From: a bacterium
GTDB taxonomy: Bacteria > Patescibacteriota > Minisyncoccia > Phycocordibacterales > JAUSHB01
Assembly (NCBI GenBank): GCA_030648955.1
Contig: JAUSHB010000010.1
Location: 13,556-77,555, forward strand
Length of the DNA: 64,000 nucleotides
Reading direction: 5' to 3'
In this document: piece after piece, positions 1 to 64,000 of the stretch
Layout of the letters: each line of letters opens with the position of its first letter
How positions within the stretch are numbered: the first letter of the stretch is position 1
Notes under the pieces: generated by a model
What the model was told of the DNA's origin: nothing
Databases searched by the model: none
What the model saw: the letters and a program-made list of their open reading frames with translations, nothing else
Made by a program: the position numbers and the translations under genes

Positions 1-467
1 AAAATAACTAAACTAAAATACGAAAAAAATAAATAATATCCGAATCCTGCTATTGCATAATATTTGAAAACATATTTCTCAACCATCGCACTTTCAAAAA
101 TCCCCGGGAAATACAGCCAGCCAAGCAAGTTAAGCACCCACACAACAGCACTGAAAAAATAGGTAACTAAAATAATTATTTTAGTTTTGCTATTCTTTAT
201 ATCCAAAAAAGCATACACAAAATGCAACCAAAAAGCAGGGAGCAAAACGGAGCCGCTTTCCATAAACCAACGCCAAAATAATGCGGACTCTTCTGTGGAA
301 GAAAGAGTTAAGAAATAAAAGCCAATACTCCAAATTGATCCGCAGAGTGATAAAAAGGCAAATCTCTTTCTTATGATTTTATCTTGCCCCTTAAAAATAA
401 TCGCAAGCGCAATAAGCGCAGAAGAAATTGCTCCGAGGAGAAAACTGGTCTGATAGTAAAACAACAT
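1..467 (-). CDS. membrane protein, N-terminal part; the gene runs off the window start
   Basis: ATG at 467-465, then an open frame on the minus strand with no stop through position 1 (>155 codons in AT-rich DNA). The translation MLFYYQTSFLLGAISSALIALAIIFKG... is strongly hydrophobic and multi-TM. It is absent from the ORF track only because it has no in-window stop. Confidence 0.5.
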   Translation of the reverse strand, partial: MLFYYQTSFLLGAISSALIALAIIFKGQDKIIRKRFAFLSLCGSIWSIGFYFLTLSSTEESALFWRWFMESGSVLLPAFWLHFVYAFLDIKNSKTKIIILVTYFFSAVVWVLNLLGWLYFPGIFESAMVEKYVFKYYAIAGFGYYLFFSYFSLVI

Positions 468-469
468 GC

Positions 470-1258
470 TCAAATTTTATAAGGTTGTGATAGGACTTCT
501 GTTGCCTGACGATAGTGCATATGTTTAAGAGGCTTGTCACTTAGCATTAAGTTCTTAAAATACGTATTCGATATTTCATGATTACCAAAATTATATTCGT
601 TATTTTTTGCACCTAAATTTCGTTCGGCAACATAGGCATCAACAACCATCTCAACTTTATGTAGCTCATTATTGTTAGCAAAAAAGGTATTATATTTTTT
701 ATCCTGCATTGGATGATATGTTTTGAACCCCTCCATTTTCATTGAAAATATCTGTTCTTCTGCACTATACGCATTTATTTTTACAAACGATTTATCGTTT
801 TCAATATCGATGGTAACTTTCTTATTAAACGTAGGGTATCCAAAAACATCTTTGGAATGTTGTATGCCGAGATCAGTGTTCATAATTAAAAGTAATGTAT
901 AAAAACCAAAGTTAGAAAACAAAGAATCAAAAAGCAATGGCAAGATAGGTATTTTCTTATCTATTGTGGATGGAACTGATAATGCAATTTCTCTGTAAGG
1001 TCCGACCGGAGCGTCCATGTAGTCAAAAACCGTCACCGCAAGTATGGCCACACCCGGAAAGATTTTCATCGGAAAGATTCTTTTATTCCCGATAAGTTGT
1101 TCTACCTTAGTGTAGGATGCAGGGAAAAAAGACATGGTTGCGGAAACTTTTCCGTAGACGGCGGGTACGTCTATCTCTACACCAGAAACATTTACAGAAT
1201 ATAATTTACTGATTTTTGGTCTCCTCAATATTAAACCCTGCTTATCTGTAAAACTCAT
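470..1258 (-). CDS. hypothetical protein (possibly an acetoacetate-decarboxylase-like fold)
   Basis: 262-aa ORF lying 2 nt upstream of the next minus-strand gene (operon-like). There is no firm motif; the ADC-like suggestion is weak. Confidence 0.5.
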   Translation of the reverse strand: MSFTDKQGLILRRPKISKLYSVNVSGVEIDVPAVYGKVSATMSFFPASYTKVEQLIGNKRIFPMKIFPGVAILAVTVFDYMDAPVGPYREIALSVPSTIDKKIPILPLLFDSLFSNFGFYTLLLIMNTDLGIQHSKDVFGYPTFNKKVTIDIENDKSFVKINAYSAEEQIFSMKMEGFKTYHPMQDKKYNTFFANNNELHKVEMVVDAYVAERNLGAKNNEYNFGNHEISNTYFKNLMLSDKPLKHMHYRQATEVLSQPYKI

Positions 1259-1394
1259 ATTTGTTAAATTACGACAAAATTTTTAACTTTCTTCCGATTG
1301 ACTTACAACATTATAAAAATCTGGTTGATTTTCATCATCATAGTATGCTTGATGGGTATATATAAGTATACCACTGAGTATGAGAGATGGTAAA

Positions 1395-1551
1395 AAAATA
1401 AAGGGGACTACGTTTGTAGTCCCCTTTTCACACTGCTGGTCATCGGTTAGATGTCCAGTTTGCCCTCCTTAGATCCCTTGACGAGAACCCGGAATTGGTC
1501 TTTTGACATTGCGATCGTATTGCCGAAGTCGTCGGTGACAACCACTTGCTT
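1395..1551. repeat. 157-bp direct repeat, copy A; one mismatch to copy B at 2579..2735
   Basis: The copy carries the hairpin AAAGGGGACTACGTTTGTAGTCCCCTTTT plus the last 35 codons (KQVVVTDDFGNTIAMSKDQFRVLVKGSKEGKLDI) of small gene 1447..1638. Confidence 0.9.
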
Positions 1552-1638
1552 ACCCGGATCAGCTGCGTCATCAAGATAGACTTCCGGACATTCCGGATCT
1601 TCGTGTGGGCATAATGTTATAAGGTGCTTTTTGCTCAT
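1447..1638 (-). CDS. small Cys-motif protein (CPHEDPECP), paralog of 2631..2897
   Basis: 63 aa with an N-terminal C-x5-C motif. Its C-terminal 35 aa are identical to the paralog. A perfect hairpin plus T-run terminator lies just downstream on the minus strand at 1398-1430. Confidence 0.5.
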   Translation of the reverse strand: MSKKHLITLCPHEDPECPEVYLDDAADPGKQVVVTDDFGNTIAMSKDQFRVLVKGSKEGKLDI

Positions 1639-1640
1639 AA

Positions 1641-2585
1641 ATGGCCTCCATTAAAGAGCTGGGTGTTGTCAAGACAATCTTAACAACTTCATTATTATAT
1701 TTCCAAATATTGCATAAAATGTCAAGTTCTTGTACACTAAGTGCATTAAAATCTCATGTTAAACATCTGGGACTCGTGCCTATAAAAAAAACATTAAAAA
1801 AAGACGGATTTAATAAGGACTATATTAAACTCGTCTATTCAACACTTCCCCAGAAACTTGCCGACCAGCAAGTTTCTTTCATAATCAAAAAATTTAAGTT
1901 AAAGAAAGGTATGAAAATTCTTGATGTTGGATGCGGTAATGGTAGACACTCTTTAGAGTTTGCACGGGAAGGATACTCAGTGACAGGAATTGATTCTTCG
2001 AAAGATTTGATTGTGCTTGCAAAGAGGAATGCCCGAAAAGAAAAACTAACTATTAAATTTACCCAAAAAGATATGCTGTCACTTCCCTTTATTGAAGAAT
2101 TTGACGCAGTTATAAGTATATTTTCATTTGGTTTTCTTACTAAAAGAGACAATCATAAAATTGCAGTGGGAAAGCTTGCCCGTTCACTGAAAAAGGGAGG
2201 AAGGCTAATACTAGCAACAGGAAATTCTTTATTAAAAATTAAAAACGCAAGAAAGAATTGGATAAAAAATAAAAAGACTAGCTTAATTACAAATATCTCA
2301 AAAAAAATATTAGGCGATGGAATAGTAACTACCACAAAAGAAGTAGTTGATATTGTGTCAATGAAACAAGTGGTTGAGAGCACGTGGAAAGAAGGCGGGA
2401 AGATACATGTGCTAATGTCAACGATGCATCTTTTTACGCCCAATGAGATAAAAAAAATATTAACTGAGAGTGGATTACGTGTCGTGGGCATGTGGAGTGA
2501 TTTTGATAATTCTCATTTCTCACATAATTCTAAAAAACTTATTATTTCAGCAATTAAAAAAGAGTTGCCAGATAATATTAAATAA
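1641..2585 (+). CDS. class I SAM-dependent methyltransferase
   Basis: Motif I is ILDVGCGNGRHS, followed by the acidic-loop and post-I motifs typical of the Rossmann-fold methyltransferase family. The true start is probably downstream (for example the ATG at 1719), because 1641 lies only 2 nt from the divergent minus-strand start. Confidence 0.75.
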   Translation: MASIKELGVVKTILTTSLLYFQILHKMSSSCTLSALKSHVKHLGLVPIKKTLKKDGFNKDYIKLVYSTLPQKLADQQVSFIIKKFKLKKGMKILDVGCGNGRHSLEFAREGYSVTGIDSSKDLIVLAKRNARKEKLTIKFTQKDMLSLPFIEEFDAVISIFSFGFLTKRDNHKIAVGKLARSLKKGGRLILATGNSLLKIKNARKNWIKNKKTSLITNISKKILGDGIVTTTKEVVDIVSMKQVVESTWKEGGKIHVLMSTMHLFTPNEIKKILTESGLRVVGMWSDFDNSHFSHNSKKLIISAIKKELPDNIK

Positions 2586-2735
2586 AGGGGACTACGTTTG
2601 TAGTCCCCTTTTCACACTGCTGGTCATCGGTTAGATGTCCAGCTTGCCCTCCTTAGATCCCTTGACGAGAACCCGGAATTGGTCTTTTGACATTGCGATC
2701 GTATTGCCGAAGTCGTCGGTGACAACCACTTGCTT
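2579..2735. repeat. 157-bp direct repeat, copy B
   Basis: Identical to 1395..1551 except for one base (ccagTttgcc versus ccagCttgcc). Confidence 0.9.
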
Positions 2736-2897
2736 TGTAGACTCTGCAGTGTTGTCCGTGAAAATCTGTGGGCAACCATCGCACTTATCACCACATAAGG
2801 TCATGACAAGTTGCTTTTCTTTGCTATTCATATAAAGAACCTCGCTTTGATCTGTTACCAGGACAATCCCAGCAACCCTATTTTTAATGTACAGCAT
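2631..2897 (-). CDS. small Cys-motif protein (CGDKCDGCP), paralog of 1447..1638
   Basis: 88-aa ORF (the start may be an internal Met). It has a C-x3-C-x2-C motif followed by the shared C-terminal 35 aa and the same terminator hairpin. Confidence 0.5.
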   Translation of the reverse strand: MLYIKNRVAGIVLVTDQSEVLYMNSKEKQLVMTLCGDKCDGCPQIFTDNTAESTKQVVVTDDFGNTIAMSKDQFRVLVKGSKEGKLDI

Positions 2898-3032
2898 GAA
2901 AAAATTATGTCAACAGGCAATGGAAAATGGGCGTACGTATGGAAAAAACAATTTAAAAAGGATAGCCGTAGAAATACTTTCGGTCGTAAAGAAGGAGGCG
3001 AGACTTGTGGATACAATAAAAATCTATCGTCG

Positions 3033-4238
3033 TTACGACAAAATTTTTAATTCCTTTCCAATTAATTCACAACACTTTATAAGATACGCGATTTGATCAT
3101 TTGAATGTGTTGACATAACTGTTAATCTAAGTCTTGCTCGATGTTTAGGAACCGCGGGCCATCTTACACAAGGAGCGTAGATACCTTTATCAAGCAACAT
3201 TCTCGAAAACTCAATTGCTTGTTCGTCTTCTCCTATTAACACAGGAACAATTTGAGTTTGACTCCCCAATGTATCAAAACCAAGTGTATTTAATTTTGCC
3301 CTTAAATCATCTGATTTTTTATTTAATAAAACCCTCAGATTAGGTTCTGATTCTATAACCTCTAGAGAAGTAATGAGTGAAGCTGACACAGCGGGCGGTA
3401 GAGCTGCTGAAAATATATATGGTCTGCTTGCTATTCTTAAATATTTGATTAAATTTTTACTTCCCACTACAAATCCGCCAACTGAAGATAGTGCCTTGCT
3501 ATGTGTTCCCATTACAATATCAACATCAGTAGTTGGTTTTAAGTTAAAGTGCTCAAGTGTGCCGTGGCCATTTTTTCCAATCACTCCGGTGGCATGCGCT
3601 TCATCTACCATCAATAAAGAATTATATTTTTTGCATAAAGTTACTATTTTATCTAAGGGTGCTATATCACCCTCCATACTAAATACACCGTCAGTTACAA
3701 CTAATTTTCTTCTGTGTTTAAATTTTTTGAGCTTCTTTTCTAAATCATTCATATCACAATGCTTATAGACGACGACTTTTTGTCCGCTCGCTTTTGCACC
3801 ATCAACGATACTTGCATGATTCAAATCATCGCTTAGTATGACGCTTCTTCTCCTAAAAAAATCATATGGTCCAACCTTGAAGGGATTCATGACGGCGGAA
3901 ATAACACCAAGATTCGTTTGATACCCCGTAGAAAAAACAATTGCGTCTTCTCCCCCTTTAAATTTAGCTATAGCTAGTTCATACTCTCTGTGTACCTGTA
4001 AATTTCCTGACAACATCCTAGAACCTCCTGACCCGACTCCGTATTTCTTTGTAGCTTCAATTGCGGCTGCAACAACTTTTGGGTGCGTAGCTAGTCCAAG
4101 ATAGTTATTTGAAGAAAACATCAGTACCTTTTTTCCATTTATGATAACTTCTGGTTCCGCAGCCCCATCAATTACATGCAAATCGGGATAGAGATGGTGC
4201 TCCTCCACATACTGCATAATATCTTCGATACGTTTCAT
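3033..4238 (-). CDS. PLP-dependent acyltransferase of the glycine C-acetyltransferase (KBL) / 8-amino-7-oxononanoate synthase family
   Basis: 401 aa with the class-II aminotransferase fold. The lysine motif GTHSKALSSVGG and the FSSNNYLGL region are typical of KBL/BioF/SPT enzymes. Confidence 0.85.
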   Translation of the reverse strand: MKRIEDIMQYVEEHHLYPDLHVIDGAAEPEVIINGKKVLMFSSNNYLGLATHPKVVAAAIEATKKYGVGSGGSRMLSGNLQVHREYELAIAKFKGGEDAIVFSTGYQTNLGVISAVMNPFKVGPYDFFRRRSVILSDDLNHASIVDGAKASGQKVVVYKHCDMNDLEKKLKKFKHRRKLVVTDGVFSMEGDIAPLDKIVTLCKKYNSLLMVDEAHATGVIGKNGHGTLEHFNLKPTTDVDIVMGTHSKALSSVGGFVVGSKNLIKYLRIASRPYIFSAALPPAVSASLITSLEVIESEPNLRVLLNKKSDDLRAKLNTLGFDTLGSQTQIVPVLIGEDEQAIEFSRMLLDKGIYAPCVRWPAVPKHRARLRLTVMSTHSNDQIAYLIKCCELIGKELKILS

Positions 4239-4283
4239 ATACTTTTTGGACTATATTAAAACAGTCAAAATGAGTCTACTACA

Positions 4284-4334
4284 CCCCCAGAATACCAAAA
4301 ATCCCCCGATTTTTCAATGGGTTTGTGGGGATAT
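4284..4334 (-). promoter_or_regulatory. R-repeat copy 1 (promoter/operator-like), 46 nt upstream of the kbl-like start
   Basis: The minus strand reads TTGAAA-17 nt-TATTCT, with the spacer palindrome AAAAATC-GGGG-GATTTTT. It is one of six copies. Confidence 0.5.
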
Positions 4335-4398
4335 TGAGTTTAAGCCCTTGCTTTTTATATTTCAGACCCCACATAATCAATATGTTATAATTAAACCT

Positions 4399-4830
4399 AT
4401 GAAATTAGAAAATATAAAATACTCGACGGATATCAAAGAACTCCAAGGATGTAAATTAGGAATTTTTTTTGAAGGATGGGAAATTAAACCTTCAGATCAA
4501 GTATTTCGGGATTCATTGAAAAATTCATATAAGGTTATTTGTGCCATCGACACAGAAAAAAATATGATCATTGGCTACATAACCGCTATTTCAGATGGCG
4601 TACTAAGTTCTTATATCCCCTTTCTTGAAGTTGATAAGCGCTACCAAAAACAAGGTATAGGTAGTGCTCTATTTAAAAAAATGCTCGAAGAATTAGGTGA
4701 ATTATACATGACCGACCTTGTTTGCGATGAAGAAAAAGCCGGCTTCTATGAGAAAGCCGGCATGATAAGATGGAACGCAATGATTATTCGTCGCTTTAAA
4801 CACCAAGGTGGTGTTCGGCGCAAGGATTAA
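4399..4830 (+). CDS. GNAT family N-acetyltransferase
   Basis: Acetyl-CoA binding motif QKQGIGSALFKKMLEEL. The ORF-track start at 4246 is an artefact of translating R-repeat copy 1; the first plausible ATG is at 4399 (MKLENIKY...). Confidence 0.7.
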   Translation: MKLENIKYSTDIKELQGCKLGIFFEGWEIKPSDQVFRDSLKNSYKVICAIDTEKNMIIGYITAISDGVLSSYIPFLEVDKRYQKQGIGSALFKKMLEELGELYMTDLVCDEEKAGFYEKAGMIRWNAMIIRRFKHQGGVRRKD

Positions 4831-4929
4831 GCAGCTACTTGGAGTGCCTTTTCAGCGTCCTTGAGGGTAATGTCCCCGTTGGCGAGTAGGCGTGCAAAAC
4901 TGAAGATGATGATTGATTCAAGCTGACTC

Positions 4930-5640
4930 TTGAACTCTTCTTCGTGGTTTTTGTGTTTTAGGCAACCTGAATTTGGAAGTCCTGCTTCCAAATTCACTCA
5001 AGTAGTTAAAAGCTTGAGGGACTTTTTTAAAAAATTATTAGTATATGATATGAATACATTTTTACATTCTCAAAATCCAAATATTAAACCGCTTGAATTT
5101 ATTGAGAAAGTTCTTAGTTTTTGTGATACAGGAAATGCTTTAGATCTAGGTGCTGGAACAGGGAGAAATGCAATATTCCTTGCGAAAAAAGGATTTAAGG
5201 TTGTTGCACTTGATTTATCTGGACAATCTGTGGATGAACTTACTCAATACTCTGCGCGTGAAGGTTTGTCATTGAAAACTTTCGTGTATAATCTTGCCAC
5301 AAATACACCTGATTTTTCAAATTACAACATAATTTTATTTACGTTTATACTCCATTATATTTCTAAGGAGAGAGGAGAAGAATTGATTGCTACTGCCCAA
5401 AAACAGGCTAACACGGGGACTATTCACGCGCTGGCTGTTATTACTACGGAAGGAGATTTTTTTGCTAAGGAAACCCAAAAGAAGAATTTTTATCTTGAAC
5501 CGGGGAATCTTGCAAAAAAATATGAGAAAGAGGGGTGGACAGTATTATCGTCGTTTGAAGAAAATCGGGCTATGGCAATAAAGAATGCGGATGGAACTCA
5601 GATGAAAAATTTGGTGTCATTTTTGATTGCAAGAAAATAA
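4930..5640 (+). CDS. SAM-dependent methyltransferase, TehB-like
   Basis: Motif LDLGAGTGRNAIFLAKKGFKVVALDLS. The start may be the internal ATG at 5050. Confidence 0.75.
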   Translation: MNSSSWFLCFRQPEFGSPASKFTQVVKSLRDFFKKLLVYDMNTFLHSQNPNIKPLEFIEKVLSFCDTGNALDLGAGTGRNAIFLAKKGFKVVALDLSGQSVDELTQYSAREGLSLKTFVYNLATNTPDFSNYNIILFTFILHYISKERGEELIATAQKQANTGTIHALAVITTEGDFFAKETQKKNFYLEPGNLAKKYEKEGWTVLSSFEENRAMAIKNADGTQMKNLVSFLIARK

Positions 5641-5649
5641 CAAAGGATA

Positions 5650-5690
5650 AGGAGGTCAGCAAGAGAGGTTTCACCTCCTTACAGCGTTTT
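5650..5690. terminator. hairpin GGAGGT...ACCTCC followed by a T-rich run
   Basis: AGGAGGTCAGCAAGAGAGGTTTCACCTCCTTACAGCGTTTT lies directly after the 4930..5640 stop. It is also the first structure downstream of R-repeat copy 2 on the minus strand. Confidence 0.5.
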
Positions 5691-5717
5691 ACATAAAAAT
5701 TTTAACAAAGAATCTTA

Positions 5718-5768
5718 CCCCCAGAATACCAAAAATCCCCCGATTTTTCAATGGGTTTGTGGGGATAT
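5718..5768 (-). promoter_or_regulatory. R-repeat copy 2, between two convergent genes with no obvious target gene
   Basis: Identical to copy 1 over about 50 nt. Confidence 0.45.
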
Positions 5769-5795
5769 GTTACTTATTTAGAGCTGTGTCTGAAT

Positions 5796-7829
5796 TTAAA
5801 TTTTTAGATCTAAATTTTGAGCAAAAAACGTAAGCAAAAGAGTCTGACTTTCAACAATTTTCTTTATTGGCTTACCTGGACCATGCCCGGTTTCCATTTC
5901 TGTAAAAATCAGCACTGTGTTCTTTTTATTAACGGATTGTAGCATGGCGGTCATTTTTCGTGCATGAAGTGGATCGACACGAGTATCCTTACTTGCTGTT
6001 GTAAAAAGGAAGGAAGGATATTCAACTCCCTCTTTCACGTTGTGGTATGGACTCCACTTTAAAATTCTTTGCAGATCTTCTTTTACTTCGGGGTTACCGT
6101 ATTCATGGACCCAACGAGATGCAATACCAAACAAGGGAAATCTAACCATATCAATTAATGGAACTCGAGAACAAACTGCTTTAAATAATTCTGGTCGCTG
6201 AACGGCAACCGCAGAAACCAATAAACCGCCGTTACTTCCTCCCAAAATACCAAGATGATCTCGGTCGGTATACTTTTCTTGAATAAGATATTCGGCGGCG
6301 GCAATAAAATCATCAAAAGAATTTTGTTTATTTTCTTTCATGCCATCTTTGTGCCATTTTTCACCAAATTCACCGCCACCTCGAATATTCGCAATAACAT
6401 AAATGCCTCCACGCTCCATCCATGACACGAAGCCTCTCATAAACCCTGGTGTGTTGAGGTCTGCAAAACCACCGTACCCATAGAGGATAGTAGGATTAAC
6501 TCCATCAACAGATATATTTTTCTTGTGAAAAATAAAAAGGGGTACTCTAGTTCCGTCTTTGGACTGATACCATTCCTGCTTGGTAACATAATCATTTGGG
6601 TTTATTGGGTTATCTGTTTTTCGGTATACCTCAAACTTATTTTCAATTGGAGAATATCGATATGTTATTTTAGGAAAAGTAAACGAATCAACGCCATAAA
6701 AAAACTCATCTTCTTCAATGTTCCTAGAAATTCCGGCGAGACTCGAATACGGAGGAAGTGGTATTTCGCCGATTTCTTTACCACTATGGTCAAACATTAC
6801 CACCTTTGAACAAGCATCAACAAGATAAGTTACGATTATTTTAGTTTTTGTAGTAGTTTCTGACTGCAAAAGATATTTCCGCTCTGGAATTAATTCTTCC
6901 CAGTCTTCAGTCGGAGTAAATAGATTTATGATAGGAACCGAAAGGATTCTAAAATTATTTGCATTATAATTAGTACCTACAATTACTTTATCTTCTAAAA
7001 ACTTGAGTGAAAATTTCGCAGGCATACCAACTACAAAAGGTTTTGTTTGCTTAGTATCCCTATCGTAAATATAAATATCGTTTTCAGTCCATGTTACCGC
7101 TGATGAAATTGCCAAATATCGTCCATCCATTGAAATAGTAATACCGAGCATATCATCTTTTGGACGATCTTTACCGAAAATAAGTTCATCGTTATTTGGA
7201 TTATCACCAATTTTATGAAAATAGATTTTTGTATGAAGATGTTCCTCGTTTTTAGGAACAGTACCAGGTTCGGGGTTCTTCGTATAGAAAAAACCGGAGT
7301 CATCAGGAAGCCAACTTATTTGGGAATGTCTGCACCGAGGAATTTGTTCTGATAGATTTATACCAGTATCCACTCCCTTTATGTACATTATTGCCATCTC
7401 ATCACCTCCCTGCGAAAGACCATATGCGAGATATTTACCAGTTCGAGATACCGACCAAAAAGCGATATTGATCGTATTGTCATCCCTCATCCCATTAGGA
7501 TCTACAAGTTTAACGGGGTTGCCATTTATTCCAGTTCTCACATAAAGTGCGGATTGGTCCTCGTCCGGTTGGCGCTCGCTATAAAAATACTTTCCCCTAA
7601 CAGGAATAGGATTTGAAAAATTAACAACCTTAAAATTCTTAACGAGTTCGTTAGAGAATATTTCAAAATTTTCATTTCGTAGGAAGGAATCAGTATAGGA
7701 ATTTTGAGATTCAACCCATTCCTTTGTTTCAGAACTTTTTGCATCTTCAAGCCAACGGTATGGATCAGATATTGAAATGCCATTAATAGAATCAATGATG
7801 TTATCTTTTTTAGTTTGTGGAATTTTCAT
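5796..7829 (-). CDS. prolyl oligopeptidase (S9A family serine peptidase)
   Basis: 677 aa with a beta-propeller N-terminal half and a C-terminal alpha/beta hydrolase. Catalytic serine motif GGSNGGLLV, plus YGYGGF. Confidence 0.85.
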   Translation of the reverse strand: MKIPQTKKDNIIDSINGISISDPYRWLEDAKSSETKEWVESQNSYTDSFLRNENFEIFSNELVKNFKVVNFSNPIPVRGKYFYSERQPDEDQSALYVRTGINGNPVKLVDPNGMRDDNTINIAFWSVSRTGKYLAYGLSQGGDEMAIMYIKGVDTGINLSEQIPRCRHSQISWLPDDSGFFYTKNPEPGTVPKNEEHLHTKIYFHKIGDNPNNDELIFGKDRPKDDMLGITISMDGRYLAISSAVTWTENDIYIYDRDTKQTKPFVVGMPAKFSLKFLEDKVIVGTNYNANNFRILSVPIINLFTPTEDWEELIPERKYLLQSETTTKTKIIVTYLVDACSKVVMFDHSGKEIGEIPLPPYSSLAGISRNIEEDEFFYGVDSFTFPKITYRYSPIENKFEVYRKTDNPINPNDYVTKQEWYQSKDGTRVPLFIFHKKNISVDGVNPTILYGYGGFADLNTPGFMRGFVSWMERGGIYVIANIRGGGEFGEKWHKDGMKENKQNSFDDFIAAAEYLIQEKYTDRDHLGILGGSNGGLLVSAVAVQRPELFKAVCSRVPLIDMVRFPLFGIASRWVHEYGNPEVKEDLQRILKWSPYHNVKEGVEYPSFLFTTASKDTRVDPLHARKMTAMLQSVNKKNTVLIFTEMETGHGPGKPIKKIVESQTLLLTFFAQNLDLKI

Positions 7830-7832
7830 TGT

Positions 7833-8048
7833 TTAGCGCAGGTCCTTAAGCGAAGAAAGCTTCTTCCCTTTTCCGTGTTCAAATTGCTCTCGGTCTCTTT
7901 TTAGAGACGCAGTAAAATTTCGTGCTTTTTGCTCACGCAAAAGATGGCGAAAAAATTCACTCGTGGAAGAAAACCCCCCTATCCTCACCTCTTTTCGGAT
8001 TTCTTTGGCGGTTATTTCGGGAACAGAAATATTAATGATGGTACGCAT
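7833..8048 (-). CDS. ribbon-helix-helix (CopG/ParD-like) DNA-binding protein
   Basis: 71 aa. ...TSEFFRHLLREQKA resembles RHH antitoxin/repressor sequences. Its stop lies 3 nt from the peptidase start. Confidence 0.5.
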   Translation of the reverse strand: MRTIINISVPEITAKEIRKEVRIGGFSSTSEFFRHLLREQKARNFTASLKRDREQFEHGKGKKLSSLKDLR

Positions 8049-8062
8049 GATTGTGTATTATT

Positions 8063-8083
8063 TTGTAATAATTTGTATTACAA
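8063..8083. promoter_or_regulatory. perfect 8-bp inverted repeat TTGTAATA-N5-TATTACAA overlapping the RHH gene start region
   Basis: It lies 15-35 nt upstream of the 8048 ATG and overlaps TATATT/TATTAT -10-like hexamers. This is a typical RHH autoregulation operator arrangement. Confidence 0.45.
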
Positions 8084-8147
8084 TATAATACTACCTTCGT
8101 AAGCAGATACTGTCAAGATGTATTATCTCTATACGTTCCAAATACCA

Positions 8148-8184
8148 AAAATTCCCCGGTTTTTCAATGACTTTGTGGGGATAT
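8148..8184 (-). promoter_or_regulatory. R-repeat copy 3 (variant), about 90 nt upstream of the RHH start
   Basis: ccaaataccaaaaattccccggtttttcaatgactttgtggggatat. Confidence 0.45.
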
Positions 8185-8288
8185 TGGAGTAGCTACATAT
8201 ACTGAAATTTTACTTGACAGTAATAGTCCGCATACTATATACTTAAAGCACTAAACGTGAACGGCATCCTATATGGGTGCCGTTCTTG

Positions 8289-8912
8289 TTATCTCCTTTT
8301 TAATCGTTCACGAAGATATTCAAAATCCCTAAAATTACTCCCGGCGAATTGACGAATTTCTTTTGCAGTTCTCGGCCCCCTCGCTAGAACAATAACCTCC
8401 TTTTTTATTTCTCTAAGATACTTAAGCACGGGCAAGAAATCACCATCACCAGAAAGTACGACGATGCGATCAAATTTATCTCGTTCCTTCATAAGATAAA
8501 ATGCCATATCTACATCACAGTTCGCTTTTCGTTTTGTTGTTCCATCTTCCTGGTCATACAACTTCACTGGCTTAAGGAATAATTGATACCCGAACTGTTC
8601 AAGTCTCAGGTAAAATCTTGTTCTTTGTAGGTGTCTACCGATCAAAAGAATGTCAGCCTCATTAAGTTCTTTTCCGCTGTTCTGCAATAATCCAAGAAGA
8701 TGTTTTTCGAGGGATTTTAGCGGAACGGTTTCATTTGTTTGATAATTATATTTAAAATTATGAACTTCAACACCTCCGAAGTAGAGTGTTTTCTTGACAT
8801 CATATTTTTCTTGTAGATACTCTAGTAGTTTTTCGTAATCTATCTTCCACCCTAAACTTTTTTCTCCACCATAAAAGAGATTTGACGCATCAATAAAAGC
8901 AAAAGTTTTCAT
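8289..8912 (-). CDS. NYN-domain (LabA-like, PIN-fold) protein
   Basis: FIDASNLFYGG ... VVLSGDGDFLPVLKYL matches the NYN / LabA family. Confidence 0.75.
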   Translation of the reverse strand: MKTFAFIDASNLFYGGEKSLGWKIDYEKLLEYLQEKYDVKKTLYFGGVEVHNFKYNYQTNETVPLKSLEKHLLGLLQNSGKELNEADILLIGRHLQRTRFYLRLEQFGYQLFLKPVKLYDQEDGTTKRKANCDVDMAFYLMKERDKFDRIVVLSGDGDFLPVLKYLREIKKEVIVLARGPRTAKEIRQFAGSNFRDFEYLRERLKRR

Positions 8913-8937
8913 AGCGAAAAATTATATACCCCCAAAA

Positions 8938-8987
8938 TACCAAAAATCCCCCGATTTTTCAATGCTTCCGTGGGGATAGGTAATTAA
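8938..8987 (-). promoter_or_regulatory. R-repeat copy 4, directly upstream of the NYN gene
   Basis: A TATATAAT element lies about 8 nt before the ATG, so the transcript is probably leaderless or has a very short leader. Confidence 0.5.
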
Positions 8988-9001
8988 GCACGTTAAATCG
9001 T

Positions 9002-9670
9002 CTAATCAATATCGAGTAGCGCTTGTTCGGTTTTTTGATATAGTGCAGTTAATTGTTTTTTGTTGTACATATGGGGGTATTTTGTATTAACGATTTTCAC
9101 GTTTTTTGCCAAAATATCATTTTTGAATAATTCCACCCATACTGCCTTATCATCACCTTTGGAAAAATAAATAAATAATTTATATCCTCGTATATTTTTT
9201 ACCATTTTTCTGATATCCAATTTAGCGAGGTCTCGCGCTAGGGTTTTACTGATATGAAATTTATTTAATTTATATAAATATTTTCCGGCGCTTTTGAGTG
9301 TCCTGTGCCCGTCTTTTGGTATCCATGGCGATGGCGACCAAAAGACAATTTTTTCGATACTTTTAGGGAGTCTTGATAGCATGAGAATGCTCGACCCAAA
9401 ACTATGGCCGATTATATACACGTGCTTATATTGTTTTCTGCGTGCATAATGCGCAAGAAAATGATTAACTCTTTCTATAATTCTCTTTATGTCTTGATGC
9501 AACTTCGTTTTGCCATCATAAAGCGTCAACGAAACAATGTCGCATTTATACTTAATTCTACTTAAGGGGGTAATAATTTCACTCAACGCATTCGTCATCA
9601 ACCCGGGCAAGATAATAATCAGTCGTTGATTATTGTTTGTAGTTTTCAAATAATATTCCTGATTTTTCAT
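9002..9670 (-). CDS. alpha/beta hydrolase
   Basis: Nucleophile elbow GHSFGS; 222 aa. Confidence 0.65.
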   Translation of the reverse strand: MKNQEYYLKTTNNNQRLIIILPGLMTNALSEIITPLSRIKYKCDIVSLTLYDGKTKLHQDIKRIIERVNHFLAHYARRKQYKHVYIIGHSFGSSILMLSRLPKSIEKIVFWSPSPWIPKDGHRTLKSAGKYLYKLNKFHISKTLARDLAKLDIRKMVKNIRGYKLFIYFSKGDDKAVWVELFKNDILAKNVKIVNTKYPHMYNKKQLTALYQKTEQALLDID

Positions 9671-9699
9671 TAATTCTATTTACTTAAAAATATCAAAAA

Positions 9700-9728
9700 T
9701 TAAGGGCTGTAATTATTACAGCCCTTAA
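9700..9728. terminator. perfect palindrome TTAAGGGCTGTAAT-T-ATTACAGCCCTTAA
   Basis: 14-bp stem located between the 9738 stop and the 9670 start. Confidence 0.6.
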
Positions 9729-9737
9729 TCAGAAGGT

Positions 9738-9992
9738 TCACTTTAGATTGAAATCGCCGTTTTTTACTCCCTTGATGAAAAGATCCCATTCCTTGGGAGA
9801 AAAAAGTGCTGTGATCTTTTGGGAATCGTTTGTATTACGCACCACGATAACATCATGCCGCTGTGCGACACCAACACAGGTTTTAATCCCCCAACAGATA
9901 ACGGTACCCTGGGGAGCAACGAAATCTGAATCCTTCAGGCCTTTTGCTGCACGCTGTAATTTGTCCATGAAACGATCACGAGTTTTCGCCAT
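9738..9992 (-). CDS. DUF397-like small protein
   Basis: KTCVGVAQRHDVIVVRNTNDSQKITALFSPKEWDLFIKGVKNGDF matches the DUF397 pattern C-V-x-V-A ... V-R-[DN]-[ST]-xD ... F-[ST]-x-x-EW-x-F-[IL]-x-G-[VA]-K-x-G-[ED]-F. Confidence 0.55.
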   Translation of the reverse strand: MAKTRDRFMDKLQRAAKGLKDSDFVAPQGTVICWGIKTCVGVAQRHDVIVVRNTNDSQKITALFSPKEWDLFIKGVKNGDFNLK

Positions 9993-10026
9993 AATGAATC
10001 TCCTTAAATTTTCAAGATCAAATGCT

Positions 10027-10066
10027 ACTAACGACCGTTAATAGCTCTGTTGTTAGAATACATCAC
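10027..10066 (-). promoter_or_regulatory. conserved 5' element M, copy 1 (shared with 13475..13515)
   Basis: ACTAACGAccGTTAATAGCTCTGT-N5-AGAATACAT lies 34 nt upstream of the 9992 ATG. The second copy has the same geometry upstream of 13445. Confidence 0.5.
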
Positions 10067-10190
10067 CGTTTTAATTCGGTCAAGCAAAATTGCAAATTAC
10101 GAAACTAGAGGGAGATTTTGATCTCCATGAACGATAGCGGATAAAAAGATCCGCAATACTAGAAACTGCAAGCAAAATATGTTGCATGTA

Positions 10191-10240
10191 CACCCTAAAA
10201 ATACCAAAAATCCACTCGTTTTTCAACCCCGTGGTAGTCC
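10191..10240 (-). promoter_or_regulatory. R-repeat copy 5 (degenerate)
   Basis: ataccaaaaatccactcgtttttcaaccccgtggtagtcc. Confidence 0.35.
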
Positions 10241-10259
10241 ACACTGGGCAGATTATTAC

Positions 10260-10514
10260 TTACGCATACAACGTATGAGAACCGACATCCATAAAATATA
10301 CTTTTTTCTTGTGTAGTTTTATAATAATTCGATAAGCAAAATTCACAGAAAAAGCATGGTATTTTTTTAATTTTCCGTGCAATTTATGGAGTTTTATTTC
10401 CCCCTCGTTCTTTTTATTTTTAAACAACGCAACAGTGCGATAACAATCATCTTGGACCGCGGGAGATAATTTTCGAAAGGAACGCAAGAATCTGGCGGTA
10501 TAAAGATATTCCAT
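10260..10514 (-). CDS. type II toxin, RelE/ParE superfamily (YafQ-like)
   Basis: LHKLHGKLKKYHAFSVNFAYRIIIKLHKKKVYFMDVGSHTLY fits the RelE/YafQ C-terminal signature. It overlaps the upstream antitoxin by its start and stop codons. Confidence 0.7.
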   Translation of the reverse strand: MEYLYTARFLRSFRKLSPAVQDDCYRTVALFKNKKNEGEIKLHKLHGKLKKYHAFSVNFAYRIIIKLHKKKVYFMDVGSHTLYA

Positions 10515-10516
10515 TA

Positions 10517-10738
10517 TTACTTACTTCGTCCCGCTAATTTTTTGAGATCGCCCTTATAGACACGTCCTGTTTTAATATCGTTTTCCGCCTCCTGTATCCG
10601 CAAAAGTATCCGTTCTTCGCGAAGACGCTCGAGAGCAAACCGCACGAGATGCGCCTTGCTCTCACTTGTTCCCTGTGCAAGCTCCTCCTCAATAAAATTC
10701 TCGAGGTCTTTATTGATGGGTATGGTAATGGTAGTCAT
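10517..10738 (-). CDS. type II antitoxin, RHH/ParD-like
   Basis: 73 aa, ...SKAHLVRFALERLREE..., sitting immediately upstream of the toxin. Confidence 0.65.
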   Translation of the reverse strand: MTTITIPINKDLENFIEEELAQGTSESKAHLVRFALERLREERILLRIQEAENDIKTGRVYKGDLKKLAGRSK

Positions 10739-10792
10739 ATACTATATCTTAGTACTATATTATAGTAATTGCAAGTCAATAAAAGTGGTTCT

Positions 10793-10849
10793 CTGGAGAT
10801 ACCAAAAATCCCCAGATTTTTCAATGCTTCCGCGGGATACCGCCTATCA
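10793..10849 (-). promoter_or_regulatory. R-repeat copy 6, about 55 nt upstream of the antitoxin start
   Basis: ctggagataccaaaaatccccagatttttcaatgcttccgcgggatacc. Confidence 0.45.
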
Positions 10850-10863
10850 AGTTTCCCACAGGT

Positions 10864-12492
10864 GTGGTATTTTACTCTGTAATGGCCAAAGTAATACTCT
10901 CGGCAAAAGATACATCGTTTGAGCTCCAACATAAAACTCTTTTTAAAGAGCTTAATCTGACGATAAAAGAGGGCGATCGGATCGGATTGGTTGGGAAAAA
11001 CGGCAGTGGAAAAAGCACGCTTTTAAAATTGCTTGCGGGACAAATCGAAACAACAAGAGGCGTGATAGAAAACAAGGGTTCCTCGTACTATCTCCCCCAG
11101 TTAGACTTCTCGCTTTTTGGAAGCACCGACAAAATAGAAGAATATGTTTTTCGCCAAGGAGTAAATTGGTCCGCCCTTAATGCAAAGCTTCGCAAATGGT
11201 TTAAAGAAAACGAAATCAAGCCTGACCAAAAACTTCAAACACTCAGCGGAGGTGAGTTGATGAAACTCAATCTCGCGATCGCCGAAGCACACAATCCCAA
11301 TCTCTTGCTCCTTGATGAGCCAACAAACCACCTCGATGCAGAAGGTATTGATATTTTAAAGAAATTTCTCACAACATTCCCGGGGGCATTCATTATTGTT
11401 TCTCACGATCCATTCTTTCTTAATCTTGTGGTAAATCATATTTGGGAACTTGAGGAAGGAGCTGTCGCCGAGTATGGAGGGAATTATACACATTATGCCG
11501 ACCAGAAGCAGTTTAAGAAAGATGCGCGAGAACGGGATTATACGGCAACCAAGAAAAAATTAAAGAAGGTCAAAAAATCCATTGAAGCAGAACAAAAACG
11601 CGCAGACCGCTCAAAGCGCGTGGGAAGAAAAGAAGTGTTCGCAAACAACATGCCGCCGGTACTGAAAGGATTTTACGCAAACCAAGCATCCGGTACCGCG
11701 GGCAAGCAGGGAAAAAAACTAAGAAAAATCATGGCGCAACGAGATGAGAAAGCCAGTACATTAAAAAAGGAGAAACAACGTCCGCTGCGGTTTGTGATCG
11801 ACCACGACACTTCCGGCGCGCGAAAAACGTTAATTGCCATTAATGACGGAGTGCTTGGGGTTGCAGAAAAAACTCTTATCGAAAATATCGACCTTCGCAT
11901 TGTTTATGGCGACCGCCTTGTGTTAGTCGGCAAAAATGGCAGTGGAAAAAGTACGCTTGCAAAATCTATTGCAGGAGAAGATGCTGTGGTGGAACTCGGA
12001 GGGTACGTCAAACGCTCCCCCGACGCAGGTGTGGTGTATGTGGACCAGAAATACCAAATCATCGCCCCCAACCTTACGCTTATCGAGAATGTGGAAAAAT
12101 ATAATCCGAAACTTACTCATGAAGAAGTGCGGAGACAACTTGGTCGTTTTCTTTTCTATAAAGAAGAAGACGCGCGCAAGAAGGCGGGAGTCTTGAGTGG
12201 AGGCGAGGCGGCACGTCTTGTGTTTGCGATGGTCACGGCGGGATCAGTCGATCTTCTGGTGCTTGATGAACCAACCAACAACCTTGATATTGAAACACTT
12301 GATATTATCGCGGATGCTTTGAAAGATTTCGCGGGCGCATTGGTGATAATCTCTCACAACATACATTTTCTTAAACGTATCGGTATAGACACCGCGCTTA
12401 TCATCGACAAAAAGAAACTCAAAACCATGCGCTCGTCCCCCGCCGAACCAGAAGCGTTTTATAACGAGATGGTTAGTAGCATGAGTTCGTAA
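10864..12492 (+). CDS. ABC-F family ATPase (two tandem ABC domains, no TMD)
   Basis: Two Walker A motifs (GKNGSGKST twice), two LSGGE signature motifs, and an inter-domain linker rich in K/R/E. Confidence 0.85.
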   Translation: MVFYSVMAKVILSAKDTSFELQHKTLFKELNLTIKEGDRIGLVGKNGSGKSTLLKLLAGQIETTRGVIENKGSSYYLPQLDFSLFGSTDKIEEYVFRQGVNWSALNAKLRKWFKENEIKPDQKLQTLSGGELMKLNLAIAEAHNPNLLLLDEPTNHLDAEGIDILKKFLTTFPGAFIIVSHDPFFLNLVVNHIWELEEGAVAEYGGNYTHYADQKQFKKDARERDYTATKKKLKKVKKSIEAEQKRADRSKRVGRKEVFANNMPPVLKGFYANQASGTAGKQGKKLRKIMAQRDEKASTLKKEKQRPLRFVIDHDTSGARKTLIAINDGVLGVAEKTLIENIDLRIVYGDRLVLVGKNGSGKSTLAKSIAGEDAVVELGGYVKRSPDAGVVYVDQKYQIIAPNLTLIENVEKYNPKLTHEEVRRQLGRFLFYKEEDARKKAGVLSGGEAARLVFAMVTAGSVDLLVLDEPTNNLDIETLDIIADALKDFAGALVIISHNIHFLKRIGIDTALIIDKKKLKTMRSSPAEPEAFYNEMVSSMSS

Positions 12493-12512
12493 AAACATAT
12501 AATATTAAATGT

Positions 12513-13031
12513 ATGTCACCCAAGTTAGTAAAACCAAATACAACGTACCAAAAAAGCTATACTGAAGCTCTTTGTGAATTTCTTACTGAGTCTCAATCTC
12601 CAGAACATATTGAATCAGAAATTAGAAATGTACTAGATTCTATAAACCACAAAAATGATGCTGCGCAAGGAAAAAATTTAGTTAGTGGTGAAGTGACTCG
12701 AAGTGAATTTTGGCTCATTGATAAAGAAAAATACATCGGAATGATACAGATTAGACATAAACCAAGTGGTCGAATTCCTGAAGCAGCGAGCCATATTTAT
12801 TATGAAATACGTCCATTAGAGCGTGGAAAAGGTTATGGTGTTGAGATTCTTCGACAAGGACTTATTGAGGCAAAAGGGCTCGGGTTGCAAGAGATAATTA
12901 TTACCTGTGATAAGAATAATATTCCGTCTCAAAAAATTATTCAAACAAGCGGTGGTCAATTTATCGCGGAGATACCTATGCCTAACAAAGAAATCCCCCT
13001 TCTTAAATATAAAATTTCTTTGAGTGAATGA
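12513..13031 (+). CDS. GNAT family acetyltransferase
   Basis: ERGKGYGVEILRQGL matches the R-x-x-G-x-G/A acetyl-CoA motif. Confidence 0.6.
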   Translation: MSPKLVKPNTTYQKSYTEALCEFLTESQSPEHIESEIRNVLDSINHKNDAAQGKNLVSGEVTRSEFWLIDKEKYIGMIQIRHKPSGRIPEAASHIYYEIRPLERGKGYGVEILRQGLIEAKGLGLQEIIITCDKNNIPSQKIIQTSGGQFIAEIPMPNKEIPLLKYKISLSE

Positions 13032-13039
13032 GGAGGAGA

Positions 13040-13072
13040 AAACCGCCCCGAAAATAAATTCGGGGCGGTTAA
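13040..13072. terminator. bidirectional terminator ACCGCCCCG-N10-CGGGGCGGT
   Basis: GC-rich 9-bp stem flanked by A/T runs, between convergent genes. Confidence 0.7.
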
Positions 13073-13091
13073 AAGGGACTATCGAATGTAG

Positions 13092-13445
13092 TTAGCCACG
13101 AGAATGGTGTTCGTGACCATTAGGGGCTTGAATGCAAATACAAGCCATTTGGGGTTTCCCCGTATCGAGCCGCCAGCTTGTGATTCTGGCATGCGTAGCT
13201 TCGATTTCCGCAACCTTAACTGGCCGCATACGCAGTGTACGGTCGTCTGGGTTATTGGTTTCAAGCATCACTTCATCATCACCAACAGAAAAATGCTGGT
13301 GGAGCAAGTTCACCCCGAAACGGTCAAGGCACCTGTGCTTCTTCAGTACTTCCGCAACATCCGCAAGACATTTCTCGTCACTTACAGAGAAGAGAGGAAC
13401 CTGACTAAGGTCAGGGAGTGGATTGGTTTGTGAAATGTTCTGCAT
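13092..13445 (-). CDS. hypothetical small protein
   Basis: 117 aa, with a GGAGG-type RBS 9 nt upstream and conserved element M further upstream. The overlapping plus-strand ORF 13104..13433 is judged spurious. Confidence 0.4.
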   Translation of the reverse strand: MQNISQTNPLPDLSQVPLFSVSDEKCLADVAEVLKKHRCLDRFGVNLLHQHFSVGDDEVMLETNNPDDRTLRMRPVKVAEIEATHARITSWRLDTGKPQMACICIQAPNGHEHHSRG

Positions 13446-13474
13446 TTAAGTACCCTCCTGGGGTTCAAATGGCC

Positions 13475-13515
13475 ACTAACGAATGTTAATAGCTCTGTAA
13501 GGCAGAATACATTCT
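13475..13515 (-). promoter_or_regulatory. conserved 5' element M, copy 2
   Basis: ACTAACGAatGTTAATAGCTCTGT-N5-AGAATACAT lies 30 nt upstream of the 13445 ATG. Confidence 0.5.
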
Positions 13516-13593
13516 AGATAAAATATGTCAATAGTGGCAAGTGGTAATAAATTCTTAGTATTTTGAAGGCTTTGTGGAAATAGAAAAAATAAT

Positions 13594-15391
13594 CTACCGT
13601 AACCCAATATGAAGCTCATAAATGTGGCGATAGGAACCATTAGGAATTTTCATAAGTTCATCGTGACTGCCTTGCTCGATAATATTACCACCGGCCAACA
13701 CTAAAATTCTGTTTGCCTTGCGTACCGTACTTAAGCGGTGAGCAATAATAAATGTGGTACGTCCTTTCATTAACCGCTCAAGAGATTCAGTAATACTCCT
13801 TTCGGTCTTGGGATCAAGCGCGCTTGTCGGCTCATCGAGAATAAGAATTTTGGGATTGCGTAAAATGGCGCGAGCGATCGCAATACGCTGCTTTTGTCCT
13901 ACAGAGAGCTTCACCCCCCGCTCACCTACCAACTGTTCGTACTTCTTCCGAAAACCTTCAATGAACTCGCTCGCATATGCTTCTTTAGCGGCACTATAAA
14001 TCTCCTCATCAGATGCGCCTTGATTCCCATGACGAATATTCATTTTTATTGTGTCATTGAAGAGCACTACTTCCTGTGGCACCACGGCAATATACTTTCG
14101 CAAAAATTCCAAATCAAGATCACTGGTTTTATGCCCATCAACCAACACATTGCCACTTTTAGGAAAATAATAACCGGAAATAAGGTCGACGAGCGTGCTT
14201 TTACCCGCACCGGATTCTCCAACGAGTGCAACTACTTCCCCCGCAGTTACAGAAAAATTCACATTTTTGAGCACAGAATCCCCGCGTTTATAGGAAAATA
14301 CAACATTCGAAAACTCGATATTCCCCTGCAGTGGAGATAAGTTCTTCTTTTTTCCAAACCGATATCGCTCTATAGGCACCGCGAGTATTTTTTCCGCACG
14401 TTCAATCGCAATAATGCCGTTTTGGATGATCTGCCAATTGTGTCCCAGTGTTACAAATGTGTCCCAGTGTTACAAATGGACCAAAGACCATAGCCGCATA
14501 TCCATTGAGCGCGATGAGTCCTCCAATCGTAAGTTCCCCTGCTTGAATAAAATGTACCGACAAAATAAAAATAGTAAGCTGTGTCGCCGCAATCACCATA
14601 CGCTGATAAAATCCAATGCCACTCCAAATTTTCTCGACCTTATACCAAAATGTTGCCGCTTTGTTGATAAATTTTCTCCTTACTTTTTCTGATTCATATT
14701 CTTCCCCTGTTGATTGCTTGATCGTTTGCGTATTGGCAAATGCGTCATATGCATCCCCATATGCTTCATTCCACGCCTTGTTCCCCTTTCGTTGATATTT
14801 CACAATCGGAGGAACAATGATTGCAAGAAGTATCACATAGACTATGATTCCAACAACAATAACAGAAGCGAGAAGTGGATGAATTAAAAAAGCAATAGTA
14901 ACGCCGACTGCGACACTAAGAAATTGCGGGGCGAGATTGATCACTACCTGTTCAATAATATTCGAGAGCGCATTCCCTGCTCTCATAAAACGATCCCAAA
15001 TAATTCCCGTTTTATATTCCTTATGAAACGAGAGCGGGAGTCTTAAAAGGTGGGCGGTTGCACGTGCGGGATATTCCGCATGGATAAATGTTCCTATCCG
15101 TCGACGTTCCTTATCGTTGATCCAATCAGAAATATTTGCGACCAGTTGTACAATTACCCAAAATGCAATAAATCCCGTCCACTGGGGCATAACAACAGGA
15201 TAGTTAAACATAAGTGATGGATTGAGTAAGGAATCTAAAAACTTTCCAACAATAAAAGGCACTGATGCATTTGCAAACGCAGAAAATACCCCCAAAAGAG
15301 AAAGAAAGGTAATTTCTTTTTTATATTCCCCGAGATACTGGAAAAGTATTTTCCAGCCTTCTGTAAGATTAAGTGTTGCTTTTTTCTGCAT
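13594..15391 (-). pseudogene. ABC exporter (fused TMD-NBD, MsbA/ABCB-like) interrupted by a 19-bp tandem duplication
   Basis: 14402..15391 encodes a 6-TM ABC exporter membrane domain. 13594..14379 encodes the NBD (Walker A GESGAGKST, signature LSVGQKQR, Walker B ILILDEPTSALD) and begins at GTG. Deleting one copy of GTGTCCCAGTGTTACAAAT (14439-14457 or 14458-14476) joins them in frame as ...FGPFVTLGHNWQIIQNGIIAIERAEKILAVPIERYRF... Confidence 0.75.
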
Positions 15392-15467
15392 ATCCCTCTA
15401 TTTATAGCATTTCAAGGAACTTGCCACCAATCAAAAGTAATAAAAGGTGGGGAGCATGAATCCTCTA

Positions 15468-16196
15468 TTATCGTGCAACAGGTACTTTGTTAAAATTCGA
15501 GATACGTACATGTTCGCGAGCGGATGAATTGTGTAATTTTGCAACTTGCAACATTATTAATTGTGCCGCGTGTTTATAGTCCTCAATGGTTACTGTTGCA
15601 ACATCAGGAAAAATATCTTTGGGATACAGTGGTTTCCCATATTTAATACTGATTTTCCTTCTGCGCAACACAAAATCAATAGGACTCATTTTGAAATGAC
15701 CGTTCATTGCGACGGGAACAATAGGCACTCCTGTTATATGAGAAAGAAATGCAACACCTCCTTTCCCATTTCCCACTTCCCCGTTCTCTGTTTTCCCTCC
15801 TTCGGGAAACATAAGAATGCTTTTGCCCGCATTAAGGATATTGATGTGTTCTTGAAGCGAGAGTGTGTAATCTTTCTTTCCTGTATGTGCAGGATACGCT
15901 CCCCACAATTTAAACCAAAATCCACCATAAATATATTTACTGAAACCGTCTTTTTCGTAAAATTCCCGCTCGCGAGCAACATAAAATATCGGCGTTATGG
16001 GAGAGAAGGGATTAAGACTCGCAGGCACCAAAATGGGATCAAGCTCACTTCCGTGATTAGCCGCAAAAATTACTCCGTGGGAAAGCCCCTTAAGATTTTC
16101 CTTCCCAAAAACTTTGAAGCGTGCAAAAAAACCAAGCACTAGCCATGTCGGAATCCAAACGAGTGTCTGTAATATGAATGGTGAAAAATACCTCAT
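15468..16196 (-). CDS. plsC: 1-acyl-sn-glycerol-3-phosphate acyltransferase (LPLAT/PlsC family)
   Basis: HX4D motif AANHGSELD, the FPEGG motif, and an N-terminal TM segment. Confidence 0.75.
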   Translation of the reverse strand: MRYFSPFILQTLVWIPTWLVLGFFARFKVFGKENLKGLSHGVIFAANHGSELDPILVPASLNPFSPITPIFYVAREREFYEKDGFSKYIYGGFWFKLWGAYPAHTGKKDYTLSLQEHINILNAGKSILMFPEGGKTENGEVGNGKGGVAFLSHITGVPIVPVAMNGHFKMSPIDFVLRRRKISIKYGKPLYPKDIFPDVATVTIEDYKHAAQLIMLQVAKLHNSSAREHVRISNFNKVPVAR

Positions 16197-16201
16197 TGTT
16201 A

Positions 16202-16723
16202 TTATTTTCGTTCAATAAAAAACACTAGCCCCAAAGAACCTGCTATCCAAAAAAATAACGCCATAGGCGCTATGAATAACTTATCAATACTGGGAGAAAA
16301 ATTATATATAAGTACTTCCCCGTGAAGTAACTGATAATAATACGCAAGAATGAGCCCTGATGAGGCAAGTCCGAGGGATATAGATTGGAAAAACTTCATT
16401 GTCCCCGATGGATAGTCGCCGTGGATTATGCTTCTTAAAATCACATGTACTATTAAAAAAAATATGAAGAACGAAATGACATTGACCAAAAATGCGCTAT
16501 GGGGAAAAAGCGATGCGATAATTTTTTCCCGAAAAGAAAAAGCGACATACATCGAATGCGCGCCAATGAGTGCGATTAAAAATGAAATAGCGCTCCGCTT
16601 CCCCGCATAAAACGCAAACGCGGATAGTGAAACGATGATTACTAAAATGGCAATGGTATCGAGTGAAAAGCTCGCTAGGGGACTGAGGACATTTGCTAAT
16701 ATCTGCTTGCTTTCCATTGGCAT
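16202..16723 (-). CDS. integral membrane protein (hypothetical)
   Basis: 173 aa and hydrophobic throughout. Confidence 0.45.
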   Translation of the reverse strand: MPMESKQILANVLSPLASFSLDTIAILVIIVSLSAFAFYAGKRSAISFLIALIGAHSMYVAFSFREKIIASLFPHSAFLVNVISFFIFFLIVHVILRSIIHGDYPSGTMKFFQSISLGLASSGLILAYYYQLLHGEVLIYNFSPSIDKLFIAPMALFFWIAGSLGLVFFIERK

Positions 16724-16731
16724 AATCTTAA

Positions 16732-17808
16732 TTATATTCCCTCTTTTTTAAGATTTTCTATGATGCCTTCAACTCGCTTCGAGAGCTTGCCCGGCATTTT
16801 TATATTAAGTTTGACCAATAAGTCACCCCGACGCTTGTGGTCAATGGGCACTCCCCTTTCTCGGACACGTAAAATTTCTCCGAATGAAACTCCGGGAGGG
16901 ATTTTGAGAGATAGCGTACTCCCTTCAAGGGTGTTGATTGTATACTCTCCACCCAAAAGTGCGTCTGAAAGTTTAATACTAAGATCCATCACAATGTTGT
17001 TGCCCTCGCGCTTGAATACTGGATGCGATGTGACATGAATCTTGACATAGAGATCACCTGCCACTCCCCCTGAAACTGCTTCTCCCATCCCTGATAATCT
17101 AATCATTTCGCCAGCCGAAATTCCTGCTGGAATTTTTATGGTGATACTTTCTTCACGTTTTTCTACACCAACACCTTTGCAGGTAGGACATTTTTCTTCA
17201 GGAATCTGCCCTCGTCCATGGCAAGCGCTACAATCCACAACGCTCGTAAATACGCCGAAGAATGATTTACGCGTTTCATGAACTTTTCCTTGTCCATTAC
17301 ACGCAGAACATTTCTTCATCGAAGATCCCGGCTTGCCGCCTGACCCGTTGCACGTCTGACACGCAGAAACTTTATTGAGAAGAACGCTTCGCTCGGTACC
17401 CAAGATCGATTCAGTGAATGAAATCTGAAGGTCAATGGAAATATCTCTCCCCCTCTTTACCTTACTTCTTCCCCCCTTTGCACCACCAAAAAAATCACCG
17501 AAAATTTCATCAAGATCAACACCTTCAAATCCTTGCTGTCCCCCAAATCCAGAAAAATCGAAGCCGCCAAAACCTTGTCCGCCCTGTGGTCCACCCCCGG
17601 CAAACGTTTCCCCGTACGAATCATATTCCGCGCGCTTTCGGTCATCCGAGAGTATCTGATACGCTTCATTTACTTCTTTGAATTTTGACTCATCGCCCCC
17701 TCCTTTGTCGGGGTGAAATTTATGTGCAAGCTTCCTGAACGCCTTTTTAATCTCTTCTTTTGAGGCGCTTTTGGGAATCCCTAAAATTTGGTAATAGTCT
17801 TTTGCCAT
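16732..17808 (-). CDS. dnaJ: chaperone DnaJ
   Basis: J domain [31 protein letters not shown], a G/F-rich linker, and four CxxCxGxG zinc-finger repeats. Confidence 0.9.
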
Positions 17809-17842
17809 AAAATGTTGTTTATTGCCATATTATATCACAGCG

Positions 17843-17872
17843 GTTGTTTAAAAAAACAAACATGTGCTTGTT
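17843..17872 (-). terminator. dnaK-dnaJ intergenic hairpin plus T-run (attenuator/terminator)
   Basis: Minus strand: AAAAAAACAAGCACATGTTTGTTTTTTT. Confidence 0.4.
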
Positions 17873-17886
17873 TTTTTAAATGAACG

Positions 17887-19821
17887 CTATTTTTGGGGCG
17901 CTTCTCCGCTATCCCCCTCTTTGAAATCCGCGTCGCGGACATTTCCGTCTTGCCCTGAACTTGTCGAGGGGTCGCCACCTTTTTTATCATCTTTTTTATC
18001 AGAGGATGTAGTACTGGCTTGCGCTTTTGCCATCGCTTCACCAATCTTTTGCATTTCAAGCGAAAGTTCTTCAGTCGCTTTCTTGATGACTGTTGAGTCA
18101 TTGCCGTCCTTAACGCCTTTGAGTGCCGTAACCTTTGCTTCAACAGCTGATTTTACTGGAGCAGGCACCTTGTCGCCTGCGTCGCGAAGTGATTTTTCCG
18201 CAGTATAGATGGTCTGCTCGGCAATGTTGCGCGCATCGACAGAATCCTTTTTCTGACGGTCCGTTTCTGCATTTGCTTCCGCCTCTTTACGCATACGTTC
18301 AATATCTTGTTCTGAAAGTCCCGAACGCGCCTCAATGCGAATTGATTGTTCTTTGCCGGAAGTTTTCTCGCGCGCTTTCACATTGAGAATGCCGTTTGCG
18401 TCAATATCAAAGGTCACTTCGACTTGTGGCATACCGCGAGGTGACGGCGGAACTCCGTCGAGAATGAAGCGACCAAGACTCTTGTTATCTGCCGCCATAG
18501 CGCGCTCTCCTTGCACGATATGAATCTCCACCGATGTCTGATTATCAGCGGCAGTTGAAAACACTTGAGATTTTGATGCTGGAATTGTGGTATTGCGTTC
18601 AATTAATTTTGTCGCGACTCCGCCGAGTGTTTCGATGCCAAGCGAAAGCGGAATAACATCAAGAAGCAAAACGTCTTTCACATCACCCTGCAAAATTCCC
18701 GCCTGAAGCGCGGCACCAAGAGCAACAACTTCGTCAGGGTTGATCGAGCGATTCGGCTCTTTTCCAAAAAGCTTTTTCACCGCATCGATAATGGCAGGCA
18801 TTCTCGTCTGACCTCCCACTAAGATCACTTCTTGAATTTCCCCTATTTTAAATGGTGATGCGCCGATCGCTTTTTTCGTGATCTCAATTGAACGATCAAT
18901 GTATTCGCGTGCAAGCTCTTCAAGAGTTGCGCGGGAAAACTTCAGAAGCAAGTGTTTTGGACCAGAAGCGTCGGAGGTAATGAATGGAATATTGATTTCT
19001 GCTTCAGTTGTTGTTGAGAGTTCATGCTTCGACTTTTCTGCCGCTTCCTTGAGCCTCTGAAGCGCTAAAACATCTTTGGTCACATCAATGCCACTTTCTT
19101 TTTTGTATTCATCGGCAATCCAGCGAATGATTTTTTGATCAATGTCTTCCCCGCCCATGTGCACATCGCCATCGGTTGACTTCACTTCGATGACATCATC
19201 GGCAACTTCAAGCACGGAAACGTCAAACGTACCACCACCGAAGTCATAGACAACGATTTTTTCATCTTTCTTTTTATTAAAACCATATGCAAGCGCCGCC
19301 GCGGTTGGTTCATTGATAATGCGCTTTACGTCAAAACCAGCTATCTTTCCGGCATCTTTGGTTGCCTGTCGCTGACTGTCATTAAAGTACGCGGGAACGG
19401 TAATCACTGCTTCAGTAATTTTTTCTCCAAGTTTTGCTTCTGCGTCGACTTTCAGTTTTTGAAGCACCATCGCTGAAATCTCTTCGGGGCGGTACCATTT
19501 CCCACCCATATCAACCTTAACCCCGTCATTATCGGCGCGTTCTATCGTAAATGAAACATTTTTTTTATCGCGAATTACCCCCTCATCATCAAAACGATGA
19601 CCAATCAAACGCTTGATACCAAAAAGTGTGTTCTTTGGATTGGTCACTGCCTGTCGCTTAGCTAAAAGACCGACGAGACGTTCCCCTGCTTTTGATTGAG
19701 CGATCACCGAGGGTGTAGTGCGTACCCCTTCGGCATTCTCAATAATCTTCGGCTCTCCGCCTTCCATAACCGCCATTGCTGAGTTTGTAGTTCCCAAATC
19801 TATACCTATTATTTTTGCCAT
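17887..19821 (-). CDS. dnaK: chaperone DnaK (Hsp70)
   Basis: [18 protein letters not shown] and full-length Hsp70 homology. Confidence 0.95.
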
Positions 19822-19864
19822 AATTTTATTTTAAAATGATATTAATTAATGTTAAGTTTATGAT

Positions 19865-20476
19865 TTATAATTTTTCTTCAAACACTGCAACCTTAACATT
19901 GGGCGGTTTAATTATTTTTCCATTGAGCGCATATCCCTTCTGAACCACCGCGACAATTATATGATCTTCCTCCGGATTATCTGTTGGTACATTTTCAAAC
20001 GAAGCATGGTGCGTAGGATCAAATTTTTCTCCAACGGGATTTAGTTCTTTTAGCCCGTGTTGTATGAGCGTGCCCATAAGCTTACTGTGAATATACTCAA
20101 CGCCTGTCCGCCAATTTTTATCCACCTTCTCCCATGCTTCTTTGTTCCCAAATGCCATTTCAAAACTTTCAATGACGGGCAAAAGTTCTTCAATAAGACC
20201 TTCGTTCGCAAACTTAATGAAATTATTTCTGCTTTCTTCGTCAGATTTTCTTGCGTTTACGAAATCGGCTTTTGAGCGCTGCCATCCGAGAAGATATTCC
20301 TGTTTTTCTTTGACGCACACCTCGAGTTTTTGCCGTAACTTTTTCATGGCATCACGCGAAAGCGTTTCTCCTACCTCATCATCAATTTCCTTATCAAAGA
20401 TGACATCATCATACTCATTATTTTCACCCTTGTCAAGAGGGGTTTCGTCTTGATGATTGTTATTGTTTTTATTCAT
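19865..20476 (-). CDS. grpE: nucleotide exchange factor GrpE
   Basis: 203 aa with an acidic N-terminus, a coiled coil, and a C-terminal GrpE beta-domain. It sits immediately upstream of dnaK. Confidence 0.85.
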   Translation of the reverse strand: MNKNNNNHQDETPLDKGENNEYDDVIFDKEIDDEVGETLSRDAMKKLRQKLEVCVKEKQEYLLGWQRSKADFVNARKSDEESRNNFIKFANEGLIEELLPVIESFEMAFGNKEAWEKVDKNWRTGVEYIHSKLMGTLIQHGLKELNPVGEKFDPTHHASFENVPTDNPEEDHIIVAVVQKGYALNGKIIKPPNVKVAVFEEKL

Positions 20477-20637
20477 AGAAAAAAACGTGGTGCGTTATGT
20501 AAAGTATATACAAAATTATGGGAAAATTGAAGGGGCTATTTTAGCAGTTTTTTGAGGATGGGAAATTATTTATTTCCCCGCTTCAACTTAAGATAGGTGC
20601 GCACGATTTTTACTAAGGAAGTGATGATGGGGAATGG

Positions 20638-21033
20638 TTAAATTTTTTGATTTTCTTTTCGCAACTTCCAGGATTTTATGCCGATGACAACCAAGGAGAG
20701 AAGGAAAAAGGAAGGAAGAATAAAGAGGTATATTAAAATTTGTGCTTCACTTGAATCAAATTCATGTCTACCTATGACAGTAAGTGGATCAGTTACTGGC
20801 GCCGTTACCGCAAAATAGATGACGCCTAAAGAAATAACGAAAAATGCGACACAAAATTTCCACCACAGACGAAACACTTCTTCTTTTGAAAACGAGAGGA
20901 TTATCGCAAGAACTAGCATTGTAATTGCATAAATCCATAAATCACCAAGATCATCGCTCCCCATAAAACCGAGAATAGCGAAGGCAATCAAACAGGTAAA
21001 AACTATTTTTAAATACTTCATATTTGTATGCAT
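20638..21033 (-). CDS. small membrane protein (hypothetical)
   Basis: 131 aa with about 4 TM segments, downstream of the giant protein gene. Confidence 0.45.
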   Translation of the reverse strand: MHTNMKYLKIVFTCLIAFAILGFMGSDDLGDLWIYAITMLVLAIILSFSKEEVFRLWWKFCVAFFVISLGVIYFAVTAPVTDPLTVIGRHEFDSSEAQILIYLFILPSFFLLSLVVIGIKSWKLRKENQKI

Positions 21034-21047
21034 TAACTTTTAAACTC

Positions 21048-24000
21048 CTAATACCCGACCAGTAACTGTCCTTTGTCTGTCATCACCGTAACCACCGCAA
21101 TTCCCGGCTTTGATATTTTTATTTTTTTACTTTTTCCCTCTTCAACCTCATCCACAATCTTGGTTTCGTTGATTGCTTGTTTATATTTCGTTTCAATTTT
21201 GCGCATATCCTTAAGATGAATTTCTTGAGAGAGTGACTTTAGTATATCATTTTTGAATTTCCATTCATATTCGAGTGTTGTTTTTGGTGTTGCTGTGGCA
21301 ATGCCATTGTAGATGATCGTATTAAAAACAACCTTAATTTCCGTGGGTTCTTCTTCGTACTCAAGGAAAGGGATGTTGGTTGTGTTGCCTGCTTCGTCGG
21401 TAATCGTGGTGCTGGTTGCGGTGGTGTTTACCGTAGTGGATGAGAGATTATCGATGCCCGTGATAAAAAATTTGTTGGCAGCGGGGTCAAAAGTAAAACG
21501 TGCTTCTGGTGGGGTTGCATCATAGATAGTGGTACCGCCAAGAGTTGGTTTAAGTGTGGAATCGATTGTGTTATCGTTGTTGAAATCAATCGCGAGTGTA
21601 GTCGTAGTTGAAAGTACTCCTGTCCATGTAAGAGTCACTTGTGTGGTTGTAGCAGTGGGAATAGCTTCGTAGGTGGTGGAAGCCATGACAATGTCGCCAC
21701 GAAGCTCTTCAAGGTCAAGAGTGAACGAACCTGAAGCGTAGGCATCAAGTTTTACGGTATGCAAAGTATCGGCAGAAACAATGATAATTTTGGTATCACC
21801 AAGAGTGTAGTAAGTACTACCCTTGATGCCTTCTTCAATCAATCCCGTGGTCGTCGAGATACCAGTATGGTTGCCTGCTTGGTCATAGATGTTGAGGTTG
21901 AGGGGTGAATGAAGTTGATACTTGATATATGGTTTTGTGGAGACAAGTAATGAAGAATCATTGGTAATATATTGTTCAGGGGTCGAACTGCTTATGACAA
22001 TCGAATGGATGAAGGAGCGAAGGGGATCAACTTCAAGAATATTTTTGTGCTCACGGTCAATTGTTGATGTTAAATTGTTATACTTTCCCAAATCCACCCA
22101 CCACTTTTGCGTCATTGAAGAAGTCGGCATGAGATGCGCGCTTTCTTCCACCACTGTTTTGTCGCCGTTTAACGTTACCTTATCTTGAATTTTAATGACA
22201 TCAACATATCTCTCACAAATAATTGGTTGTGGTGCGCCGATTGTTTGCGGTGTCGATGGGGGATCTCTGGGGATACATACTTTATTCTTTTCGTAACGAA
22301 TCACCGCGGGAGTATATATCCCCCACCCTGCGATTTCATAAACCATAGTCGATGTGGCAGGAGTCCATTGGTCGAGCGTCGCGTGGATTGTTTCGGCGTT
22401 TGAAAGCAGGGTTGAATTTCCAATCGCAGGAGAAGAAAGATCGTCATAGGCAGGTACAGCCCGTCCGTCACCGCCCGTGAGATAATCTGCAAGCTCATCA
22501 TAGGTGTCGATGGTATCGCCATAACGTGCTGAGATTACGGGACTCACTGCGTTTCCTCCAAACTCAATGAGCGGCGTTGAGGAGCCGATGTATGCACGCG
22601 ATGGAAGGAGATTGTATCCCGTTGGCATATTGTGCAAAAGGTCACGAACGCGCTCCGCATCCATGAGAAAACCTAATGGACCAAGACTTCCGCCATGAAG
22701 AAGCTGGCCGACAGTGTCAGGCGTTCCTGCTTGGGGAACGGCGACAAAAATAACATTGTCGATTCTGTCGTAGAGGGGGTCGTTGGCCTCCTTCAGTTTT
22801 TGAATGAGCGCCTTGGTGACGAGTCCACCGTTTGAATGCGCAACGATGGTGACCTTTTGGGTCTTCGACGAATCCGCGAGTATTTTCAACTGCTTGTATA
22901 GGTAACTATTTGTGAACCCTTGCGGGGTACTGTATGAAATCCCGTCAGTTGATGTTGCGCCATTCTGAAGAATATCCTCGAGTGAGAGCCGCCAATCGTA
23001 TGCGATCATAGAGTAATCGTTGATGATGTGATCGGCTTCTTTCCACTTCTTGAGGTCGTTTATAAACGATTGGTAAATATTGGAAGCATATACTTCATCA
23101 ATAACACCAGCGGTGCCTTCTTTTGTGTATAACGAGTTAATGCTCTTCCCTGCTCCATTGAGTACGAGGCGTTGGTGATTGCAGTCCAGTATTGAAACCC
23201 AGCGTTCTTTTTCATTGTTAAATACTCCACAATCGCTGCTTTTTTCAAACAGTCTTGATCCCATCATCCCCGGCAAAAACAGAACGTTGGAATAACAGTC
23301 GGCGGTGCAGGGAGGGGGTATATTGTTCCACCCATCTTGTGTTGTCCACGGAAGATTATCCTGCCCGCCATAAAAAATATATGGCGAATCGCAGAAGTTG
23401 TCGTTATTTGAATCACTACAACCCTCTGCTGTCGTATCAAAGTTACTCCAGTAGTTGCCACCGATTGATGGGGTGAGATTAAAAACATTACCGTTGCCAC
23501 CATTGACACGAGCCTGCGTAAAGTTGCCGATAAGATTGTTGTTGTAAACTTGGTTGTTGTTGGAAGAGAATAGATAGATTCCGTAAACGTTATTGTTTGA
23601 TGCAGTGTTGTTTGTCAGAATGTTGTTACTGGATAAGGAAAATAAGATTCCATAAAAGTTGTTCCCTAACACAGTGTTGTTTGTCAGTGTGTTATTGTTT
23701 GAGGAACCATAGAGGAGAATTCCGGAGTTGTTGTTTGATGCGATATTGTTTGTCAGAACGTTATTGCTACTGGAAGAGTCGAGATAGATTCCAGAGTTAT
23801 TGTTTGAGGAATTTACGTTCGCAATTGTGGATGAGCTTGTTTGTATGAGAAATAAGCCGTTGTTTTTCTTCGTTATCGAACCGTCAATTGTGATATTGTT
23901 TATATTTGAACCGCCGGCGTTGCACAGTATCAATTCAGAAAAAGTTTCATTACTTAAGGTAACCGCGCTGTTGAAGTATCTGATTGGTCTCCCGCCGGAA

Positions 24001-24977
24001 CCAATAGTGTTGGTAATACTGTTGTCACAATGGCTATCTGACGATACTTGAACATGAAGGTCGTCGGAAGAGTTTTCCTGCGCAACATTGTTCATCAGAA
24101 TATTATTACTGGAAAAGTAGAGGTAGATTCCAAAACCATTTGAACTCGCGGTATTGTTGGTTAAAGTGTTGTTGTTACTAAGATATCCAAGAAAGATTCC
24201 GTAACTATTTGAGGTCGTAGTGTTGTTGGTTAAAGTGTTGTTGGATCCACGGAGTAAGATTCCATTCAAAAATTTCTTAACATTTAAATTCTTGATAGTA
24301 ACGCCAGTCCTTCCAGAAAATCCGGAAAGATAGACACCGTTTCCCGTATTGCTCCCGGTTAACATGTGGCTGTTGCCGTCAAGCGTTATGCCATTGCTGT
24401 CGATCTGAATGGTCTCGGTTAAATCCACATTCAGTGTGCAGGTTTTAATAGCGGAATCCCAGTTGCCAATCAAAGTGCAATCGCCGCCAGTGGCATCATC
24501 ACGAATGAACTTGGTGCTTTTGTGGGTTTGGATAAAGACAATGTGGGGAGTTGAAATGTCTTGCGTGTATGAATATGCGCCGTTTTCGTCAGTGGTAAAT
24601 TGAGTCAGGTTGTGATAATTGTCTTCATATTTATAGTAAGTGGTTGAGGTAGTAAAACCATAAAGGGTGATCTGGGTTGAGGTTGCAATTAAAAGAGCGG
24701 GCGACTCAATCGTCATTGTTACCATGTTGGGAACCGACTCCATTCTAAGTTTGATTACTTCTGTGCTGTCTAAACTGATATTTAAATATGCGCTGTCGGT
24801 GATAGAAAAGTTTGCGCTCGTACCTTCTACGACGCCTGATCGTGTCGATGGTTCAAACGATGGCAACTCTTGAGCTCTTGCGCGATCAGCGAATAAGAAT
24901 ACCCCTGCGACAAAAACCGCCGCAAGTACAAGATGGGGCGCAAAGAAAAACTGTGATTTTAGGTTCGATATATTCAT
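21048..24977 (-). CDS. giant secreted multi-domain protein: signal peptide, parallel beta-helix repeats, lipase-like alpha/beta hydrolase, C-terminal beta-rich domains
   Basis: Signal peptide MNISNLKSQFFFAPHLVLAAVFVAGVFLFADRARA. Repeated N-N-x-[TL]-x-N-N-T-A-S-N-N / GIYL units indicate a right-handed beta-helix. The motif VLFLPGMMGSRL ... VTIVAHSNGGLV is a G-H-S-x-G nucleophile elbow of the PGAP1/LCAT-like lipase type. The C-terminal 400 aa are Thr-rich and Ig-like. Confidence 0.8.
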   Translation of the reverse strand: MNISNLKSQFFFAPHLVLAAVFVAGVFLFADRARAQELPSFEPSTRSGVVEGTSANFSITDSAYLNISLDSTEVIKLRMESVPNMVTMTIESPALLIATSTQITLYGFTTSTTYYKYEDNYHNLTQFTTDENGAYSYTQDISTPHIVFIQTHKSTKFIRDDATGGDCTLIGNWDSAIKTCTLNVDLTETIQIDSNGITLDGNSHMLTGSNTGNGVYLSGFSGRTGVTIKNLNVKKFLNGILLRGSNNTLTNNTTTSNSYGIFLGYLSNNNTLTNNTASSNGFGIYLYFSSNNILMNNVAQENSSDDLHVQVSSDSHCDNSITNTIGSGGRPIRYFNSAVTLSNETFSELILCNAGGSNINNITIDGSITKKNNGLFLIQTSSSTIANVNSSNNNSGIYLDSSSSNNVLTNNIASNNNSGILLYGSSNNNTLTNNTVLGNNFYGILFSLSSNNILTNNTASNNNVYGIYLFSSNNNQVYNNNLIGNFTQARVNGGNGNVFNLTPSIGGNYWSNFDTTAEGCSDSNNDNFCDSPYIFYGGQDNLPWTTQDGWNNIPPPCTADCYSNVLFLPGMMGSRLFEKSSDCGVFNNEKERWVSILDCNHQRLVLNGAGKSINSLYTKEGTAGVIDEVYASNIYQSFINDLKKWKEADHIINDYSMIAYDWRLSLEDILQNGATSTDGISYSTPQGFTNSYLYKQLKILADSSKTQKVTIVAHSNGGLVTKALIQKLKEANDPLYDRIDNVIFVAVPQAGTPDTVGQLLHGGSLGPLGFLMDAERVRDLLHNMPTGYNLLPSRAYIGSSTPLIEFGGNAVSPVISARYGDTIDTYDELADYLTGGDGRAVPAYDDLSSPAIGNSTLLSNAETIHATLDQWTPATSTMVYEIAGWGIYTPAVIRYEKNKVCIPRDPPSTPQTIGAPQPIICERYVDVIKIQDKVTLNGDKTVVEESAHLMPTSSMTQKWWVDLGKYNNLTSTIDREHKNILEVDPLRSFIHSIVISSSTPEQYITNDSSLLVSTKPYIKYQLHSPLNLNIYDQAGNHTGISTTTGLIEEGIKGSTYYTLGDTKIIIVSADTLHTVKLDAYASGSFTLDLEELRGDIVMASTTYEAIPTATTTQVTLTWTGVLSTTTTLAIDFNNDNTIDSTLKPTLGGTTIYDATPPEARFTFDPAANKFFITGIDNLSSTTVNTTATSTTITDEAGNTTNIPFLEYEEEPTEIKVVFNTIIYNGIATATPKTTLEYEWKFKNDILKSLSQEIHLKDMRKIETKYKQAINETKIVDEVEEGKSKKIKISKPGIAVVTVMTDKGQLLVGY

Positions 24978-25107
24978 AACATCTACACCCTAGCAGAGTT
25001 GTTCAGGGGGTCAACAGGCAAGTTTCTAGCCCTTTTCTCCCGCAATTCTGTAAACTAACATTTACTCCCTAATGCGCCTTAGGGGCACGGGCGACACTAG
25101 CCATCGC

Positions 25108-25680
25108 TTAGCGTTTAGACCACTGCGGAGCTTTGCGGGCTTTTTTAAGACCGAATTTTCGGCGTTCTTTCATTCTTGGATCTCGCTTGAGAAAACCAAG
25201 TTTCTTCAAACGCTTACGAAGTTCCAAATCATATTTTACAAGCGCACGAGAAATGCCATGGCGAAGCGCTTCCGCTTGGGAATGAATCCCTCCGCCGTAG
25301 AGACGTCCTTCAACATGAAACTTTGTTAAAACTTTTGATTTGAGACCTGCATCGGCGACAATCATCTGAAGTTCTTTGGTTGGGAAATATGTGGCGAGGT
25401 CTTTGTGGTTGATAGTAAAGGTATTCTTTGAGCTTTCTGTAATTCTCACACGAGCAACAGATGTTTTCCTTCTTCCAATAGCAGAAATATATCGCCCCGT
25501 TGTTTTTGTGGTTGGTTTTTCAACATCCCGCACAAGTGCGTGATCTTCTTCCTGTGGTGTAGAAATTGCACGCGCTGACGTAGTCGCAACTTTTTTAGCG
25601 GTTGGCTTGGTTTTTGTTTTTACCCCTTTGACTGCGAGCGACTCAACAGGGGTGCTTGTGGTTTTTGTATCGTTTTCCAT
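25108..25680 (-). CDS. rpsI: 30S ribosomal protein S9 with about 60-aa low-complexity N-terminal extension
   Basis: C-terminal 125 aa: ...GRRKTSVARVRI ... GGGIHSQAEALRHGISRAL ... KKARKAPQWSKR. The N-terminus is T/K/A-rich, so the true start may be internal. Confidence 0.85.
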   Translation of the reverse strand: MENDTKTTSTPVESLAVKGVKTKTKPTAKKVATTSARAISTPQEEDHALVRDVEKPTTKTTGRYISAIGRRKTSVARVRITESSKNTFTINHKDLATYFPTKELQMIVADAGLKSKVLTKFHVEGRLYGGGIHSQAEALRHGISRALVKYDLELRKRLKKLGFLKRDPRMKERRKFGLKKARKAPQWSKR

Positions 25681-25709
25681 AAATAATTATTCAAATTATA
25701 TTTACATTA

Positions 25710-26066
25710 CTACAGACTAATTTTAAGATTCTTCATCATTAACGGACGGATACTGTTGCGCGCCAACATTCGAGTAATCGCCTTGATAAGAACCTCTTCA
25801 TATCCCTTTTTTGCGATCATGCTTTCAAGCGTCTGCTCTTTAAGACCGCCCGGATATCCGGAATATGATTGATATATTTTTTGCTTTGTTTTCTTTAATG
25901 AAATGGAAAGTTTTGATGCATTAATAATCTCTACTTTTGAAGTAGGGATGGTATGTCGTTCAAATGAAGGAGAATTCTTACCACGTAATGAGGCCGCCGC
26001 TTCGGTCGCAACCCTGCCAATCGTTCTTCCTGTCGCATCAATAGTATGTGTTTTTGTTGTTGTCAT
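25710..26066 (-). CDS. rplM: 50S ribosomal protein L13
   Basis: IDATGRTIGRVATEAAASLRGK ... GYPGGLK. Confidence 0.85.
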   Translation of the reverse strand: MTTTKTHTIDATGRTIGRVATEAAASLRGKNSPSFERHTIPTSKVEIINASKLSISLKKTKQKIYQSYSGYPGGLKEQTLESMIAKKGYEEVLIKAITRMLARNSIRPLMMKNLKISL

Positions 26067-26077
26067 AATTATAGTAT

Positions 26078-26428
26078 CTAAACAAATTCAATGATCGCCA
26101 TTTTACTTGCATCTCCTTGACGCGGAGTGAGCTTCACAATTCGTGTATAACCACCCGTACGCTCTTTGTATCGAGGTGCTATTTTCTCTACAAGCTTTTT
26201 AGTGGCACTTTCATTACCCAACCGAGACACCAATAGCCTGCGAGAAAAAACATCTCCCTTGCGCCCACGTGTTACCATTTTTTCAATATATGGTCTAAGT
26301 TCTTTTGCTTTTGCTTCCGTTGTTCTAATCTTCTCTTTTATTATAAGAGAGCAAGCAAGAGAACGAATCAGCGCTTGGCGTTGGTCGGCCGTTCTTCCAA
26401 ATTTTCTAATTGCGTTGTGGTGTTTCAT
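26078..26428 (-). CDS. rplQ: 50S ribosomal protein L17
   Basis: MKHHNAIRKFGRTADQRQALIRSL ... GGYTRIVKL. Confidence 0.9.
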   Translation of the reverse strand: MKHHNAIRKFGRTADQRQALIRSLACSLIIKEKIRTTEAKAKELRPYIEKMVTRGRKGDVFSRRLLVSRLGNESATKKLVEKIAPRYKERTGGYTRIVKLTPRQGDASKMAIIEFV

Positions 26429-26450
26429 GGTTAAACCAATATTAAAGTTA

Positions 26451-26469
26451 AAAAATCAAAGTTTAAAAT
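26451..26469. repeat. AT-rich element core AAAAATCAAAGTTTAAAAT (family copy i)
   Basis: The same 19-mer, or its reverse complement, recurs at 37703-37721, 57190-57208 and, as a variant, at 60924-60956. Confidence 0.6.
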
Positions 26470-26550
26470 TTTTGTATTCGCCTGTCTGCGTGCATCGCAC
26501 AGGCAGGCCAGCGACGAATACCATGATTTTTCATTTTGATATTTGCATTT

Positions 26551-27513
26551 TTATTTTTCCCTAAGAACTAGGCCAAGATTCCCAAGCGCCCGCCTGATTT
26601 CCTGAATTCCCTTTTCGCCAAGTCCCTCGAGCTCAAGAAGATCTTCTTCACTTTTCTTGGAAAGTCCCCCTACGGTTCTGATGTTTGCGCTTGCAAGAGC
26701 ATTCGCAGTACGCGTCGAGAGATCGAGACTTTCGACTTTCATTTTTGAAACTTCTTCTTCGTCGGTGGTTTTGATTGCGTTTCCTTCGCTAATATCAACT
26801 CCACTTGAAACAAACTCTTCTTCCTTAAATCCAACAATCGACTTAAGTTGATTGATCATTATCTCGATTGATTTCTCGAGTGCTTCACGTGGAGTAAGTG
26901 TTCCATCTGTCTCAATGGAAATTTTGAGCCTGTTGTGGTCTGTCCTATCACCTACGCGCATGTTTTCTACTTCGTAATTCACGCGACGAATTGGAGTAAA
27001 TATAGCATCTACCGCAATAGTTCCAATGTCCACTTTTTCTTTTTGATGTACATCTTTTGCAATATACCCGAGACCTTTCTCGACTCTCAATTCTATATCA
27101 AGCGTTGTTCCCTTGTCAGTAATAGTAGCGATCGGAGCATCTTTTGATAATACTTCAACTTGACCGGGAACTTTGATGTCTGCCGCCGAAACATTTTTTA
27201 CACCCTTCACCGTCAATGTTACGGTTTGCGGTTCATCAGTCAACATCTTGAACCGTACTTTTTTTAAATTAAGCAATATGGTGATAACATCTTCTTTCAC
27301 GCCTTGAATGGTTGAAAACTCATGTGACACGCCACTGATCTTTACAGACGTAATCGCCGCTCCCGGAAGAGACGAGAGAATGATCCTTCGTAATGAATTA
27401 CCAAGTGTGTGACCATATCCCGGGTACAAACCGTCAATCTCGTAAACACCGGAGATTGCATCTTCGGAGATTACACGAGGTTTTGAGGGAAGAATGACAT
27501 TGTATTCAGGCAT
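26551..27513 (-). CDS. rpoA: DNA-directed RNA polymerase alpha subunit
   Basis: N-terminal dimerisation domain and a C-terminal domain (...EDLLELEGLGEKGIQEIRRAL). Confidence 0.9.
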   Translation of the reverse strand: MPEYNVILPSKPRVISEDAISGVYEIDGLYPGYGHTLGNSLRRIILSSLPGAAITSVKISGVSHEFSTIQGVKEDVITILLNLKKVRFKMLTDEPQTVTLTVKGVKNVSAADIKVPGQVEVLSKDAPIATITDKGTTLDIELRVEKGLGYIAKDVHQKEKVDIGTIAVDAIFTPIRRVNYEVENMRVGDRTDHNRLKISIETDGTLTPREALEKSIEIMINQLKSIVGFKEEEFVSSGVDISEGNAIKTTDEEEVSKMKVESLDLSTRTANALASANIRTVGGLSKKSEEDLLELEGLGEKGIQEIRRALGNLGLVLREK

Positions 27514-27557
27514 AAATTTCGAAATAATTAATAAATAATAAATTCCAATAATAAAAT

Positions 27558-28169
27558 TTATCTGCTGTAAAATTCAATAACTGAAGCTAGGTTAAACGTC
27601 ATCTCTCCTTCTGCAAGTTTAGGGCTCGAAGCAAGAGTCCCCTTAAGTTGCACCGGGTCCATTGTCGCCCAGTATGGAGTTTTATGCTTTTCGAGGCGCT
27701 CAGCTAATCCTGAAAAAAGTACTTTTGATTTGCTTCCCTCACGTATTGCAAGAACGTCTCCCGTTTTGACACGATACGATGGAACATTCATTCTTTTTCC
27801 ATTCACGGTAATGTGCCCATGTGACACCATTTGGCGAGCAGTCGATCGAGCAGTAGCAAACCCCAAGCGGTATGCGACATTATCAAGACGTGACTCAAGA
27901 TTCTCATAGAGTCGCTCAACGGGATTTGTTCCTGATTTCGAAGAAGCTTCTTTCACATAGTTTGAAAATTGTTTTTCACGAAGTCCATACGTATTGCGCA
28001 CCTTCTGCTTTTCACGAAGCTGAGTACCAAACTCGGAAACACTTCCACGATGCTTGCGATCGCTATCCCGAATACCAGGAGGGTACGGCTTTTTTACCGA
28101 GGCGCATTTATCGCCACGCCCACAAATACTTTCTCCTAATCTTCTACATGTTTTACAACTTATTCTCAT
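27558..28169 (-). CDS. rpsD: 30S ribosomal protein S4
   Basis: Zn-ribbon CKTCRRLGESICGRGDKC, and an S4 domain HGHITVNGKRMNVPSYRVKTGDVL. Confidence 0.9.
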   Translation of the reverse strand: MRISCKTCRRLGESICGRGDKCASVKKPYPPGIRDSDRKHRGSVSEFGTQLREKQKVRNTYGLREKQFSNYVKEASSKSGTNPVERLYENLESRLDNVAYRLGFATARSTARQMVSHGHITVNGKRMNVPSYRVKTGDVLAIREGSKSKVLFSGLAERLEKHKTPYWATMDPVQLKGTLASSPKLAEGEMTFNLASVIEFYSR

Positions 28170-28183
28170 ATCAGTTAAAATAA

Positions 28184-28615
28184 TTATACTCTTCGGGGTT
28201 TCTTTGGCCTTGGTCCATTGTGTGGAACAGGTGTTTTGTCGCTAATCCCCGTAATATCAATCCCTTTTGAAGCAAACGCTCTAATCGATGATTCACGACC
28301 AGAACCAACACCCTTCACCACCACATCAACTTCCTTGATTCCCATGAGTACTGCTTTCTCGCCAATTAGTTCTCCAACTTTTGCAGCTGCAAACGGTGTC
28401 CCCTTTTTAGCTCCAGAAAATCCAAGCGCTCCGCATGATGAAAATATAAGCGAGTTTCCTTCTTTGTCGGTCACAAGGAGTTTAGTGTTGTTATATGTTG
28501 ATTGAACATATAAAACACCTGCCGTAACACGTTTCTTGGGTACGCGCGCCGCCGATTGAGATATTTGCCCATCTTCTTTGTCTCCTCCCTTTTTTACAAT
28601 TCGTTTTTTTCCCAT
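28184..28615 (-). CDS. rpsK: 30S ribosomal protein S11
   Basis: ...FSSCGALGFSGAKKGTPFAA ... GIKEVDVVVKGVGSGRESSIRA ... DKTPVPHNGPRPKKPRRV. Confidence 0.9.
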   Translation of the reverse strand: MGKKRIVKKGGDKEDGQISQSAARVPKKRVTAGVLYVQSTYNNTKLLVTDKEGNSLIFSSCGALGFSGAKKGTPFAAAKVGELIGEKAVLMGIKEVDVVVKGVGSGRESSIRAFASKGIDITGISDKTPVPHNGPRPKKPRRV

Positions 28616-28694
28616 GTTTATTTTATAGCTTCGTTAGCTTCTAGCTTCTTAAGCTTCGGAAGCTTTTGAAGCTCGTGAAGCTGGAACCTTGTTT

Positions 28695-29075
28695 CTATGT
28701 CTTCTCAACCTTGCGACGACCAGAACCCATGGTTTTTCTCACGTTTCCGCGAACAGTGCGAGAATTTGTCTTTGTTCTTTGTCCGCGTACCGGCAATCCG
28801 CGCATATGACGACTACCACGATAACTTTTAATGTCCTTCAATCGCTTAATATTCATAGAGATCTCGCGCTTAAGATCTCCTTCAGTCTTAAATGTTTCAA
28901 TAATCTTTCTGATCTTATTTTCATCTGCAGGAGACACCTCTTTCCCCTTTGTATCAAAACTTACCCCCGCCTCATTAAGTATTTTTTGTGCACGAGCACG
29001 TCCAATACCAAAGATTGCGCTTAATCCTATCTCTAATCTTTTATTGTCTGGTATGGTAATTCCTGAAATACGCAT
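28695..29075 (-). CDS. rpsM: 30S ribosomal protein S13
   Basis: MRISGITIPDNKRLEIGLSAIFGIGRARAQKIL. Confidence 0.9.
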   Translation of the reverse strand: MRISGITIPDNKRLEIGLSAIFGIGRARAQKILNEAGVSFDTKGKEVSPADENKIRKIIETFKTEGDLKREISMNIKRLKDIKSYRGSRHMRGLPVRGQRTKTNSRTVRGNVRKTMGSGRRKVEKT

Positions 29076-29076
29076 A

Positions 29077-29175
29077 AAATGAAGTTTTTAAAGTTTATAA
29101 AGTTAAAAGTTTATAAAGTGAATCTCTTTGTTGTTGTCTGACTTTATGAACTTTATGGACTTTATAACTTTCTAC
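29077..29175 (-). promoter_or_regulatory. AT-rich imperfect inverted-repeat structure in the rpsM leader / rpmJ-rpsM spacer
   Basis: AAGTTTATAAAGT x2 ... GACTTTATGAACTTTATGGACTTTATAACTTT. Its position matches where S4 autoregulates alpha operons (established in E. coli). Confidence 0.35.
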
Positions 29176-29179
29176 TTGG

Positions 29180-29293
29180 TTATCCTTGCTTCTGCTTGTG
29201 TTTTGGGTTAACACAAATAACATACAAAAGTCGTTTTCGTCTGACCATTTTGCATTTTACGCAGATTTTTTTTACCGATGATCTAACCTTCAT
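29180..29293 (-). CDS. rpmJ: 50S ribosomal protein L36
   Basis: Not in the ORF track because it is under 60 aa. Minus-strand translation [37 protein letters not shown] (38 aa, CxxC ... C ... H zinc ribbon), in the canonical infA-rpmJ-rpsM position. Confidence 0.75.
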
Positions 29294-29358
29294 CCTATAA
29301 TGAAAACGGCATCGCTCTTAATTGACGGAGCAGATGTGCCATATTATTTTGTTATTAA

Positions 29359-29559
29359 TTATATTTCGACACAGTACTTACTCATAAAATTATGCTCTTC
29401 CTCCAATACTGTTTCCCCTGCCTGCCAGTAGATAGGACAGACGAGTACTGCGGGATTCGTAGCACATATACACAAAAATGAAACCAATGGTTTGCCATAC
29501 AAACCATCAGTAATAATTCTCAAAACCAAAACAATGGCTAAAATTCCGACTGCCTGCAC
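29359..29559 (-). CDS. hypothetical 66-aa hydrophobic protein between infA and rpmJ
   Basis: ORF only, with no recognised motif; it may be spurious. Confidence 0.25.
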   Translation of the reverse strand: MQAVGILAIVLVLRIITDGLYGKPLVSFLCICATNPAVLVCPIYWQAGETVLEEEHNFMSKYCVEI

Positions 29560-29628
29560 TACAATGCCCGGAGACGTAAAAATGCGAGTATTTTTGCACA
29601 GGAAGACCAGAGTGCGATTATATATTAT

Positions 29629-29874
29629 TTATAATCTTTTGACAACCCTTCCTTTCCCACCATAGGGGTCAAGCTTAATCATAACTTTATCGCCAATAAG
29701 AACCCGAATGCGATTAAACCGCATTTTCCCTGAAAGGTACGCGAGTATAACACTTTTATCAGGAAGCTCAACACGAAACATTGTATCCGGTAATGCCTCG
29801 GTGACAACCCCGTTAACGTGAAGGTCCTTATCGTCTTTTATATCAACCATTTTTTGATGTAAAGATATTATCAA
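29629..29874 (-). CDS. infA: translation initiation factor IF-1
   Basis: S1-like OB fold: ...GVVTEALPDTMFRVELPDKSVILAYLSGKMRFNRIRVLIGDKVMIKLDPY. Confidence 0.9.
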   Translation of the reverse strand: MIISLHQKMVDIKDDKDLHVNGVVTEALPDTMFRVELPDKSVILAYLSGKMRFNRIRVLIGDKVMIKLDPYGGKGRVVKRL

Positions 29875-30127
29875 ATATAAACAAAAGCGTCAAGGAAATA
29901 AAGCGAGTTCGGTACAGATTATCAACTAATCAATCTGCGCCAGATGTGGTTATCTAAAGCACTATCCCCCTCCCGTTTTAATAATATCCTGGCGGGGTAA
30001 TATTAAAACTATTAACAATACCTCCCCTATTTAAATAGTAGGTAGTTGTATGTCTCGCCTTTCCAGTATAAATGTTAAAATATATATACTTTATATCACC
30101 CTGGGATATCGCGATAGAAATCTACTT

Positions 30128-31564
30128 TTATTCAAGTGCTTCAACGATGGTAATGTTCTTAGGATTTTTAGGAAAATTTGTCATCCAAAATGGCTGTATA
30201 ACTGCTTCTGCTTTCCAAATTGAAGCATATTGACTAATAACATTCTTAAATCCATCTTTTTTAGAAACACCCGTAAGTTCCCCCTTAAGTTTTTCTTGGT
30301 CAACATCCCACACAATAGAAGCTTGACCCGATATCACCAGAGAAATGTCTTTTAGATTTCCTGGATCAAGAATCTCGTGTTTGGGCTCCACATCAAGTTC
30401 CTCAATATTACGAATTAGCAAAGGACTTCCGTCATATGAGTCATCTATTTTTTTGACGATAAACCCACTAAGAATGCTTCTATTGAACATAACACCGTAC
30501 AGTGAGCCTTTTACCGTGATATGAGTCGGATTTTGAGGATTTATTGCCTCAAGGTCATTAAATATTATGAATATGGTGCTATCGTAGAGGATAAAACCCT
30601 CCGGAATCTGTGCTCGCGCTTTTTTAATGAGTTCACCTCGCAATGATTCTTTTAAGCGAGCAACTGCTTTATTTTGATCCTCTTCCGAAGGGACTTTTAC
30701 CTTGCCAGAAAACCCTCCCATCAAAGGAGTCTGGGATCGAGCATAAAATTTTGTATAACGGGGATCACCCTTAAAACCAGGAATGGTAAAATCTGATGGA
30801 CCACTGTTGTATTCTTCGCCCGGAGCGTCTCCATAAACTTTCGCTTCAACGCTTCCCGGGGTGGTTTTACCTCCCGCAACAGACATTCCGGGCACTACGA
30901 TTGAGTTATCAATACGATAAATTTTTCCGCTCTTTGATTCAAACCGTGTATTTTTAATCAATCGCTGACTTGCTGTACTATATTCGTTGTAAATTTTTAT
31001 TGTTCCCGAAGCTTTTTTTGTTATCTCTTTCTCAAGTGTTGCGGGAATATCTTCCGACATTTCTTCATTGGGGAGAGGAATCTTTTGGTAAGGAACGAAC
31101 CCTTCTTCGGTTGTATTTTCTCGCGCAACAATATCCAACTCAAGGGAAACAGATTTATTAAGTGGTATTATTTTAATTGTTGCTCCAAAAAAAATAGTGG
31201 AAAATGCAACACCAAGCGTGCCAACAATGACCACTACGGCAAGAATCCAAAGTACAAAATGAGAAGATTTTTTTTTGACATTATTTGAATTGCTTATCCG
31301 TGAAGACATACCGCTGCGAGAATGCTCGAAATCAGACACGTTCGATTCTGTGTGGTACGACTTCTTTATCAAGCGAGGAAGAAAATTTTCTGGCTGACCA
31401 CTTTGTAAAATCATTGGTGGTTTCTCGACAGTATCGTGTAAATCACGTGATTGTGTTGGGGCACTATTGGACGATGCACCAGGAATCTCACCTGAAACAT
31501 TTTTGAACCCTTCTTTCATCCTCTTGGAGGGAAACACGACATCCTGAATAATTCTTCTTGCCAT
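30128..31564 (-). CDS. single-pass membrane protein with a large extracytoplasmic domain (hypothetical; possibly PilN/O- or FtsQ-like)
   Basis: Cytoplasmic N-terminus of about 120 aa, then a TM segment FVLWILAVVVIVGTLGVAFSTIFFG, then about 330 aa of beta-rich domain. Confidence 0.55.
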   Translation of the reverse strand: MARRIIQDVVFPSKRMKEGFKNVSGEIPGASSNSAPTQSRDLHDTVEKPPMILQSGQPENFLPRLIKKSYHTESNVSDFEHSRSGMSSRISNSNNVKKKSSHFVLWILAVVVIVGTLGVAFSTIFFGATIKIIPLNKSVSLELDIVARENTTEEGFVPYQKIPLPNEEMSEDIPATLEKEITKKASGTIKIYNEYSTASQRLIKNTRFESKSGKIYRIDNSIVVPGMSVAGGKTTPGSVEAKVYGDAPGEEYNSGPSDFTIPGFKGDPRYTKFYARSQTPLMGGFSGKVKVPSEEDQNKAVARLKESLRGELIKKARAQIPEGFILYDSTIFIIFNDLEAINPQNPTHITVKGSLYGVMFNRSILSGFIVKKIDDSYDGSPLLIRNIEELDVEPKHEILDPGNLKDISLVISGQASIVWDVDQEKLKGELTGVSKKDGFKNVISQYASIWKAEAVIQPFWMTNFPKNPKNITIVEALE

Positions 31565-31596
31565 AAATTTCTTAGTATTGTATCAAATAAAAAAAA

Positions 31597-32787
31597 TTAT
31601 ATATGTCCGAGCTCGACAATACGATCAGCAAACAATGCTTCAACAACAATGAACGGGTCTTTTTCGGTCTGCGGACTGAAAATGGAGAATTTTCCCATGG
31701 TTGCATTATCGAGCAACGTGACTTCAAATGGTGATCCTGTTCCGGTAAATTCTCCTAGACTTGGGGATGTGAGACAATCAAAAAACCATGGAGCAACATC
31801 AGCGTCCGAAGTGAAGAAAACTGTATTCGGAAGTGAAATATCATCAGAAAGACTTCGGAGTCCCTCTTTGAGCGAATAGGTCCATTCCCCCTTTGATTCA
31901 TTAAGAATTTTTTGAATCTTTACCTTAGTACTATCGTTCGTCTTCCCTTCACGATACATGGTGTAGAGTGAGGCAACTTCTTCCGGTATCGTATTTAATC
32001 CACTTGATAGTCGTCGTAGTAAATAATTCTTCCCCAAGGGAAATGACGCCGTCTCGAGAAGAACATTGCTTTTCACCAATGATATGTCCGCAACTTCGCC
32101 ACTGATATCCATAAATAAGAAGTCGCTCTTGTGTGAGAAAATATCGCGTATCGTGCTAAATGCGGTAAGTGAAAATGAACTAAATTTAATATTTCGTGAA
32201 CCAAAAATTTTAGATACGCGAGATTTCACTGAACTCAATACTCTTTTGGGGACCATGCTGATGTAGAGTGATATCTCAAGATTTTTTGCACGCATGCCGT
32301 ACGGATTATCTGTAACATATCCATTCAACTTCATTTGAATGGTATGCGTTTCCATAATTTCTACTTCTTCCTCCCCCATACGTTTATACTTGCCAATATT
32401 GTGTGCCTTAAAACTTTCGATTTCACTCTCAACAAGATCATCAATACCATGTCTACTTACTGCAAATTCTTTACCTTGTTTCATCTTTATCACACGAGTC
32501 TGAGATACATACCATGGAGATGAAAAAACGCATAAAAAACTTCGTGGATTTTGCATTCCTGACTTCTGCATCCTTACCAACACCTTTTCAAGCGTCTCGA
32601 GCATAGAAGAAAGAAATCTCCCGAAATTAAGATCACTTTGAAATACCATACTTTCCCGAGCACTCCAAAGTATTTTTGGGGTAGAACCAGCCTCAAAGGA
32701 AATAAGCGCTCCACCAATACTCGCTGAACCAATATCAAAGACTGCAATGGTAGTCTTTTTGTCGGATTTTTTTAAAAAAGAGAACAT
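31597..32787 (-). CDS. actin-like ATPase (ASKHA fold; FtsA/PilM-like)
   Basis: Phosphate-1 motif IAVFDIGSASIGGAL and phosphate-2 motif FLFMDISGEVADISLV. It lies upstream of the membrane protein at 30128. Confidence 0.45.
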   Translation of the reverse strand: MFSFLKKSDKKTTIAVFDIGSASIGGALISFEAGSTPKILWSARESMVFQSDLNFGRFLSSMLETLEKVLVRMQKSGMQNPRSFLCVFSSPWYVSQTRVIKMKQGKEFAVSRHGIDDLVESEIESFKAHNIGKYKRMGEEEVEIMETHTIQMKLNGYVTDNPYGMRAKNLEISLYISMVPKRVLSSVKSRVSKIFGSRNIKFSSFSLTAFSTIRDIFSHKSDFLFMDISGEVADISLVKSNVLLETASFPLGKNYLLRRLSSGLNTIPEEVASLYTMYREGKTNDSTKVKIQKILNESKGEWTYSLKEGLRSLSDDISLPNTVFFTSDADVAPWFFDCLTSPSLGEFTGTGSPFEVTLLDNATMGKFSIFSPQTEKDPFIVVEALFADRIVELGHI

Positions 32788-32893
32788 ACATGTTCAGTAT
32801 AGCACAATAGAAAATAAGCTATGTGGAAAATTGAATCGTTAGAGCACTGAAACGTCTAGCCATAACAACCGTGGTGAATTTCCATAGGAAACA

Positions 32894-34720
32894 TTATTCC
32901 ACAACTGCCTTAATGCGCCTTACTCCAGCCGCAACCGCCTCTTCTTTTATTATTTTAAATTTACCGATTTCTTGTGTGTTTCCTACGTGAGGACCCCCGC
33001 ATAATTCGCGAGAATAGACCACGCCATCAGACGCTTTAACCACATACACATTGACCGTATTCGGATACTTTTCCCAAAAACTTCCCTCAACGCCCACTTT
33101 TTGTGCTTCATCTTTTGGCATCTGTTCAATGACCACCGTGCATTCCTTAATAATCGCTTCGTTAACATAGTCTTCCACTTTTTTGAGAATCTCTGGAGAT
33201 ACTTTTTCCGGATGAGTAAAATCAAAACGCGTGCGTTCTTGGGTGATATTGGAACCTGCTTGATGCACATGGTTACCCAAATATTTACGCAACCCTGCGA
33301 GCATCAAATGTGTGGAAGTGTGAAGCATGGTGGTTTTCTCGCCTGTGTCAGCGAGTCCTCCTTTGAATTTTTGTTCTGCACCAGCGCGAGAGAGGTCTTG
33401 GTGTTTTATTAATATTTCAGCATATTTTTCCTCGAACCTATCTTCTAAACTCATTTTCTTCTCTTGCACAATCTCTTTAGTCATTTCAACAGGAAAACCG
33501 TAAGTTTGGAAAAGATCGAACGCCTTTTTTGCAGATAATTGATTACTCGAAATAACCTCACCATCACCAAGGTTACGCACCTTTTCAAAACGGATGAGTC
33601 CTAATCCAAGCGTCTTTCTAAACTTATCCTCTTCAGCCCTAATCTCAGTTGCAATATGTTCTGCTTTTTGAGTGATGTTGTTGTATACCCCTTTATATTT
33701 TTGAGCAACAGTCGGCACAAATTGAGAAAGCATATTGTGTGAAATGCCAAGCACGTCTGCGTAACGCACTGCGCGGCGAAGAAGGCGGCGTAAAATATAT
33801 CCTTGATCAGTATTGGACGGAACTACCCCATCAGCAATCATAAAGACTGCTGTTCGAATATGGTCTGCGATGATACGTGCCGCACGTTCGTCGTATTCCC
33901 CCGCAGAAGATCGGATTTGTTTCATAAGCGGAGCAAATAAATCCGTATCAAACACATTATTCGTCTCCTGCATCACCATCGTAAGCCGCTCAAGTCCCGC
34001 GCCCGTATCAACATTTTTATTTTTAAGCTTTCCAATCACTTTGCCATCCTTTTTTTCATATTCCATAAACACGTCATTCCAAATTTCAACCACATCTTGC
34101 CGCTCATCAGCTACCAAATATTCTTCTTTACTCATTCCTTTATCAATTTTACCTGTTACATCGTAGAACATCTCCGTATCGGGACCGCATGGGCCATTGT
34201 CTCCCGCGCTCCACCAATTTTTACTTGCAGGCAAGAAATAGATTCTTTCGCCTTTGATGCCCTTCTCTTCAAAAATCTTTTTCCAAATTTCCGCTGATTC
34301 ATTGTCGCGCGGCGCATCATCATTTCCCTCAAACACAGTCACGTAGAGCCGATTTGGATCAAGCCCGAGCCCCTCTTCTTTTGACGTAAGAAATTCATAG
34401 CTCCACTTGATTGCATCCTCTTTAAAGTAGCCCCCGAGCGACCAATTGCCAAGCATTTCAAAAAACGTGTCGTGAGTGTTGTCCCCTACTTCATCTATAT
34501 CCTGCGTACGAACGCATTTTTGAGCATTTACGAGACGTTTCCCTGCCGGGTGTGGCGCGCCAAGAAGATACGGTACGAGCGGTTGCATGCCCGCAGTCGT
34601 AAAAAGCACCGAGGGGTCGTTCTCGGGCACAAGAGAAGCCGAGGGGATGATTGCATGCCCTCGTTTTTCAAAAAATTTGAGGAATTTTCCCCTAATCTCT
34701 TTTGAGTCCATAATACCCAT
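32894..34720 (-). CDS. alaS: alanine--tRNA ligase (short form: catalytic + tRNA-recognition + editing domains, no C-Ala domain)
   Basis: FLKFFEKRGHAIIPSASLVPENDPSVLFTTAGMQPLVPY; editing-site HTSTHLM and CGGPHV. Confidence 0.9.
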   Translation of the reverse strand: MGIMDSKEIRGKFLKFFEKRGHAIIPSASLVPENDPSVLFTTAGMQPLVPYLLGAPHPAGKRLVNAQKCVRTQDIDEVGDNTHDTFFEMLGNWSLGGYFKEDAIKWSYEFLTSKEEGLGLDPNRLYVTVFEGNDDAPRDNESAEIWKKIFEEKGIKGERIYFLPASKNWWSAGDNGPCGPDTEMFYDVTGKIDKGMSKEEYLVADERQDVVEIWNDVFMEYEKKDGKVIGKLKNKNVDTGAGLERLTMVMQETNNVFDTDLFAPLMKQIRSSAGEYDERAARIIADHIRTAVFMIADGVVPSNTDQGYILRRLLRRAVRYADVLGISHNMLSQFVPTVAQKYKGVYNNITQKAEHIATEIRAEEDKFRKTLGLGLIRFEKVRNLGDGEVISSNQLSAKKAFDLFQTYGFPVEMTKEIVQEKKMSLEDRFEEKYAEILIKHQDLSRAGAEQKFKGGLADTGEKTTMLHTSTHLMLAGLRKYLGNHVHQAGSNITQERTRFDFTHPEKVSPEILKKVEDYVNEAIIKECTVVIEQMPKDEAQKVGVEGSFWEKYPNTVNVYVVKASDGVVYSRELCGGPHVGNTQEIGKFKIIKEEAVAAGVRRIKAVVE

Positions 34721-34777
34721 TACTATAGCAGAAAGTTGCCAGCAAAAGAACGATACGCCCTATCGTAAGCCATATTA

Positions 34778-36577
34778 TTAGGATTGTGGCACCGCAAGCG
34801 CGCGGGAAATTTCATCATCGCTCCATCCGGCATCCTTAAGCGCCTTCTCGATTGCTTGAAATGTAAGCCCCGCCTCTCGTGCTTGTTTAATGTAATCGAG
34901 AAGCGACTTGTTTGGTGGCTTTAGTTCTCCATGATTGAGAGTTTTACTCTCAATGTTGTTTACATTACTTACTTGACTAATACCAGAAGCAGTGTCGGGC
35001 ATACCTCCTTCTTCGGTAGTTTCTTTTTCAGCACGTAGATTTTTTAATGTACCTACTTGTTCTACTGCAGTGGCGAATGGACTTTGTGGGGAAACTGCTT
35101 CGCTTGTTGTGTTTTGATGCCCTATCACGTGTTTAAGATGGTCCACGTCTAGGTGATCTTTTTTAAAATGCTTAAAAAGAATTGCGATGCCGATACCAAG
35201 ACCGATGAGAAGAAAGATGCCTGAAGCTACGAGTGCCCATGCAAGCATCCCCATCGAACGAATCTTATTCATAAACTCATCCCACTTTGAATCAATTGAA
35301 ACCCCCGAAGCAATAAGGGCATTGCACTGTTCAATATACGGTTCGACGTATTTTTCAACGCCAAATTTCTCGTTGACACTTTTTGCAAGTTCAAATTCAT
35401 CGATAGCCAATTTGCAGTGATTGTCGTGAAGAAGAATCAATCCGGATTTTAGATGCCCGCCATAGTTACCCTCATCGTTGATAATAAATGAATTGGAAAG
35501 AATTGCCTTTGCAATATCTGCAGGAACGGCAAATGCAAAATTATCGCCCGCCTGTTCCGTTGACACAACAGACAGACCATTTGATTGACTTTGAGAGCTT
35601 GTTTGCATGGTGACAAGCCCGGCTACTTGTCCATCAGTGTCAAACAAGGGTCCCCCGCTGGAACCAGTAGAAATTTTTGCGTCGGTTTGGAATATTTTAA
35701 AATCAGTATTTTGTGAATTTTTAAATGCACTGACTACTCCTTTTGTGAACATTGATTCGAGTAGATTGTTGCCATTCAACTCGGCATTTGAAGGAAAGCT
35801 AAATACATATACCGGACTTCCTATTGATAACTTATTCCCCCCTCCCAATCGAAGCGACGGAAGATTTTTTTCTAATATTTTTAATACGGCGACATCCTTA
35901 TCGTCTTTATACCAATTGTCATTCACACTCATAATCTCGACAGGAAATCCTGTTTCAGTAAGTTTTTTAAGCGTAACTTCTTTTGAAGTCGGATCAAGAA
36001 CAACAATCTTTTTTGTGAGATTAAAGGTGCTCTGTTCCACTACATAATCAAGGATCTGGCGCCCAAAGGCTACCCCCTCTTCTTTTGTTCTGCTACTATT
36101 CATTTTTGTAGCCTCGACATCACTGAGAGAAGATAGCTCCCCAGCAAGAAGAAGGTTAATAATGGGCTCCACAACTTGAATCTTTGCTGTGGCATCAGAA
36201 ACCACATGTGAATTCGTGAGGATATATCCATCCGGATTAACGACAAAACCGCTCCCCGCAAAATCAAGATTGACGGGCATCTTAAGTGGTTTTTCCCCGG
36301 GAATTGAACGCACGGTAAAATCTTTCAGATTGATTTTGAACGGTGCGATTGAAACATCGCCTTCAACGTGTACAACGATGCGTACGACTGCTGGCTTTAC
36401 CATACTCACCAATTCTTCTTCGGAAAGCTTTAATGGTGAAGCATCGAGTGATGTATCAAGAGTGCTTGCGAGTTGGCCTTGTGAAATGTCCCCCTGTTGA
36501 TAGATCTCCAATACGGAGGCGGATGAAACACCGAACAAGACAAAGAAAATGAGAAGGTAGAAATACTGTTTACGCAT
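34778..36577 (-). CDS. trypsin-like serine protease (S1C/HtrA-like) with signal peptide, a TM segment and a C-terminal domain
   Basis: TNSHVV (His), the D site, GSSGGPLF (Ser); a late TM segment WALVASGIFLLIGLGIGIAILF. Confidence 0.7.
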   Translation of the reverse strand: MRKQYFYLLIFFVLFGVSSASVLEIYQQGDISQGQLASTLDTSLDASPLKLSEEELVSMVKPAVVRIVVHVEGDVSIAPFKINLKDFTVRSIPGEKPLKMPVNLDFAGSGFVVNPDGYILTNSHVVSDATAKIQVVEPIINLLLAGELSSLSDVEATKMNSSRTKEEGVAFGRQILDYVVEQSTFNLTKKIVVLDPTSKEVTLKKLTETGFPVEIMSVNDNWYKDDKDVAVLKILEKNLPSLRLGGGNKLSIGSPVYVFSFPSNAELNGNNLLESMFTKGVVSAFKNSQNTDFKIFQTDAKISTGSSGGPLFDTDGQVAGLVTMQTSSQSQSNGLSVVSTEQAGDNFAFAVPADIAKAILSNSFIINDEGNYGGHLKSGLILLHDNHCKLAIDEFELAKSVNEKFGVEKYVEPYIEQCNALIASGVSIDSKWDEFMNKIRSMGMLAWALVASGIFLLIGLGIGIAILFKHFKKDHLDVDHLKHVIGHQNTTSEAVSPQSPFATAVEQVGTLKNLRAEKETTEEGGMPDTASGISQVSNVNNIESKTLNHGELKPPNKSLLDYIKQAREAGLTFQAIEKALKDAGWSDDEISRALAVPQS

Positions 36578-36642
36578 GCGTTATAGTATATATTAAATTT
36601 AAAACTCCGTAAAAGTTATAAAAACACCCGGTGCGCAAGATG

Positions 36643-36930
36643 TTAGTTACCATGTTTTTCTGCAACAATGTATCGACATCCTTCGCTTCCCATTTTGACA
36701 GAATGGACCGTTCCCGCAATCACGTCTATGCGATCGCCACGTTTTAAAATTCGGCCCGTGTGTTCAGAAATAACTTTCATTTCTCCTTCTAATACAATGT
36801 GTGCGGAAGTAAATACATGTGAGTGATCGCGATATTCAGCGTTGGGACCATCGTGCCAAAGATAGATGTTTTCAAATCCTTCATCAAGAAGTTTTCTTCT
36901 CCATTGTTCTTCTATTGATGGTTCGTGCAT
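36643..36930 (-). CDS. cupin-domain protein
   Basis: 95 aa with His-rich cupin-like motifs HDGPNAEYRDHSH ... GTVHS. Confidence 0.45.
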   Translation of the reverse strand: MHEPSIEEQWRRKLLDEGFENIYLWHDGPNAEYRDHSHVFTSAHIVLEGEMKVISEHTGRILKRGDRIDVIAGTVHSVKMGSEGCRYIVAEKHGN

Positions 36931-37097
36931 ATAAACAATAGTTATATATTAGAATCTCCATTATCAATTGCAAGATGTTCCTGGTGTTTCTTTTTTCTTC
37001 GGTGAAGTGCCAGAGATCGCCCAAGTAAAATACCAGCGGCAAGAGATAACAATAAAATAAAATATTCAAAGAAGGTGTCCATGTATGTGTAAAATAA

Positions 37098-37601
37098 TTA
37101 TTCGTTGTGGTGTTTGTTTTCCTGATTCGATCCACTATACAGCCCCTTAAACGTTCCCTGTTCAATATACCGCTCTTCAACAAACCACATTACCGTAAAA
37201 ATAAAGAGAGTGATGAGGGTCGCGATAAGCGCAAGAAGAAAAAGACCGAAACCAGACGCCATGCCGATTCCCGCAGCAACCCACAACCCCGCGGCAGTAG
37301 TAAGACCACTTAGGTGAGATTCTTTGAAGACAATGAGTCCTGCACCAAGAAAACCTATCCCTACAACGATTTGTGATGCCATACGAAGTGGATCAAATGA
37401 CACTTGCCCAAGATACCAACCGGAAACGATCAAAGAAATAATTACAAATAATGCCGCACCGATGGAAACGAGTGCATACGTTCGCACGCCGGCGGTCTTT
37501 CCCGCAACAGCGCGCTCAATACCAAGCAAAACCCCAAGAACCATCGCAATAAGAAGACGCGCAATGAGATCTATGTTTGAAATGAGAATGTGTTGATCCA
37601 T
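37098..37601 (-). CDS. MgtC/SapB family membrane protein
   Basis: LIAMVLGVLLGIERAVAGKTAGVRTYALVSIGAALFVI. Confidence 0.75.
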   Translation of the reverse strand: MDQHILISNIDLIARLLIAMVLGVLLGIERAVAGKTAGVRTYALVSIGAALFVIISLIVSGWYLGQVSFDPLRMASQIVVGIGFLGAGLIVFKESHLSGLTTAAGLWVAAGIGMASGFGLFLLALIATLITLFIFTVMWFVEERYIEQGTFKGLYSGSNQENKHHNE

Positions 37602-37604
37602 GAT

Positions 37605-37740
37605 GATAATTCAAAATGTAAATATCAAAATGTAAAATTACAGTTTAAAATTTAAAGACAAGGAAGGATTGTGCTGTTTTTCTTTTTGAATTTTCATTTG
37701 TGATTTTAAACTTTGATTTTTTAATTTGTTGTAACAGAAT
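37605..37740. repeat. AT-rich palindromic element (family copy ii) upstream of the MgtC gene
   Basis: CAAAATGTAAAT direct repeats on one arm, and the reverse complement of AAAAAATCAAAGTTTAAAATC at 37703-37721 on the other arm. Confidence 0.5.
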
Positions 37741-37818
37741 TCCATTCCTTTAATTAATAGTACTAGAAAGGATGGGGACGTGCAAATAAGGGGGGTGTGG
37801 TGAGTATCGCCACACGAG

Positions 37819-38439
37819 TTATTTAAGCACCTTCTGCAATATAGGATAAATACGATCTGCAATAATGGCATACCCGGAATTATTTGGATGCACAGAATCA
37901 CTCATATAGTTAGTATTCCCCAGTAATCCCTTGAGCACATTGGGGACATACGCACTGCCTGTTTTTTCCGCAAGCGACTGCAAGTCAGATTCATATCCAT
38001 CAGTAATCAGTCCGCCACGCACACCAAGGAGAATGACCACGGCACCCGCATCTTGTATGGTGATAATTATTTGTTCAAGATTCTTAAGTGTTTCTGTTTT
38101 GGGAACACGCCTGAGAAAATCATTTCCTCCCAAAAGCACCATGACCACCTTGGGATTTTTTGAAAGTACACTCTCAATGCGCGTTAATGCCATTGCAGTC
38201 GTATCGCCTGCATATCCAAAATTTTCAATTGGCGTATTGATGCGTTCTGAAAGAAGCGACACGAAATCATTCCCTTCTGTGGATCCCACACCGCGCGCGA
38301 GACTATCTCCAAAAACAATGACTGCTTCACCCGACGATGGATAGTTTTTTATATCGTAACCCCTGTTCATTCCAAACCAAAGCGCGACTGCAATAAATAT
38401 GAGAACAACTGCAACGCCTGTAATTTTTGAGTATTTCAT
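37819..38439 (-). CDS. SGNH/GDSL hydrolase
   Basis: Block I VIVFGDSLARG, block III GGNDF, block V DSVHPN; N-terminal TM anchor. Confidence 0.75.
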   Translation of the reverse strand: MKYSKITGVAVVLIFIAVALWFGMNRGYDIKNYPSSGEAVIVFGDSLARGVGSTEGNDFVSLLSERINTPIENFGYAGDTTAMALTRIESVLSKNPKVVMVLLGGNDFLRRVPKTETLKNLEQIIITIQDAGAVVILLGVRGGLITDGYESDLQSLAEKTGSAYVPNVLKGLLGNTNYMSDSVHPNNSGYAIIADRIYPILQKVLK

Positions 38440-38447
38440 GGAAACAC

Positions 38448-38810
38448 TTATACCAGCAGTGAACTATGAGCAAAGGTAATGATGGCAACAACAATCCCAG
38501 CAAATATAAATGAAACGAGAACGGCACCAGAAGCGATATCTTTACTTGCTCCGATTAATTCATGATGTTCAGGGTGAAGTTTTTTAAATGCAGTTTCCAA
38601 TGCAGTATTGGTAAGTTCTGTAACGAGAATAAGTGCGTAGGCAAGAATAAGAAATAGGAATTCCGTCTCTGTGAGGGGCCACAATAAAAATGCTATTGCG
38701 ATAAATGGAAAACAACCCCAAACTTCCATGTGAAAACTTTTATCGGATTGATATGCAAATCGTATTCCCCGCATTGCATGACATATCGATATGTAGATTT
38801 TTTTAATCAT
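38448..38810 (-). CDS. dgkA: diacylglycerol kinase / undecaprenol kinase (DgkA family)
   Basis: 120 aa. EFLFLILAYALILVTELTNTALE ... HELIGASKDIASGAVLVSFIFAGIVV closely parallels the E. coli DgkA sequence ...EILNSAIE ... HELSGRAKDMGSAAVL. Confidence 0.8.
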   Translation of the reverse strand: MIKKIYISICHAMRGIRFAYQSDKSFHMEVWGCFPFIAIAFLLWPLTETEFLFLILAYALILVTELTNTALETAFKKLHPEHHELIGASKDIASGAVLVSFIFAGIVVAIITFAHSSLLV

Positions 38811-38843
38811 TACCTTTATAGTATCTTATCTGTACAGGAAGCA

Positions 38844-39698
38844 TTAATCCTGAACAGGTAAACACAACTCTCCTGCTTCATCCAAAACATTTTTAATTTC
38901 GTTTTCAGTCATTCCATGTTCTCGTAAAATATTCTGATTACGTTCCACATCGCGACACAGCACGACATTGTTTTGAAGTAGGTGATTTTTTGAATTACTG
39001 GGAAGCGTAGACAGGCAGGTGAGCGGATGAACACCAGTATTTAAAATAAGATCCTGGAGATTCCCCTTTTGGGGATAATTCCAGCCAATAAGCGTGAGTC
39101 CGGCGCATGTTCCATAGTCAATTGCTTGCGAAGTTAGTTTTGTATTTGTCATAAGCCACCCCTCATGTACTCGCGGACTTCTTCCCTCTTTTTCCGCACG
39201 CGCTTCGTGAGCCTTGGTGATATCATCAAAGCGAGCCTTTACGTAAAGCGCCACCTTCACATCACTTTTAATCCCATGACTGTTGTGAAATTTGCATTCT
39301 ACAAAAATATGCTTATCTCCTTTTTCGGCAAGAATATCAACTTCGTGTTCAACGCAATATCCGGGCAAAATACCTCCTACCTTTACAGAATACCCTTGCG
39401 CTTTCAAAATCTCACCGACAAAACGTTCAAAAGGAAACCCTGATGGCCCGAGTTGCATTATGGCTTGCCTCAAACTATACCGTGCCGCAACAGGCGGACG
39501 GTGGCGTCGTAGAAGCGTAAATGCATGGTGATAAATGTCAGAAGTTTTTACATCATCACCGAGCTCACTTTCAACGTGTGCGATGATTTCCTCCGTAAGA
39601 GCTGATGGCGCACCAGCACTTTTAAGAGACATGCGAAGTTTGTTTGCCGAAAATTCCTCGCGTTCTCCTGATGCTTTTGTAATCCATCGTGGGGACAT
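38844..39698 (-). CDS. ATP-cone domain fused to an Mrr-like (PD-(D/E)xK) restriction-endonuclease-fold domain
   Basis: N-terminal ITKASGEREEFSANKLRMSLKSAGA ... is an ATP-cone, as in NrdR/RNR. The central FERFVGEILKAQGYSVKV ... HEVDILAEKGDKHIFVECKFHN gives the D ... E-x-K Mrr_cat pattern. Confidence 0.7.
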   Translation of the reverse strand: MSPRWITKASGEREEFSANKLRMSLKSAGAPSALTEEIIAHVESELGDDVKTSDIYHHAFTLLRRHRPPVAARYSLRQAIMQLGPSGFPFERFVGEILKAQGYSVKVGGILPGYCVEHEVDILAEKGDKHIFVECKFHNSHGIKSDVKVALYVKARFDDITKAHEARAEKEGRSPRVHEGWLMTNTKLTSQAIDYGTCAGLTLIGWNYPQKGNLQDLILNTGVHPLTCLSTLPSNSKNHLLQNNVVLCRDVERNQNILREHGMTENEIKNVLDEAGELCLPVQD

Positions 39699-39702
39699 AA
39701 TT

Positions 39703-40359
39703 TTAATTACACGTTGCTTGTTTAATTATTTCTGGATTATCAAACATTACTGTCTCAAGAATATCACTAAATTTAGTTTCTGGATAATCATTTGTGCCAG
39801 AGAAAATGAGAAGTCCCCCTTGTAAAATAATTGCGTATACTTCGGGTCTTCCTGGATTGGCTCTACCATCTCCTACAAAATAAGAAGGTATGCTCTGTAT
39901 CCCTAAGGGGAGGGTGCGTTCACAACTAGGGTTGCCGTCATGAATCCAGCGATTTGTATTCCGATCATAATGTAATTTCTCACTTGCCGCTGCAATTGAG
40001 AATTTAGTATCGAAAGGAGCCATATAGATTTCATGACAGGAAAATTCATTTTCACCGCAGTTCGGAAAAGAAATAGTTATCGAATCATCTTTATTAACTT
40101 GAACACTATTTTCTGCAGGATATTTAAACGATATGTTGTATTTTGTGGAAGAATATGTCTTCCAGCTAGATATCGCTGGGTCATTATCCATAAATAATGA
40201 AGAAGTAGATTGGGTTTGCAGAATATCTTCTGTGGTAAATATTCGATTGTCTGAAGCTAATTTAATTCTCTCCCTACTATAATACCAGACCCCTCCCCAT
40301 AAAATTATTAAGCCCGTAACAAGCAATATGGTTATTGAAATAATAGTTTTATTTTTCAT
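39703..40359 (-). CDS. membrane-anchored/secreted hypothetical protein
   Basis: N-terminal TM segment IISITILLVTGLIILWGGVWYY followed by a Cys-containing beta-rich domain. Confidence 0.45.
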   Translation of the reverse strand: MKNKTIISITILLVTGLIILWGGVWYYSRERIKLASDNRIFTTEDILQTQSTSSLFMDNDPAISSWKTYSSTKYNISFKYPAENSVQVNKDDSITISFPNCGENEFSCHEIYMAPFDTKFSIAAASEKLHYDRNTNRWIHDGNPSCERTLPLGIQSIPSYFVGDGRANPGRPEVYAIILQGGLLIFSGTNDYPETKFSDILETVMFDNPEIIKQATCN

Positions 40360-40387
40360 ACTCTGATTATCTCATACCATGTCTCTT

Positions 40388-41542
40388 CTAATCAACAACC
40401 CCTCCACCAAGACACTCATCTCCATCATAAAGAACCAGTGATTGCCCAGGAGAAGCAATCTGGGAATTAGCGAAAATGATTTCAGCGTTTTTTATATCAA
40501 CGTGAACAATAGTGCACGTTTCGAGTGGTTGACGGTACCGCACACGCGCTGTATACCGATCTCCTTTTTTTGGAGAAACACCCCTTATCCAATTTATGTG
40601 TGAAATGTTGACTCGTTTACGTTCTCCTCCACCTGCAATCTCAAATGGCTCATGCGATACATCAACTCCGCTAATCGGACCGTGCGATACCGTAATTGTA
40701 TTTTTAATAATATCTTTTTCTACAACATAATACGGCACATCATGAGTCCCCTTTTGGGTTATCGTAAATCCATGTCGCTCGCCCAATGTAAAAAATACAG
40801 CACCCTTGTGTTCGCCTATAATTACCCCTTTTACATCAAGCACGTCACCAACTTTTTCCTTTATGAAATGTTTTAGAAAATCTTTCATGTCAAGTTTCCC
40901 CATAAAGCAGAGCCCTTGACTGTCTTTTTTTTCGGCAGTTGGCAAGCCAAATTTCTTCGCAAGTTTTCGCACTTCAGGTTTTTCATATCCGCCGACAGGA
41001 AATAATGTTTTTGAAAGTTCTTTTTGTGTGAGCGTCCATAAAAAATATGACTGGTCTTTTTCTGTATCAACGCCGGCGAGTAATGTATATCCAACCGTAG
41101 ATTTTTTCTGCGTAGGTCTGCGTTTAGTCTGCAAGAATCTACGGTCGCCACGGGCGACACGCGCGTAATGCCCCGTTGCGACAAAATCCGCACCTGCAGC
41201 AATGGCTTTCTTAAAAAACGCACCAAATTTAACGTACTGATTACACATCACATCCGGATTGGGGGTTCTTCCTTTTTTGTATTCGGCGATCATATAATCA
41301 ACCACCTCTTTTTTATATTCCTTTTCAAGATCAAGGGTAATGAATGGAATATCAAGATGCGCCGCTACGCGCATCGCATCAAAACGATCTTCTTTCCATG
41401 TACAGGGCAAGAAGTCCGGCTGCCAGACCTTAATAAAAACCCCGGTGACATCATATCCCTCCTTTTTAAGAAGCGCCGCGGAAACAGAAGAATCAACTCC
41501 CCCTGAAAGTCCCACAAAAACCGTACCCTTGCTTTTATTCAT
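40388..41542 (-). CDS. mnmA: tRNA-specific 2-thiouridylase MnmA
   Basis: PP-loop VFVGLSGGVDSSVSA; catalytic Cys residues; 384 aa. Confidence 0.9.
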   Translation of the reverse strand: MNKSKGTVFVGLSGGVDSSVSAALLKKEGYDVTGVFIKVWQPDFLPCTWKEDRFDAMRVAAHLDIPFITLDLEKEYKKEVVDYMIAEYKKGRTPNPDVMCNQYVKFGAFFKKAIAAGADFVATGHYARVARGDRRFLQTKRRPTQKKSTVGYTLLAGVDTEKDQSYFLWTLTQKELSKTLFPVGGYEKPEVRKLAKKFGLPTAEKKDSQGLCFMGKLDMKDFLKHFIKEKVGDVLDVKGVIIGEHKGAVFFTLGERHGFTITQKGTHDVPYYVVEKDIIKNTITVSHGPISGVDVSHEPFEIAGGGERKRVNISHINWIRGVSPKKGDRYTARVRYRQPLETCTIVHVDIKNAEIIFANSQIASPGQSLVLYDGDECLGGGVVD

Positions 41543-41571
41543 AGAAATACTGTAGTATTCGATAGAGAAAT

Positions 41572-41730
41572 TTGCAAGTATTCAAAACTATTTTATTTAT
41601 AACCCCTTCTTTCAACTTACTACTTTCGATCATTGCCATTATTGTTGCACTATTGATTTTCGTGGGAAGTTGGGCAATTATTGACTGGGAAGGAAGGGCG
41701 CAGCGATTTATTAAAGCTGAAAAAAAATAA
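41572..41730 (+). CDS. possible small hydrophobic protein (about 52 aa; TTG or other non-ATG start)
   Basis: Open frame ...FNLLLSIIAIIVALLIFVGSWAIIDWEGRAQRFIKAEKK, followed at 41755-41784 by the hairpin AAAACCACTGCTGTTGGGCGGTGGTTTTTT (plus-strand intrinsic terminator). There is no ATG start. Confidence 0.25.
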   Translation: MQVFKTILFITPSFNLLLSIIAIIVALLIFVGSWAIIDWEGRAQRFIKAEKK

Positions 41731-41821
41731 AAGTTTATTTCCAAATTTCTTTATAAAACCACTGCTGTTGGGCGGTGGTTTTTTGTACCCATAATAACCT
41801 TCCGTAATATCACTCTGCAGC

Positions 41822-42826
41822 TCAAAGGTACTTCGCTTTATTTTTCTTATGTTCCTCAAATGTTTTACTGTAGTGCATCATTCCTTGCTTGTCTGAAAGA
41901 TAGTATAAATACGAAGACGTTTGCGGTTCTATCGTAGCCATGATTGCATCCAGTCCCGGATTTCCAATTGGCCCCTTAGGAAGGCCTTTGTAACGATATG
42001 TATTATAGGGAGAGTCGATTTTTAAATCTTCGAGAGACAATCCTGCAGTTGTTTCACCATTTACATACAAAAATGCCGCATCAACTTGCAGGGGCATGCC
42101 GATTTTCATACGATTCCACAATATTCCAGAAACAAAGCGACGATCTTCCGGGGTCATAGCTTCTCGTTCTATAATAGAAGCCATGATGATTATATCGTGA
42201 AGGGGTTCTCCAAAAGCATTTATCTTATCTTTAATCCCGGCGATTTTTTTATTAAAATTCTCACTCATGATCTTTATACTTTCATCGGGTGAAATATTAG
42301 GATGTAAAAAATATGTGTCGGGGAATAGATATCCTTCTTTTTCTTGGGCTTGTGCAAGAAACATTGATTCATTGAAATTCAAAATTTTCTGCTTGAAAAT
42401 ATGTGCGATTTCGCTCGCCATCGCACCTTCAAGAATAGTCACGCGAATAGGAGTCAAGCCAAATTCTCCGCGCGTAAATCTTCGAGCAACGGATTCCGAT
42501 GAAAGTGGTCTTGTAAAAAAATAATCACCTGCTTGTACGCGCCGTTCCCCCCCTCGAAGAGTGACTGAGATTTCAAAGAGAAGTTCTGACCGGATTAGAT
42601 GTTGCGCCTTAAGAGTGTGTGATATATCGACAAGAGGTATCCCCACTGGTATGGATATAATAGTCCGCACGGGGAAATCTGCGGGCGGACACAGTGTGTA
42701 CCAAATGAATAGCGTGAAAAGCAAGAGCGCAAAGAGAACTGCTCGGATACGAAAATCACACCAACTTTTTTTTAAAAATATTATTATTCGATTACTCAAG
42801 GCAATGTTCTTCATGGCAAACATCAT
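41822..42826 (-). CDS. mltG: endolytic murein transglycosylase MltG (YceG-like)
   Basis: N-terminal TM segment and a YceG domain: ...YNTYRYKGLPKGPIGNPGLDAI... Confidence 0.85.
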   Translation of the reverse strand: MMFAMKNIALSNRIIIFLKKSWCDFRIRAVLFALLLFTLFIWYTLCPPADFPVRTIISIPVGIPLVDISHTLKAQHLIRSELLFEISVTLRGGERRVQAGDYFFTRPLSSESVARRFTRGEFGLTPIRVTILEGAMASEIAHIFKQKILNFNESMFLAQAQEKEGYLFPDTYFLHPNISPDESIKIMSENFNKKIAGIKDKINAFGEPLHDIIIMASIIEREAMTPEDRRFVSGILWNRMKIGMPLQVDAAFLYVNGETTAGLSLEDLKIDSPYNTYRYKGLPKGPIGNPGLDAIMATIEPQTSSYLYYLSDKQGMMHYSKTFEEHKKNKAKYL

Positions 42827-42838
42827 TAATCAATTTAT

Positions 42839-44065
42839 TTACACAGGAAGGTTTGGAGGGGGTTCGGCTTTACGCGACTCAATACGTCCGAAAGTCGGAG
42901 TCTGAAGAACACCGCCGGGGAAATGGTAGATGGTAGCCAATTCTTCGGTGTTTAATATAAACGGTTTCCATTGAAACGGCTTGTAAAAATATCCCCGACT
43001 TTTATATGCCTTAAATAAATCAATTTTTTTCTTTGTTACGCGATACTTGTTGTAATCCTGCCATGGAAAATCAAATGACGTAACTCGTGTAGGCTTAAAG
43101 CCATTGAGATCATTGGTCGTATATTGTCGTAAAATCCCCATAAGTCCTTTGATGTGCGTACCATTAAATGAGTCTTTTTTTGCAAGATACATCGCGCGAA
43201 TTCCACAATCAAATCCTAATTTGGAAATACTGCGATTCAGTGCTTTGATTAAATCTTGTTCTGCCGTGGTAAGAAATCTCCCCGTTTTACCCTCTCCTTT
43301 CGGTTGTGATTTTTCGGTAATTTTACTTATCAAATCTTTGCCCTCATCTTTCCAACTTCGCATTCCCCACCCCATAAAACTATCCGGGTCCCGGTGACGA
43401 TCTTCGGCAGCACGAATTAATATCTGAATCCAAAATTGTTCATCCTTCTCCATTGTACCCAAAAATTCAAGCGTTGCTGTCATGGGGTCAGTTTTGAATT
43501 CTTCCTTGGTTGATTCTCTATCAAGACCATAATCGACATACGTTTTGATCGGATATGCATCTTCTTTTGAAAGAACAAACTCGGTTCCGAAAATTTCCCA
43601 CGAAGATTCTTTGCCGACATATTTTACATAACGAGTATAGTCGGGAACTTCATAAATTTCTACTTGAGGGTATTGTGCGTAAATCTGCGACTCAATAAGA
43701 TTTTTGTACACTTTATTGGTACGAATGAAAAACTTCACCGCGCCACCGAGTGACACCATTTCAAGAGAAAACCAATCTCGCACACGACCCTTGAAATACC
43801 AGTCATACCACGTCCCCTTGCTTGTTTGAAAAAATACATTAAGTAAAAGCTCCATCGCAAGGGGTGGTTTTGTAATTTCTCTTGGAAGTCTTACCTCAAG
43901 GATGACCCACTCAATCTTTGAAAGATATACCGCGCGAATATAATAGAGCCAAATGCGCCACAACACAATGAGAAGTACGAAAGGACCCCAAAAAACAAGA
44001 TAGCGAAAGGCTGCTTCGTAGATACTTAAAACTTGCCCGAATAGTTGAAAAAGCTGTTCAAACAT
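42839..44065 (-). CDS. hypothetical membrane-anchored protein (two N-terminal TM segments plus about 330 aa of soluble domain)
   Basis: No recognised motif. Confidence 0.5.
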   Translation of the reverse strand: MFEQLFQLFGQVLSIYEAAFRYLVFWGPFVLLIVLWRIWLYYIRAVYLSKIEWVILEVRLPREITKPPLAMELLLNVFFQTSKGTWYDWYFKGRVRDWFSLEMVSLGGAVKFFIRTNKVYKNLIESQIYAQYPQVEIYEVPDYTRYVKYVGKESSWEIFGTEFVLSKEDAYPIKTYVDYGLDRESTKEEFKTDPMTATLEFLGTMEKDEQFWIQILIRAAEDRHRDPDSFMGWGMRSWKDEGKDLISKITEKSQPKGEGKTGRFLTTAEQDLIKALNRSISKLGFDCGIRAMYLAKKDSFNGTHIKGLMGILRQYTTNDLNGFKPTRVTSFDFPWQDYNKYRVTKKKIDLFKAYKSRGYFYKPFQWKPFILNTEELATIYHFPGGVLQTPTFGRIESRKAEPPPNLPV

Positions 44066-44157
44066 ATGTTCCTTGTATCATATCGCACAATATCGATTTT
44101 AGGTAGTGGAATAAAGCTTCCAGAGCTTCATAAGCTTCGTTAGCTTTCTGAAGACTT

Positions 44158-44192
44158 AAAAGGGATTTGGAAGCAAGGCTTCCAAATCCCGC
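44158..44192 (-). terminator. intrinsic terminator GGGATTTGGAAGC-AAG-GCTTCCAAATCCC plus T-run (minus strand)
   Basis: 13-bp perfect stem. It lies downstream of the 44226 stop and is embedded in a GAAGCTTC-rich spacer. Confidence 0.65.
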
Positions 44193-44225
44193 AAGCTCCT
44201 GAAGCTATTGAAGCTCTGTCTTTGT

Positions 44226-45257
44226 CTATGCCGTAACTCGATATTTCCCTTTCTCGTCTCGTGCAAAATAATTGCTGTTTTGAAGATTTACCATAATAGT
44301 ATTTTCTTTCACCTGTCGTTCTTTGAGCACACGATCTACAATTTCTTTTTTTGTAAGGGGTCCCTCTTTTTTGAGAATCTTGCCAATAACATCACGCACA
44401 ACACCGCCTTCATAGCCCCATTGAGAGAGAGCGTAGAGACCTCGTCCAACAAGAACAAAACGTTTGTCTTTTATAAGTTCGTTGTGTGTTGTTGCAATAT
44501 GAGCACGCTTTCCAAAAACATCTGATATTGTTTTCGCGACATCGGTAAAATGCATGGGATTTCCTTGTTTTCGAAGCACTAAAAAAGCGTAATCTCTCAC
44601 ACCACGTGCAGACACATTGGGTGATGTTGAAACGCCCCATTCCCCCATAAGATTTCTTTTAATCTTTTTTGAAAGAAAAAGCCATCGTTTGAGAATTTCT
44701 TCATTTTTATATTGTTCTGAAATGTCTTTGAGGTGGTCAAGAAAGGAAGCGATCATTTCTGCTTCAGAAATAAGATCGTCGTCTGAAATATTTTCAAATA
44801 ATTTTTTGAGAGATTGATGAACTCTTTCGGCTATATTTTTATCGACAACCCAGCGATTCTTAAAGTGTTCATCTTCTTTGTGTTTCTCAAAAAGATGCCC
44901 GAGTACGAGTAAAAAGTTTATATTATTCTGAATAATTTTATCTGTTGAAATGTGCGTCAAAAGGCTTTCTTCGTCCACTACTCCACCCAATGAAACAAGT
45001 ACATCCTTAAGGTCGCTAAATGATTCCTGTGATTGCTTGAAAACTTCAGATTTTCTAATAATTTCAAGTGCAGCATTTTCAATCTGACGCACTCTCTCTC
45101 GTGTAATTGAGTACTTTTTCCCTATTGCCTCAAGCGTCATTTTCTTCCCATCACTCAATCCAAAACGGCCCTCGATTACGTTTCGGGCTCGCTCCGGTAT
45201 TACGGTAAGAAGTTTCTTAACAACTTGTTTGGGCTTGAAGGCTATAGTTTTTGCCAT
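44226..45257 (-). CDS. DNA-binding protein with an N-terminal sigma-70 region-4-like HTH and a C-terminal HARE-HTH-like winged helix
   Basis: MTLEAIGKKYSITRERVRQIENAAL is a classic region-4 signature. C-terminal MHFTDVAKTISDVFGKRAHIATTHNELIKDKRFVLVGRGLYALSQWGY fits the HARE-HTH / RpoE-N pattern (RFV-x-VG-x-G-x-Y-x-L-x-x-W). Confidence 0.55.
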   Translation of the reverse strand: MAKTIAFKPKQVVKKLLTVIPERARNVIEGRFGLSDGKKMTLEAIGKKYSITRERVRQIENAALEIIRKSEVFKQSQESFSDLKDVLVSLGGVVDEESLLTHISTDKIIQNNINFLLVLGHLFEKHKEDEHFKNRWVVDKNIAERVHQSLKKLFENISDDDLISEAEMIASFLDHLKDISEQYKNEEILKRWLFLSKKIKRNLMGEWGVSTSPNVSARGVRDYAFLVLRKQGNPMHFTDVAKTISDVFGKRAHIATTHNELIKDKRFVLVGRGLYALSQWGYEGGVVRDVIGKILKKEGPLTKKEIVDRVLKERQVKENTIMVNLQNSNYFARDEKGKYRVTA

Positions 45258-45376
45258 GGGGAGAATATTTATACTATTTGATAATTAATATATGGTTGCT
45301 ATATTTTTAGCATTAATGGAGAAATAAGTCAAATATTTGCACTGGGTCAGTGTATAGTTGACAGTAGACGAGCCCC

Positions 45377-46776
45377 TTGAAAACAATGAACAACCTGAAA
45401 ATACCGCTAAGAAACGACTGGCTGGGGGAGATCAAAAGGCGTAGCCTTGAGCGTATGCGAAATACTGCTGAAAAGGAGCTGAATCCAAACCATTACCAAT
45501 TGTCGAGCGAGGCAAAGAAGAGACTATGCTGGATGTATGCGCTTTACAAAGAACAGGGCGGGAATGTGACTGTCGCTGCACGCAATATCGGGATTTCCAG
45601 ACAGTGGCTGTCGGAGCTGAAGGCAGTCTTTGAAAAGCACAGGAAAGATCCCCGCTCGCTTGAACCGGAATCGAAAGCTCCAAAGAATACGCGGAACAGA
45701 AAAAGGATATCGAAGGAAGTGGAGGGTAAGATACTGGAAGTGAGGGCTCTGTCAAAGAATGTGTGGGGAAAACAGAAGATTGCGGTGGTGCTTCTGCGAG
45801 ACCATCACATCGTCGTTGCCCCCAACACCGTGAACAAATATCTGCACAAACACAAGAAGATTGACCCAAAAATATCACTGAAGAATGAGCGTGCATGGAA
45901 AGCAAAATTGGAAAGAGAGAAACCGGAAGCAGAGTTGTTTGTAAGATACCGCCCGCCGAAAGCAATCAGAAAGCAATCAAGGATTTGGCACCGGGAGCAC
46001 TTGTGGAGAAAGACATGAAATATGCTGTAAAACCAAGCTCAAACGATACACACGGCACCGTGAGCAACTTCTGGTATCAACATACAGCAACAGATTCTTT
46101 TACGAGAATCCGAGCACTCACGCTCGCGAAAGACAGCACCGCAGATGGCTCTGCAATTGCGTATGCGGAGTCAAAAGAAAAGTTTCCATTCCGTACCGCA
46201 TGTGCGAACACCGACAATGGGAGCGAGAACAAGGGGGAGCTCCGCGAGATGCTCAAGAAAGATACCGTCTTCCACTTCTACTCAAACGCAGGGACTCCAA
46301 CTGACAATCCGAGAGTCGAGAGATCGCACCTCACGGATGAGCTTGAGTTCTACCAGAAAGGCGGTTTCAAGAAAACATTTGGGGAGCAACAAGAAGCGAC
46401 GGCAGTATGGGAGCACTTCTACAACTTCGTGAGACCGCATCAAGCACTGGGATACCTGACACCGATGGCATTCTATGAATTATGGAAAACGGATGAAGAA
46501 AGTGCGTTTGAAATCGTGGGGAAATATCAAAAGTATTTGGCGAAACAAAGTAAGAGGCTTGCGGGGGCGAGGAGGATTAAAAAGACGGAGCAAGTACAAA
46601 AACTTATGGAATTTATCGATGTAAAATTAAATCAAAAGGTCGGACTAAAAAGAGCTAAAGAAGCTCTGATCAACTGTCAATTATGTTCCATAGCTTGAAC
46701 ACAATCGAATGGCCTCACCAAAAATCTAAGTGTGGCAAGTATCGTGACCTCACGAAAAATCTAACTGTGAGATATT
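45377..46776 (+). mobile_element. insertion sequence 1: rve-type DDE transposase in two overlapping frames (orfA 45377..46018, orfB 45895..46698); ends not resolved
   Basis: orfA has an HTH and an IS481/IS3-like N-terminus (...VTVAARNIGISRQWLSEL...). orfB has an integrase-core DDE domain (...DNGSENKGE ... NPRVERSHLTDELEFYQ ... FVRPHQALGYLTPMAFYEL). orfB is in the -1 frame relative to orfA with a 124-nt overlap. A 65-bp block with two CCTCACsAAAAAT subterminal repeats sits at 46707-46771. Confidence 0.7.
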
Positions 46777-46898
46777 GACAGAGGAGATCGGGAATTCAAA
46801 TATTACGCCACACAATTACCGAAACAATTACGGCTGTCCCTATTATCCCACCTATTATCCCACCTATTATCTATTATCTTTATAAAAAACACACCATT

Positions 46899-47405
46899 TT
46901 ACTTATTTGTATTTATTTTTTTGAAATGTAAAAAACCAATAACCACAGTACTAATCCCAATGCTCAATGTAACCACATCGACAATCTGCAAAAAAATATA
47001 AGAATCGTATCCTCTTGGTAATAATATTACTCCACCAAATACTATCAGAAACAAGCTCGCAAGAAACATATTAGCAAGACTGACTACATGGAGAATTACA
47101 TAACAATCACTAAAATTACTCCCACTAATCCAATTTTTTTTGTTAAAAATAATGAAGGGTGCGCCATACAGCGCAACTCCTAAAATGCCCAGAAATGGGT
47201 CGTACCATGAGGGTGCGGCGGGTTCAAAGATTATTGAAAATAAATAAATATACACTGAAAAAAACGTGACCCATTTATACACAGCGACACTCAATTGAGA
47301 GATTCTGTGCTCCTTGTACATTTGCATTGCAAGTAACGGATTAAAGAATTTTTGTATATTCATATATATTAAAATAATGATGCCCAAATATCCTGTACCA
47401 ACCAT
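46899..47405 (-). CDS. small multi-TM membrane protein (hypothetical; candidate immunity/transport partner)
   Basis: 168 aa with 4-5 TM segments, located between the two insertion sequences. Confidence 0.45.
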   Translation of the reverse strand: MVGTGYLGIIILIYMNIQKFFNPLLAMQMYKEHRISQLSVAVYKWVTFFSVYIYLFSIIFEPAAPSWYDPFLGILGVALYGAPFIIFNKKNWISGSNFSDCYVILHVVSLANMFLASLFLIVFGGVILLPRGYDSYIFLQIVDVVTLSIGISTVVIGFLHFKKINTNK

Positions 47406-47502
47406 TTAAAAAATTCCTTGATTTTTAAGAGTGTTTTCTTTATCATATTTTGTTACAAAAAGTGGGTTGGATAAATCCAACCCACCGAAGGTTACTGTAT
47501 TT

Positions 47503-47826
47503 TCAACATGAAGGCTGTTGAATGGTTGGTGCACAAGCTTTTAGTGGTGAAAACAAGGTAAAGCGAGAATCGCTTCCTATCCAGCCAGCAATTACATTGT
47601 AAGTTGCACCTATGATTTTATTGATAAACCACCCCTCCCCCCTCATCTCCGCCGCATCAGCATCCGAGAGCGGAAGACCGATCTTCTCGATCTCTGCCAG
47701 AGCTGCGGTTGGGTTTGACGCTAAGGCGTGGTTGATTTCACCTGCGGAAACAAATGAAGGAACAAGTGCAGTACACGCAATGGTGATTGCGATTGCAACG
47801 GATGCTACCTTTTTCTTCAAAAGCAT
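47503..47826 (-). CDS. small secreted protein (signal peptide plus about 79-aa mature peptide with two C-terminal Cys)
   Basis: MLLKKKVASVAIAITIACTALVPSFVSA | GEIN ... ACAPTIQQPSC. The transcript appears to end in a hairpin at 47466-47490 (TGGGTTGGATAAATCCAACCCA). Confidence 0.5.
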   Translation of the reverse strand: MLLKKKVASVAIAITIACTALVPSFVSAGEINHALASNPTAALAEIEKIGLPLSDADAAEMRGEGWFINKIIGATYNVIAGWIGSDSRFTLFSPLKACAPTIQQPSC

Positions 47827-47942
47827 GAGTGACCTCCTAGGGTCGCGAGTGGTATCTATGGTGTTAAGGGGCTACTTTTCAGGTACGGTGATCTGTATCT
47901 AGGGGAGAGTATATATGAAGTGTGGCGTGTTGTAAATACCCC

Positions 47943-49263
47943 GAATGGCCTCACCAAAAATGTTACCAGCCAAGGTATCGTGACCTCACGAAAAAGGTTA
48001 CCAAGGATTAGTATTGGTGCATATGAAAATGCATACAAAACATGAAGTAACAAAAGAGATACTACCAAGATATTTAAAGGCCAGTAAAGACGAAAAGGGG
48101 AAAATTCTAGATGAGTTTGGAGCTATCACGGGATATCATAAAAAATCGGCGATTAGAAAACTACGAGAACTTCAAATGACTCCGCATAGTAAGGAAGGCA
48201 TAGCGGGGAAACATACGAGAAATCGTGAAAGAAAATACGACGGGTATGTCGAGGTTGTTGTGGAACAACTATATGAAGCTTTGGGTGGTATCGGTTCAAG
48301 AAGAATATATCCCTTACTTGAGACAATGATTGATAAAGGAATTGAGTTTGGACATATTAAAACTGATCCGATAACAGAAATGAAAGTTCGCGTCATGAGC
48401 AAAAGCACTCTTGATCGGATGATTACGCGGGTCAGAGAAAGAAATGCCATCAAAGGTATTTCAACGACCAGGCCGGGAACACTGTTGAAAAGCGAGATAC
48501 CGCTTCGGGTCGGCGTGTGGGAAGAAACAGATCCCGGGTTTTCCGAGATTGATCTGGTTGCTCACTGCGGAGACAGTGGTGCTGGAATGTTCATTTCGAC
48601 CTTAAATACCACGGATATTGCGACAGCTTGGTTTGAGGCGGAAGCTGTCATGGGTAAAGCTCAAGAACGCGTATTGGACGGTATGCGAGAGATTGAAGCG
48701 AGACTGCCTTTTACTCTCGCCGGTATCGATTCCGACAATGGATCAGAATTCATCAATCGTCAGTTGTATGGATATTGTTTAAAAAACAAAATCATTTTTA
48801 CCAGATCAAGGCCGTACAAGAAAAATGACAATGCACATATCGAGCAGAAGAATTATACGACCGTCAGACAAGTATTGGGATACCAAAGATTTGATACTGA
48901 AGAAGTACTTAAGCTGATGAAAACTTTGTATCGCGGACCGCTTCGATTGTACATTAATTTTTTTCAGCCTTCAGTAAAATGTGTGAAGAAAACAAGAATC
49001 GGTTCGAGAATCAAGAAAATATATGATGTGGCTAAAACTCCGTATGAACGAGTGCTTGCTCATCCAAAGATATCACAGAAAACAAAAGAGACGCTTACGC
49101 GTCTCTTTAAGAGTCTTGATCCATTCGAACTAAGAAAAGAAATTGATGTCTTGGTTAGAGAAATTCAAAAGCGCGGACGATGGCATTTGTGATATACTTT
49201 TTGCATTAAAAGTTAATCGCGCCCAGATTAATCCTCGGTAACATTCTTAGATGAGGTCATGCG
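47943..49263 (+). mobile_element. insertion sequence 2: single-ORF rve-type DDE transposase (48014..49192) with imperfect terminal inverted repeats
   Basis: Transposase of 392 aa with an N-terminal HTH and DDE residues in DLVAHCG / IDSDNGSEF / NAHIEQKN. The left end 47975-48010 (CGTGACCTCACGAAAAAGGTTACCAAGGATTAGTATTGG) matches the reverse complement of 49223-49263 (CGCATGACCTCATCTAAGAATGTTACCGAGGATTAATCTGG). The left end carries two subterminal direct repeats. Confidence 0.75.
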
Positions 49264-49374
49264 TCCCCCTTCATACAGCTCTACCCTTATGATCTGACAA
49301 GAAGTGAGAGTGACTTAGAACCTGCCTAAAATCTCACCGCACAGTAACCCAATACATACAATGCTTGTCGTCCG

Positions 49375-51801
49375 CTATATAACAATACTCACGAGTTTCC
49401 CTTTCACATAGATTACTTTTTTGATATCCTTCCCTTCTGTCCACTTTCGCACGCTCTCCTCGGTTAATGCATGCGCCCTTGCGTCATCCTCGGAAATTCC
49501 CGTGGGGGTAATAAAACTTCCCCGTACCTTGCCGTTAACTTGAATCATGATCGTCACCGATTTTTCTCGTATTTTCGCCTCATCCCACTTGGGCCACGGT
49601 TCAATGTGGATCGACTTCTTGTGCCCTAGTGTCTCCCAAAGCTCTTCGGTCACATGGGGCGCGAATGGAGCAAGAAGGAGGAGGAGTGTCCCAAACTGAT
49701 TTTTCGAAGGCTTCGCTTTCTCTATGCCATTAATAAAAATCATGAGTGCTGAAACTGCCGTATTGAGACTGAATAATTCAATATCTTCTGTGATTTTTTT
49801 TATTGTTTTATGGGTAAGCGCTTCAAGGGTGACATCATCAACAAGAGCAAGTTTCTCTGTAAGCCGCCAGACTTTTTCCAAAAATCTCCGCGGTCCGATA
49901 ATGCTTTCCGTGCTCCATGAGACAGATTGGTTGAACGGCCCCATGAACATCTCGTACAAACGAAGCGTATCGGCGCCATAGGTCGCCACGATATCATCCG
50001 GGTTCACCACATTGCCATAGCGTTTACTCATTTTACGTCCGTCTTCCGCCTGAATGATTCCCACATTTTGAAGACGTGAAAATGGTTCCACATAGTTCAC
50101 TGCTCCAGTATCATAAAGAAACTTATGCCAAAAGCGCGCGTAGATAAGATGGCGTGTCGCGTGCTCCGCTCCGCCGACATACATATCAACCGGCGACCAG
50201 TATTTTTCTTTTTTCTTGTCAACAAGCGCTTTTTTATTTTTCGGATCGACATAGCGAAGGTAATACCACGAAGACCCTGCCCATTGCGGCATCGTGTTTG
50301 TCTCTCGCTTCGCGGGACCTTTACATGTGGGACATTTTACGTTGACCCATTTAGAAATCCCCGCAAGTGGTGATTCCCCTGTTCCCGTTGGTTCGTATGA
50401 TTTAACATTAGGAAGCTTAACAGGAAGATCTTTTTCTGGAACTGCAACAACACCACATTTCTTGCAGTGAATAAGCGGAATCGGCTCGCCCCAATAGCGC
50501 TGACGAGAGAATACCCAGTCTTTTAACTTATATTGGGTATTTCTTACTCCCCACTTATGACTTTCTATATAATTTGCAATATCGCTCCTTGCTTCATCTG
50601 GTCTTCTGCCTTTAAATTCTTTTGGTTCAAGAATAATTGAATGTTTAAAATCAGAAAAACAAATCTCATAATTCTCTACTTTACTTTGTAGTGTTTCGTC
50701 GTCAGGAAGCAGTACTGTTATAAGATTGATTCCATACTTCTTTGCAAAAGCAAAATCACGATTATCATGCGCGGAACATTTTACAATACCTGTGCCATAA
50801 TCGGCTAAAGCATAACTACTCACCCAAAGAGGAAGGTCTCGTTTGGTTATAGGGTCCTCAAGATAAACACCCGTAAAAACACCTTCGCATATTTCGTCTG
50901 TCTTAAAACCAGCACTACTGCGAAGTGCTGTAATTTTTTCTGCATTTTCAATAATTTCATTTTTTTCAGGAATATCTGATAGAAGTTCGGGTAAAAGTTT
51001 ATGATCAGAGGCAATTACAGCAAAAGTATCTGCAAAAAAAGCTTCGTAGTGAGTCGAATATGTTTCTATGTATTTATCTTTCCCTTTTACTTTAAGTTTA
51101 TATTTAACGCCATAATTTCTTCCGATCCAATTGCGTTGAGACTCTTTGATCGATTCCGGCCAGTTAAGCATGTCTAGGTCTTTGAGCAAGCGGTCAGCAT
51201 ATTTAGTGATGCGAAGCACCCACTGTCGCACAGGTTTTTTCTCCACGACCGTGCCGCATCGCTCACACCGATCTCCCTCAAGATCTTCATTGGCAAGGCC
51301 TGTCTGACACGATGGACACCAATTGATCGGCTCGTGCGATTCATACGCAAGCCCTTTTTTGAACATCTGTAAAAATGTCCACTGTGTCCATCGATAATAT
51401 TCCGAGTCAGTGGTATTGATCTCTCGTTCCCAATCGTAACTAAATCCAATGATAGAAAGCTGCTCTTTGTAGCGTTTGGTATTTTTTAAAACGGCCACGC
51501 GAGGGTGAGTCTTGGTTTTGATCGCGTATTGTTCCGCGGGAAGTCCGAATGCATCCCAACCCATTGGATGCAACACGCTAAAATTGTTCATTCTTTTGAA
51601 CCGCGCGTAGATATCCGTTGCGATATATCCCTTGGGATGCCCAACATGAAGACCTTCGCCTGATGGATATGGAAACATGTCAAGAACATAACACTTTTTC
51701 TTTTTTGTGTCCGTGCGTGTTTTATAGAGTTTCTTTTTTGCCCACTCCTTTTGCCACTTTTTCTCAATCTTTTTGTGGTCGTATGATTTATTTTTCTTCA
51801 T
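49375..51801 (-). CDS. leuS: leucine--tRNA ligase
   Basis: HIGH motif (HVGHPKGY) and KMSKS motif (KMSKRYGN); 808 aa with editing and anticodon-binding domains. Confidence 0.95.
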   Translation of the reverse strand: MKKNKSYDHKKIEKKWQKEWAKKKLYKTRTDTKKKKCYVLDMFPYPSGEGLHVGHPKGYIATDIYARFKRMNNFSVLHPMGWDAFGLPAEQYAIKTKTHPRVAVLKNTKRYKEQLSIIGFSYDWEREINTTDSEYYRWTQWTFLQMFKKGLAYESHEPINWCPSCQTGLANEDLEGDRCERCGTVVEKKPVRQWVLRITKYADRLLKDLDMLNWPESIKESQRNWIGRNYGVKYKLKVKGKDKYIETYSTHYEAFFADTFAVIASDHKLLPELLSDIPEKNEIIENAEKITALRSSAGFKTDEICEGVFTGVYLEDPITKRDLPLWVSSYALADYGTGIVKCSAHDNRDFAFAKKYGINLITVLLPDDETLQSKVENYEICFSDFKHSIILEPKEFKGRRPDEARSDIANYIESHKWGVRNTQYKLKDWVFSRQRYWGEPIPLIHCKKCGVVAVPEKDLPVKLPNVKSYEPTGTGESPLAGISKWVNVKCPTCKGPAKRETNTMPQWAGSSWYYLRYVDPKNKKALVDKKKEKYWSPVDMYVGGAEHATRHLIYARFWHKFLYDTGAVNYVEPFSRLQNVGIIQAEDGRKMSKRYGNVVNPDDIVATYGADTLRLYEMFMGPFNQSVSWSTESIIGPRRFLEKVWRLTEKLALVDDVTLEALTHKTIKKITEDIELFSLNTAVSALMIFINGIEKAKPSKNQFGTLLLLLAPFAPHVTEELWETLGHKKSIHIEPWPKWDEAKIREKSVTIMIQVNGKVRGSFITPTGISEDDARAHALTEESVRKWTEGKDIKKVIYVKGKLVSIVI

Positions 51802-51826
51802 AATATATATGACCCATTCTAACGAA

Positions 51827-51861
51827 AAAGCGCGACGTGCACAATGTGCACGTCGCGCTTT
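51827..51861. terminator. perfect 17-bp palindrome AAAGCGCGACGTGCACA-A-TGTGCACGTCGCGCTTT
   Basis: Located between the 51874 stop and the leuS start, and flanked by A/T runs. Confidence 0.7.
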
Positions 51862-51873
51862 AAAACAAAAAGA

Positions 51874-52839
51874 TTACTTTTTTTTCAGTGATGGGTAGAG
51901 TTCGGGGTCAATCGTACGGTCAAAGCATGTTTTCCCAACACCGTGTTGCCAATTTTCATCAAGGCCATTCCCGTATCCCTTGGCTGGAATTGGCATAGGA
52001 ACCGGGCGAGAAGTTTCGTAAGACACTTGACCGCCTTGGTTTGAGGCGCCAAAGGTAGCACAGAGTTTAAATGCATTCTTCCCCGTAGTTTCATATCCAT
52101 ACGCCTCCCCAGAAACAGGGTCCGTCGGAACAATAAACCCACCGATGGGATCATGAAGTTGATCGAGTGTCTCTGGTAATTTCTCTTTTTGCTGCCAGTA
52201 ATTAACAATTTGCCATTGGATACTGCTCAGTGCTTGGACTCGTTGATCATCAAGCCGAACCAGACGTTGTGCTTGGGGGGATCCCATCACCATAAAACCA
52301 ACAACAATTGAGACAAGGATGAACAATGTGGATCCCCAAACAAAATACCTACGACCCTTTTCTTGAGTAAACTTCCCATGAATATCTGACATGTAATACC
52401 CAAAAATAGAACCAATCACTGCCAGCACGACGAGTACTTTGAGAATAAAGCGCGTAGTAATTTCTCCCCCGAGAAATGTATTGATGAGCACGATAAGATC
52501 TACCGCGATAATTACACTTGCGATAAATAAGGTGAGGAACGTGAGCCATTTACGAACCGAGAGTTCCTTTTTCTCTGGGTTTTTTTCAATATCACGATTG
52601 AGGATCCATGAAAACAAAATATGGAGCGGGAAAATAATAACAAGTGAAGCAATAGTCCATCGAATGGTTGAAGAATATGGATCGATATACATCTGCAACG
52701 GATCAGGGAACACGCGATTAATTACCTCAAATAAGAGGTTGAGGATACTCACCACACTCACATACAGTGTTGCAATCACGGCGAGATTAAGAAAAAAATC
52801 TTTAGGAGTTGTTTTTGGTTTTTGTATTGGTGTTTCCAT
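51874..52839 (-). CDS. multi-TM membrane protein with a C-terminal soluble domain (hypothetical)
   Basis: 321 aa with about 5 TM segments. Confidence 0.5.
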   Translation of the reverse strand: METPIQKPKTTPKDFFLNLAVIATLYVSVVSILNLLFEVINRVFPDPLQMYIDPYSSTIRWTIASLVIIFPLHILFSWILNRDIEKNPEKKELSVRKWLTFLTLFIASVIIAVDLIVLINTFLGGEITTRFILKVLVVLAVIGSIFGYYMSDIHGKFTQEKGRRYFVWGSTLFILVSIVVGFMVMGSPQAQRLVRLDDQRVQALSSIQWQIVNYWQQKEKLPETLDQLHDPIGGFIVPTDPVSGEAYGYETTGKNAFKLCATFGASNQGGQVSYETSRPVPMPIPAKGYGNGLDENWQHGVGKTCFDRTIDPELYPSLKKK

Positions 52840-52898
52840 AATTAAGAATTATACAAAAATTAAGCCCCCATGTCCATGGGGGCTTAACGCAATAGTTA

Positions 52899-53405
52899 TT
52901 AATCCTGTGATAATGTTTTTGCGATACGTTTGGAGGTTCTCTCCCTACTGTGAGACCTCGCCTGTTCTAAAGCAGATATTGCTTTCGAGGCAAGATAGCC
53001 ATCCTCGTTGAAAAAACCTTGCTCAACAAGTAATGGATCAATTTTACCCCCATAACGTAGCGGATCTTCCATAAAGTCACTTACAGTAAAACAAAATGAT
53101 AATGTGACTTTTCGAGGACACGTCGAGACATATTTTCCATAATCTCGATACGCACATGCCCGATCATGATTATCATAATTACTTTCAAGAAATGATGAGA
53201 GTCGTACATCGATGAATCGAGATTCATCGCTTGAAAAATACTTACGCCCCTTTGGTGTTAAATGTCCTTTCTTATTTGAAAGCCCTTTTTGTAAAAGTGC
53301 TTTCAAAATTTCGGGTTCATTCCCAGTATAGCGATTGGGATCAAGGTTAAGATCTTTATCAGGAAATGTCAGTATAACGTCAAATTCCACTGTATCTGGT
53401 GGCAT
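52899..53405 (-). CDS. hypothetical protein
   Basis: 168 aa with no recognised motif. Two palindromes lie upstream: TAGTGTA-N5-TACACTA at 53488-53508 and ATTATATAGG-GTAAT-CCTATATAAT at 53528-53552. Confidence 0.4.
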   Translation of the reverse strand: MPPDTVEFDVILTFPDKDLNLDPNRYTGNEPEILKALLQKGLSNKKGHLTPKGRKYFSSDESRFIDVRLSSFLESNYDNHDRACAYRDYGKYVSTCPRKVTLSFCFTVSDFMEDPLRYGGKIDPLLVEQGFFNEDGYLASKAISALEQARSHSRERTSKRIAKTLSQD

Positions 53406-53562
53406 GATGATTCACCTCGCTCGTAAATTGAGTTTTGAAGAACTAAACTACTATCGAAAACTTACCATAAGAATTACTGGTGAGCAAGGTTAGTGTATGT
53501 AATACACTAAAATTCAATCAACTTTCAGATTATATAGGGTAATCCTATATAATTCAAGATTC

Positions 53563-54663
53563 TTAGATCTTAAATTCTACCACATCGCCATCTTTAACAA
53601 CATATTCCTTCCCTTCCGTCCGTACAAGCCCTTTTTCGCGAGCTTTTGCGTAGGAACCGACGCCTAAAAGGTCTTGCCAAAATATGACTTCTGCGCGGAT
53701 AAACTTGTCCTTAAAATCATTATGAATCGCGGTTCCAGCAACGGGCGCTGTGGAATCCTTTTTGATCGTCCATCCGCGTGTTTCATCTTCTCCTGTCGTG
53801 AAGTATGTGATGAGTCCCAACATCTCATATCCTTTTTTAATAAGCTCGTTAATTCCCGAACCGTCCTTGACACCCAATTCTTTTTTAAACTCCTCGCGTT
53901 CCATGCCAGTAATCCCCGAGAGTTCTTGTTCAACTTTTGCGTCAATCACTACCCATGAGGCGTTCATCCCGTTGAGAAAATCAGTAAGTTTTTTGAATCG
54001 CTCGTCTTGCATCTCATCAAGATTTTTCCCGCCAGCTTTTTTATTGAGTGCGTAAAGAATTGGCTTCGTGGTAAGAAAGTTGAGGCTTTTGACGGCATTT
54101 TTTTCATCATCAGTAAGAATTGCGGATGACGCGAGCTTGCCTTCTGTTAATACTTTGTCCAGTTTTTCCAAAACCGCCTTTTCGGCGACTGCAACTTTGT
54201 CTCCCCGCTTTGCATCCTTTTCAACACTCCCGAGTCGTTTGGTAACGGTCTGTAAATCTGCAAGAACAAGTTCGAGATTGATCACTTCGATATCATCCAC
54301 AGGGTCTACACGGTTGCTTACATGAATCACGTTATCGTCTTCAAAAATCCGCACAACCTCAAGTATCGCGTCCGTCTCGCGAATGTTCGTAAGAAATTTA
54401 TTTCCCAACCCCTCGCCTTCAGAAGCGCCTTTCACGAGTCCTGCAATATCCACAAACTCAACTGCCGCCGGAACTGTTTTTGCGGATTGTGAAAATTCAG
54501 ATAATTTTCCAAGACGCTCATCGGGTACACCAACAACACCTACCGACGGATCGATGGTGCAGAATGGATAGTTCTCCGCGGGAACGGATTTTTCCGTCAA
54601 CGCGTTAAATAGTGTAGACTTTCCGACATTCGGTAAACCAACAATTCCTATAGATAACGACAT
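53563..54663 (-). CDS. ychF: ribosome-binding ATPase YchF (Obg-family GTPase fold with TGS domain)
   Basis: GIVGLPNVGKSTLFNALT and a C-terminal TGS domain (...KDGDVVEFKI). Confidence 0.9.
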   Translation of the reverse strand: MSLSIGIVGLPNVGKSTLFNALTEKSVPAENYPFCTIDPSVGVVGVPDERLGKLSEFSQSAKTVPAAVEFVDIAGLVKGASEGEGLGNKFLTNIRETDAILEVVRIFEDDNVIHVSNRVDPVDDIEVINLELVLADLQTVTKRLGSVEKDAKRGDKVAVAEKAVLEKLDKVLTEGKLASSAILTDDEKNAVKSLNFLTTKPILYALNKKAGGKNLDEMQDERFKKLTDFLNGMNASWVVIDAKVEQELSGITGMEREEFKKELGVKDGSGINELIKKGYEMLGLITYFTTGEDETRGWTIKKDSTAPVAGTAIHNDFKDKFIRAEVIFWQDLLGVGSYAKAREKGLVRTEGKEYVVKDGDVVEFKI

Positions 54664-54873
54664 AATAAATGCGATGAAATAAAGTATTAGATTACCACTA
54701 CTCGCCCCGTAGTCAGCTTTGCTGTACTACTGGGGCCCACATTGGGAAGCCCTACGATGCCGATAGATAAAGACATGAGTGATTATGATTATGGCGACAC
54801 GAAATAACTAGTTTACCACAACACTAACCCCCGTGCCATAAAAAGCACGGGGGTAAAACAAGTACCTATTACT

Positions 54874-55089
54874 TCACTGAAAATCGATTGCTCGATATGG
54901 GCAACATGAGTCACTGGCATTATGCCCCACATTGCCACACACGGAACAAAATTCGACCTTATTGGAAGAGGGCTTCTTCTCTATTTCCCCTCCTTGAACT
55001 TCCCCTACGCCTGCATGAAATACTCCCTCTGCGAAGAAAATTGATGCTGTTGTGTTGCCATTTTGCACAATACTCCGTTGTGTACTCAT
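54874..55089 (-). CDS. possible small Cys-containing protein (71 aa)
   Basis: GGGAGG lies 9 nt upstream of the ATG, and a hairpin CCCCCGTGC-N6-GCACGGGGG sits at 54828-54853 downstream. C-x2-C ... H ... CC motif (CSVCGNVGHNASDSCC). Three overlapping ORFs exist here and the choice rests on the RBS. Confidence 0.3.
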   Translation of the reverse strand: MSTQRSIVQNGNTTASIFFAEGVFHAGVGEVQGGEIEKKPSSNKVEFCSVCGNVGHNASDSCCPYRAIDFQ

Positions 55090-55127
55090 ATGAATATCCT
55101 CCCAGTTGACAAGTTACGACGAGAAAA

Positions 55128-55157
55128 ATGTACTGAAATGTACTGAAATGTACTGTG
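55128..55157. repeat. 10-bp tandem direct repeat ATGTACTGAA x2.8 upstream of the small ORF
   Basis: The helical-turn periodicity is typical of response-regulator (OmpR/PhoB-type) binding sites. Confidence 0.5.
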
Positions 55158-55240
55158 ACTGTTCCCAATCATACAGATACCTTCGTGATAAGAACATGAA
55201 GACACCGAGAACGCCCTTACATTTTTAACTCAAGTTTACG

Positions 55241-55825
55241 TTATATCCCTTTGCGTCCAAAATCGCGAATTTTTTCAATAACAGCTTTTTTCTTTGCATC
55301 GCTCATGCGCGGCAACGGACCAATCGTCGTAAGCCACACAGGGCGAACACCGCAGAACATTAGAATTGCGCGGCGAAGTTCATTGGTGAAATCACCAAAG
55401 AGCATGCGCGTATGAAACGGGTTTGTGTCCATTGTGATGACCACGCGACCACTTTTACCGCGCAAGAGACCATCCCATCCAAAATCAACCTTATGAAACT
55501 TAAAAGAAAATCCGGGAATAAATGCCCGATCAAAAAACCCCTTGAGAAGCGCGGGCATTGTTCCCCACCAGTTAGGGTAGATAACGACAATATGATCAGC
55601 CCATTTAATATCCTCTTGCGCTTTCAAGAGGTCGGGTTCGAGCGCCTGAATCACCTTGTATCCCTTGTGTAAAATCGGATCAAACACAAGATCACCGATA
55701 TTAGTACGCCTGACTTCATGCCCTGCACTTTTAGCACCCTCTTCATAGGCGGATGCAAGGGCTCCCGACATGGTCTCTTTGTCAGGATGACCAACAAGAA
55801 GATAGATTTTTTTTGCCATAATCAA
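55241..55825 (-). CDS. NAD(P)H dehydrogenase (quinone), flavodoxin-like fold (MdaB/YwrO-like)
   Basis: KIYLLVGHPDKETMSGALASAY ... VIYPNWWGTMPALLKGFFDR. Confidence 0.7.
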   Translation of the reverse strand: MIMAKKIYLLVGHPDKETMSGALASAYEEGAKSAGHEVRRTNIGDLVFDPILHKGYKVIQALEPDLLKAQEDIKWADHIVVIYPNWWGTMPALLKGFFDRAFIPGFSFKFHKVDFGWDGLLRGKSGRVVITMDTNPFHTRMLFGDFTNELRRAILMFCGVRPVWLTTIGPLPRMSDAKKKAVIEKIRDFGRKGI

Positions 55826-55895
55826 TTTTTAATGAGTGATACGATAATCGTAGCAAAACTAAAGGTTTTTGCAAATGATATCGAGGAACAACTAA

Positions 55896-56219
55896 TTAGT
55901 GTTTGAAAAATTCATACGTAAAAAATAGGAAAAGCGTGAGCGCGCCGAAAATTAAAGTCCACGCAAGAGCGCGCATGAAGCGGGTGGTACTATCGCTTGT
56001 ATCTATTTTTTTTATAAAAAAATATCCAGAAGTGACCGCAACAAAAAAAATAGTCGCCCATATTCCTTTCCCCACCCAATGGTGGTAATGCGCGTCCTTG
56101 AGAAGTTTTTTAAGCGGTGCATATAGATCGGCGACAATAGTAAGCACGACAATGAAAATTACCGCGGAGATCGCTCCAATAATACATGCGTTTACCAGCT
56201 TTGTTTTTGAAATTTCCAT
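55896..56219 (-). CDS. small membrane protein (hypothetical)
   Basis: 107 aa with 3 TM segments. Confidence 0.4.
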   Translation of the reverse strand: MEISKTKLVNACIIGAISAVIFIVVLTIVADLYAPLKKLLKDAHYHHWVGKGIWATIFFVAVTSGYFFIKKIDTSDSTTRFMRALAWTLIFGALTLFLFFTYEFFKH

Positions 56220-56225
56220 ATATTT

Positions 56226-56684
56226 TTAGCGCACAGCGCCCGATATGATAATGCCGGCTAGTGCGATTAAAAGTCCTAATACAGTTATCGATCCAGCAAG
56301 AAATACGGCCCCTTTTCGTAACCCCTCATTCTGTGATAAATCTTGATTCATTTTCCATATAACGATCAGCAAAGCAAGGGCTGCAAAAGGAAGGAAGAGA
56401 AAAATATGTTCCTTTGCTTCCGTAAAAATTTTGTGCGCCCACGGATACGCTCCGGCAACAATTTTTGGCTTTTGAATATCTCCATAATACACAACGTAAT
56501 AGTAACCCCCTGAAAACCATGAGAAAAGATACGAGAAAAAAGAGATAAGCGAGGATTTCTTGAGGAAGGATACGGATGGAGATTTTTTGATAAGTTCCAA
56601 CCATACCGCATAGGACGCGGCAACAGCTATGATTCCAAGAATCACATGGGCGATCAAGGAAAATGTTAGTAGTGGGGTAATCAT
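56226..56684 (-). CDS. membrane protein (hypothetical)
   Basis: 152 aa with 4 TM segments. Confidence 0.4.
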   Translation of the reverse strand: MITPLLTFSLIAHVILGIIAVAASYAVWLELIKKSPSVSFLKKSSLISFFSYLFSWFSGGYYYVVYYGDIQKPKIVAGAYPWAHKIFTEAKEHIFLFLPFAALALLIVIWKMNQDLSQNEGLRKGAVFLAGSITVLGLLIALAGIIISGAVR

Positions 56685-57184
56685 GCTTTTGCGCTAGAGG
56701 ATTTTCTAATAAGATCCAGAATGATACTTCCCGCAATAACTGCGATCGTATAGTATAGCATCACCTCAAAATATGAATATGACTTCGCATTGGTAAGAAA
56801 AACTCCAACAATCAGAGCTCCATACCATGATACAAAAGAAAATGCACTTCCCCAATAGAGAGAAATTTTATGCGCCTGAAGGAGGAGCGCATTAGCGGCA
56901 ATAACAATGACAATAGTGAGTTTTGCCCAGAGAAGTGGATTATAAAGTTTGAATGCCTGCCCGTTCAGCTGATAGTAAAGAAGAAACCCGAAACCAGAAA
57001 GAAGGGCGAGGATGAGACCCACTCGCACTACTGTGAATGTTGTTTTAAGAAAATCACCTTCTACAGGGTCTACATGACCATCTCTAAGTGATTTGGTAAG
57101 AAAGATTTCAATAAACGTTGCCCCGCCTACACCGAGAACGGTTCCAATGAGATGAACGATGACGAGAAATATATAAATGTCCAT
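56681..57184 (-). CDS. membrane protein (hypothetical)
   Basis: 167 aa with 5 TM segments; its start overlaps the stop of the next gene by 4 nt. Confidence 0.45.
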   Translation of the reverse strand: MDIYIFLVIVHLIGTVLGVGGATFIEIFLTKSLRDGHVDPVEGDFLKTTFTVVRVGLILALLSGFGFLLYYQLNGQAFKLYNPLLWAKLTIVIVIAANALLLQAHKISLYWGSAFSFVSWYGALIVGVFLTNAKSYSYFEVMLYYTIAVIAGSIILDLIRKSSSAKA

Positions 57185-57316
57185 GTTATAAAATCAAAGT
57201 TTAAAAATCAAAGTGCAAAATGGCATTGTAAAATTTAAAATTTTAGAGACCTTTCCCTTTTATTTTGCATTTTTAATTGTCATTTTTAATTTTGATATTT
57301 ACATTTTACATTTTTC
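57185..57316. repeat. AT-rich palindromic element (family copy iii) between copZ and the membrane-protein operon
   Basis: Arm 1 AAAATCAAAGTTTAAAAATCAAAGTGCAAAATGGCATTGTAAAATTTAAAATTTT. Arm 2 TTTTGCATTTTTAATTGTCATTTTTAATTTTGATATTTACATTTTACATTTTT is roughly its reverse complement. Confidence 0.5.
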
Positions 57317-57523
57317 TTACGTCGCCGTATATCCAAGTTCCGCAATCGACTTAATAATAGCATCTTTAGTCACTTTTGCCGAGTCAAACTCTACCTCTCC
57401 TTTCTTTTTATCGTAATCGACAAAGATAGATTTAACGCCATCCATCCCGGATACAAGCATTTGTATGCCAGTCGCGCATGCCCCGCAGTGCATTCCTCCT
57501 ATATCAAGTGTTATTTTTTCCAT
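57317..57523 (-). CDS. copZ: copper chaperone CopZ (HMA domain)
   Basis: MEKITLDIGGMHCGACATGIQ contains the G-M-x-C-x-x-C motif. Confidence 0.8.
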   Translation of the reverse strand: MEKITLDIGGMHCGACATGIQMLVSGMDGVKSIFVDYDKKKGEVEFDSAKVTKDAIIKSIAELGYTAT

Positions 57524-57728
57524 AGTGTTTTTTTAATCAAAAGGGTTGTAATCACATAATCTTACATCTCCCTGCCAACAATTACCAAAATACTCGAGAG
57601 AATTAATTCTTTTACCTCCAAATAAACTGTCATGTTGCCACACCGGCAATAAACTAAGGACGAGGATACTTATTACAATTACGACACCGGACTTCATGCC
57701 CAACACTATATCACTTCTCTATACTACG

Positions 57729-57752
57729 CTCAATCGGCGGGACATAACGCTT
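57729..57752. repeat. 24-bp direct repeat CTCAATCGGCGGGACATAACGCTT (copy 1; copy 2 at 58139..58162 inside the copA 3' end)
   Basis: Exact 24/24 match. The pair brackets a 386-bp low-GC segment carrying ORF 57761..58084. Confidence 0.85.
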
Positions 57753-57760
57753 TTATATTT

Positions 57761-58084
57761 TTAAAAAATGATTATATGACCAAGCCAAATAAGAATAAAA
57801 AAGATATTAATAGAAAACGCAATAAAGCTAGCGATGACAAGCAAGGCATTAGGAGCATGTTCTCCTTTTTCTTGCTTTTCTTTTAAGGACTGCTGGCTAA
57901 ACATTGAAAGAATACCCACCGAAAAAGTAACAAAAATGATTACAACACTAATAGAAATTATTCCTACCCCGGAACATATATGATATTTGTAATTAATCAC
58001 CTCACAAAATGCCACCATAAAACCGAGAATAATCGATGTAATTACCACAAGGTGGTTTATATCTATATTTATTTTTTTCATCAT
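57761..58084 (-). CDS. small hydrophobic protein encoded on the low-GC insert
   Basis: 107 aa with 3 TM segments. Very AT-rich compared with the flanking copA. Confidence 0.4.
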   Translation of the reverse strand: MMKKINIDINHLVVITSIILGFMVAFCEVINYKYHICSGVGIISISVVIIFVTFSVGILSMFSQQSLKEKQEKGEHAPNALLVIASFIAFSINIFFILIWLGHIIIF

Positions 58085-58122
58085 AAAGTTTAATCGCGTT
58101 AGATGTTATAGAATTTGAATAA

Positions 58123-60468
58123 TTACTTAACGCCCTTCTCAATCGGCGGGACATAACGCTTGAGGAGGAGGGAGTTGAGAACGACTGATACTGATGAGAA
58201 TGCCATGGCGAATCCCGCGATTTCTGGGCGGAGCGTTGCTTGCGAGAGGCTCAAGAAATATGTTCCGAATCTTCCCAAGTTTTCACTCATCACAATCACC
58301 CAAGCCGCGGGGACGCCACCCACGAACGCAGTCTTTGTTATCAGGAGATGAATTCCTCCGGCGACTGGAATAGCAATAACGTTATAAAAGAACGCCCAGA
58401 AAAGATTCTGCCAAACTTTCTTAATTGTTTTTCCGGAAAGTTGGATCGCGGTCACCACGTCGCGAAGATCGTCTTTCACGAGCACGATTTCGCCCGTTTC
58501 AATAGCGACATCAGTTCCCGAACCGATTGCAATACCGACATCCGCTTGCGCAAGCGCAGGCGAGTCATTAATACCGTCTCCCACCATCGCGACAGTTTTT
58601 CCTTCTGCCTGAAGCTGTTTAACCATTTTTGCTTTATCTTGCGGCAACACTTCCGCCATCACCCGATCGATGCCGACTTCACGTCCGATCGCTTCTGCTG
58701 TTTTTTTATTATCGCCAGTAATCATCACGATCTCTTTGCCCATTTTTTTCAATTCCGCGATAGCTTCTTTTGCAAATGGCTTCAATGTGTCCGCCATTGC
58801 GATCATCGCGGTAGGAATTCCATCGACTGCCATAAACACAACTGTTTTTGCTTCGCCCTGCAATGTATCAACCTTATCTTGGTATAAAGCAATATCAATA
58901 CCGAGGTTTTTCATATACGCAGGATTTCCAATTTCAACTTTCTTATCGCTTCCCTTATCAAAAACCATCCCATACACGCCGTATCCAGAAATAGCTTTAA
59001 AATCTTTCGGCGATACGAGTTCCCCTTGCGCTTTTCCTTTCTCAATGACTGCGCGGGCAAGAGGATGTTCGGATCCTTGTTCTACGGACGCCGCGAGGAA
59101 TACTGCTTCCCCCTCATCAACTTGGGCTAATGGAAGCATGAGAAAATTTGTTACCACTGGCTTTCCTATTGTAAGTGTTCCCGTTTTATCAAACACAATC
59201 GCCGTAACCTTGTATGCTTTTTCAAGCGCTTCGCCGCCCTTCAAAATAATTCCATATTTTGCCGCACGTCCGATTCCCACCACGAGCGCTGTCGGTGTCG
59301 CAAGACCCATGGCGCACGGGCACGAGATCACGAGCACTGCAATCGTCGTCATGAGCGCCGCCCTAAACGGCAGCTCCGCAATGAAATACCAGCCGACAAA
59401 AACCAATATCGAAAGAACCACCACGGCAGGCACGAAGTATTCGCTGATTTTATCCACAAGATCCTGAATGGGGGCGCGAGATGCCTGTGCTTCTTCAACC
59501 ATTCTGACAATTTGAGATAAAAGCGTGTTTTTCCCGACTTTGGTCGCTTTGAACCTAATAAGTCCTTCTTGGTTTATGGTGGCGCCGATTACTTCTTCTC
59601 CGACACCCTTGCCAACCGGAAATGATTCTCCTGTTACTACCTTTTCATCAATATGAGTCCTCCCTTCAACAATAATGCCGTCCACGGGGATTTTCTCTCC
59701 CGGACGCACCACAACAATATCTCCCTCTTTAATTTCATTGATGGGAACCGTCATTTCCTTTCCATCGCGCACCACATGAGCTTCTTTTGCTTCAAGCTTA
59801 AGAAGTTCTTTGATAGCGTTTGACGCTCTCCCGCGCGCGAGCACTTCAATGTATCTGCCGAGAAGAATAAACACGAGAAGCGCAGCAGAGCTTTCCCAAA
59901 ATGGATGGCTTATATTAAACCAAAGGAATCCGATCATACTATAAAAATATGCGGCGGAAGTTCCGAGGACTACGAGCACATCCATATTTGCCGATCCGAC
60001 ACGAATCGCCGTGAATGCATTCCTATAAAATGACCAGCAAATAACAAATTGAATGGGCGTTGAAAGTATCCAGTAGAAGTAATTGAGATCGATCCCCCAG
60101 AGCTGATGCACGTGCTGGAGATTGAACATATGAACCGCCATGTAATACACAACAATGGGAGCGGCCAAAATAAATGCCGCGATCACGCGGTTTCGCGCCT
60201 GTTTGATCTGTTTTGCTTCTTTTTGTTCTTCTTCTTCGATCGTTGCGCTCTCTTCATCGGGACGAATCACATCATATCCGAGCTTATTGACAAACGCGTC
60301 AATTGTTTCGAGAGAAATTTTTGATTCATCAAACTCAATCGCTGTTTTTGCCGAGCCATAATTTGTTTTTACGCTCGTGACACCCGGCTGCTTGCCAACC
60401 AACTTGTCGATGAGAATCGAACACGATGCGCAATGCATTCCTTTTACTTTGAGTACTAGTTTTGCCAT
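58123..60468 (-). CDS. copA: copper-translocating P1B-type ATPase
   Basis: N-terminal HMA (GMHCASCS), a CPC motif in the TM region (SCPCAMGLATP), DKTGTLT and GDGINDSPAL. Confidence 0.9.
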   Translation of the reverse strand: MAKLVLKVKGMHCASCSILIDKLVGKQPGVTSVKTNYGSAKTAIEFDESKISLETIDAFVNKLGYDVIRPDEESATIEEEEQKEAKQIKQARNRVIAAFILAAPIVVYYMAVHMFNLQHVHQLWGIDLNYFYWILSTPIQFVICWSFYRNAFTAIRVGSANMDVLVVLGTSAAYFYSMIGFLWFNISHPFWESSAALLVFILLGRYIEVLARGRASNAIKELLKLEAKEAHVVRDGKEMTVPINEIKEGDIVVVRPGEKIPVDGIIVEGRTHIDEKVVTGESFPVGKGVGEEVIGATINQEGLIRFKATKVGKNTLLSQIVRMVEEAQASRAPIQDLVDKISEYFVPAVVVLSILVFVGWYFIAELPFRAALMTTIAVLVISCPCAMGLATPTALVVGIGRAAKYGIILKGGEALEKAYKVTAIVFDKTGTLTIGKPVVTNFLMLPLAQVDEGEAVFLAASVEQGSEHPLARAVIEKGKAQGELVSPKDFKAISGYGVYGMVFDKGSDKKVEIGNPAYMKNLGIDIALYQDKVDTLQGEAKTVVFMAVDGIPTAMIAMADTLKPFAKEAIAELKKMGKEIVMITGDNKKTAEAIGREVGIDRVMAEVLPQDKAKMVKQLQAEGKTVAMVGDGINDSPALAQADVGIAIGSGTDVAIETGEIVLVKDDLRDVVTAIQLSGKTIKKVWQNLFWAFFYNVIAIPVAGGIHLLITKTAFVGGVPAAWVIVMSENLGRFGTYFLSLSQATLRPEIAGFAMAFSSVSVVLNSLLLKRYVPPIEKGVK

Positions 60469-60486
60469 ACATTATTTATTATTATA

Positions 60487-60918
60487 TTACCGTGTTTCCA
60501 TAAGAGATTTTATATGAAGCTTGCCCACCTGATCTATGTGGCCACGGGCATGCCCATTTACCTCCCCATCACCACATGGGACAGAGCAATAAAATGGAAA
60601 TTCGCCCGGTTGTGTCGCCACAAATTGAATGTTGATGGTTGAAAGTGCCGGAATTCTTTCTGAAACGCCAAACGCGTCGATAGCAATGCCGTGGTCATAA
60701 CTATCTTCGTTTACTATCTTCAACATAACTTTGTCGCCCTGATTGACGGTTATATCGTCGGGTTCAAATTTCCATTCGTCTTTCTTTGCGGTCAGAGTAA
60801 ATTCGCGGACAATCCCCGTATCAAGGGGTTTCCGTTCGTCTCCTGAAAAAAAACGAAATGCGACACCAGCGCCAATGAGCACGACGAGCACTATTCCTAA
60901 TGTAATGTATTTATTCAT
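60487..60918 (-). CDS. cupredoxin-like small secreted protein
   Basis: N-terminal TM/signal segment; C-terminal ...HGIAIDAFGV ... FYCSVPCGDGEVNGHARGH ... M has Cys/His spacing resembling CuA / cupredoxin copper sites. Confidence 0.5.
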   Translation of the reverse strand: MNKYITLGIVLVVLIGAGVAFRFFSGDERKPLDTGIVREFTLTAKKDEWKFEPDDITVNQGDKVMLKIVNEDSYDHGIAIDAFGVSERIPALSTINIQFVATQPGEFPFYCSVPCGDGEVNGHARGHIDQVGKLHIKSLMETR

Positions 60919-61103
60919 GGCTACAAAATCAAATTTTAAAAATCAAAAATTAAAGTCACAATGTAAAGATAAAAATTAAAACATTAACATGCGCCTGTTA
61001 AGTCTTATAATCCTCTTACGTTTATAATTCCGATTTTACCATTCATTACTTTTAAATTTTCAATTGTCATTTTGCATTTTGACATTTACATTTTTATTTT
61101 TTG
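60919..61103. repeat. AT-rich palindromic element (family copy iv)
   Basis: CAAAATCAAATTTTAAAAATCAAAAATTAAAGT ... TTTTGCATTTTGACATTTACATTTTTATTTTTTGTCATTTA. Confidence 0.5.
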
Positions 61104-63590
61104 TCATTTAACCTGCAAAAATCGATGCACCCCATAACTCAAAAGTGACATAAGAATGATCGAGCTAATAAAAAGTGTCCACCATCGTGCCTGCGGATCA
61201 ACCTTGTTTGTCGATGGCACGACTGGTTTATTGACCTCTTTTGCGACCTTCACATAAAATTCAGCGCGGATTGCTTCATCGGGCGCAAGGTTTGCATCTT
61301 TGGGTCTGAACTGCGCAAAAAGTTTATACACGCCTTCCGTGGGAAAGGTAACACTGAACGGGAGTTCCGATGATTCTAGGTGGGGTTCTTCCACTCCACC
61401 ATGCGCACGAGCTGTTTTTATAATTACTTCCGACAACTGGGATTCTTCTCCATCGATCATCCCGTGATGACCGTCTGAATCATCGTGTCCGGTATTGTCC
61501 GGAGTAATTTCACTACCCGGACTGGCTGCAGCGCCCGGATGAGTATGAACATACTCACTTAAATCATCTTTAACGAGCACAAGATGCATAGGTGCCCCGA
61601 GATAACTTTCAAGCTCCACGCCATTGCCATAGAGATTTTTTACCGCAAGACGAATCGTTTCTTCTCTACCCTTCACGAGCGGCGCGCCATGACTAAACGC
61701 AACTTGATAATCGCCTACCATCGTATTCGAGAGAAAATCAACAGACTGCTTTGTGGAGGATACGACACTTCCATCCTTTCCAAACACCGAAAGTTTCGTG
61801 TGACCGAATGTATAAGCAGTACCGCCCTGTTTTATATCAGACCAAATTTTATATGTTCCCCCCTCGGTGAATGTATAGAGAACCTCCCACGTTCCCGCTT
61901 TTGTTTTCTTCGGATGAAGATGGAAGAATTGCGTAAGATCGTCTCGCATACCGATGACATGAATATATTTCTCGTGCGATATTTCAAGATCGTCAACCGG
62001 CTTTCCGGACAGTTTTTCATTCACAAAAAATTGCAATTTCACCGGCACTCCCACACCCGGATTCTTTGGAGCGATACTATTAACCACAAGACCTTCGATA
62101 ATTTCTCCTTCTTCACGTAATTGCGCGCTCGCGGACATTATATGGTCGTTTCCCATCATCATATCCCCATCGGTCATCACGTGACCGCCCGCTGTTGCAT
62201 TTGAGTCTATGGAATTTCCGACATCATCGTGCCCGTGAGGCATGCTTTCATCAAGAATAACGGGAGTTTTTTGGTCGGCAGTTTGAGTATTGTCTTCTTC
62301 TCCCATTACATGCGAAGTATCATTGGCGTCGAGAACTGAGTTTCCTGTCGAATCGTGTCCGTGAGGCATATTCTCGTCAATCGTGACCCCCATATGTCCG
62401 CCTTCAAGCGCTTCGTGTTTAAGAAAATTATGCGGAAGTATGTAGATAAAAATAAGTGCCAACACTATGGTGAGGGTGGTGAAGAATTTTTCACGGGACA
62501 TTAAAAGACCGTGCTCCGCATCTTTTTCCTTGACTTGATTCGCCTCGGGAATCATACTGACACGATTCTTTTCCCTAAACCACCACCACCAAATAGGGAA
62601 TACCCACAAAAACACCAAGAACCAATTGCCGAGCCAGAGCGGGAGACCAAAAAGTCCTGTCCCCACTTCCATGCCATGGTCATGAGTTACCGCACTGCCA
62701 ATATTTTGCTTAACGATATTAAGAAGTGATTCTTCTTGGGTTAGCTTTTCAAGCCCTGTATGAATCCCGGAGTTCACCCACCAATCGTGACTGAAAAGTC
62801 CGAGAGTGAGGATAAATCCAGCGACAAAAACCATCGCCCAGCCAGTAATTCGTTCAACTTTATCCTTTCGCGCAATAATCCATGAAAGCCCGTTGACTCC
62901 CATAATACCAAGAAGTGCAAGGAAAATAAGGGGTAATACTCGCCCAATCGCATGAACAAGGAAAAGCATCCATCCGTAGAGAACGTCTCCACTTGAAGCG
63001 ATCTCAACCAAGATAAGTGGCGTTGCGGGATGTGGACATCCGATGCCGACATTACCCAAGAAAAGTCCGAGAAGAAGCGCCTTGAGATAATCTTGTTTCT
63101 TTTGAATGAACGCCGGAGCTGCGCCAGTATAGGTCGGCATTCGGAATTTCATAAGGCCGATTTCGCTCAATGCAAAGACAAGCGCGAACATTCCGGCAAT
63201 AAAGTACACCCAGTTTTTAATAGTTTCGGCGGCATCAGAGCCGAGCGCACCGATGGCAGCCTTTCCAAAAAGCGCGGCGGCAACTCCGTAAAGACTTAGG
63301 GTAATCGCTATACCAAGCCCGAATGAAAGCGCCATACCAAGACCTTTCACAATTCCACGTCCCATAGAGAGCGGCACAATGACAAACGCGAGCGGCAAGG
63401 TGCACGGCAACACAATCATGGAAAGCCCGGCCGCAAAACTGAAGATCCACCAGAATAGTCCGAGGTTATTCGGATCTCCTGCCACAACGGTTCCCTTATA
63501 CGAAAAAAGCCAAAATAGACCTAGTGCGATAACTGCGAACAATACAATAGCGAGAAAAATAACAATCTTCTTAGAAACTTTTGATTCCAT
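61104..63590 (-). CDS. DsbD/CcdA-like transmembrane thiol-disulfide transporter fused to His/Met-rich segments and two tandem beta-rich domains
   Basis: The TM domain has Cys in VLPCTLPLAFV and GCPHPATPL. The periplasmic part has two MPHGHD motifs, an M-M-M-G-N-D-H run, and two roughly 100-aa repeats each ending in ...DDL[TS][QE][FY]xHxHP. Confidence 0.6.
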   Translation of the reverse strand: MESKVSKKIVIFLAIVLFAVIALGLFWLFSYKGTVVAGDPNNLGLFWWIFSFAAGLSMIVLPCTLPLAFVIVPLSMGRGIVKGLGMALSFGLGIAITLSLYGVAAALFGKAAIGALGSDAAETIKNWVYFIAGMFALVFALSEIGLMKFRMPTYTGAAPAFIQKKQDYLKALLLGLFLGNVGIGCPHPATPLILVEIASSGDVLYGWMLFLVHAIGRVLPLIFLALLGIMGVNGLSWIIARKDKVERITGWAMVFVAGFILTLGLFSHDWWVNSGIHTGLEKLTQEESLLNIVKQNIGSAVTHDHGMEVGTGLFGLPLWLGNWFLVFLWVFPIWWWWFREKNRVSMIPEANQVKEKDAEHGLLMSREKFFTTLTIVLALIFIYILPHNFLKHEALEGGHMGVTIDENMPHGHDSTGNSVLDANDTSHVMGEEDNTQTADQKTPVILDESMPHGHDDVGNSIDSNATAGGHVMTDGDMMMGNDHIMSASAQLREEGEIIEGLVVNSIAPKNPGVGVPVKLQFFVNEKLSGKPVDDLEISHEKYIHVIGMRDDLTQFFHLHPKKTKAGTWEVLYTFTEGGTYKIWSDIKQGGTAYTFGHTKLSVFGKDGSVVSSTKQSVDFLSNTMVGDYQVAFSHGAPLVKGREETIRLAVKNLYGNGVELESYLGAPMHLVLVKDDLSEYVHTHPGAAASPGSEITPDNTGHDDSDGHHGMIDGEESQLSEVIIKTARAHGGVEEPHLESSELPFSVTFPTEGVYKLFAQFRPKDANLAPDEAIRAEFYVKVAKEVNKPVVPSTNKVDPQARWWTLFISSIILMSLLSYGVHRFLQVK

Positions 63591-63598
63591 AAAATAAA

Positions 63599-63862
63599 TT
63601 ATTTTGAAAGTTCTGTGATGTACGTAATAAATTTTTCTTTATCAAACCCTCCTGTCGCCCATAATTCCCCGTTTATGATAATCCCTGGTGAAGCAAATAT
63701 CATATATTTCTGCGCAATCTCTTGCCCTTCTGAATCCATGATACTTACATTTTTGTAAGAAACGTTAGGCCAGTCTTTCTCCACTGAATGCCAAAATTCC
63801 TCAAATGCCTTGCAGTTGTGACAACCCGGCGATGATAATTCCTCAAGAGTGATTGGTTTCAT
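63599..63862 (-). CDS. thioredoxin-fold protein (CxxC)
   Basis: SPGCHNCKAFEEFW, 87 aa. It sits upstream of the DsbD-like gene, an arrangement like ScsB/ScsC or CcdA/ResA modules. Confidence 0.7.
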   Translation of the reverse strand: MKPITLEELSSPGCHNCKAFEEFWHSVEKDWPNVSYKNVSIMDSEGQEIAQKYMIFASPGIIINGELWATGGFDKEKFITYITELSK

Positions 63863-64000
63863 TATGTAGTGCGAAAATCAAACTCGCCGGTTTTTTAAAA
63901 CATTTAAAGATATCACGTGGGTACAACAATAGTATATCAATTAAACAGAAGCTTAAGAAATAAAGTTATCCACAAAGTGCCTACCTGCACCCAACCATAC

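Follow-up and report, generated by a model that had tools for sequence, protein, structure and literature searches.

Intervening sequences (IVSs) of rRNA genes that bear an S23p gene have been described as selfish or mobile from the early 1990s onwards; to our knowledge, no mechanism, protein function or comparable copy population has been described for them to date. In Coxiella, the IVS is selfish; RNase III cleaves the stem made by its terminal inverted repeats, and it carries an S23p ORF with strain-variable tandem heptamers just upstream of the S23p ATG (PMC4990558). The 23S rRNA IVSs of Coxiella burnetii, Leptospira, Brucella and Xanthomonas reside in helix 25 or 45 of the 23S genes, are ~430–760 nt long, have terminal inverted repeats that pair, enclose an ORF of ~120 amino acids (AA) of family PF05635 preceded by 5′ heptameric tandem repeats, and show a sporadic distribution that suggests horizontal transfer (PMC4990558). 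Moreover, 23S_rRNA_IVP ORFs are present in rRNA insertions of CPR bacteria (bioRxiv 10.1101/2024.02.27.582315).

Here, we describe four palindromes in a 64-kb window (the whole stretch of DNA that was analysed) that are probably gene-less miniature copies of a selfish IVS-type element widespread in Patescibacteria (CPR). Their closest known counterpart is the IVS with an S23p gene in Coxiella and Leptospira 23S rRNA, the setting here being mRNA spacers: the elements likewise have terminal inverted repeats, complete copies enclose an ORF of the same family, and tandem repeats adjoin its ATG (here with periods of 7 and 13–14, in A4-5NN units). Unlike the 23S rRNA IVSs, however, the present elements occupy stop–start junctions of protein-coding genes in either orientation, have the ATG inside the terminal repeat, and exist in an abundant gene-less miniature form; and whereas excision by RNase III has been demonstrated for the 23S rRNA IVS, we only infer it here.

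The Correia elements of Neisseria are also alike in being intergenic, 100–190 bp long and bounded by terminal inverted repeats with outward promoter-like hexamers, in having filled and empty sites between strains, and in co-transcription and an RNase III-bindable hairpin RNA, both of which are predicted for our elements (PMC2649163, PMC2229807, PMC10969869). Correia elements, found in Neisseria only, combine 26-bp repeats with a TA duplication and an IHF site, whereas here the repeats are ~45 nt long and heptad-built, no duplication was seen, many CPR lineages are represented, and the parent carries PF05635 and not a transposase. Correia membership was rejected on repeat sequence and length, the lack of a TA duplication and the CPR host; on visual inspection, the core does not match the IHF consensus WATCAANNNNTTR. 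REP/BIME palindromes with RAYT are likewise short, intergenic, present in many copies and often located just after stop codons. REPs, however, are GC-rich hairpins of 20–40 nt, linked to a Y1 transposase and located preferentially at gene 3′ ends and in convergent spacers, and we rejected this membership because our elements are AT-rich, 100–190 bp long and were always found beside a gene start (0/~50 in convergent spacers), with no RAYT nearby in the stretches inspected and no transposase in those scanned. Diversity-generating retroelements are common in CPR, and the solved relatives of PF05635 form a homopentamer. The ORF family of the complete element resembles Avd, the pentameric four-helix bundle of these retroelements (PMC10053308); in contrast to Avd systems, no reverse transcriptase or template/variable repeats were seen beside ORF-bearing copies, where the gene is solitary within inverted repeats.

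Results

Four related palindromes precede gene starts

The window contains four AT-rich imperfect palindromes of 118–176 bp, at ~26439–26556, 37607–37735, 57190–57313 and 60925–61100 (e26, e37, e57 and e60). As a preliminary description of this DNA had stated, each occupies the spacer directly 5′ of a minus-strand gene start, these being the starts of rplQ (L17), mgtC, a gene for an unannotated 167-AA protein, and a cupredoxin-like gene; the 'membrane protein' label given to the 167-AA product, which has no Pfam match, was based solely on the hydrophobicity of its sequence. All four copies are flanked by protein-coding genes and lie outside rRNA genes; no rRNA was found in the window. Their parts are as follows; for e26, + is the strand on which the ancestral ORF would read, opposite to that of the host genes.

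26439..26556, +: e26, between rpoA and rplQ (start 26428)
~26439–26475: e26 left A-rich repeat, holding the exact 19-mer
26473–26517: e26 nested GC-rich palindrome
~26518–26556: e26 right T-rich repeat (HMM match 26520–26557, E 3.8e-5)
26551–26553: rpoA stop codon TAA, inside the e26 right repeat
37607..37735, −: e37, 5′ of mgtC (start 37601; HMM E 1.2e-9)
37607–37656: e37 right T-rich repeat with the 19-mer block, facing mgtC and ending 5 nt before its ATG
37700–37735: e37 left repeat with the exact 19-mer
57190..57313, +: e57, between an HMA copper-chaperone gene (stop 57317–57319) and the 167-AA gene (start 57184; HMM E 3.1e-7)
57190–57250: e57 left repeat, roughly codons 1–10 of the ancestral ORF, substituted, with an in-frame stop at codon 4 (..GCAAAATGGCATTGTAAAATTTAAAAT)
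57258–57313: e57 right repeat
60925..61100, +: e60, between a DsbD-like gene (stop 61104–61106) and the cupredoxin gene (start 60918; HMM E 1.6e-7)
60925–60985: e60 left repeat
61050–61100: e60 right repeat

The 19-mer core of the family, AAAAATCAAAGTTTAAAAT, proved to be real: it occurs exactly at 26451–26469 (+) and 37703–37721 (−), and with up to three mismatches it yields nine matches in the window, all within the four named spacers (0.31 expected; nine matches attained by 0/100 shuffles). What had been described as a one-base variant at 57190–57208 is indeed a copy, but really an exact 17-mer, AAAATCAAAGTTTAAAA, shared with the core at a one-base offset and scored as two 2-mismatch matches (57189 and 57203), while the looser copy at 60924–60956 was recovered as two 3-mismatch matches. 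A second block, ATTTTGAYATTTRCATTTT, which had not been picked out before, is common to all 4/4 copies. In e37, the only window copy that shares the sense of its host genes, the 19-mer block ends 11 nt before the mgtC ATG.

The arms, reported as approximate reverse complements, are 73–81% complementary over 26–32 nt in three copies and thus constitute terminal inverted repeats that can pair (57190–57221/57262–57293 in e57, 32 nt, 75%; 60952–60981/61071–61100 in e60, 30 nt, 73%; 37626–37651/37703–37728 in e37, 26 nt, 81%). Periods of 7 and 13–14 were found within every arm (Tandem Repeats Finder), and the inverted terminal repeats, ~45 nt of heptad-like A4-5NN units, have sharp outer ends. The two ends of an element are unlike each other, and e37 is inverted relative to the other three; the centre of e60 is longer and more degenerate than those of the other copies. 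Logan contigs from this organism end within e26, e37 and e60, an assembler-level signal of a repeat.

A complete element encloses a PF05635 gene

Complete copies of ~450 bp (L009, L086 and L212) have the same ends as the window copies and enclose a 123-AA PF05635 gene ('23S rRNA intervening-sequence protein', an Avd-like four-helix bundle). The ORF scored above the gathering score in L009 (E 3.4e-18) and L086 (E 4.5e-12), and L212, located between lepB and hisS, has the same architecture. The ATG and first codons of the gene lie inside the A-rich ~45-nt left repeat, and the complementary T-rich right repeat begins directly after the stop codon. The protein is matched by PDB 2RLD (E 2.4e-17) and has at least 3434 homologues; the best 120 of these are 123–134 AA long (mostly 123) and 78–100% identical (up to 89% apart from the query itself), come from sources labelled as many CPR phyla, and are mostly on very short contigs.

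Left-end and right-end alignments group the window copies with the ORF-bearing ones, and no PF05635 gene was detected in the 64-kb window by tblastn. Since the window copies retain just the first codons of the ORF, the gene body being gone, they are, as read from their sequence, internal-deletion, MITE-like derivatives. They are small and non-coding between terminal inverted repeats, where 'non-coding' means that no complete ORF is present and remnant codons remain.

Filled and empty sites between relatives

Relatives with 83–91% CopA identity have empty junctions of 3–13 nt at the e57 and e60 sites. The e57 site reads 'TAG/TAA aac ATG' in L206, L210 and L211 and 'TAG cattt ATG' in L204, and the window retains 'aac ATG' beside e57; the e60 site is empty, at 9–13 nt, in L204, L206, L207/L208 and L210/L211. 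The e57 site of L207/L208 is occupied by a similarly designed 54-nt AT-rich mini-palindrome; other elements stand at the e57/e60 sites of L205 and L209 (96–97% CopA identity), and no T-arm match was found in L204–L208. Because these sites are empty in close relatives, e57 and e60 are, on this comparison, recent gains in this lineage. The rpoA–rplQ junction measures 0–30 nt in most of 79 relatives, and e26 is missing from most such junctions; a counterpart is present in L124/L125, and L122 has just a 31-nt half. Multiple dispersed copies are thus accompanied by insertion polymorphism between related genomes, and it is from the filled and empty sites and the distribution, not from a mechanism, that we infer mobility, because no target-site duplication and no transposase were found.

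The suggestion that the family is MITE-like therefore holds in part. The copies are small and lack a complete gene, have long inverted repeats and sharp ends, occur several times per genome and at filled/empty sites, and have a longer parent; that parent, however, encodes PF05635, a family with no known transposase activity. The TA/TTAA duplication proposed for the element edges fails because the W...W at the termini belongs to the inverted repeat itself, and no direct repeat was seen at 24 well-bounded copies or in the filled-versus-empty comparison. It is accordingly unlikely that these are MITEs of an ordinary DNA transposon, whose conventional transposase would act in trans on the heptad-rich repeats with PF05635 as passenger cargo in some copies. 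The features just listed, the occurrence in both orientations, and the many copies that end in TAAT...ATTA, compatible with a TA target, would all suit such a transposon; however, the outermost base changes as an inverted, not a direct, pair (AAAT...ATTT and TAAT...ATTA are equally frequent), and no transposase-like ORF was found between the repeat pairs in the loci inspected or among 10 ORFs scanned in the window at 1–13 kb. The sole ORF found enclosed is PF05635, and with its start codon built into the left repeat it is unlike passenger cargo.

Distribution and placement beside gene starts

Scanning genome contigs with ATTTTGAYATTTRCATTTT returned >120 loci, about 60 of them with extended AT-rich context and mostly in MAGs labelled CPR (labels as deposited, some of which may be wrong), with several loci per MAG. 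Several MAG loci carry 2–3 copies within 8 kb; the 64-kb window has 4. The ~45-nt consensus with its sharp ends recurs in dozens of genomes, including contigs of 58–60% G+C (L071, L004), and the flanks of the copies are unrelated.

Among the copies sampled, either orientation occurs, and the usual location is the gap of a few nucleotides that separates a stop codon from the ATG of the following gene. The canonical short form is 100–125 bp. By our own reading of 24 canonical copies, the left end of sense-oriented copies lies 0–3 nt past, or overlaps, a stop codon, and the right end of most of those facing a start lies 4–6 nt before the ATG. The distance from 19-mer to ATG peaks at 11–12 nt (17/65), and the inverted partner is invariably on one side (32/122 vs. 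0/122 in the control). Under crude ORF calling, copies were always found beside a gene start, with 0/~50 in convergent and 6 in divergent spacers. The tight spacing to the ATG (5–6 nt), together with the lack of copies in convergent spacers, hints that gene starts are selected or targeted, a bias that counts against our preferred explanation because a purely selfish model does not predict it.

These observations could also be accommodated, in our view with quite low probability, by a host regulatory cassette spread by selection, in which the T-rich arm serves as a promoter and/or Shine-Dalgarno (SD)-independent leader and the A-rich arm as a UP-like or terminator partner. Such a cassette would account for the sharp 11–12 nt peak and for the divergent over convergent placement; the right repeat contains TTGTCA-17-TACATT, and the cupredoxin gene is faced by TTGTGA-17-TAAAAT; and the genome has few SD sites and many TATAAT-like boxes 1–14 nt before ATGs. 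Elsewhere, the genes 3′ of copies include what we take, from their N-terminal sequences, to be dnaK, dnaJ, fusA and rplF, and the outer arms are conserved between orthologous copies 5′ of the putative dnaJ (L053, L112). Relatives, however, express the same operons across 3–13 nt junctions without the element, insertions occur in both orientations, and the best sigma-70-like match runs antisense into the upstream gene in 3/4 window copies. Moreover, promoter-like sites are not above shuffles (13 vs. 9.7 ± 2.8), the −35/−10 positions are conserved no more than neighbouring T's, and the sharply delimited ends are common to a gene-bearing element. Note that this cassette is a modified form of an alternative raised in the preliminary description, namely UP-element or operator modules for an AT-hook or nucleoid-type regulator, which the same insertion, orientation and hexamer data do not support.

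Folding of the complete and short copies

The full L212 element folds with its 5′ and 3′ termini paired in the MFE and the centroid structure alike (z = −3.8; 0/100 shuffles as good). The four window copies fold no better than shuffles (z = −2.2, 0.1, −1.05 and 0.18), and their arms are not more complementary within their own element than across elements (18.75 vs. 21.63), so that no maintenance of pairing is visible in the short copies. That the family consists of structured cis-regulatory RNAs kept for their fold, whether ribosomal-protein leaders or intercistronic processing/stabilising hairpins, is very improbable: the arms are palindromic, one copy lies in the rpoA–rplQ spacer, and hairpins from other families in adjacent spacers are clearly structured (z = −4.6, −4.0 and −6.7), but beyond the weak folding there is no arm–arm co-variation, no Rfam match reached the gathering score in the whole window (e57 and e26 gave only noise at E up to 10), the host operon reads 3/4 copies antisense, and the 3′ genes are functionally unrelated.

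Chance likeness is effectively refuted by the match excess, the sharp-ended consensus found even in G+C-rich contigs and the alignment of both ends with those of a protein-coding element, although intergenic DNA here is AT-rich, slippage can make heptad repeats, and other periodic arrays (AGCTTC, AAAGTTTAT, CGTAGAGC) occupy equivalent spacers.

Discussion

We reasoned that a selfish IVS-type element lying within operons would be co-transcribed with its host genes, and that its two repeats would then pair in RNA to give a long terminal stem rich in A-U pairs. Judging only from the parallel with rRNA IVSs, this stem would be a likely RNase III substrate, so that the element may be cut out or the transcript split. 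To be tolerated, the gene-side end would have to permit SD-independent or short-leader expression. The copies in the window are degenerate, probably remnants in decay whose influence on expression is incidental at most.

A rather doubtful, though consequential, extension is that the PF05635 protein is itself the mobility or maintenance factor: it would recognise, in DNA or RNA, the ~five heptads that make up each repeat and steer insertion into stop–start gaps, by a movement that needs no transposase. If true, this would explain how rRNA IVSs arose and from what the Avd proteins of diversity-generating retroelements descend.

If the selfish-element reading is right, CPR genomes hold the copy population that S23p-bearing IVSs have wanted: thousands of near-identical PF05635 genes in the same heptad-built repeats in the sampled material, many at the stop–start junctions of ordinary operons, with gene-less miniatures and clean filled/empty sites between close relatives also available. 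Mobility, target choice, RNase III processing and the role of the Avd-like protein would therefore be directly testable. In practical terms, the elements break short-read CPR assemblies, and they add 100–450 nt, and sometimes an extra small gene, to operons annotated as tightly coupled in genomes regarded as 'streamlined'.

Four AT-rich palindromes with two conserved ends

The preliminary description had reported four dispersed AT-rich palindromes sharing a 19-nt core, and the core proved real: the 19-mer AAAAATCAAAGTTTAAAAT occurs exactly at 26451-26469 (+) and 37703-37721 (-), and allowing up to three mismatches yields nine matches in the window versus 0.31 expected from shuffles, all confined to the four spacers named there. 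A profile of the T-rich right repeat that carries the 19-mer block (the T arm), run over the 64 kb, found exactly four copies, which we call e26, e37, e57 and e60.

Spacers occupied by the four copies (flanking genes all on the minus strand)
e26: 26429-26550, between rpoA and rplQ
e37: 37602-37818, between a GDSL hydrolase gene and mgtC
e57: 57185-57316, between an HMA copper-chaperone gene and a 167-aa gene
e60: 60919-61103, between a DsbD-like gene and a cupredoxin gene

The inverted arms were likewise confirmed; they are 26-32 nt long, 73-81% complementary, and contain periods of 7 and 13-14 in every arm. Alignment of the four copies revealed two distinct conserved ends, TTAAAAAATCAAAGTTTAAAAT (the block described initially) and a second block, TGTCATTTTNCATTTTGATATTTACATTTT, around variable centres, with the 37.6-kb copy (e37) inverted relative to the other three. 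As expected of repeats, short-read contigs from the same organism break inside e26, e37 and e60. The 167-aa gene beside e57 has no Pfam match, and the name 'membrane protein' for its product is only a reading of its hydrophobic sequence.

A GC-rich palindrome (GTATTCGCCTGTCTGCG...CGCACAGGCAGG..CGAATAC, 26473-26517) is nested centrally in e26 and may represent the insertion of another small repeat family into this one; GCCTGTC-type palindromes like it were seen in the centres or flanks of copies at loci L106 and L011. At 9671-9700, just upstream of the 9002-9670 gene and beside a GC hairpin, the minus-strand reading AATTTTTGATATTTTTAAG resembles a solitary T arm, which the profile missed.

The family in other genomes and its position at gene junctions

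Searching species-representative genomes for ATTTTGAYATTTRCATTTT gave over 120 loci (a lower bound), about half of which show an extended AT-rich context like that of the window copies. The extended consensus reads ATTTTACATTGTCATTTTKCATTTTGATATTTRCATTTTNAATTT; an inverted, A-rich partner lies 10-60 nt upstream of it and was always on that side (32/122 vs. 0/122 in the downstream control). Most loci are labelled Patescibacteria (Saccharibacteria, Paceibacterota and Parcubacteria, and further Staskawicz-, Yanofsky-, Doudna-, Portnoy-, Brenner-, Niyogi- and Gottesmanbacteria); several MAGs contributed multiple loci, and at some of these 8 kb contained two or three copies. Look-alike heptad palindromes were also found in contigs whose labels, taken as deposited, are Omnitrophota, Stahlbacteria, Sedimentisphaerales, Nitrospirota (58% G+C) and Deltaproteobacteria (60% G+C).

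We extracted 33 two-armed copies and inspected the ends of 24. The canonical copy is 100-125 bp long with sharp ends, WAATKNAAAATTAAAAAATCAAAA...ATGACAATGTAAAAT on the left and ATTTTACATTGTCATTTT...GATATTTRCATTTTNMATTW on the right, outside which the flanks are unrelated and frequently not AT-rich; the terminal base pair varies as an inverted pair. By our own reading of these ends, the left end of sense copies (those in the direction of the ancestral ORF) lies 0-3 nt past a stop codon or itself provides the stop, and in most start-facing copies the right end lies 4-6 nt from the ATG, so that the distance from the 19-mer block to the ATG peaks sharply at 11-12 nt (17/65). Oriented with the T arm to the right, 29 of about 50 copies whose gene contexts were assigned by crude ORF calling are flanked by genes co-directional in one orientation and 15 by genes co-directional in the other; 6 lie between divergent genes and 0 between convergent genes.

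Recent gains in tight operon junctions

We fetched 80 loci with RpoA 64-89% identical to that of the window, 79 of which also contain rplQ. The rpoA-rplQ junction is 0-30 nt long in most of these 79, and, the window aside, only L124/L125 (88% RpoA identity) have the AT element there; L122 (89%) holds just a 31-nt T-rich half, and other lineages have different periodic hairpin families.

A graded series of relatives built from CopA homologues covered the sites of e57 and e60. In L204 (91% CopA identity), L206 (89%) and L210/L211 (89%), the DsbD-cupredoxin junction is empty (stop, 9-13 nt, ATG), as is the HMA-167-aa junction (TAG/TAA aac ATG, or TAG cattt ATG), and 'aac ATG' is retained in the window to the right of e57. 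The DsbD-cupredoxin junction is empty in L207/L208 (83%) too, where the HMA junction contains a 54-nt mini AT palindrome; no T-arm match was found in L204-L208. The relatives L205 and L209 (96-97%) carry different elements at both junctions. Because the orthologous junctions are empty in relatives, e57 and e60 are recent gains. Neither these filled/empty pairs nor the 24 bounded copies, which lack flanking direct repeats, showed any target-site duplication, be it the TA/TTAA type raised by the preliminary description or another. A tentative TA target model failed on AAAT...ATTT copies.

In L127 (RpoA 70% identical), each spacer of the ribosomal-protein cluster (rpmJ-rpsM, rpsM-rpsK, rpsK-rpsD, rpsD-rpoA, rpoA-rplQ and rplQ-next) holds an 80-125 nt A-rich/T-rich palindrome whose T arm has the genome-specific form CTTTAATTTTTTAGCTTTACATTTTAATTTTTTT-ATG; the operon of this lineage looks saturated by a related palindrome family.

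A complete element encoding a PF05635 protein

While hunting for a transposase in the ORFs between distant arm pairs, we encountered a 123-aa ORF in a Saccharibacteria MAG (L009) and a Sedimentisphaerales MAG (L086), enclosed by the same two ends; no transposase was found between such pairs, nor among the 10 ORFs of window 1-13 kb. Both ORFs exceed the gathering score of PF05635 ('23S rRNA-intervening sequence protein'), with E = 3.4e-18 for L009 and 4.5e-12 for L086, and that of L009 matches PDB 2RLD (E = 2.4e-17). In this ~450-bp element, which we term the parent, the ATG and first codons of the ORF (MQND..KFKNEF) lie within the A-rich left repeat, and the canonical T-rich repeat with its 19-mer block directly follows the stop codon. 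The same geometry surrounds the PF05635 protein P0239, encoded between lepB and hisS (L212): lepB stop, 1 nt, left repeat with the ORF's ATG, ORF and stop, right repeat, 5 nt, hisS ATG. In one contig another gene lies downstream.

Alignments of the left and right ends group the four window copies with the ORF-bearing copies, and in e57 about the first ten ancestral codons survive, altered by substitutions and interrupted by an in-frame stop at codon 4. Since these ends are common to ORF-bearing copies and the window has no PF05635 gene, we read the window copies, by sequence comparison, as internal-deletion derivatives of a PF05635-bearing parent known from other genomes (L009, L086 and L212).

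A database search returned at least 3434 homologues of the parent protein. The best 120 of these, carried mostly on very short contigs and from named sources including Terry-, Doudna-, Yanofsky-, Moran-, Beckwith- and Wolfebacteria, are 123-134 aa long (mostly 123) and 78-100% identical, the top identity being 89% apart from the query's own sequence. They are far more conserved than RpoA is among relatives of the window (64-70%). Recent horizontal spread would account for this, with strong purifying selection as a possible alternative.

Proposed working and tests of function

We propose that the element rides in host operons, where it would be co-transcribed, and that its terminal repeats would pair into a long stem rich in A-U, like those of the S23p-bearing IVS of Coxiella, a selfish element whose terminal inverted repeats are cut by RNase III (PMC4990558). 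In the full L212 element the 5' and 3' ends are paired in both MFE and centroid structures (z = -3.8).

The short window copies fold no better than shuffles, and across 34 elements an element's own arms are no more complementary than arms taken from other elements; a selected hairpin in the short copies was dropped on this last ground. Considering these folds and arm comparisons, and with e26, e57 and e60 (3/4) antisense to host genes, no selected function of the short copies was demonstrable. Rfam gave nothing in the whole window at the gathering score, nor in e57 and e26 in permissive searches.

Shine-Dalgarno sites are scarce in the window (13/60 under a loose test), and TATAAT-like boxes are found 1-14 nt ahead of the annotated ATG of many genes; this pattern suggests that the organism commonly makes mRNAs with a very short leader or none. 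Because of this scarcity and these boxes, an AT-rich end 5-6 nt before the ATG would probably be compatible with the local mode of gene start, and a start signal may even come from the arm itself (TTGTCA-17-TACATT, or, towards the cupredoxin gene, TTGTGA-17-TAAAAT). Examples of SD-poor upstream regions with TATAAT-like boxes precede 8289-8912, 12513-13031, 16202-16723, 31597-32787 and 51874-52839.

The alternative of operator or UP-element modules was not supported: sigma-70 matches are present but not commoner than in shuffles, with the best ones wrongly directed in the window, and a position-frequency table showed no hexamer-specific conservation. IHF, Hfq (ARN) and DnaA-type motifs gave no fit by eye.

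Relation to known elements

Among known systems, rRNA intervening sequences (IVSs) are the most similar in working, although the window elements do not lie inside rRNA, as an IVS by definition does. In the Coxiella IVS, tandem heptamers that vary between strains also immediately precede the S23p ATG (PMC4990558), and PF05635 ORFs were previously reported in CPR rRNA insertions (bioRxiv 10.1101/2024.02.27.582315). The MITE-like reading first suggested was largely right as to inverted repeats, sharp ends and recent gains; the elements look similar to MITEs and Correia elements (PMC2649163, PMC10969869) but have neither a duplication nor a transposase parent. The PF05635 protein resembles Avd of diversity-generating retroelements (PMC10053308), and no reverse transcriptase adjoins the ORF-bearing copies seen. 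REP elements differ in size, composition and position. Literature searches (sequence strings; CPR with MITE, palindrome or promoter) yielded no description of these elements at operon junctions, of the miniature form or of the ends; what is new here is the parent's identity, which links the palindromes to the long-unexplained S23p/IVS elements.

Other repeats and loci

In close relatives of the window organism, another element family fills stop-start junctions that the palindromes use in the window (rpoA-rplQ, DsbD-cupredoxin). Its copies begin with ATGAATCCCGTTAGAG and finish with CTCTAACGGG, which abuts the ATG of the host gene; a TAA lies 4 nt ahead of that ATG. From its own leading ATG, this family may also be a remnant of an ORF-bearing element.

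Copies of the ATGAATCCCGTTAGAG...CTCTAACGGG family
L124: 2010-2136
L125: from 4058
L151, L142 and L147
L205: from 14 and from 5157
L209: from 169

Tandem arrays of CGTAGAGC-like 7-8 nt units (L209 ~110-150 and 3614-3669; L205 4103-4143) have no inverted partner and directly follow the stop codons at the e60 and e57 junctions. Strong window hairpins of 9-nt AGCTTCNNN units and their complement lie at 28616-28694 and 44100-44225 (fold z = -4.6 and -6.7); L125 and L123 keep the rpsM-rpsK copy at the orthologous junction, and a related AGCTT hairpin fills rpoA-rplQ in L123. Just upstream of rpsM, at 29076-29180, a hairpin of AAAGTTTAT 9-mers and their complement (z = -4.0) is kept in L125 and absent from L123.

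Six copies of ATACCAAAAATCCCCNGATTTTTCAA, all on the + strand (4292, 5726, 8142, 8937, 10201 and 10799; 0 expected by chance) and several followed by ..TGTGGGGATA, lie in or around spacers of a region coding for methyltransferases, GNAT acetyltransferases, an NYN-domain protein and an ABC-F-like ATPase, and form a dispersed repeat separate from the palindrome family. The copA-HMA interval is one 260-aa gene in L205 (3085-3867; 97% CopA identity), and in the window (57533-58084) it has only 107-aa and 57-aa ORFs, possibly a broken gene. The last spacer of the window contains a single, perfect DnaA-box-like TTATCCACA at ~63960-63975; in the relatives L206 and L207, the corresponding stretch ahead of the DsbD-like operon carries TGTGGATAA.

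What the first reader, a model, noticed from the sequence alone, without database searches (positions are those of the whole stretch)
38844..39698. ATP-cone sensor domain fused to an Mrr-type PD-(D/E)xK nuclease domain
The N-terminal 90 aa are a clear ATP-cone, the allosteric (d)ATP-sensing module of NrdR and ribonucleotide reductases. The next 110 aa carry the Mrr_cat D...E-x-K nuclease signature. About 80 aa of unknown function follow. A nuclease gated by nucleotide-pool sensing is an attractive candidate for an infection-triggered (nucleotide-depletion) or growth-state-triggered DNase. I am not aware of functional characterisation of this fusion. The gene is monocistronic between dgkA and a secreted protein.
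Basis: partly seen in the sequence, partly recalled or inferred. Interest (0 to 1): 0.6.

Follow-up and report, generated by a model that had tools for sequence, protein, structure and literature searches.

The report
ATP-cone-gated housekeeping nuclease, uncharacterised family
The gene really does encode a nucleotide-sensing ATP-cone fused to a nuclease and a DNA-binding tail, but it is an ordinary member of a large, ancient, uncharacterised family of bacteria and archaea that behaves like a housekeeping gene linked to nucleotide recycling, not like an anti-phage weapon.

Summary
Observation confirmed. Window 38844-39698 (-) encodes a 284-aa protein with an ATP-cone, an Mrr-type PD-(D/E)xK nuclease core and a C-terminal domain. 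The C-terminal domain is not unknown: it is the AF1548-like HhH-type domain (PF22357; PDB 1Y88). Catalytic E91/D121/E134/K136 and the NrdR-validated nucleotide-binding positions K8/E14/F16/K20 are conserved across the family.

The fusion is not special to this locus. It is the standard architecture of a family with about 900 clusters at 50% identity, found in Patescibacteria, Bacteroidota, Chlamydiota, Dependentiae and Archaea. Even "cone-less" AF1548 appears to be a truncated ORF or construct.

The gene is not monocistronic (4-bp and 33-bp gaps, same strand). In Paceibacteria it sits in a fixed housekeeping block (MltG-MnmA-gene-MgtC-AlaRS) and evolves as slowly as MnmA or AlaRS. It has no PADLOC match, no phage hits, and is found on 2 of 72,556 plasmids.

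Elsewhere it repeatedly heads a cassette of beta-CASP nuclease, AMP/thymidine-phosphorylase-family enzyme and PRPP synthetase, or lies next to RNR, PNP or AMP phosphorylase genes.

Best reading: an adenine-nucleotide-gated endonuclease serving nucleic-acid turnover or nucleotide salvage. No biochemical data exist.

The parts
38844..39698 (-). Complete ORF, 284 aa: ATP-cone, then PD-(D/E)xK nuclease, then HhH-type C-terminal domain
39456..39686 (-). ATP-cone, aa 5-81 (beta-hairpin plus helical bundle). Nucleotide-binding positions K8 (39675-39677), E14 (39657-39659), F16 (39651-39653), K20 (39639-39641)
39426..39452 (-). Near-invariant junction motif LGPSGFPFE (aa 83-91), joining the last cone helix directly to the first nuclease helix and ending in catalytic E91
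   Evidence: G84 148/151, P85 145, G87 148, F90 149, E91 150; alignments
39084..39440 (-). PD-(D/E)xK (Mrr_cat) nuclease core, aa 87-205. D121 at 39336-39338; E134-C-K136 at 39291-39299. Further invariant residues E119, R156, D159, N185
38865..39059 (-). AF1548-like C-terminal helical domain (HhH / RAD51-N-like), aa 214-278; inferred DNA-binding module
39703..40359 (-). Upstream co-directional 218-aa ORF with an N-terminal membrane anchor. Lineage-specific insertion between MnmA and the target; stop codon 4 bp before the target ATG
37819..38810 (-). Downstream co-directional dgkA (38448-38810) and GDSL hydrolase (37819-38439). Gaps of 33 and 8 bp; hairpin at 37795-37815 after the GDSL gene. 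Probable same transcription unit
37098..37601 (-). MgtC-family gene, the conserved downstream syntenic neighbour in Paceibacteria
40388..41542 (-). mnmA, the conserved upstream syntenic neighbour (70 of 85 loci)

Best explanation
The gene encodes a soluble three-domain enzyme. Its parts are an NrdR-like ATP-cone that binds adenine nucleotides (ATP, dATP or both), a metal-dependent PD-(D/E)xK endonuclease core with the catalytic set E91/D121/E134/K136, and a C-terminal HhH-type domain that holds nucleic acid, most likely DNA. The last cone helix runs through a near-invariant LGPSGFPFE junction straight into the helix that carries catalytic E91. Nucleotide occupancy of the cone is therefore inferred to switch the nuclease on or off. 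It could do this by re-positioning that helix or by changing the oligomeric state, which is how all studied ATP-cones work. Physiologically it is a vertically inherited housekeeping enzyme, not a defence effector. Its most likely job is to couple breakdown or processing of nucleic acid to the state of the adenylate/dNTP pool, that is, nucleic-acid turnover and nucleotide salvage. Shown: the domain architecture, the intact catalytic and nucleotide-binding residues, the conservation, synteny and neighbourhoods. Inferred: nucleotide binding, nuclease activity, substrate, the direction of regulation and the salvage role.
For: Architecture and residues. Housekeeping behaviour rests on several results. 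There are 898 clusters at 50% identity, and about 142 of 151 top representatives carry the cone. At least 596 species genomes have a relative. The LeuRS-sigma-DUF8128-MltG-MnmA-gene-MgtC-AlaRS synteny is fixed. Median identity is 54.7%, against MnmA 56.7 and AlaRS 63.7, with bits per residue equal to AlaRS. The family is absent from phages and nearly absent from plasmids, and has no PADLOC match. The nucleotide-metabolism link comes from neighbourhoods. An identical, translationally coupled cassette (ATP-cone protein, beta-CASP MBL nuclease, archaeal-type thymidine/AMP-phosphorylase-family enzyme, ribose-phosphate diphosphokinase) occurs in Pontibacter (Bacteroidota) and Criblamydia (Chlamydiota). 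It recurs whole or in part in about 12 loci. Bona fide AMP phosphorylase (566 and 609 bits, cutoff 535) lies directly adjacent in L143 and L159. PNP_UDP_1 overlaps the gene in L094, with cytidine deaminase and a CNT nucleoside transporter nearby. Ribonucleotide reductase lies directly downstream in L150 and L115, and an nrdR-RNR pair lies about 3 kb away in L118 and L123. AAA_28/dNK-like kinases are adjacent in L060 and L089. Some CPR bacteria are predicted to run an AMP-phosphorylase/RuBisCO nucleotide-salvage pathway (PMC7304191).
Against: There is no biochemistry for any family member. In this window none of the salvage partners is adjacent or present anywhere in the 64 kb. In 31 of 54 diverse loci the neighbours fit neither recurring theme, and I had no formal genomic background for enrichment. 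The cassette's beta-CASP partner carries the RNA-type RMMBL domain, so the pathway substrate could be RNA, whereas the HhH domain suggests DNA. E14 is conserved in only 100 of 142 sequences, and the arginine of the classical cone 'KR' motif is absent, though it is also absent in E. coli NrdR. Other recurrent neighbours, such as P-type ATPases, CorA, MscS, ZIP, CsoR/ArsR and MgtC, are not explained by a salvage role.
Confidence: 0.5

Rival explanations
1. DNA repair or recombination endonuclease. On this view it is a structure-specific or damage-specific nuclease, like NucS, Hjc or XPF in layout (nuclease plus HhH), licensed by the ATP-cone only when dNTPs or energy for repair synthesis are available.
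Against: The repair-type neighbours are scattered and each is confined to one lineage. The only multi-phylum conserved cassette contains catabolic or salvage enzymes, not repair proteins. The NucS N-terminal domain and the Hjc family threshold are not met.
Confidence: 0.2
2. Anti-phage or abortive-infection effector. Phage-induced nucleotide depletion empties the ATP-cone and unleashes a DNase.
For: The design of a sensor domain plus a PD-(D/E)xK effector parallels Can2/Card1, NucC and Cap4, which are among the structural neighbours of the nuclease domain. Fic/DOC, HicA or ParE genes are occasionally nearby.
Against: No significant PADLOC hit. No relatives in IMG/VR or in phage records, and only 2 of 72,556 plasmids. 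Fixed housekeeping synteny. Conservation equal to MnmA and AlaRS. Near-universal single architecture across bacteria and archaea. No methyltransferase, Cas or other defence genes in about 180 inspected loci.
Confidence: 0.08
3. NrdR-like DNA-binding regulator. The cone senses ATP/dATP, and the nuclease-fold plus HhH domains only bind DNA to control transcription, for example of RNR or of adjacent transporter genes, without physiological cleavage.
For: The best structural matches for the cone are the NrdR cones. The gene is adjacent to RNR genes in several lineages. It is the first or second gene of operons that follow ArsR- or CsoR-type regulators.
Against: All four catalytic residues are kept in 150 of 151 representatives, which is hard to explain without catalysis. 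A genuine NrdR coexists about 3 kb away in L118 and L123. There is no Zn-ribbon.
Confidence: 0.08
4. Accessory to cation or metal homeostasis. The protein senses Mg-ATP or energy charge and acts together with ion pumps or channels encoded next to it.
For: Translationally coupled neighbours appear in distant lineages. These are a P-type IIA ATPase in Bacteroidota with a 14-nt overlap, CorA and DUF389 in Ferroglobus placidus, an MscS channel in Archaeoglobus, MgtC in 48 of 85 Paceibacteria loci, and ZIP, CsoR and P1B ATPases in metagenomic loci. Near-invariant C115/C198/H118/H138 could form a metal site.
Against: Only 9 of 54 diverse loci have such neighbours, and ion-transport genes are common, so enrichment is modest. 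The ATPases are Ca/PMR1-like and below equivalog cutoffs, not MgtA-type. H118 is Q in several archaeal members. No mechanism links a nuclease active site to transport.
Confidence: 0.08
5. Classical type IV (modification-dependent) Mrr-like restriction endonuclease, as NCBI's 'restriction endonuclease' name implies.
For: Mrr_cat is above the Pfam threshold. AspBHI and MspJI catalytic domains are structural neighbours.
Against: There is no Mrr_N, SRA or other modified-DNA reader domain; the N-terminus is an ATP-cone. The distribution, synteny and conservation are unlike restriction genes.
Confidence: 0.03

Closest known systems
AF1548 of Archaeoglobus fulgidus (PDB 1Y88, structural-genomics 'protein of unknown function')
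   Different: The crystallised chain lacks the ATP-cone and the LGPSGFPFE/E91 segment. That appears to be an artefact of a short ORF call or construct. A protein 99% identical over the solved region (P0420) is 265 aa with a full cone, as are all other archaeal relatives. No function was ever assigned.
NrdR (Zn-ribbon plus ATP-cone repressor of ribonucleotide reductase genes)
   Different: No Zn-ribbon. The cone is N-terminal, not C-terminal, and about 8 residues shorter. The effector is a catalytically intact nuclease. It coexists with true NrdR.
ATP-cones of ribonucleotide reductases (NrdA, NrdD, NrdB of Leeuwenhoekiella)
   Different: The regulated enzyme is a nuclease rather than a reductase. 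Which nucleotide activates and which inhibits is unknown.
Ligand-gated PD-(D/E)xK defence nucleases (Can2/Card1, NucC, Cap4, Cdn1)
   Different: The sensor is an ATP-cone for a housekeeping metabolite, not CARF or SAVED for a cyclic-oligonucleotide alarm signal. There is no CRISPR or CBASS context and no PADLOC membership.
Mrr / MspJI / AspBHI type IV restriction enzymes; NucS/EndoMS; Hjc
   Different: Their substrate-recognition domains (Mrr_N, SRA, NucS-N) are absent. The Hjc HMM threshold is not met (E=0.11). The genomic behaviour is housekeeping rather than restriction-like.
XPF/Mus81-type nucleases (from my own knowledge, not tested here)
   Same: A PD-(D/E)xK nuclease domain followed by a C-terminal HhH DNA-binding module.

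Membership tests
ATP-cone (PF03477) | Profile HMM score above the curated threshold | tested here: met
   28.6 bits against 25.8, aa 6-76. The family profile also hits NrdR and RNR cones in the PDB at E=0.04-1.
ATP-cone (PF03477) | Fold: beta-hairpin cap plus helical bundle, superposable on NrdR and RNR cones | tested here: met
ATP-cone (PF03477) | Nucleotide-binding residues conserved (NrdR V48/K50/E56/F58/K62 equivalents) | tested here: met
   I6/K8/E14/F16/K20 by alignment. Counts 136, 140, 100, 140 and 138 of 142.
ATP-cone (PF03477) | Actual binding of ATP or dATP, with allosteric or oligomeric response | not testable with these tools
   Requires ITC and SEC-MALS on purified protein.
Mrr_cat / PD-(D/E)xK nucleases (PF04471) | Profile HMM above threshold and restriction-endonuclease-like fold | tested here: met
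Mrr_cat / PD-(D/E)xK nucleases (PF04471) | Catalytic E...D...(D/E)xK residues intact | tested here: met
   E91, D121, E134 and K136 are present, each in 150 of 151 representatives.
Mrr_cat / PD-(D/E)xK nucleases (PF04471) | Metal-dependent phosphodiester cleavage | not testable with these tools
   Requires an enzyme assay.
Type IV Mrr-like restriction enzyme | Modified-DNA reader domain (Mrr_N, SRA or similar) plus patchy, mobile distribution | tested here: not met
   The N-terminus is an ATP-cone and no reader domain is found. Fixed synteny and slow evolution. Found on 2 of 72,556 plasmids.
AF1548-like family (PDB 1Y88; PF22357 C-terminal domain) | Significant sequence and fold match over the nuclease plus C-terminal domain | tested here: met
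Known anti-phage defence systems (PADLOC-DB) | Match to a defence-protein model | tested here: not met
   Best E-value is 0.022, not significant.
Known anti-phage defence systems (PADLOC-DB) | Defence-island or mobile-element context, with patchy distribution | tested here: not met
   Housekeeping, nucleotide or ion-transport neighbours in about 180 loci. No phage hits.
NrdR | [quoted passage not shown] | tested here: not met
   No Zn-ribbon, and the cone is N-terminal. True NrdR coexists in L118 and L123.
Hjc Holliday-junction resolvase (PF01870) | Profile HMM above threshold | tested here: not met
NucS/EndoMS | Two-domain NucS architecture (N-terminal DNA-binding half-barrel plus C-terminal nuclease) | tested here: not met

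The most novel reading that the evidence does not exclude
This family is a third functional class of ATP-cone proteins, after ribonucleotide reductases and NrdR. On this reading it is a pan-prokaryotic endonuclease gated by adenylate or dATP that opens nucleic acid for turnover. It works with a beta-CASP nuclease, an AMP/thymidine-phosphorylase-type enzyme and PRPP synthetase, so that polynucleotide is recycled into nucleotides or carbon according to the energy and dNTP state. In genome-reduced Paceibacteria that depend on salvage, it has become a core, syntenic gene.
Probability: 0.3. Interest if true: 0.75.

Novelty: new member of a known kind. Interest (0 to 1): 0.45.

Why it matters
ATP-cones have been studied only as regulators of dNTP synthesis, in RNR enzymes and the NrdR repressor. 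Here the same sensor sits on a catalytically intact nuclease, in a family that spans Archaea, CPR bacteria, Bacteroidota, Chlamydiota and Dependentiae. The family is kept as a slow-evolving core gene in some of the smallest known genomes. If the cone gates DNA or RNA breakdown according to ATP/dATP, that would add a degradative arm to nucleotide-pool homeostasis. It would also assign a function to a widespread 'conserved hypothetical' that has had a partial crystal structure since 2004. For genome annotation, the current labels ('restriction endonuclease', 'Holliday junction resolvase', 'NrdR family', 'ATPase') are all unsupported. The finding should not be counted as a candidate defence system.

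Tried and rejected
1. Defence hypothesis. PADLOC gave nothing significant. The IMG/VR scan and the phage tblastn were empty. The plasmid tblastn gave 2 hits, which turned out to be metabolic cassettes.

2. A specific Mg2+ link (MgtC, CorA, P-type ATPase). NCBIfam shows the Bacteroidota ATPases are closest to Ca/PMR1-SERCA types and below all equivalog cutoffs, not MgtA. Only 9 of 54 diverse loci have ion or metal neighbours. I kept this as a minor rival only.

3. AF1548 as a natural cone-less variant. Rejected: its 99%-identical relative and all archaeal homologues carry the cone. Most 'short' representatives are fragments from ~1-kb contigs.

4. NrdR replacement. Rejected because true NrdR coexists.

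5. The single-sequence search of the cone against the PDB found nothing. The family profile was needed.

6. Alignment A2 was too diverse for the genome scan, so A1 was used instead.

7. The afdb50 fold library was unavailable.

8. Model coordinates are not exposed. I could not measure cone-to-active-site contacts or test whether C115/C198/H118/H138 form a metal site.

9. Literature searches found no paper on this fusion: ATP-cone with restriction endonuclease, Mrr, nuclease, endonuclease or AMP phosphorylase, and 'ATP cone domain-containing protein'.

Full report
**1. What is in the sequence**

Window 38844..39698 (minus strand) is a clean 284-aa ORF. Pfam places three domains above their curated thresholds:
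- ATP-cone, aa 6-76: 28.6 bits, cutoff 25.8.
- Mrr_cat, aa 87-204: 26.5 bits, cutoff 21.
- AF1548-like_C, aa 225-277: 24.6 bits, cutoff 23.9.

**2. Functional residues**

AF1548's predicted catalytic D38/E51/K53 (PMC1821046) map to D121/E134/K136 here. A fourth acidic residue, E91, sits at the start of the first core helix. I aligned 151 sequences: the window protein plus the 150 best representatives of 50%-identity clusters. Each of E91, D121, E134 and K136 is present in 150 of 151. E119, R156, D159, N185, P209 and P225 are equally fixed.

For the cone, mutagenesis of S. coelicolor NrdR showed that V48, K50, E56 and K62 are needed for nucleotide binding, and F58 lines the adenine pocket (PMC9110341). 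The family profile aligns these positions with I6, K8, E14, K20 and F16. Among the 142 cone-bearing representatives they are conserved as follows:
- I/V6: 136 of 142.
- K8: 140 of 142.
- E14: 100 of 142, plus 16 with Q or D.
- K20: 138 of 142.
- F/Y16: 140 of 142.

The cone is therefore under selection to bind an adenine nucleotide. The cone's last helix is joined to the catalytic helix by a near-invariant LGPSGFPFE motif (aa 83-91). This suggests tight mechanical coupling between sensor and active site, which is an inference.

**3. The fusion is the family norm, not a local novelty**

- The window protein finds 3,952 clusters at 90% identity.
- A Bacteroidota homologue finds 6,658.
- An exhaustive HMMER scan of 1.84 billion representatives with only the nuclease plus C-terminal part finds 898 clusters at E<=1e-3 and 293 at E<=1e-30.
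- Of the top 150, about 141 have the ~85-residue N-terminal cone. Most of the 'short' ones are fragments from ~1-kb contigs.

Searching with the crystallised AF1548 fragment gave an unexpected result. The 99%-identical protein P0420 is 265 aa with a complete cone, and all archaeal relatives are three-domain proteins of 260-280 aa. These come from Archaeoglobus, Geoglobus, Ferroglobus, Aenigmarchaeota, Nanoarchaeota and Hadesarchaea. The 'cone-less' AF1548 is thus most likely a too-short ORF call or construct.

Database names are inconsistent: 'ATP cone domain-containing protein', 'restriction endonuclease', 'ATPase', 'Holliday junction resolvase' and 'NrdR family'. No paper in the searchable library deals with the fusion.

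**4. Local context**

The gene is not monocistronic. On the minus strand the order and gaps are as follows:
- mnmA, then a 28-bp gap.
- 218-aa membrane-anchored ORF, then a 4-bp gap.
- Target, then a 33-bp gap.
- dgkA, then an 8-bp gap.
- GDSL hydrolase, followed by a hairpin and a 217-bp gap.
- mgtC.

No terminator-like site lies inside the string. The wider block is LeuRS, a sigma70_r4/HARE-HTH protein, a DUF8128-position ORF, MltG, MnmA, then MgtC and AlaRS. The same block occurs in other Parcubacteria at about 57% identity.

**5. Housekeeping behaviour**

Of 85 loci held at that point (the 80 kept from that scan plus 5 fetched), MnmA is directly upstream on the same strand in 70, MgtC is downstream in 48, and AlaRS follows in 57. 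The exceptions are mainly non-CPR genomes.

In 36 fully syntenic loci, median identity to the window protein compares as follows:
- Target: 54.7%.
- MnmA: 56.7%.
- AlaRS: 63.7%.
- MltG: 49.0%.
- MgtC: 52.9%.

Bits per residue are 1.15 for the target and 1.14 for AlaRS. There is no significant PADLOC match, no relative in IMG/VR, none in 50,697 phage records, and only 2 among 72,556 plasmids. This is the opposite of what defence genes show.

**6. Contexts outside Paceibacteria**

*Bacteroidota* (Cytophagales, Chitinophagales, Saprospirales). The homologue is translationally coupled to a type IIA P-type ATPase with a 14-nt overlap, and/or followed by a ~455-aa beta-CASP MBL nuclease. An ArsR-type regulator often precedes it. 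The locus often lies in metal-efflux islands.

*Two cultured organisms from different phyla.* Pontibacter actiniarum and Criblamydia sequanensis share an identical cassette: ATP-cone protein, beta-CASP MBL hydrolase, ~500-aa thymidine-phosphorylase-family protein, then ribose-phosphate diphosphokinase. The stops and starts overlap in Criblamydia. NCBIfam classifies the phosphorylases as archaeal-type (ARCH_P_rylase and PRK04350 above cutoff), just under the AMP-phosphorylase equivalog cutoff. The phosphorylases directly adjacent to the homologue in L143 and L159 pass that cutoff, at 566 and 609 bits against 535. The cassette, whole or partial, occurs in about 12 loci.

*Other nucleotide-related neighbours:*
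- PNP_UDP_1, overlapping the gene, with cytidine deaminase and a CNT transporter nearby.
- AAA_28/dNK-like kinases.
- Ribonucleotide reductase directly downstream in L150 and L115.
- nrdR followed by an RNR gene about 3 kb away in L118 and L123.

*DNA-metabolism neighbours.* These are DnaA, Lhr, an SSB-like protein, RuvB, UvrA, 3-methyladenine glycosylase and a DHH protein. They appear in single lineages.

*Ion-transport neighbours.* These also recur: CorA and DUF389 in Ferroglobus, MscS in Archaeoglobus, and ZIP, CsoR and P1B ATPases in metagenomic loci.

Of 54 diverse loci of at least 4 kb, 14 carry a nucleotide/DNA panel gene, 9 carry an ion/metal panel gene, and 31 carry neither. So there is no obligate partner. 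I also had no formal background for enrichment.

**7. Interpretation**

The safest statement is that this is an adenine-nucleotide-sensing, catalytically competent PD-(D/E)xK endonuclease with an HhH-type DNA-binding tail. It is inherited vertically as a housekeeping gene.

Of the physiological roles considered, nucleic-acid turnover or nucleotide salvage has the only multi-phylum conserved operon behind it: beta-CASP nuclease plus NMP/nucleoside phosphorylase plus PRPP synthetase. It also has links to RNR, PNP and AMP phosphorylase. It fits the salvage-dependent lifestyle of CPR bacteria, some of which are predicted to run an AMP-phosphorylase/RuBisCO pathway (PMC7304191).

By analogy with RNR and NrdR, the cone would switch activity through conformational or oligomeric change. 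The direction of the switch (ATP on and dATP off, or the reverse) cannot be predicted. I put this at about 0.5 overall. Confidence is high for the architecture and for 'not defence', and moderate to low for the specific salvage role.

The rivals, in order, are:
- dNTP-licensed repair or recombination nuclease: 0.2.
- Defence effector: 0.08.
- NrdR-like regulator: 0.08.
- Cation-homeostasis accessory: 0.08.
- Type IV restriction enzyme: 0.03.

**8. Verdict**

The locus is an ordinary orthologue of a large, catalogued but functionally uncharacterised family, so I rate it 'new member of a known kind'. Interest is moderate at 0.45. The window's gene itself is unremarkable, but the family is an attractive and experimentally tractable unknown, with cultured hosts and a partial structure. 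Its current database names are all unsupported.

Noticed in passing
PDB 1Y88 / P0420 (L096:5001-5798): The crystallised 'AF1548' chain starts right after the FEK of the conserved LGPSGFxFE motif, so it lacks the ATP-cone and the E91 equivalent. A 99%-identical Archaeoglobus protein is 265 aa with a full cone. The PDB/ORF definition is probably N-terminally truncated.
   Followed up: partly
window 39084-39440 (aa C115, H118, H138, C198): Two cysteines and two histidines flanking the catalytic strands are near-invariant (C115 143/151, C198 145/151, H118 142, H138 142). They could form a metal site or a disulfide. H118 is Q in several archaeal members.
   Followed up: partly
L071, L077, L086-L091 (Bacteroidota loci): The homologue's stop overlaps by 14 nt the start of a type IIA (Ca/PMR1-SERCA-like) P-type ATPase. 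An ArsR-type HTH or a small ORF often overlaps its start. These loci lie inside RND/Cus-Czc, multicopper-oxidase and P1B-ATPase metal islands. This coupling is not explained by the salvage hypothesis.
   Followed up: partly
L095 (Ferroglobus placidus CP001899) and L096/L097 (Archaeoglobus): Archaeal homologues are translationally coupled to CorA plus DUF389 (Ferroglobus) or to an MscS-type channel preceded by DUF432 (Archaeoglobus). This is a second, independent association with ion channels.
   Followed up: partly
L126, L148, L149, L152, L156: In one uncultured lineage the homologue sits directly downstream of dnaA (in L126 and L152 after one small intervening ORF) and, where the contig extends, upstream of a PilB-type T2SSE ATPase, that is, at the presumed replication-origin region.
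   Followed up: no
L089:4712-5020 and L093:4712-5020: A ~102-aa ORF (weak DUF5676 hit in L093) overlaps the start of the homologue by 20 nt, both in a Bacteroidota-type locus and in Dependentiae. It may be a conserved small partner.
   Followed up: no
window 39703-40359 (-): 218-aa ORF with an N-terminal hydrophobic anchor and no Pfam hit. It is inserted between mnmA and the target only in this lineage, and ends 4 bp before the target ATG.
   Followed up: partly
window 44226-45257 (-): 343-aa protein combining Sigma70 region 4 (N-terminal) with a HARE-HTH domain. It is conserved in the same syntenic position across Paceibacteria. This is an unusual sigma-like architecture.
   Followed up: no
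window 42839-44065 (-): 408-aa ORF occupying the position of the DUF8128 (PF26449) gene in syntenic loci. tblastn detects it in 61 of 85 loci, yet it gives no hit in the local Pfam scan at E<=0.001.
   Followed up: partly
window 30128-31564 and 31597-32787 (-): Two adjacent ORFs of 478 and 396 aa with no Pfam family at E<=1e-5. Similar unannotated 404-aa and 453-aa genes follow AlaRS in L004 and L005.
   Followed up: no
window 21048-24977 (-): 1,309-aa protein with NosD/right-handed beta-helix repeats and an LCAT/DUF7379-like lipase region. Probably a large surface protein.
   Followed up: no
window 1-64000: No tRNA, tmRNA or Rfam family reached threshold anywhere in the 64 kb. GC content is 36-46%, and most genes are on the minus strand.
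   Followed up: no
window 58123-60468 (-): HMA-domain P1B (copper-type) ATPase next to a DsbD-like membrane protein (61104-63590). It lies 19 kb from the target and is not adjacent.
   Followed up: no

Follow-up and report, generated by a model that had tools for sequence, protein, structure and literature searches.

Insertion sequences around a probable resident secreted-peptide and membrane-protein gene module in a patescibacterial genome

Genes and features of the locus

The locus lies in a window of 64 kb, which is the whole stretch of DNA analyzed here. From left to right it comprises an IS481-like insertion sequence (IS; sequence 1), a repeat block (block A), a pair of minus-strand genes for a membrane protein and a secreted peptide, and a complete IS (sequence 2) that begins with a second repeat block (block B). 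The open reading frames (orfA and orfB of sequence 1, the transposase gene of sequence 2, and the genes for a 107-aa peptide and a membrane protein) are as described in an earlier note on this DNA.

The peptide gene (47503-47826, minus strand) encodes a pre-pro-peptide of 107 aa whose parts follow from the family alignment: an N-terminal, hydrophobic Sec-type signal (residues 1-28), a conserved propeptide ending in RGE (residues 29-64), and a variable core formed by the last 43 residues. The core contains two cysteines, Cys98 and Cys107. The peptide matches no Pfam or NCBIfam family and has no sequence match to any curated bacteriocin family; its structure model is of low confidence (pLDDT 65). 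The membrane-protein gene (46899-47363, minus strand) encodes a protein of 154 aa with four hydrophobic segments by hydropathy. The protein would measure 168 aa if translation started at 47405, and the start at 47363 is the more probable one. The description in the earlier note as a multi-segment membrane protein stands, and its length of 168 aa with four to five transmembrane segments probably needs revising accordingly. In a word-indexed database search this protein is an orphan.

Between the two genes lies an intrinsic terminator with an 11-bp stem and then a run of T (47461-47486, minus strand). A promoter scan places the peptide gene promoter at 47872-47936 on the minus strand, with a -35 box TTTACA (47936-47931) and a -10 box TATACT (47913-47908). 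On the 3' side of this -10 box, at 47901-47872, is a conserved element, TAGATACAGATCACCGTACCTGAAAAGTAG, which is kept upstream of the homologous genes in two other loci (L003 and L102) and partly kept in a third (L004). The conserved module consists of the promoter, the conserved 5' element, the peptide gene, the terminator and the membrane-protein gene.

Block A (46706-46774) and block B (47942-48010) are each about 55-69 bp long and contain two TGRCCTCACSAAAAA direct repeats, 35 bp apart. Positions 46706-46759 match 47942-47995 at 85% over 55 bp (E 1.6e-9). Across the 64 kb there are exactly four occurrences of the motif CCTCACSAAAAA, all of them on the plus strand and within the two blocks. 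The reverse complement of 49223-49263 aligns with the left-end sites (CGCATGACCTCATCTAAGAATGTTACC). The earlier note had reported a 65-bp block with two direct repeats, present twice in the same orientation, and an inverted, diverged match at 49223-49263; both observations hold, with block coordinates that were off by at most one base. It had also taken the repeats to be shared by both insertion sequences, which is not the case: block A does not belong to sequence 1, and the two elements come from different families. An inverted copy of block A was looked for at the other end of sequence 1, and none was found.

Insertion sequences and the solo end

Sequence 2 is a complete IS of 1322 bp (47942-49263, plus strand) in the ISNCY/ISBj12-like group, colinear over its full length with the elements L005 and L006. 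L005 is a stand-alone contig of exactly the same length, and five further complete copies of this type measure 1322-1323 bp. The suggestion in the earlier note of a complete rve-type IS of about 1.3 kb with the second block as its left end is borne out by these copies. Its single gene (48023-49192, plus strand; alternative start at 48014) encodes an intact 389-aa transposase whose catalytic core is of the rve (DDE integrase) type, as identified by a Pfam rve match. The transposase has at least 8000 homologs, the nearest of which are 72-84% identical and equal in length. By tblastn, its residues 1-384 (99% of the length) are 38.6% identical to genes annotated as "ISNCY-like element ISBj12 family transposase"; the ISNCY name follows the ISfinder classification as used in NCBI annotation.

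The ends of seven sequences align from a common CGAATGG terminus, with two direct sites on the left and one inverted site on the right. In sequence 2, the left end (block B, 47942-48010, plus strand) carries the predicted direct binding sites L1 (47945-47970) and L2 (47980-48005), and the right end (49223-49263, minus strand) carries one clear predicted site, R1. All three have the hexamer GTTACC. Such hexamers are uniform among the three predicted sites of an element in seven of eight elements, and they differ between elements (GTTACC, CACACC, CTAACT). The transposase of sequence 2 may recognize a bipartite site of about 26 bp, made of a conserved half (TGRCCTCAnnnAAAA) and then an element-specific hexamer; the left end has two such sites in direct orientation, and the right end has a single inverted one.

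Sequence 2 is flanked by a probable 5-bp target duplication, TACCC on the left (47937-47941) and TCCCC on the right (49264-49268). Perfect 5-bp duplications are found in three of eight patescibacterial-type copies (L087, ggcga; L098, ggtcg; L006, taatc). In one Fibrobacterota genome, 14 near-identical copies fix the termini, and 11 of them have perfect 4-bp duplications. Because the flanks of sequence 2 match at only four of five bases and no duplication accompanies four of the eight complete copies examined, the duplication is suggestive rather than proof. The insertion point of sequence 2 would lie 5 bp upstream of the peptide gene's -35 box, with duplication of T(A/C)CCC. The element is an intact, probably active member of its group.

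Block A (46706-46774, plus strand) is a solo end, the left terminus of an ISBj12-like element whose subtype is a different one, named here after its hexamer CTAACT. It has two predicted transposase-binding sites and is truncated just before the expected start of a transposase gene. It shows 93% identity to the end of an element on a Saccharibacteria contig (92.8% over 69 bp to the left end of L005), compared with 85% over 55 bp for sequence 2. The hexamers of its two sites are CTAAGT and CTAACT, as opposed to GTTACC in all three sites of sequence 2. There is no transposase remnant downstream of block A, and no right end matching it anywhere in the 64-kb window. Other metagenomes also contain solo left ends, cut off at nearly the same point (L097 and L091). 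All of the parent element that lay rightward of the two binding sites in its left end would have been lost, leaving an inert solo end, an option that the earlier note had already raised for the first block.

Sequence 1 lies at 45351-46690 on the plus strand, with approximate boundaries. Candidate inverted repeats of 15 bp, complementary at 13 of 15 positions, are located at 45354-45368 and 46670-46684; no target duplication was found at the approximate boundaries. Its G+C content, 47-49%, exceeds that of the flanks (about 38%). Both orfA (45377-46018) and orfB (45895-46698) are rve/IS481-like, and NCBIfam puts both in IS481. They are the two parts of a split transposase pseudogene (45386-46698, plus strand). 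An 11-bp tandem duplication can be read in the DNA at 45959-45980 on the plus strand (AAAGCAATCAG / AAAGCAATCAA, 10 of 11 bases identical), and it causes the frameshift: once one unit is removed, an open reading frame of 433 aa results. This reconstructed frame gives a single contiguous IS481 match (model positions 7-283) of 131 bits, compared with 48 and 80 bits for the separate frames. The reconstructed transposase is about 30% identical to annotated IS481-family transposases, and the transposases of sequences 1 and 2 are 24% identical to each other. As 131 bits lies below the curated IS481 cut-off of 224 bits and the gene is frameshifted, sequence 1 is best regarded as IS481-like and not as a certified IS481 member. 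The duplication in its transposase gene appears to have inactivated it.

Relatives of the module

A homologous gene pair is present in another groundwater genome (L102), with the same gene order, promoter element and terminator, and with no transposase gene or block within 6 kb. The peptide is 48% identical to its counterpart there (P0127; E 9e-27), core included. The membrane protein is 31% identical (E 9e-11) to a 155-aa protein encoded directly downstream of the L102 peptide gene, and an equivalent hairpin and T run stand at the place corresponding to the terminator in the window. The neighborhoods of the module differ between the window and L102, and the module itself is therefore variable in location. 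A paralogous module, with the peptide P0002, is found elsewhere in the same genome as the window.

The peptide family is uncurated and uncharacterized. It comprises 43 representative clusters, in which the signal and propeptide are conserved and the cores are hypervariable. The motif LSDxxAxE(M/V)RGE is conserved across 31 aligned members, a few of which end in RGG. The membrane partners follow the cores. Peptides with the first core type (the window peptide and P0127) are accompanied by the homologous 154/155-aa proteins, while P0002 and its relative P0125 share another core type, accompanied by two other membrane proteins (75 aa and 164/167 aa). The two partner sets are unrelated to each other. 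A small membrane-protein gene lies beside the peptide gene in each case, and partner type covaries with core type.

Peptidase_C39 genes adjoin the peptide genes in two loci, L004 and L106, and in L102 one lies at a distance of 4 kb; there is none within the 64-kb window. The neighbors of the peptide genes in L004 and L106 encode a C39-like peptidase that is secreted and a beta-barrel protein of the outer membrane (Phenol_MetA_deg). In L102, the C39 protein lacks a signal peptide, and unrelated genes separate its gene from the peptide gene. No ABC exporter was seen at the L004, L106 and L102 loci.

Independent insertions around a resident module

The earlier note had proposed that the 46.7-48.0 kb segment could move as a composite transposon. 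A segment between two left ends in direct orientation cannot transpose as such, and this proposal is not supported. The flanking insertion sequences belong to different families, and the blocks are direct rather than inverted. The composite idea also lacks support because the homologous pair recurs in L102 with no IS within 6 kb. Of the two observations that the earlier note named as refuting its idea, one was made and the other was not: a homologous pair does occur in IS-free chromosomal surroundings in L102, and a paralogous module exists elsewhere in the same genome, but the block is not confined to complete copies of sequence 2, since solo ends are found elsewhere. From these comparisons, the peptide and membrane-protein pair appears to be a resident chromosomal module and not transposon cargo. 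The region very probably records three independent IS insertions into the two spacers that flank this module. The order of the insertions is inferred, whereas the anatomy and family assignment of the elements, the identity of block A as a solo end and the conservation of the module in IS-free surroundings are documented here.

The only larger unit that is mechanistically possible extends from 46706 to 49263. Block A would be its outer left end and the right end of sequence 2 its other terminus, defining a 2.56-kb transposon with the gene pair as cargo of the resident transposase. Block A is indeed oriented like the left end of the resident IS, with which it also shares an identical conserved half-site, and its terminus and both predicted binding sites are intact; moreover, the family can form non-autonomous elements, because L100 is an internally deleted derivative that keeps both ends. 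The flanks of such a unit (ACAAT and TCCCC) are unmatched and show no target duplication, whereas those of sequence 2 alone agree at four of five bases. The hexamers of block A also differ from those of all three sites of the resident IS, although hexamers are uniform within elements, the gene pair exists in L102 without any IS, and a search elsewhere found the unit only in this genome. A 2.56-kb transposon is very improbable on this evidence. The chance is practically negligible that the blocks are host-genome repeats, regulatory or preferred target sites beside which both insertion sequences integrated. Block A adjoins sequence 1 and block B adjoins the transposase gene of sequence 2, in the same orientation, as such repeats might. 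Yet independent copies in many genomes, each between unrelated flanks, end exactly at the block and carry its inverted partner at the other end, and stand-alone contigs such as L005 start and stop precisely at these sequences; the multi-copy comparisons already refute host-genome repeats as a candidate. For sequence 1, the overlapping frames, with a helix-turn-helix part followed by an rve part, recall the IS3-type organization, in which a programmed ribosomal frameshift would leave the element active. IS481-family transposases, however, are normally single open reading frames. The frame change coincides with the near-perfect tandem duplication, whose correction restores a contiguous IS481-type frame, and a +2/-1 shift across a 124-nt overlap would be needed, and a still active sequence 1 is very improbable.

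Possible function of the gene pair

Most likely, the peptide is exported by the Sec pathway and then loses its conserved propeptide, which resembles a double-glycine leader (LSDxxAxEMRGE). Loss of the propeptide would free the core, which is variable and amphipathic, contains Cys and would act in a bacteriocin-like way, and the membrane protein would be the cognate immunity or partner protein. Processing, antimicrobial activity and immunity are proposed from sequence features. The view of the earlier note that the pair is bacteriocin-immunity-like gains support from the Sec signal, the double-glycine-like propeptide, the hypervariable cores, the core-specific partners and the C39 genes that are often nearby. 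A more far-reaching idea is put forward tentatively: the family might represent a new class of bacteriocin-like peptides, with Sec export, maturation by a stand-alone C39 peptidase outside the cytoplasm, RG(E/G) cleavage and core-specific immunity proteins. Such a class would share a 35-aa conserved propeptide and would be hosted by Patescibacteria-like and Gram-negative genomes.

Alternatively, the pair might not be a toxin-immunity system at all. The peptide could be a secreted signaling peptide or a surface/amyloid-type subunit, with a membrane receptor or processing partner. The arrangement in L004 and L106, with a secreted C39-like peptidase and an outer-membrane beta-barrel, recalls the Fap system, and the absence of a match to any known bacteriocin family points the same way. 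A variable core on a conserved leader, a small polytopic membrane partner of its own, and a terminator between the genes make up the classic bacteriocin and immunity layout. The hypervariable cores, conserved leader, core-specific polytopic partners and intergenic terminator seen here reproduce that layout and speak against a signaling or amyloid function, which is a possible but rather doubtful explanation.

Significance

The mobile-element question receives a clean negative answer: ordinary IS accumulation around an accessory locus, and no new cargo-carrying transposon. What is gained is the precise end architecture of a very abundant and barely described patescibacterial ISBj12-like lineage, with its 1322-bp unit, bipartite site, element-specific hexamer and recurrent solo left ends. 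This architecture could aid the annotation of many orphan contigs of about 1.3 kb in groundwater metagenomes. The uncurated secreted-peptide family, with its Sec signal, double-glycine-like propeptide and membrane partners, is a testable candidate for an antagonism system. To our knowledge, almost nothing is known about competition in such host organisms.

Comparison with known systems

The match of the reconstructed sequence 1 transposase to the IS481 model runs from end to end. It differs from the IS481 family in carrying 52 additional aa at the N terminus and 74 at the C terminus, and in the 11-bp duplication that breaks the gene. For this comparison, the transposase stands for sequence 1.

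Sequence 2 resembles ISBj12 in having a single rve/DDE transposase (38.6% identity over 99% of the length). The left end of ISBj12 (L107) reads CGCATTGCCTCGCCTTAATTGTTACC...CCGTTGCCTCACGTAAATTGC, and sequence 2 likewise has a second direct copy about 35 bp inside its left end. Compared by the left end of ISBj12, the two share the terminal sequence CG(A/C)AT(T/G)GCCTC...GTTACC, and target duplications in the related copies are short, 4-5 bp, as is the probable one of sequence 2. Unlike ISBj12, sequence 2 represents a compact lineage from Patescibacteria: the element measures 1322 bp and its transposase 389 aa, versus about 503 aa for the annotated ISBj12 coding sequence. At its right end sequence 2 shows one clear site, where the Fibrobacterota relative has two. 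IS21, Tn7, Mu and Tn552 also combine an rve-type transposase with repeated binding sites that are asymmetric between the two ends. The layout of sequence 2 is alike as a functional analogy only: it lacks an accessory ATPase or second gene, is far smaller, and has CG instead of TG at the start of its termini.

In the Fap system, Sec-exported substrates are accompanied by a periplasmic C39-like protein, FapD, and an outer-membrane channel, FapF. Likened by layout alone, L004 and L106 agree with it in that genes for Sec-signal substrates lie next to those for a C39-like secreted peptidase and a barrel protein of the outer membrane, while the window locus has neither a C39 nor a barrel gene. The functional-amyloid secretion system treated in PMC5557850 serves as the comparison for the L004 and L106 layout.

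Class II bacteriocins differ from the peptide in two respects: here a Sec signal precedes the leader, and the last leader residue is usually Glu rather than Gly. The dedicated C39 peptidase of double-glycine bacteriocins is normally the N-terminal domain of an ABC exporter, whereas the C39 proteins near the homologous peptide genes are stand-alone proteins that lack an ABC transporter fusion; the module also has no sequence match to a curated family. The likenesses to class II bacteriocins, taking together the double-glycine-leader kind with immunity genes and the Sec-dependent kind, are a small precursor and its build, in which a conserved leader precedes a variable core that is amphipathic and contains Cys. 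The leader motifs LSxxELxxIxGG and LSDxxAxE(M/V)RG(E/G) share the placing of Leu-12, Ser-11, a hydrophobic residue at -4 and Gly-2. In both, a gene for a small polytopic membrane protein adjoins the peptide gene, and C39 genes lie nearby in three loci of the present family.

Sequence 2 and its insertion sequence family

Sequence 2, the resident insertion sequence (IS) at 47942-49263 (+), encodes a 389-aa transposase with an rve (DDE integrase-type) catalytic core. This transposase has at least 8000 homologues. The nearest, 72-84% identical and of equal length, lie mostly on contigs of just 1.3-1.5 kb, the mark left by a repeated element at which assemblies break; genomes of Kaiserbacteria, Nomurabacteria and Saccharibacteria are among the named sources. 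Distant relatives (36-57% identity) are spread over many phyla. The earlier note took sequence 2 for a complete IS, and this is upheld: L005, a comparison locus of 1322 bp, is colinear with 47942-49263 from first base to last, and five more complete copies measure 1322-1323 bp each. Plasmid-record coding sequences annotated as "ISNCY-like element ISBj12 family transposase" share 38.6% identity with the transposase over 99% of its length, and an annotated ISBj12 copy has, at its left end, the terminal sequence and the second direct copy, both as in sequence 2. Because of the transposase match and this left-end likeness, sequence 2 is best placed in the known, very large ISBj12-like IS group. 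A PDB sequence search with the transposase returned integrase matches, all insignificant. The mobile-element content of the region is ordinary. Judged by the nearest relatives of sequence 2 and of the peptide module, the host is probably one of the Patescibacteria.

The termini are fixed to the base by fourteen near-identical copies in one Fibrobacterota genome; 4-bp target duplications flank 11 of the 14, and two of the remaining copies have exchanged flanks, as expected from recombination between copies. At L069 and L072 (Fibrobacterota genome MFD03044), the target-duplication halves are swapped (cgga/gttt vs gttt/ccgg), a sign of an inversion or of recombination between the two. Among patescibacterial-type copies, the duplications seen are 5 bp long (ggcga, ggtcg, taatc).

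Left ends from seven sequences align from a common CGAAT(G/T) terminus, each with two direct sites; right ends have one clear inverted site, and the Fibrobacterota relative has two sites per end. Each site consists of a conserved half, made up of (A/G)CCTCA and an A-rich stretch, followed by a hexamer. The hexamer is uniform across all three sites within seven of eight elements and varies between elements: GTTACC in the window IS, L006, L096 and L098, CACACC in L087 and L099, and CTAACT in L005. Such covariation suggests a putative transposase-binding site with an element-specific recognition half.

Repeat blocks and the solo left end

The repeat blocks reported earlier are real. Comparison of 45200-49400 with the whole window gave one significant internal match only, 46706-46759 against 47942-47995 (85% over 55 bp, E 1.6e-9), which joins block A (46706-46774) to block B (47942-48010), the left end of sequence 2. 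A repeat finder located two direct TGRCCTCACSAAAAA copies, 35 bp apart, within each block; the 12-mer CCTCACSAAAAA has exactly four occurrences in the 64 kb, all on the plus strand and confined to the two blocks. The reverse complement of 49223-49263 aligns to the block site. The reading frames also proved to be as described: nearly all host genes hereabouts lie on the minus strand, the peptide and membrane-protein genes among them, and both transposase genes lie on the plus strand.

Block A matches the L005 left end (92.8% over 69 bp) better than the resident IS (85% over 55 bp), and its hexamers are CTAAGT and CTAACT. Its outer boundary is an intact family terminus, and its similarity to L005 ends at 46774, just short of where the transposase start codon would fall. 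No transposase remnant was found in 46700-46900, and no matching right end across the whole window. Because of the L005-type hexamers, the intact terminus and the lack of remnant and right end, block A is a solo left end, derived from another member of the family that belonged to a different subtype; a solo end was one of two options considered earlier. TTGACAG at 46773-46779 was rejected as a third repeat of the sequence 1 type, the match being limited to the 7-mer. A 12-bp tandem repeat, CCTATTATCCCA (2.5 copies, 46839-46874), lies between block A and the 3' end of the membrane-protein gene.

A metagenome scan with a 20-mer terminus as query recovered 17 loci, comprising complete copies, contig-end fragments, one 764-bp internally deleted derivative (L100) and four loci with no transposase gene after the terminus. 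Two of these four, L097 and L091, retain both sites and are cut at about block A's position. Solo left ends are therefore a recurrent by-product of the ISBj12-like family, and the block is found outside complete copies as well. The derivative (L100, 343-1106) has lost transposase residues 49-235 but retains both ends, which makes it a candidate non-autonomous element.

Sequence 1

Sequence 1 is an IS481-like element at about 45351-46690 (+) whose two frames, orfA and orfB, both match the IS481 model. An 11-bp tandem duplication (AAAGCAATCAG/AAAGCAATCAA) lies at 45959-45980; with one unit taken out, the frames join into an ORF of 433 aa that matches IS481 in one uninterrupted stretch (131 bits, below the curated 224). 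Annotated IS481-family transposases share about 30% identity with this reconstructed ORF and the sequence 2 transposase shares only 24% with it; the left end of sequence 1 carries no copy of the block. Sequence 1 is thus dead and unrelated to sequence 2. The earlier note had the two insertion sequences sharing related repeats; they share none, their families being unrelated and the block absent from the sequence 1 left end.

A tentative placement of the ends is an inverted repeat at 45354-45368 and 46670-46684. Relatives of sequence 1 were found neither by exact-protein look-up of orfA and orfB, nor by a viral-contig scan, nor by tblastn and blastn over all fetched loci, so the ends are approximate. 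The 12-mer CTGTCAATTATG (46672-46683), inside the candidate right inverted repeat, also occurs on an unrelated groundwater contig (L088, 1940-1951), directly abutting the left end of an ISBj12-like copy. Since L088 has no IS481-like gene, the sharing is probably a coincidence of promoter-like sequence (TTGACA); it may also hint at a target preference.

In an independent Logan assembly of SRR13727527, the contig breaks at 46599 (inside sequence 1, towards its 3' end) and at 50497 (within leuS); sequence 1 may be repeated or polymorphic in that sample. The neighbouring gene at 44226-45257 (-) encodes a 343-aa protein with Sigma70 region 4 and a HARE-HTH domain. The promoter of this gene may be influenced by sequence 1, which lies about 95 bp upstream of the start codon.

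Relation of the gene pair to the insertion sequences

The module consists of a 107-aa peptide gene (47503-47826, -) and a 154-aa membrane-protein gene (46899-47363, -), and had been proposed as composite-transposon cargo. This proposal does not hold. Two left ends in direct orientation cannot bound a transposable segment, so the only possible unit is 46706-49263, with outer junctions at 46705/46706 and 49263/49264. The flanks of this unit (ACAAT/TCCCC) do not match, and sequence 2 alone is flanked by TACCC/TCCCC, which argues that sequence 2 most likely inserted on its own; it would have landed 5 bp ahead of the peptide gene's -35 box. The block A hexamers also differ from those of the resident IS.

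Further evidence against cargo comes from an IS-free homologous pair and from a paralogous module elsewhere in the genome. The closest peptide relative, P0127, is 48% identical, core included, and lies on a 265-kb groundwater contig (L102). Directly after its gene is that of a 155-aa protein, 31% identical to the window membrane protein (E 9e-11), and within 6 kb of the pair there is neither a transposase nor the block. Common to both modules are a -10 box, the conserved element TAGATACAGAnCAnCGTnnCTGAAAAnTAG and, between the two genes, an intrinsic terminator. In the paralogous module (P0002, L003), similarity runs from 75 nt upstream of the start codon to the RGE motif. Module neighbourhoods differ between the window and P0127 genomes, so the module is an accessory locus, movable in evolution, but nothing ties that movement to the insertion sequences described here.

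Ahead of family peptide genes in different genomes, the 30-nt element TAGATACAGAnCAnCGTnnCTGAAAAnTAG immediately follows a TATACT -10 box (window 47872-47901 (-); L003 95-125; L102 about 5930-5960; L004 about 2030-2052). It is partly palindromic in L004 and may serve as an operator or form a hairpin in the 5'-UTR. The strong terminator between the two genes (47461-47486, -) recurs at the same relative position in L102 (6345-6380), which suggests that the peptide is expressed at a high level and its partner at a low one. An Rfam scan of 44000-50000 gave no match.

Peptide family and comparison with known systems

A profile search placed the peptide in a family of 43 representative clusters, all small and of one common build: a signal of Sec type with ASA at its end, a conserved segment of 35 aa, (E/P)VNxxLAxNPxAxLxxIxxMNLxPLSDxxAxExRG(E/G), and a hydrophobic, aromatic core of 35-90 aa that defies alignment and often contains Cys. 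In the window peptide the core would be 43 aa long (GWFINK...QQPSC). Neither the peptide and its 30 relatives nor the membrane protein matched any Pfam or NCBIfam family, and no description of the family was found in the literature. The AlphaFold model of the peptide contains helices only, at low confidence (pLDDT 65).

Each core type has its own set of partners. The core of the window peptide and P0127 pairs with 154/155-aa membrane proteins; that of P0002 and its relative P0125 pairs with 75-aa plus 164/167-aa proteins, which are unrelated to the former. A peptide core with its own membrane partner is a layout typical of bacteriocin and immunity genes. The earlier bacteriocin-like reading draws support from this layout and from the core-specific partners, and a bacteriocin plus immunity function for the pair is, by a narrow balance, probable. 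A signalling or Fap-like (functional amyloid) secretion role is possible. A Peptidase_C39 gene adjoins family members in L004 and L106, there with a signal peptide and beside an outer-membrane barrel; in L102 it lies 4 kb from the peptide gene and lacks a signal peptide, and the 64-kb window contains none.

The L004 (419-2534) and L106 (340-3304) loci place family peptide genes beside this stand-alone, signal-peptide-bearing Peptidase_C39 and a barrel of Phenol_MetA_deg type with C-terminal YWRF; the contigs are probably Gram-negative. In L004, the RGEV motif is immediately followed by the end of the peptide gene, and a membrane ORF of 78 aa begins 3 nt on.

Two known systems invite comparison. 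Double-glycine leaders have the pattern Leu -12, Ser -11, hydrophobic -4 and Gly -2, and the conserved segment of the peptide family shares it at the same positions. The C39 and barrel gene arrangement in L004 and L106 recalls the layout of FapD/FapF.
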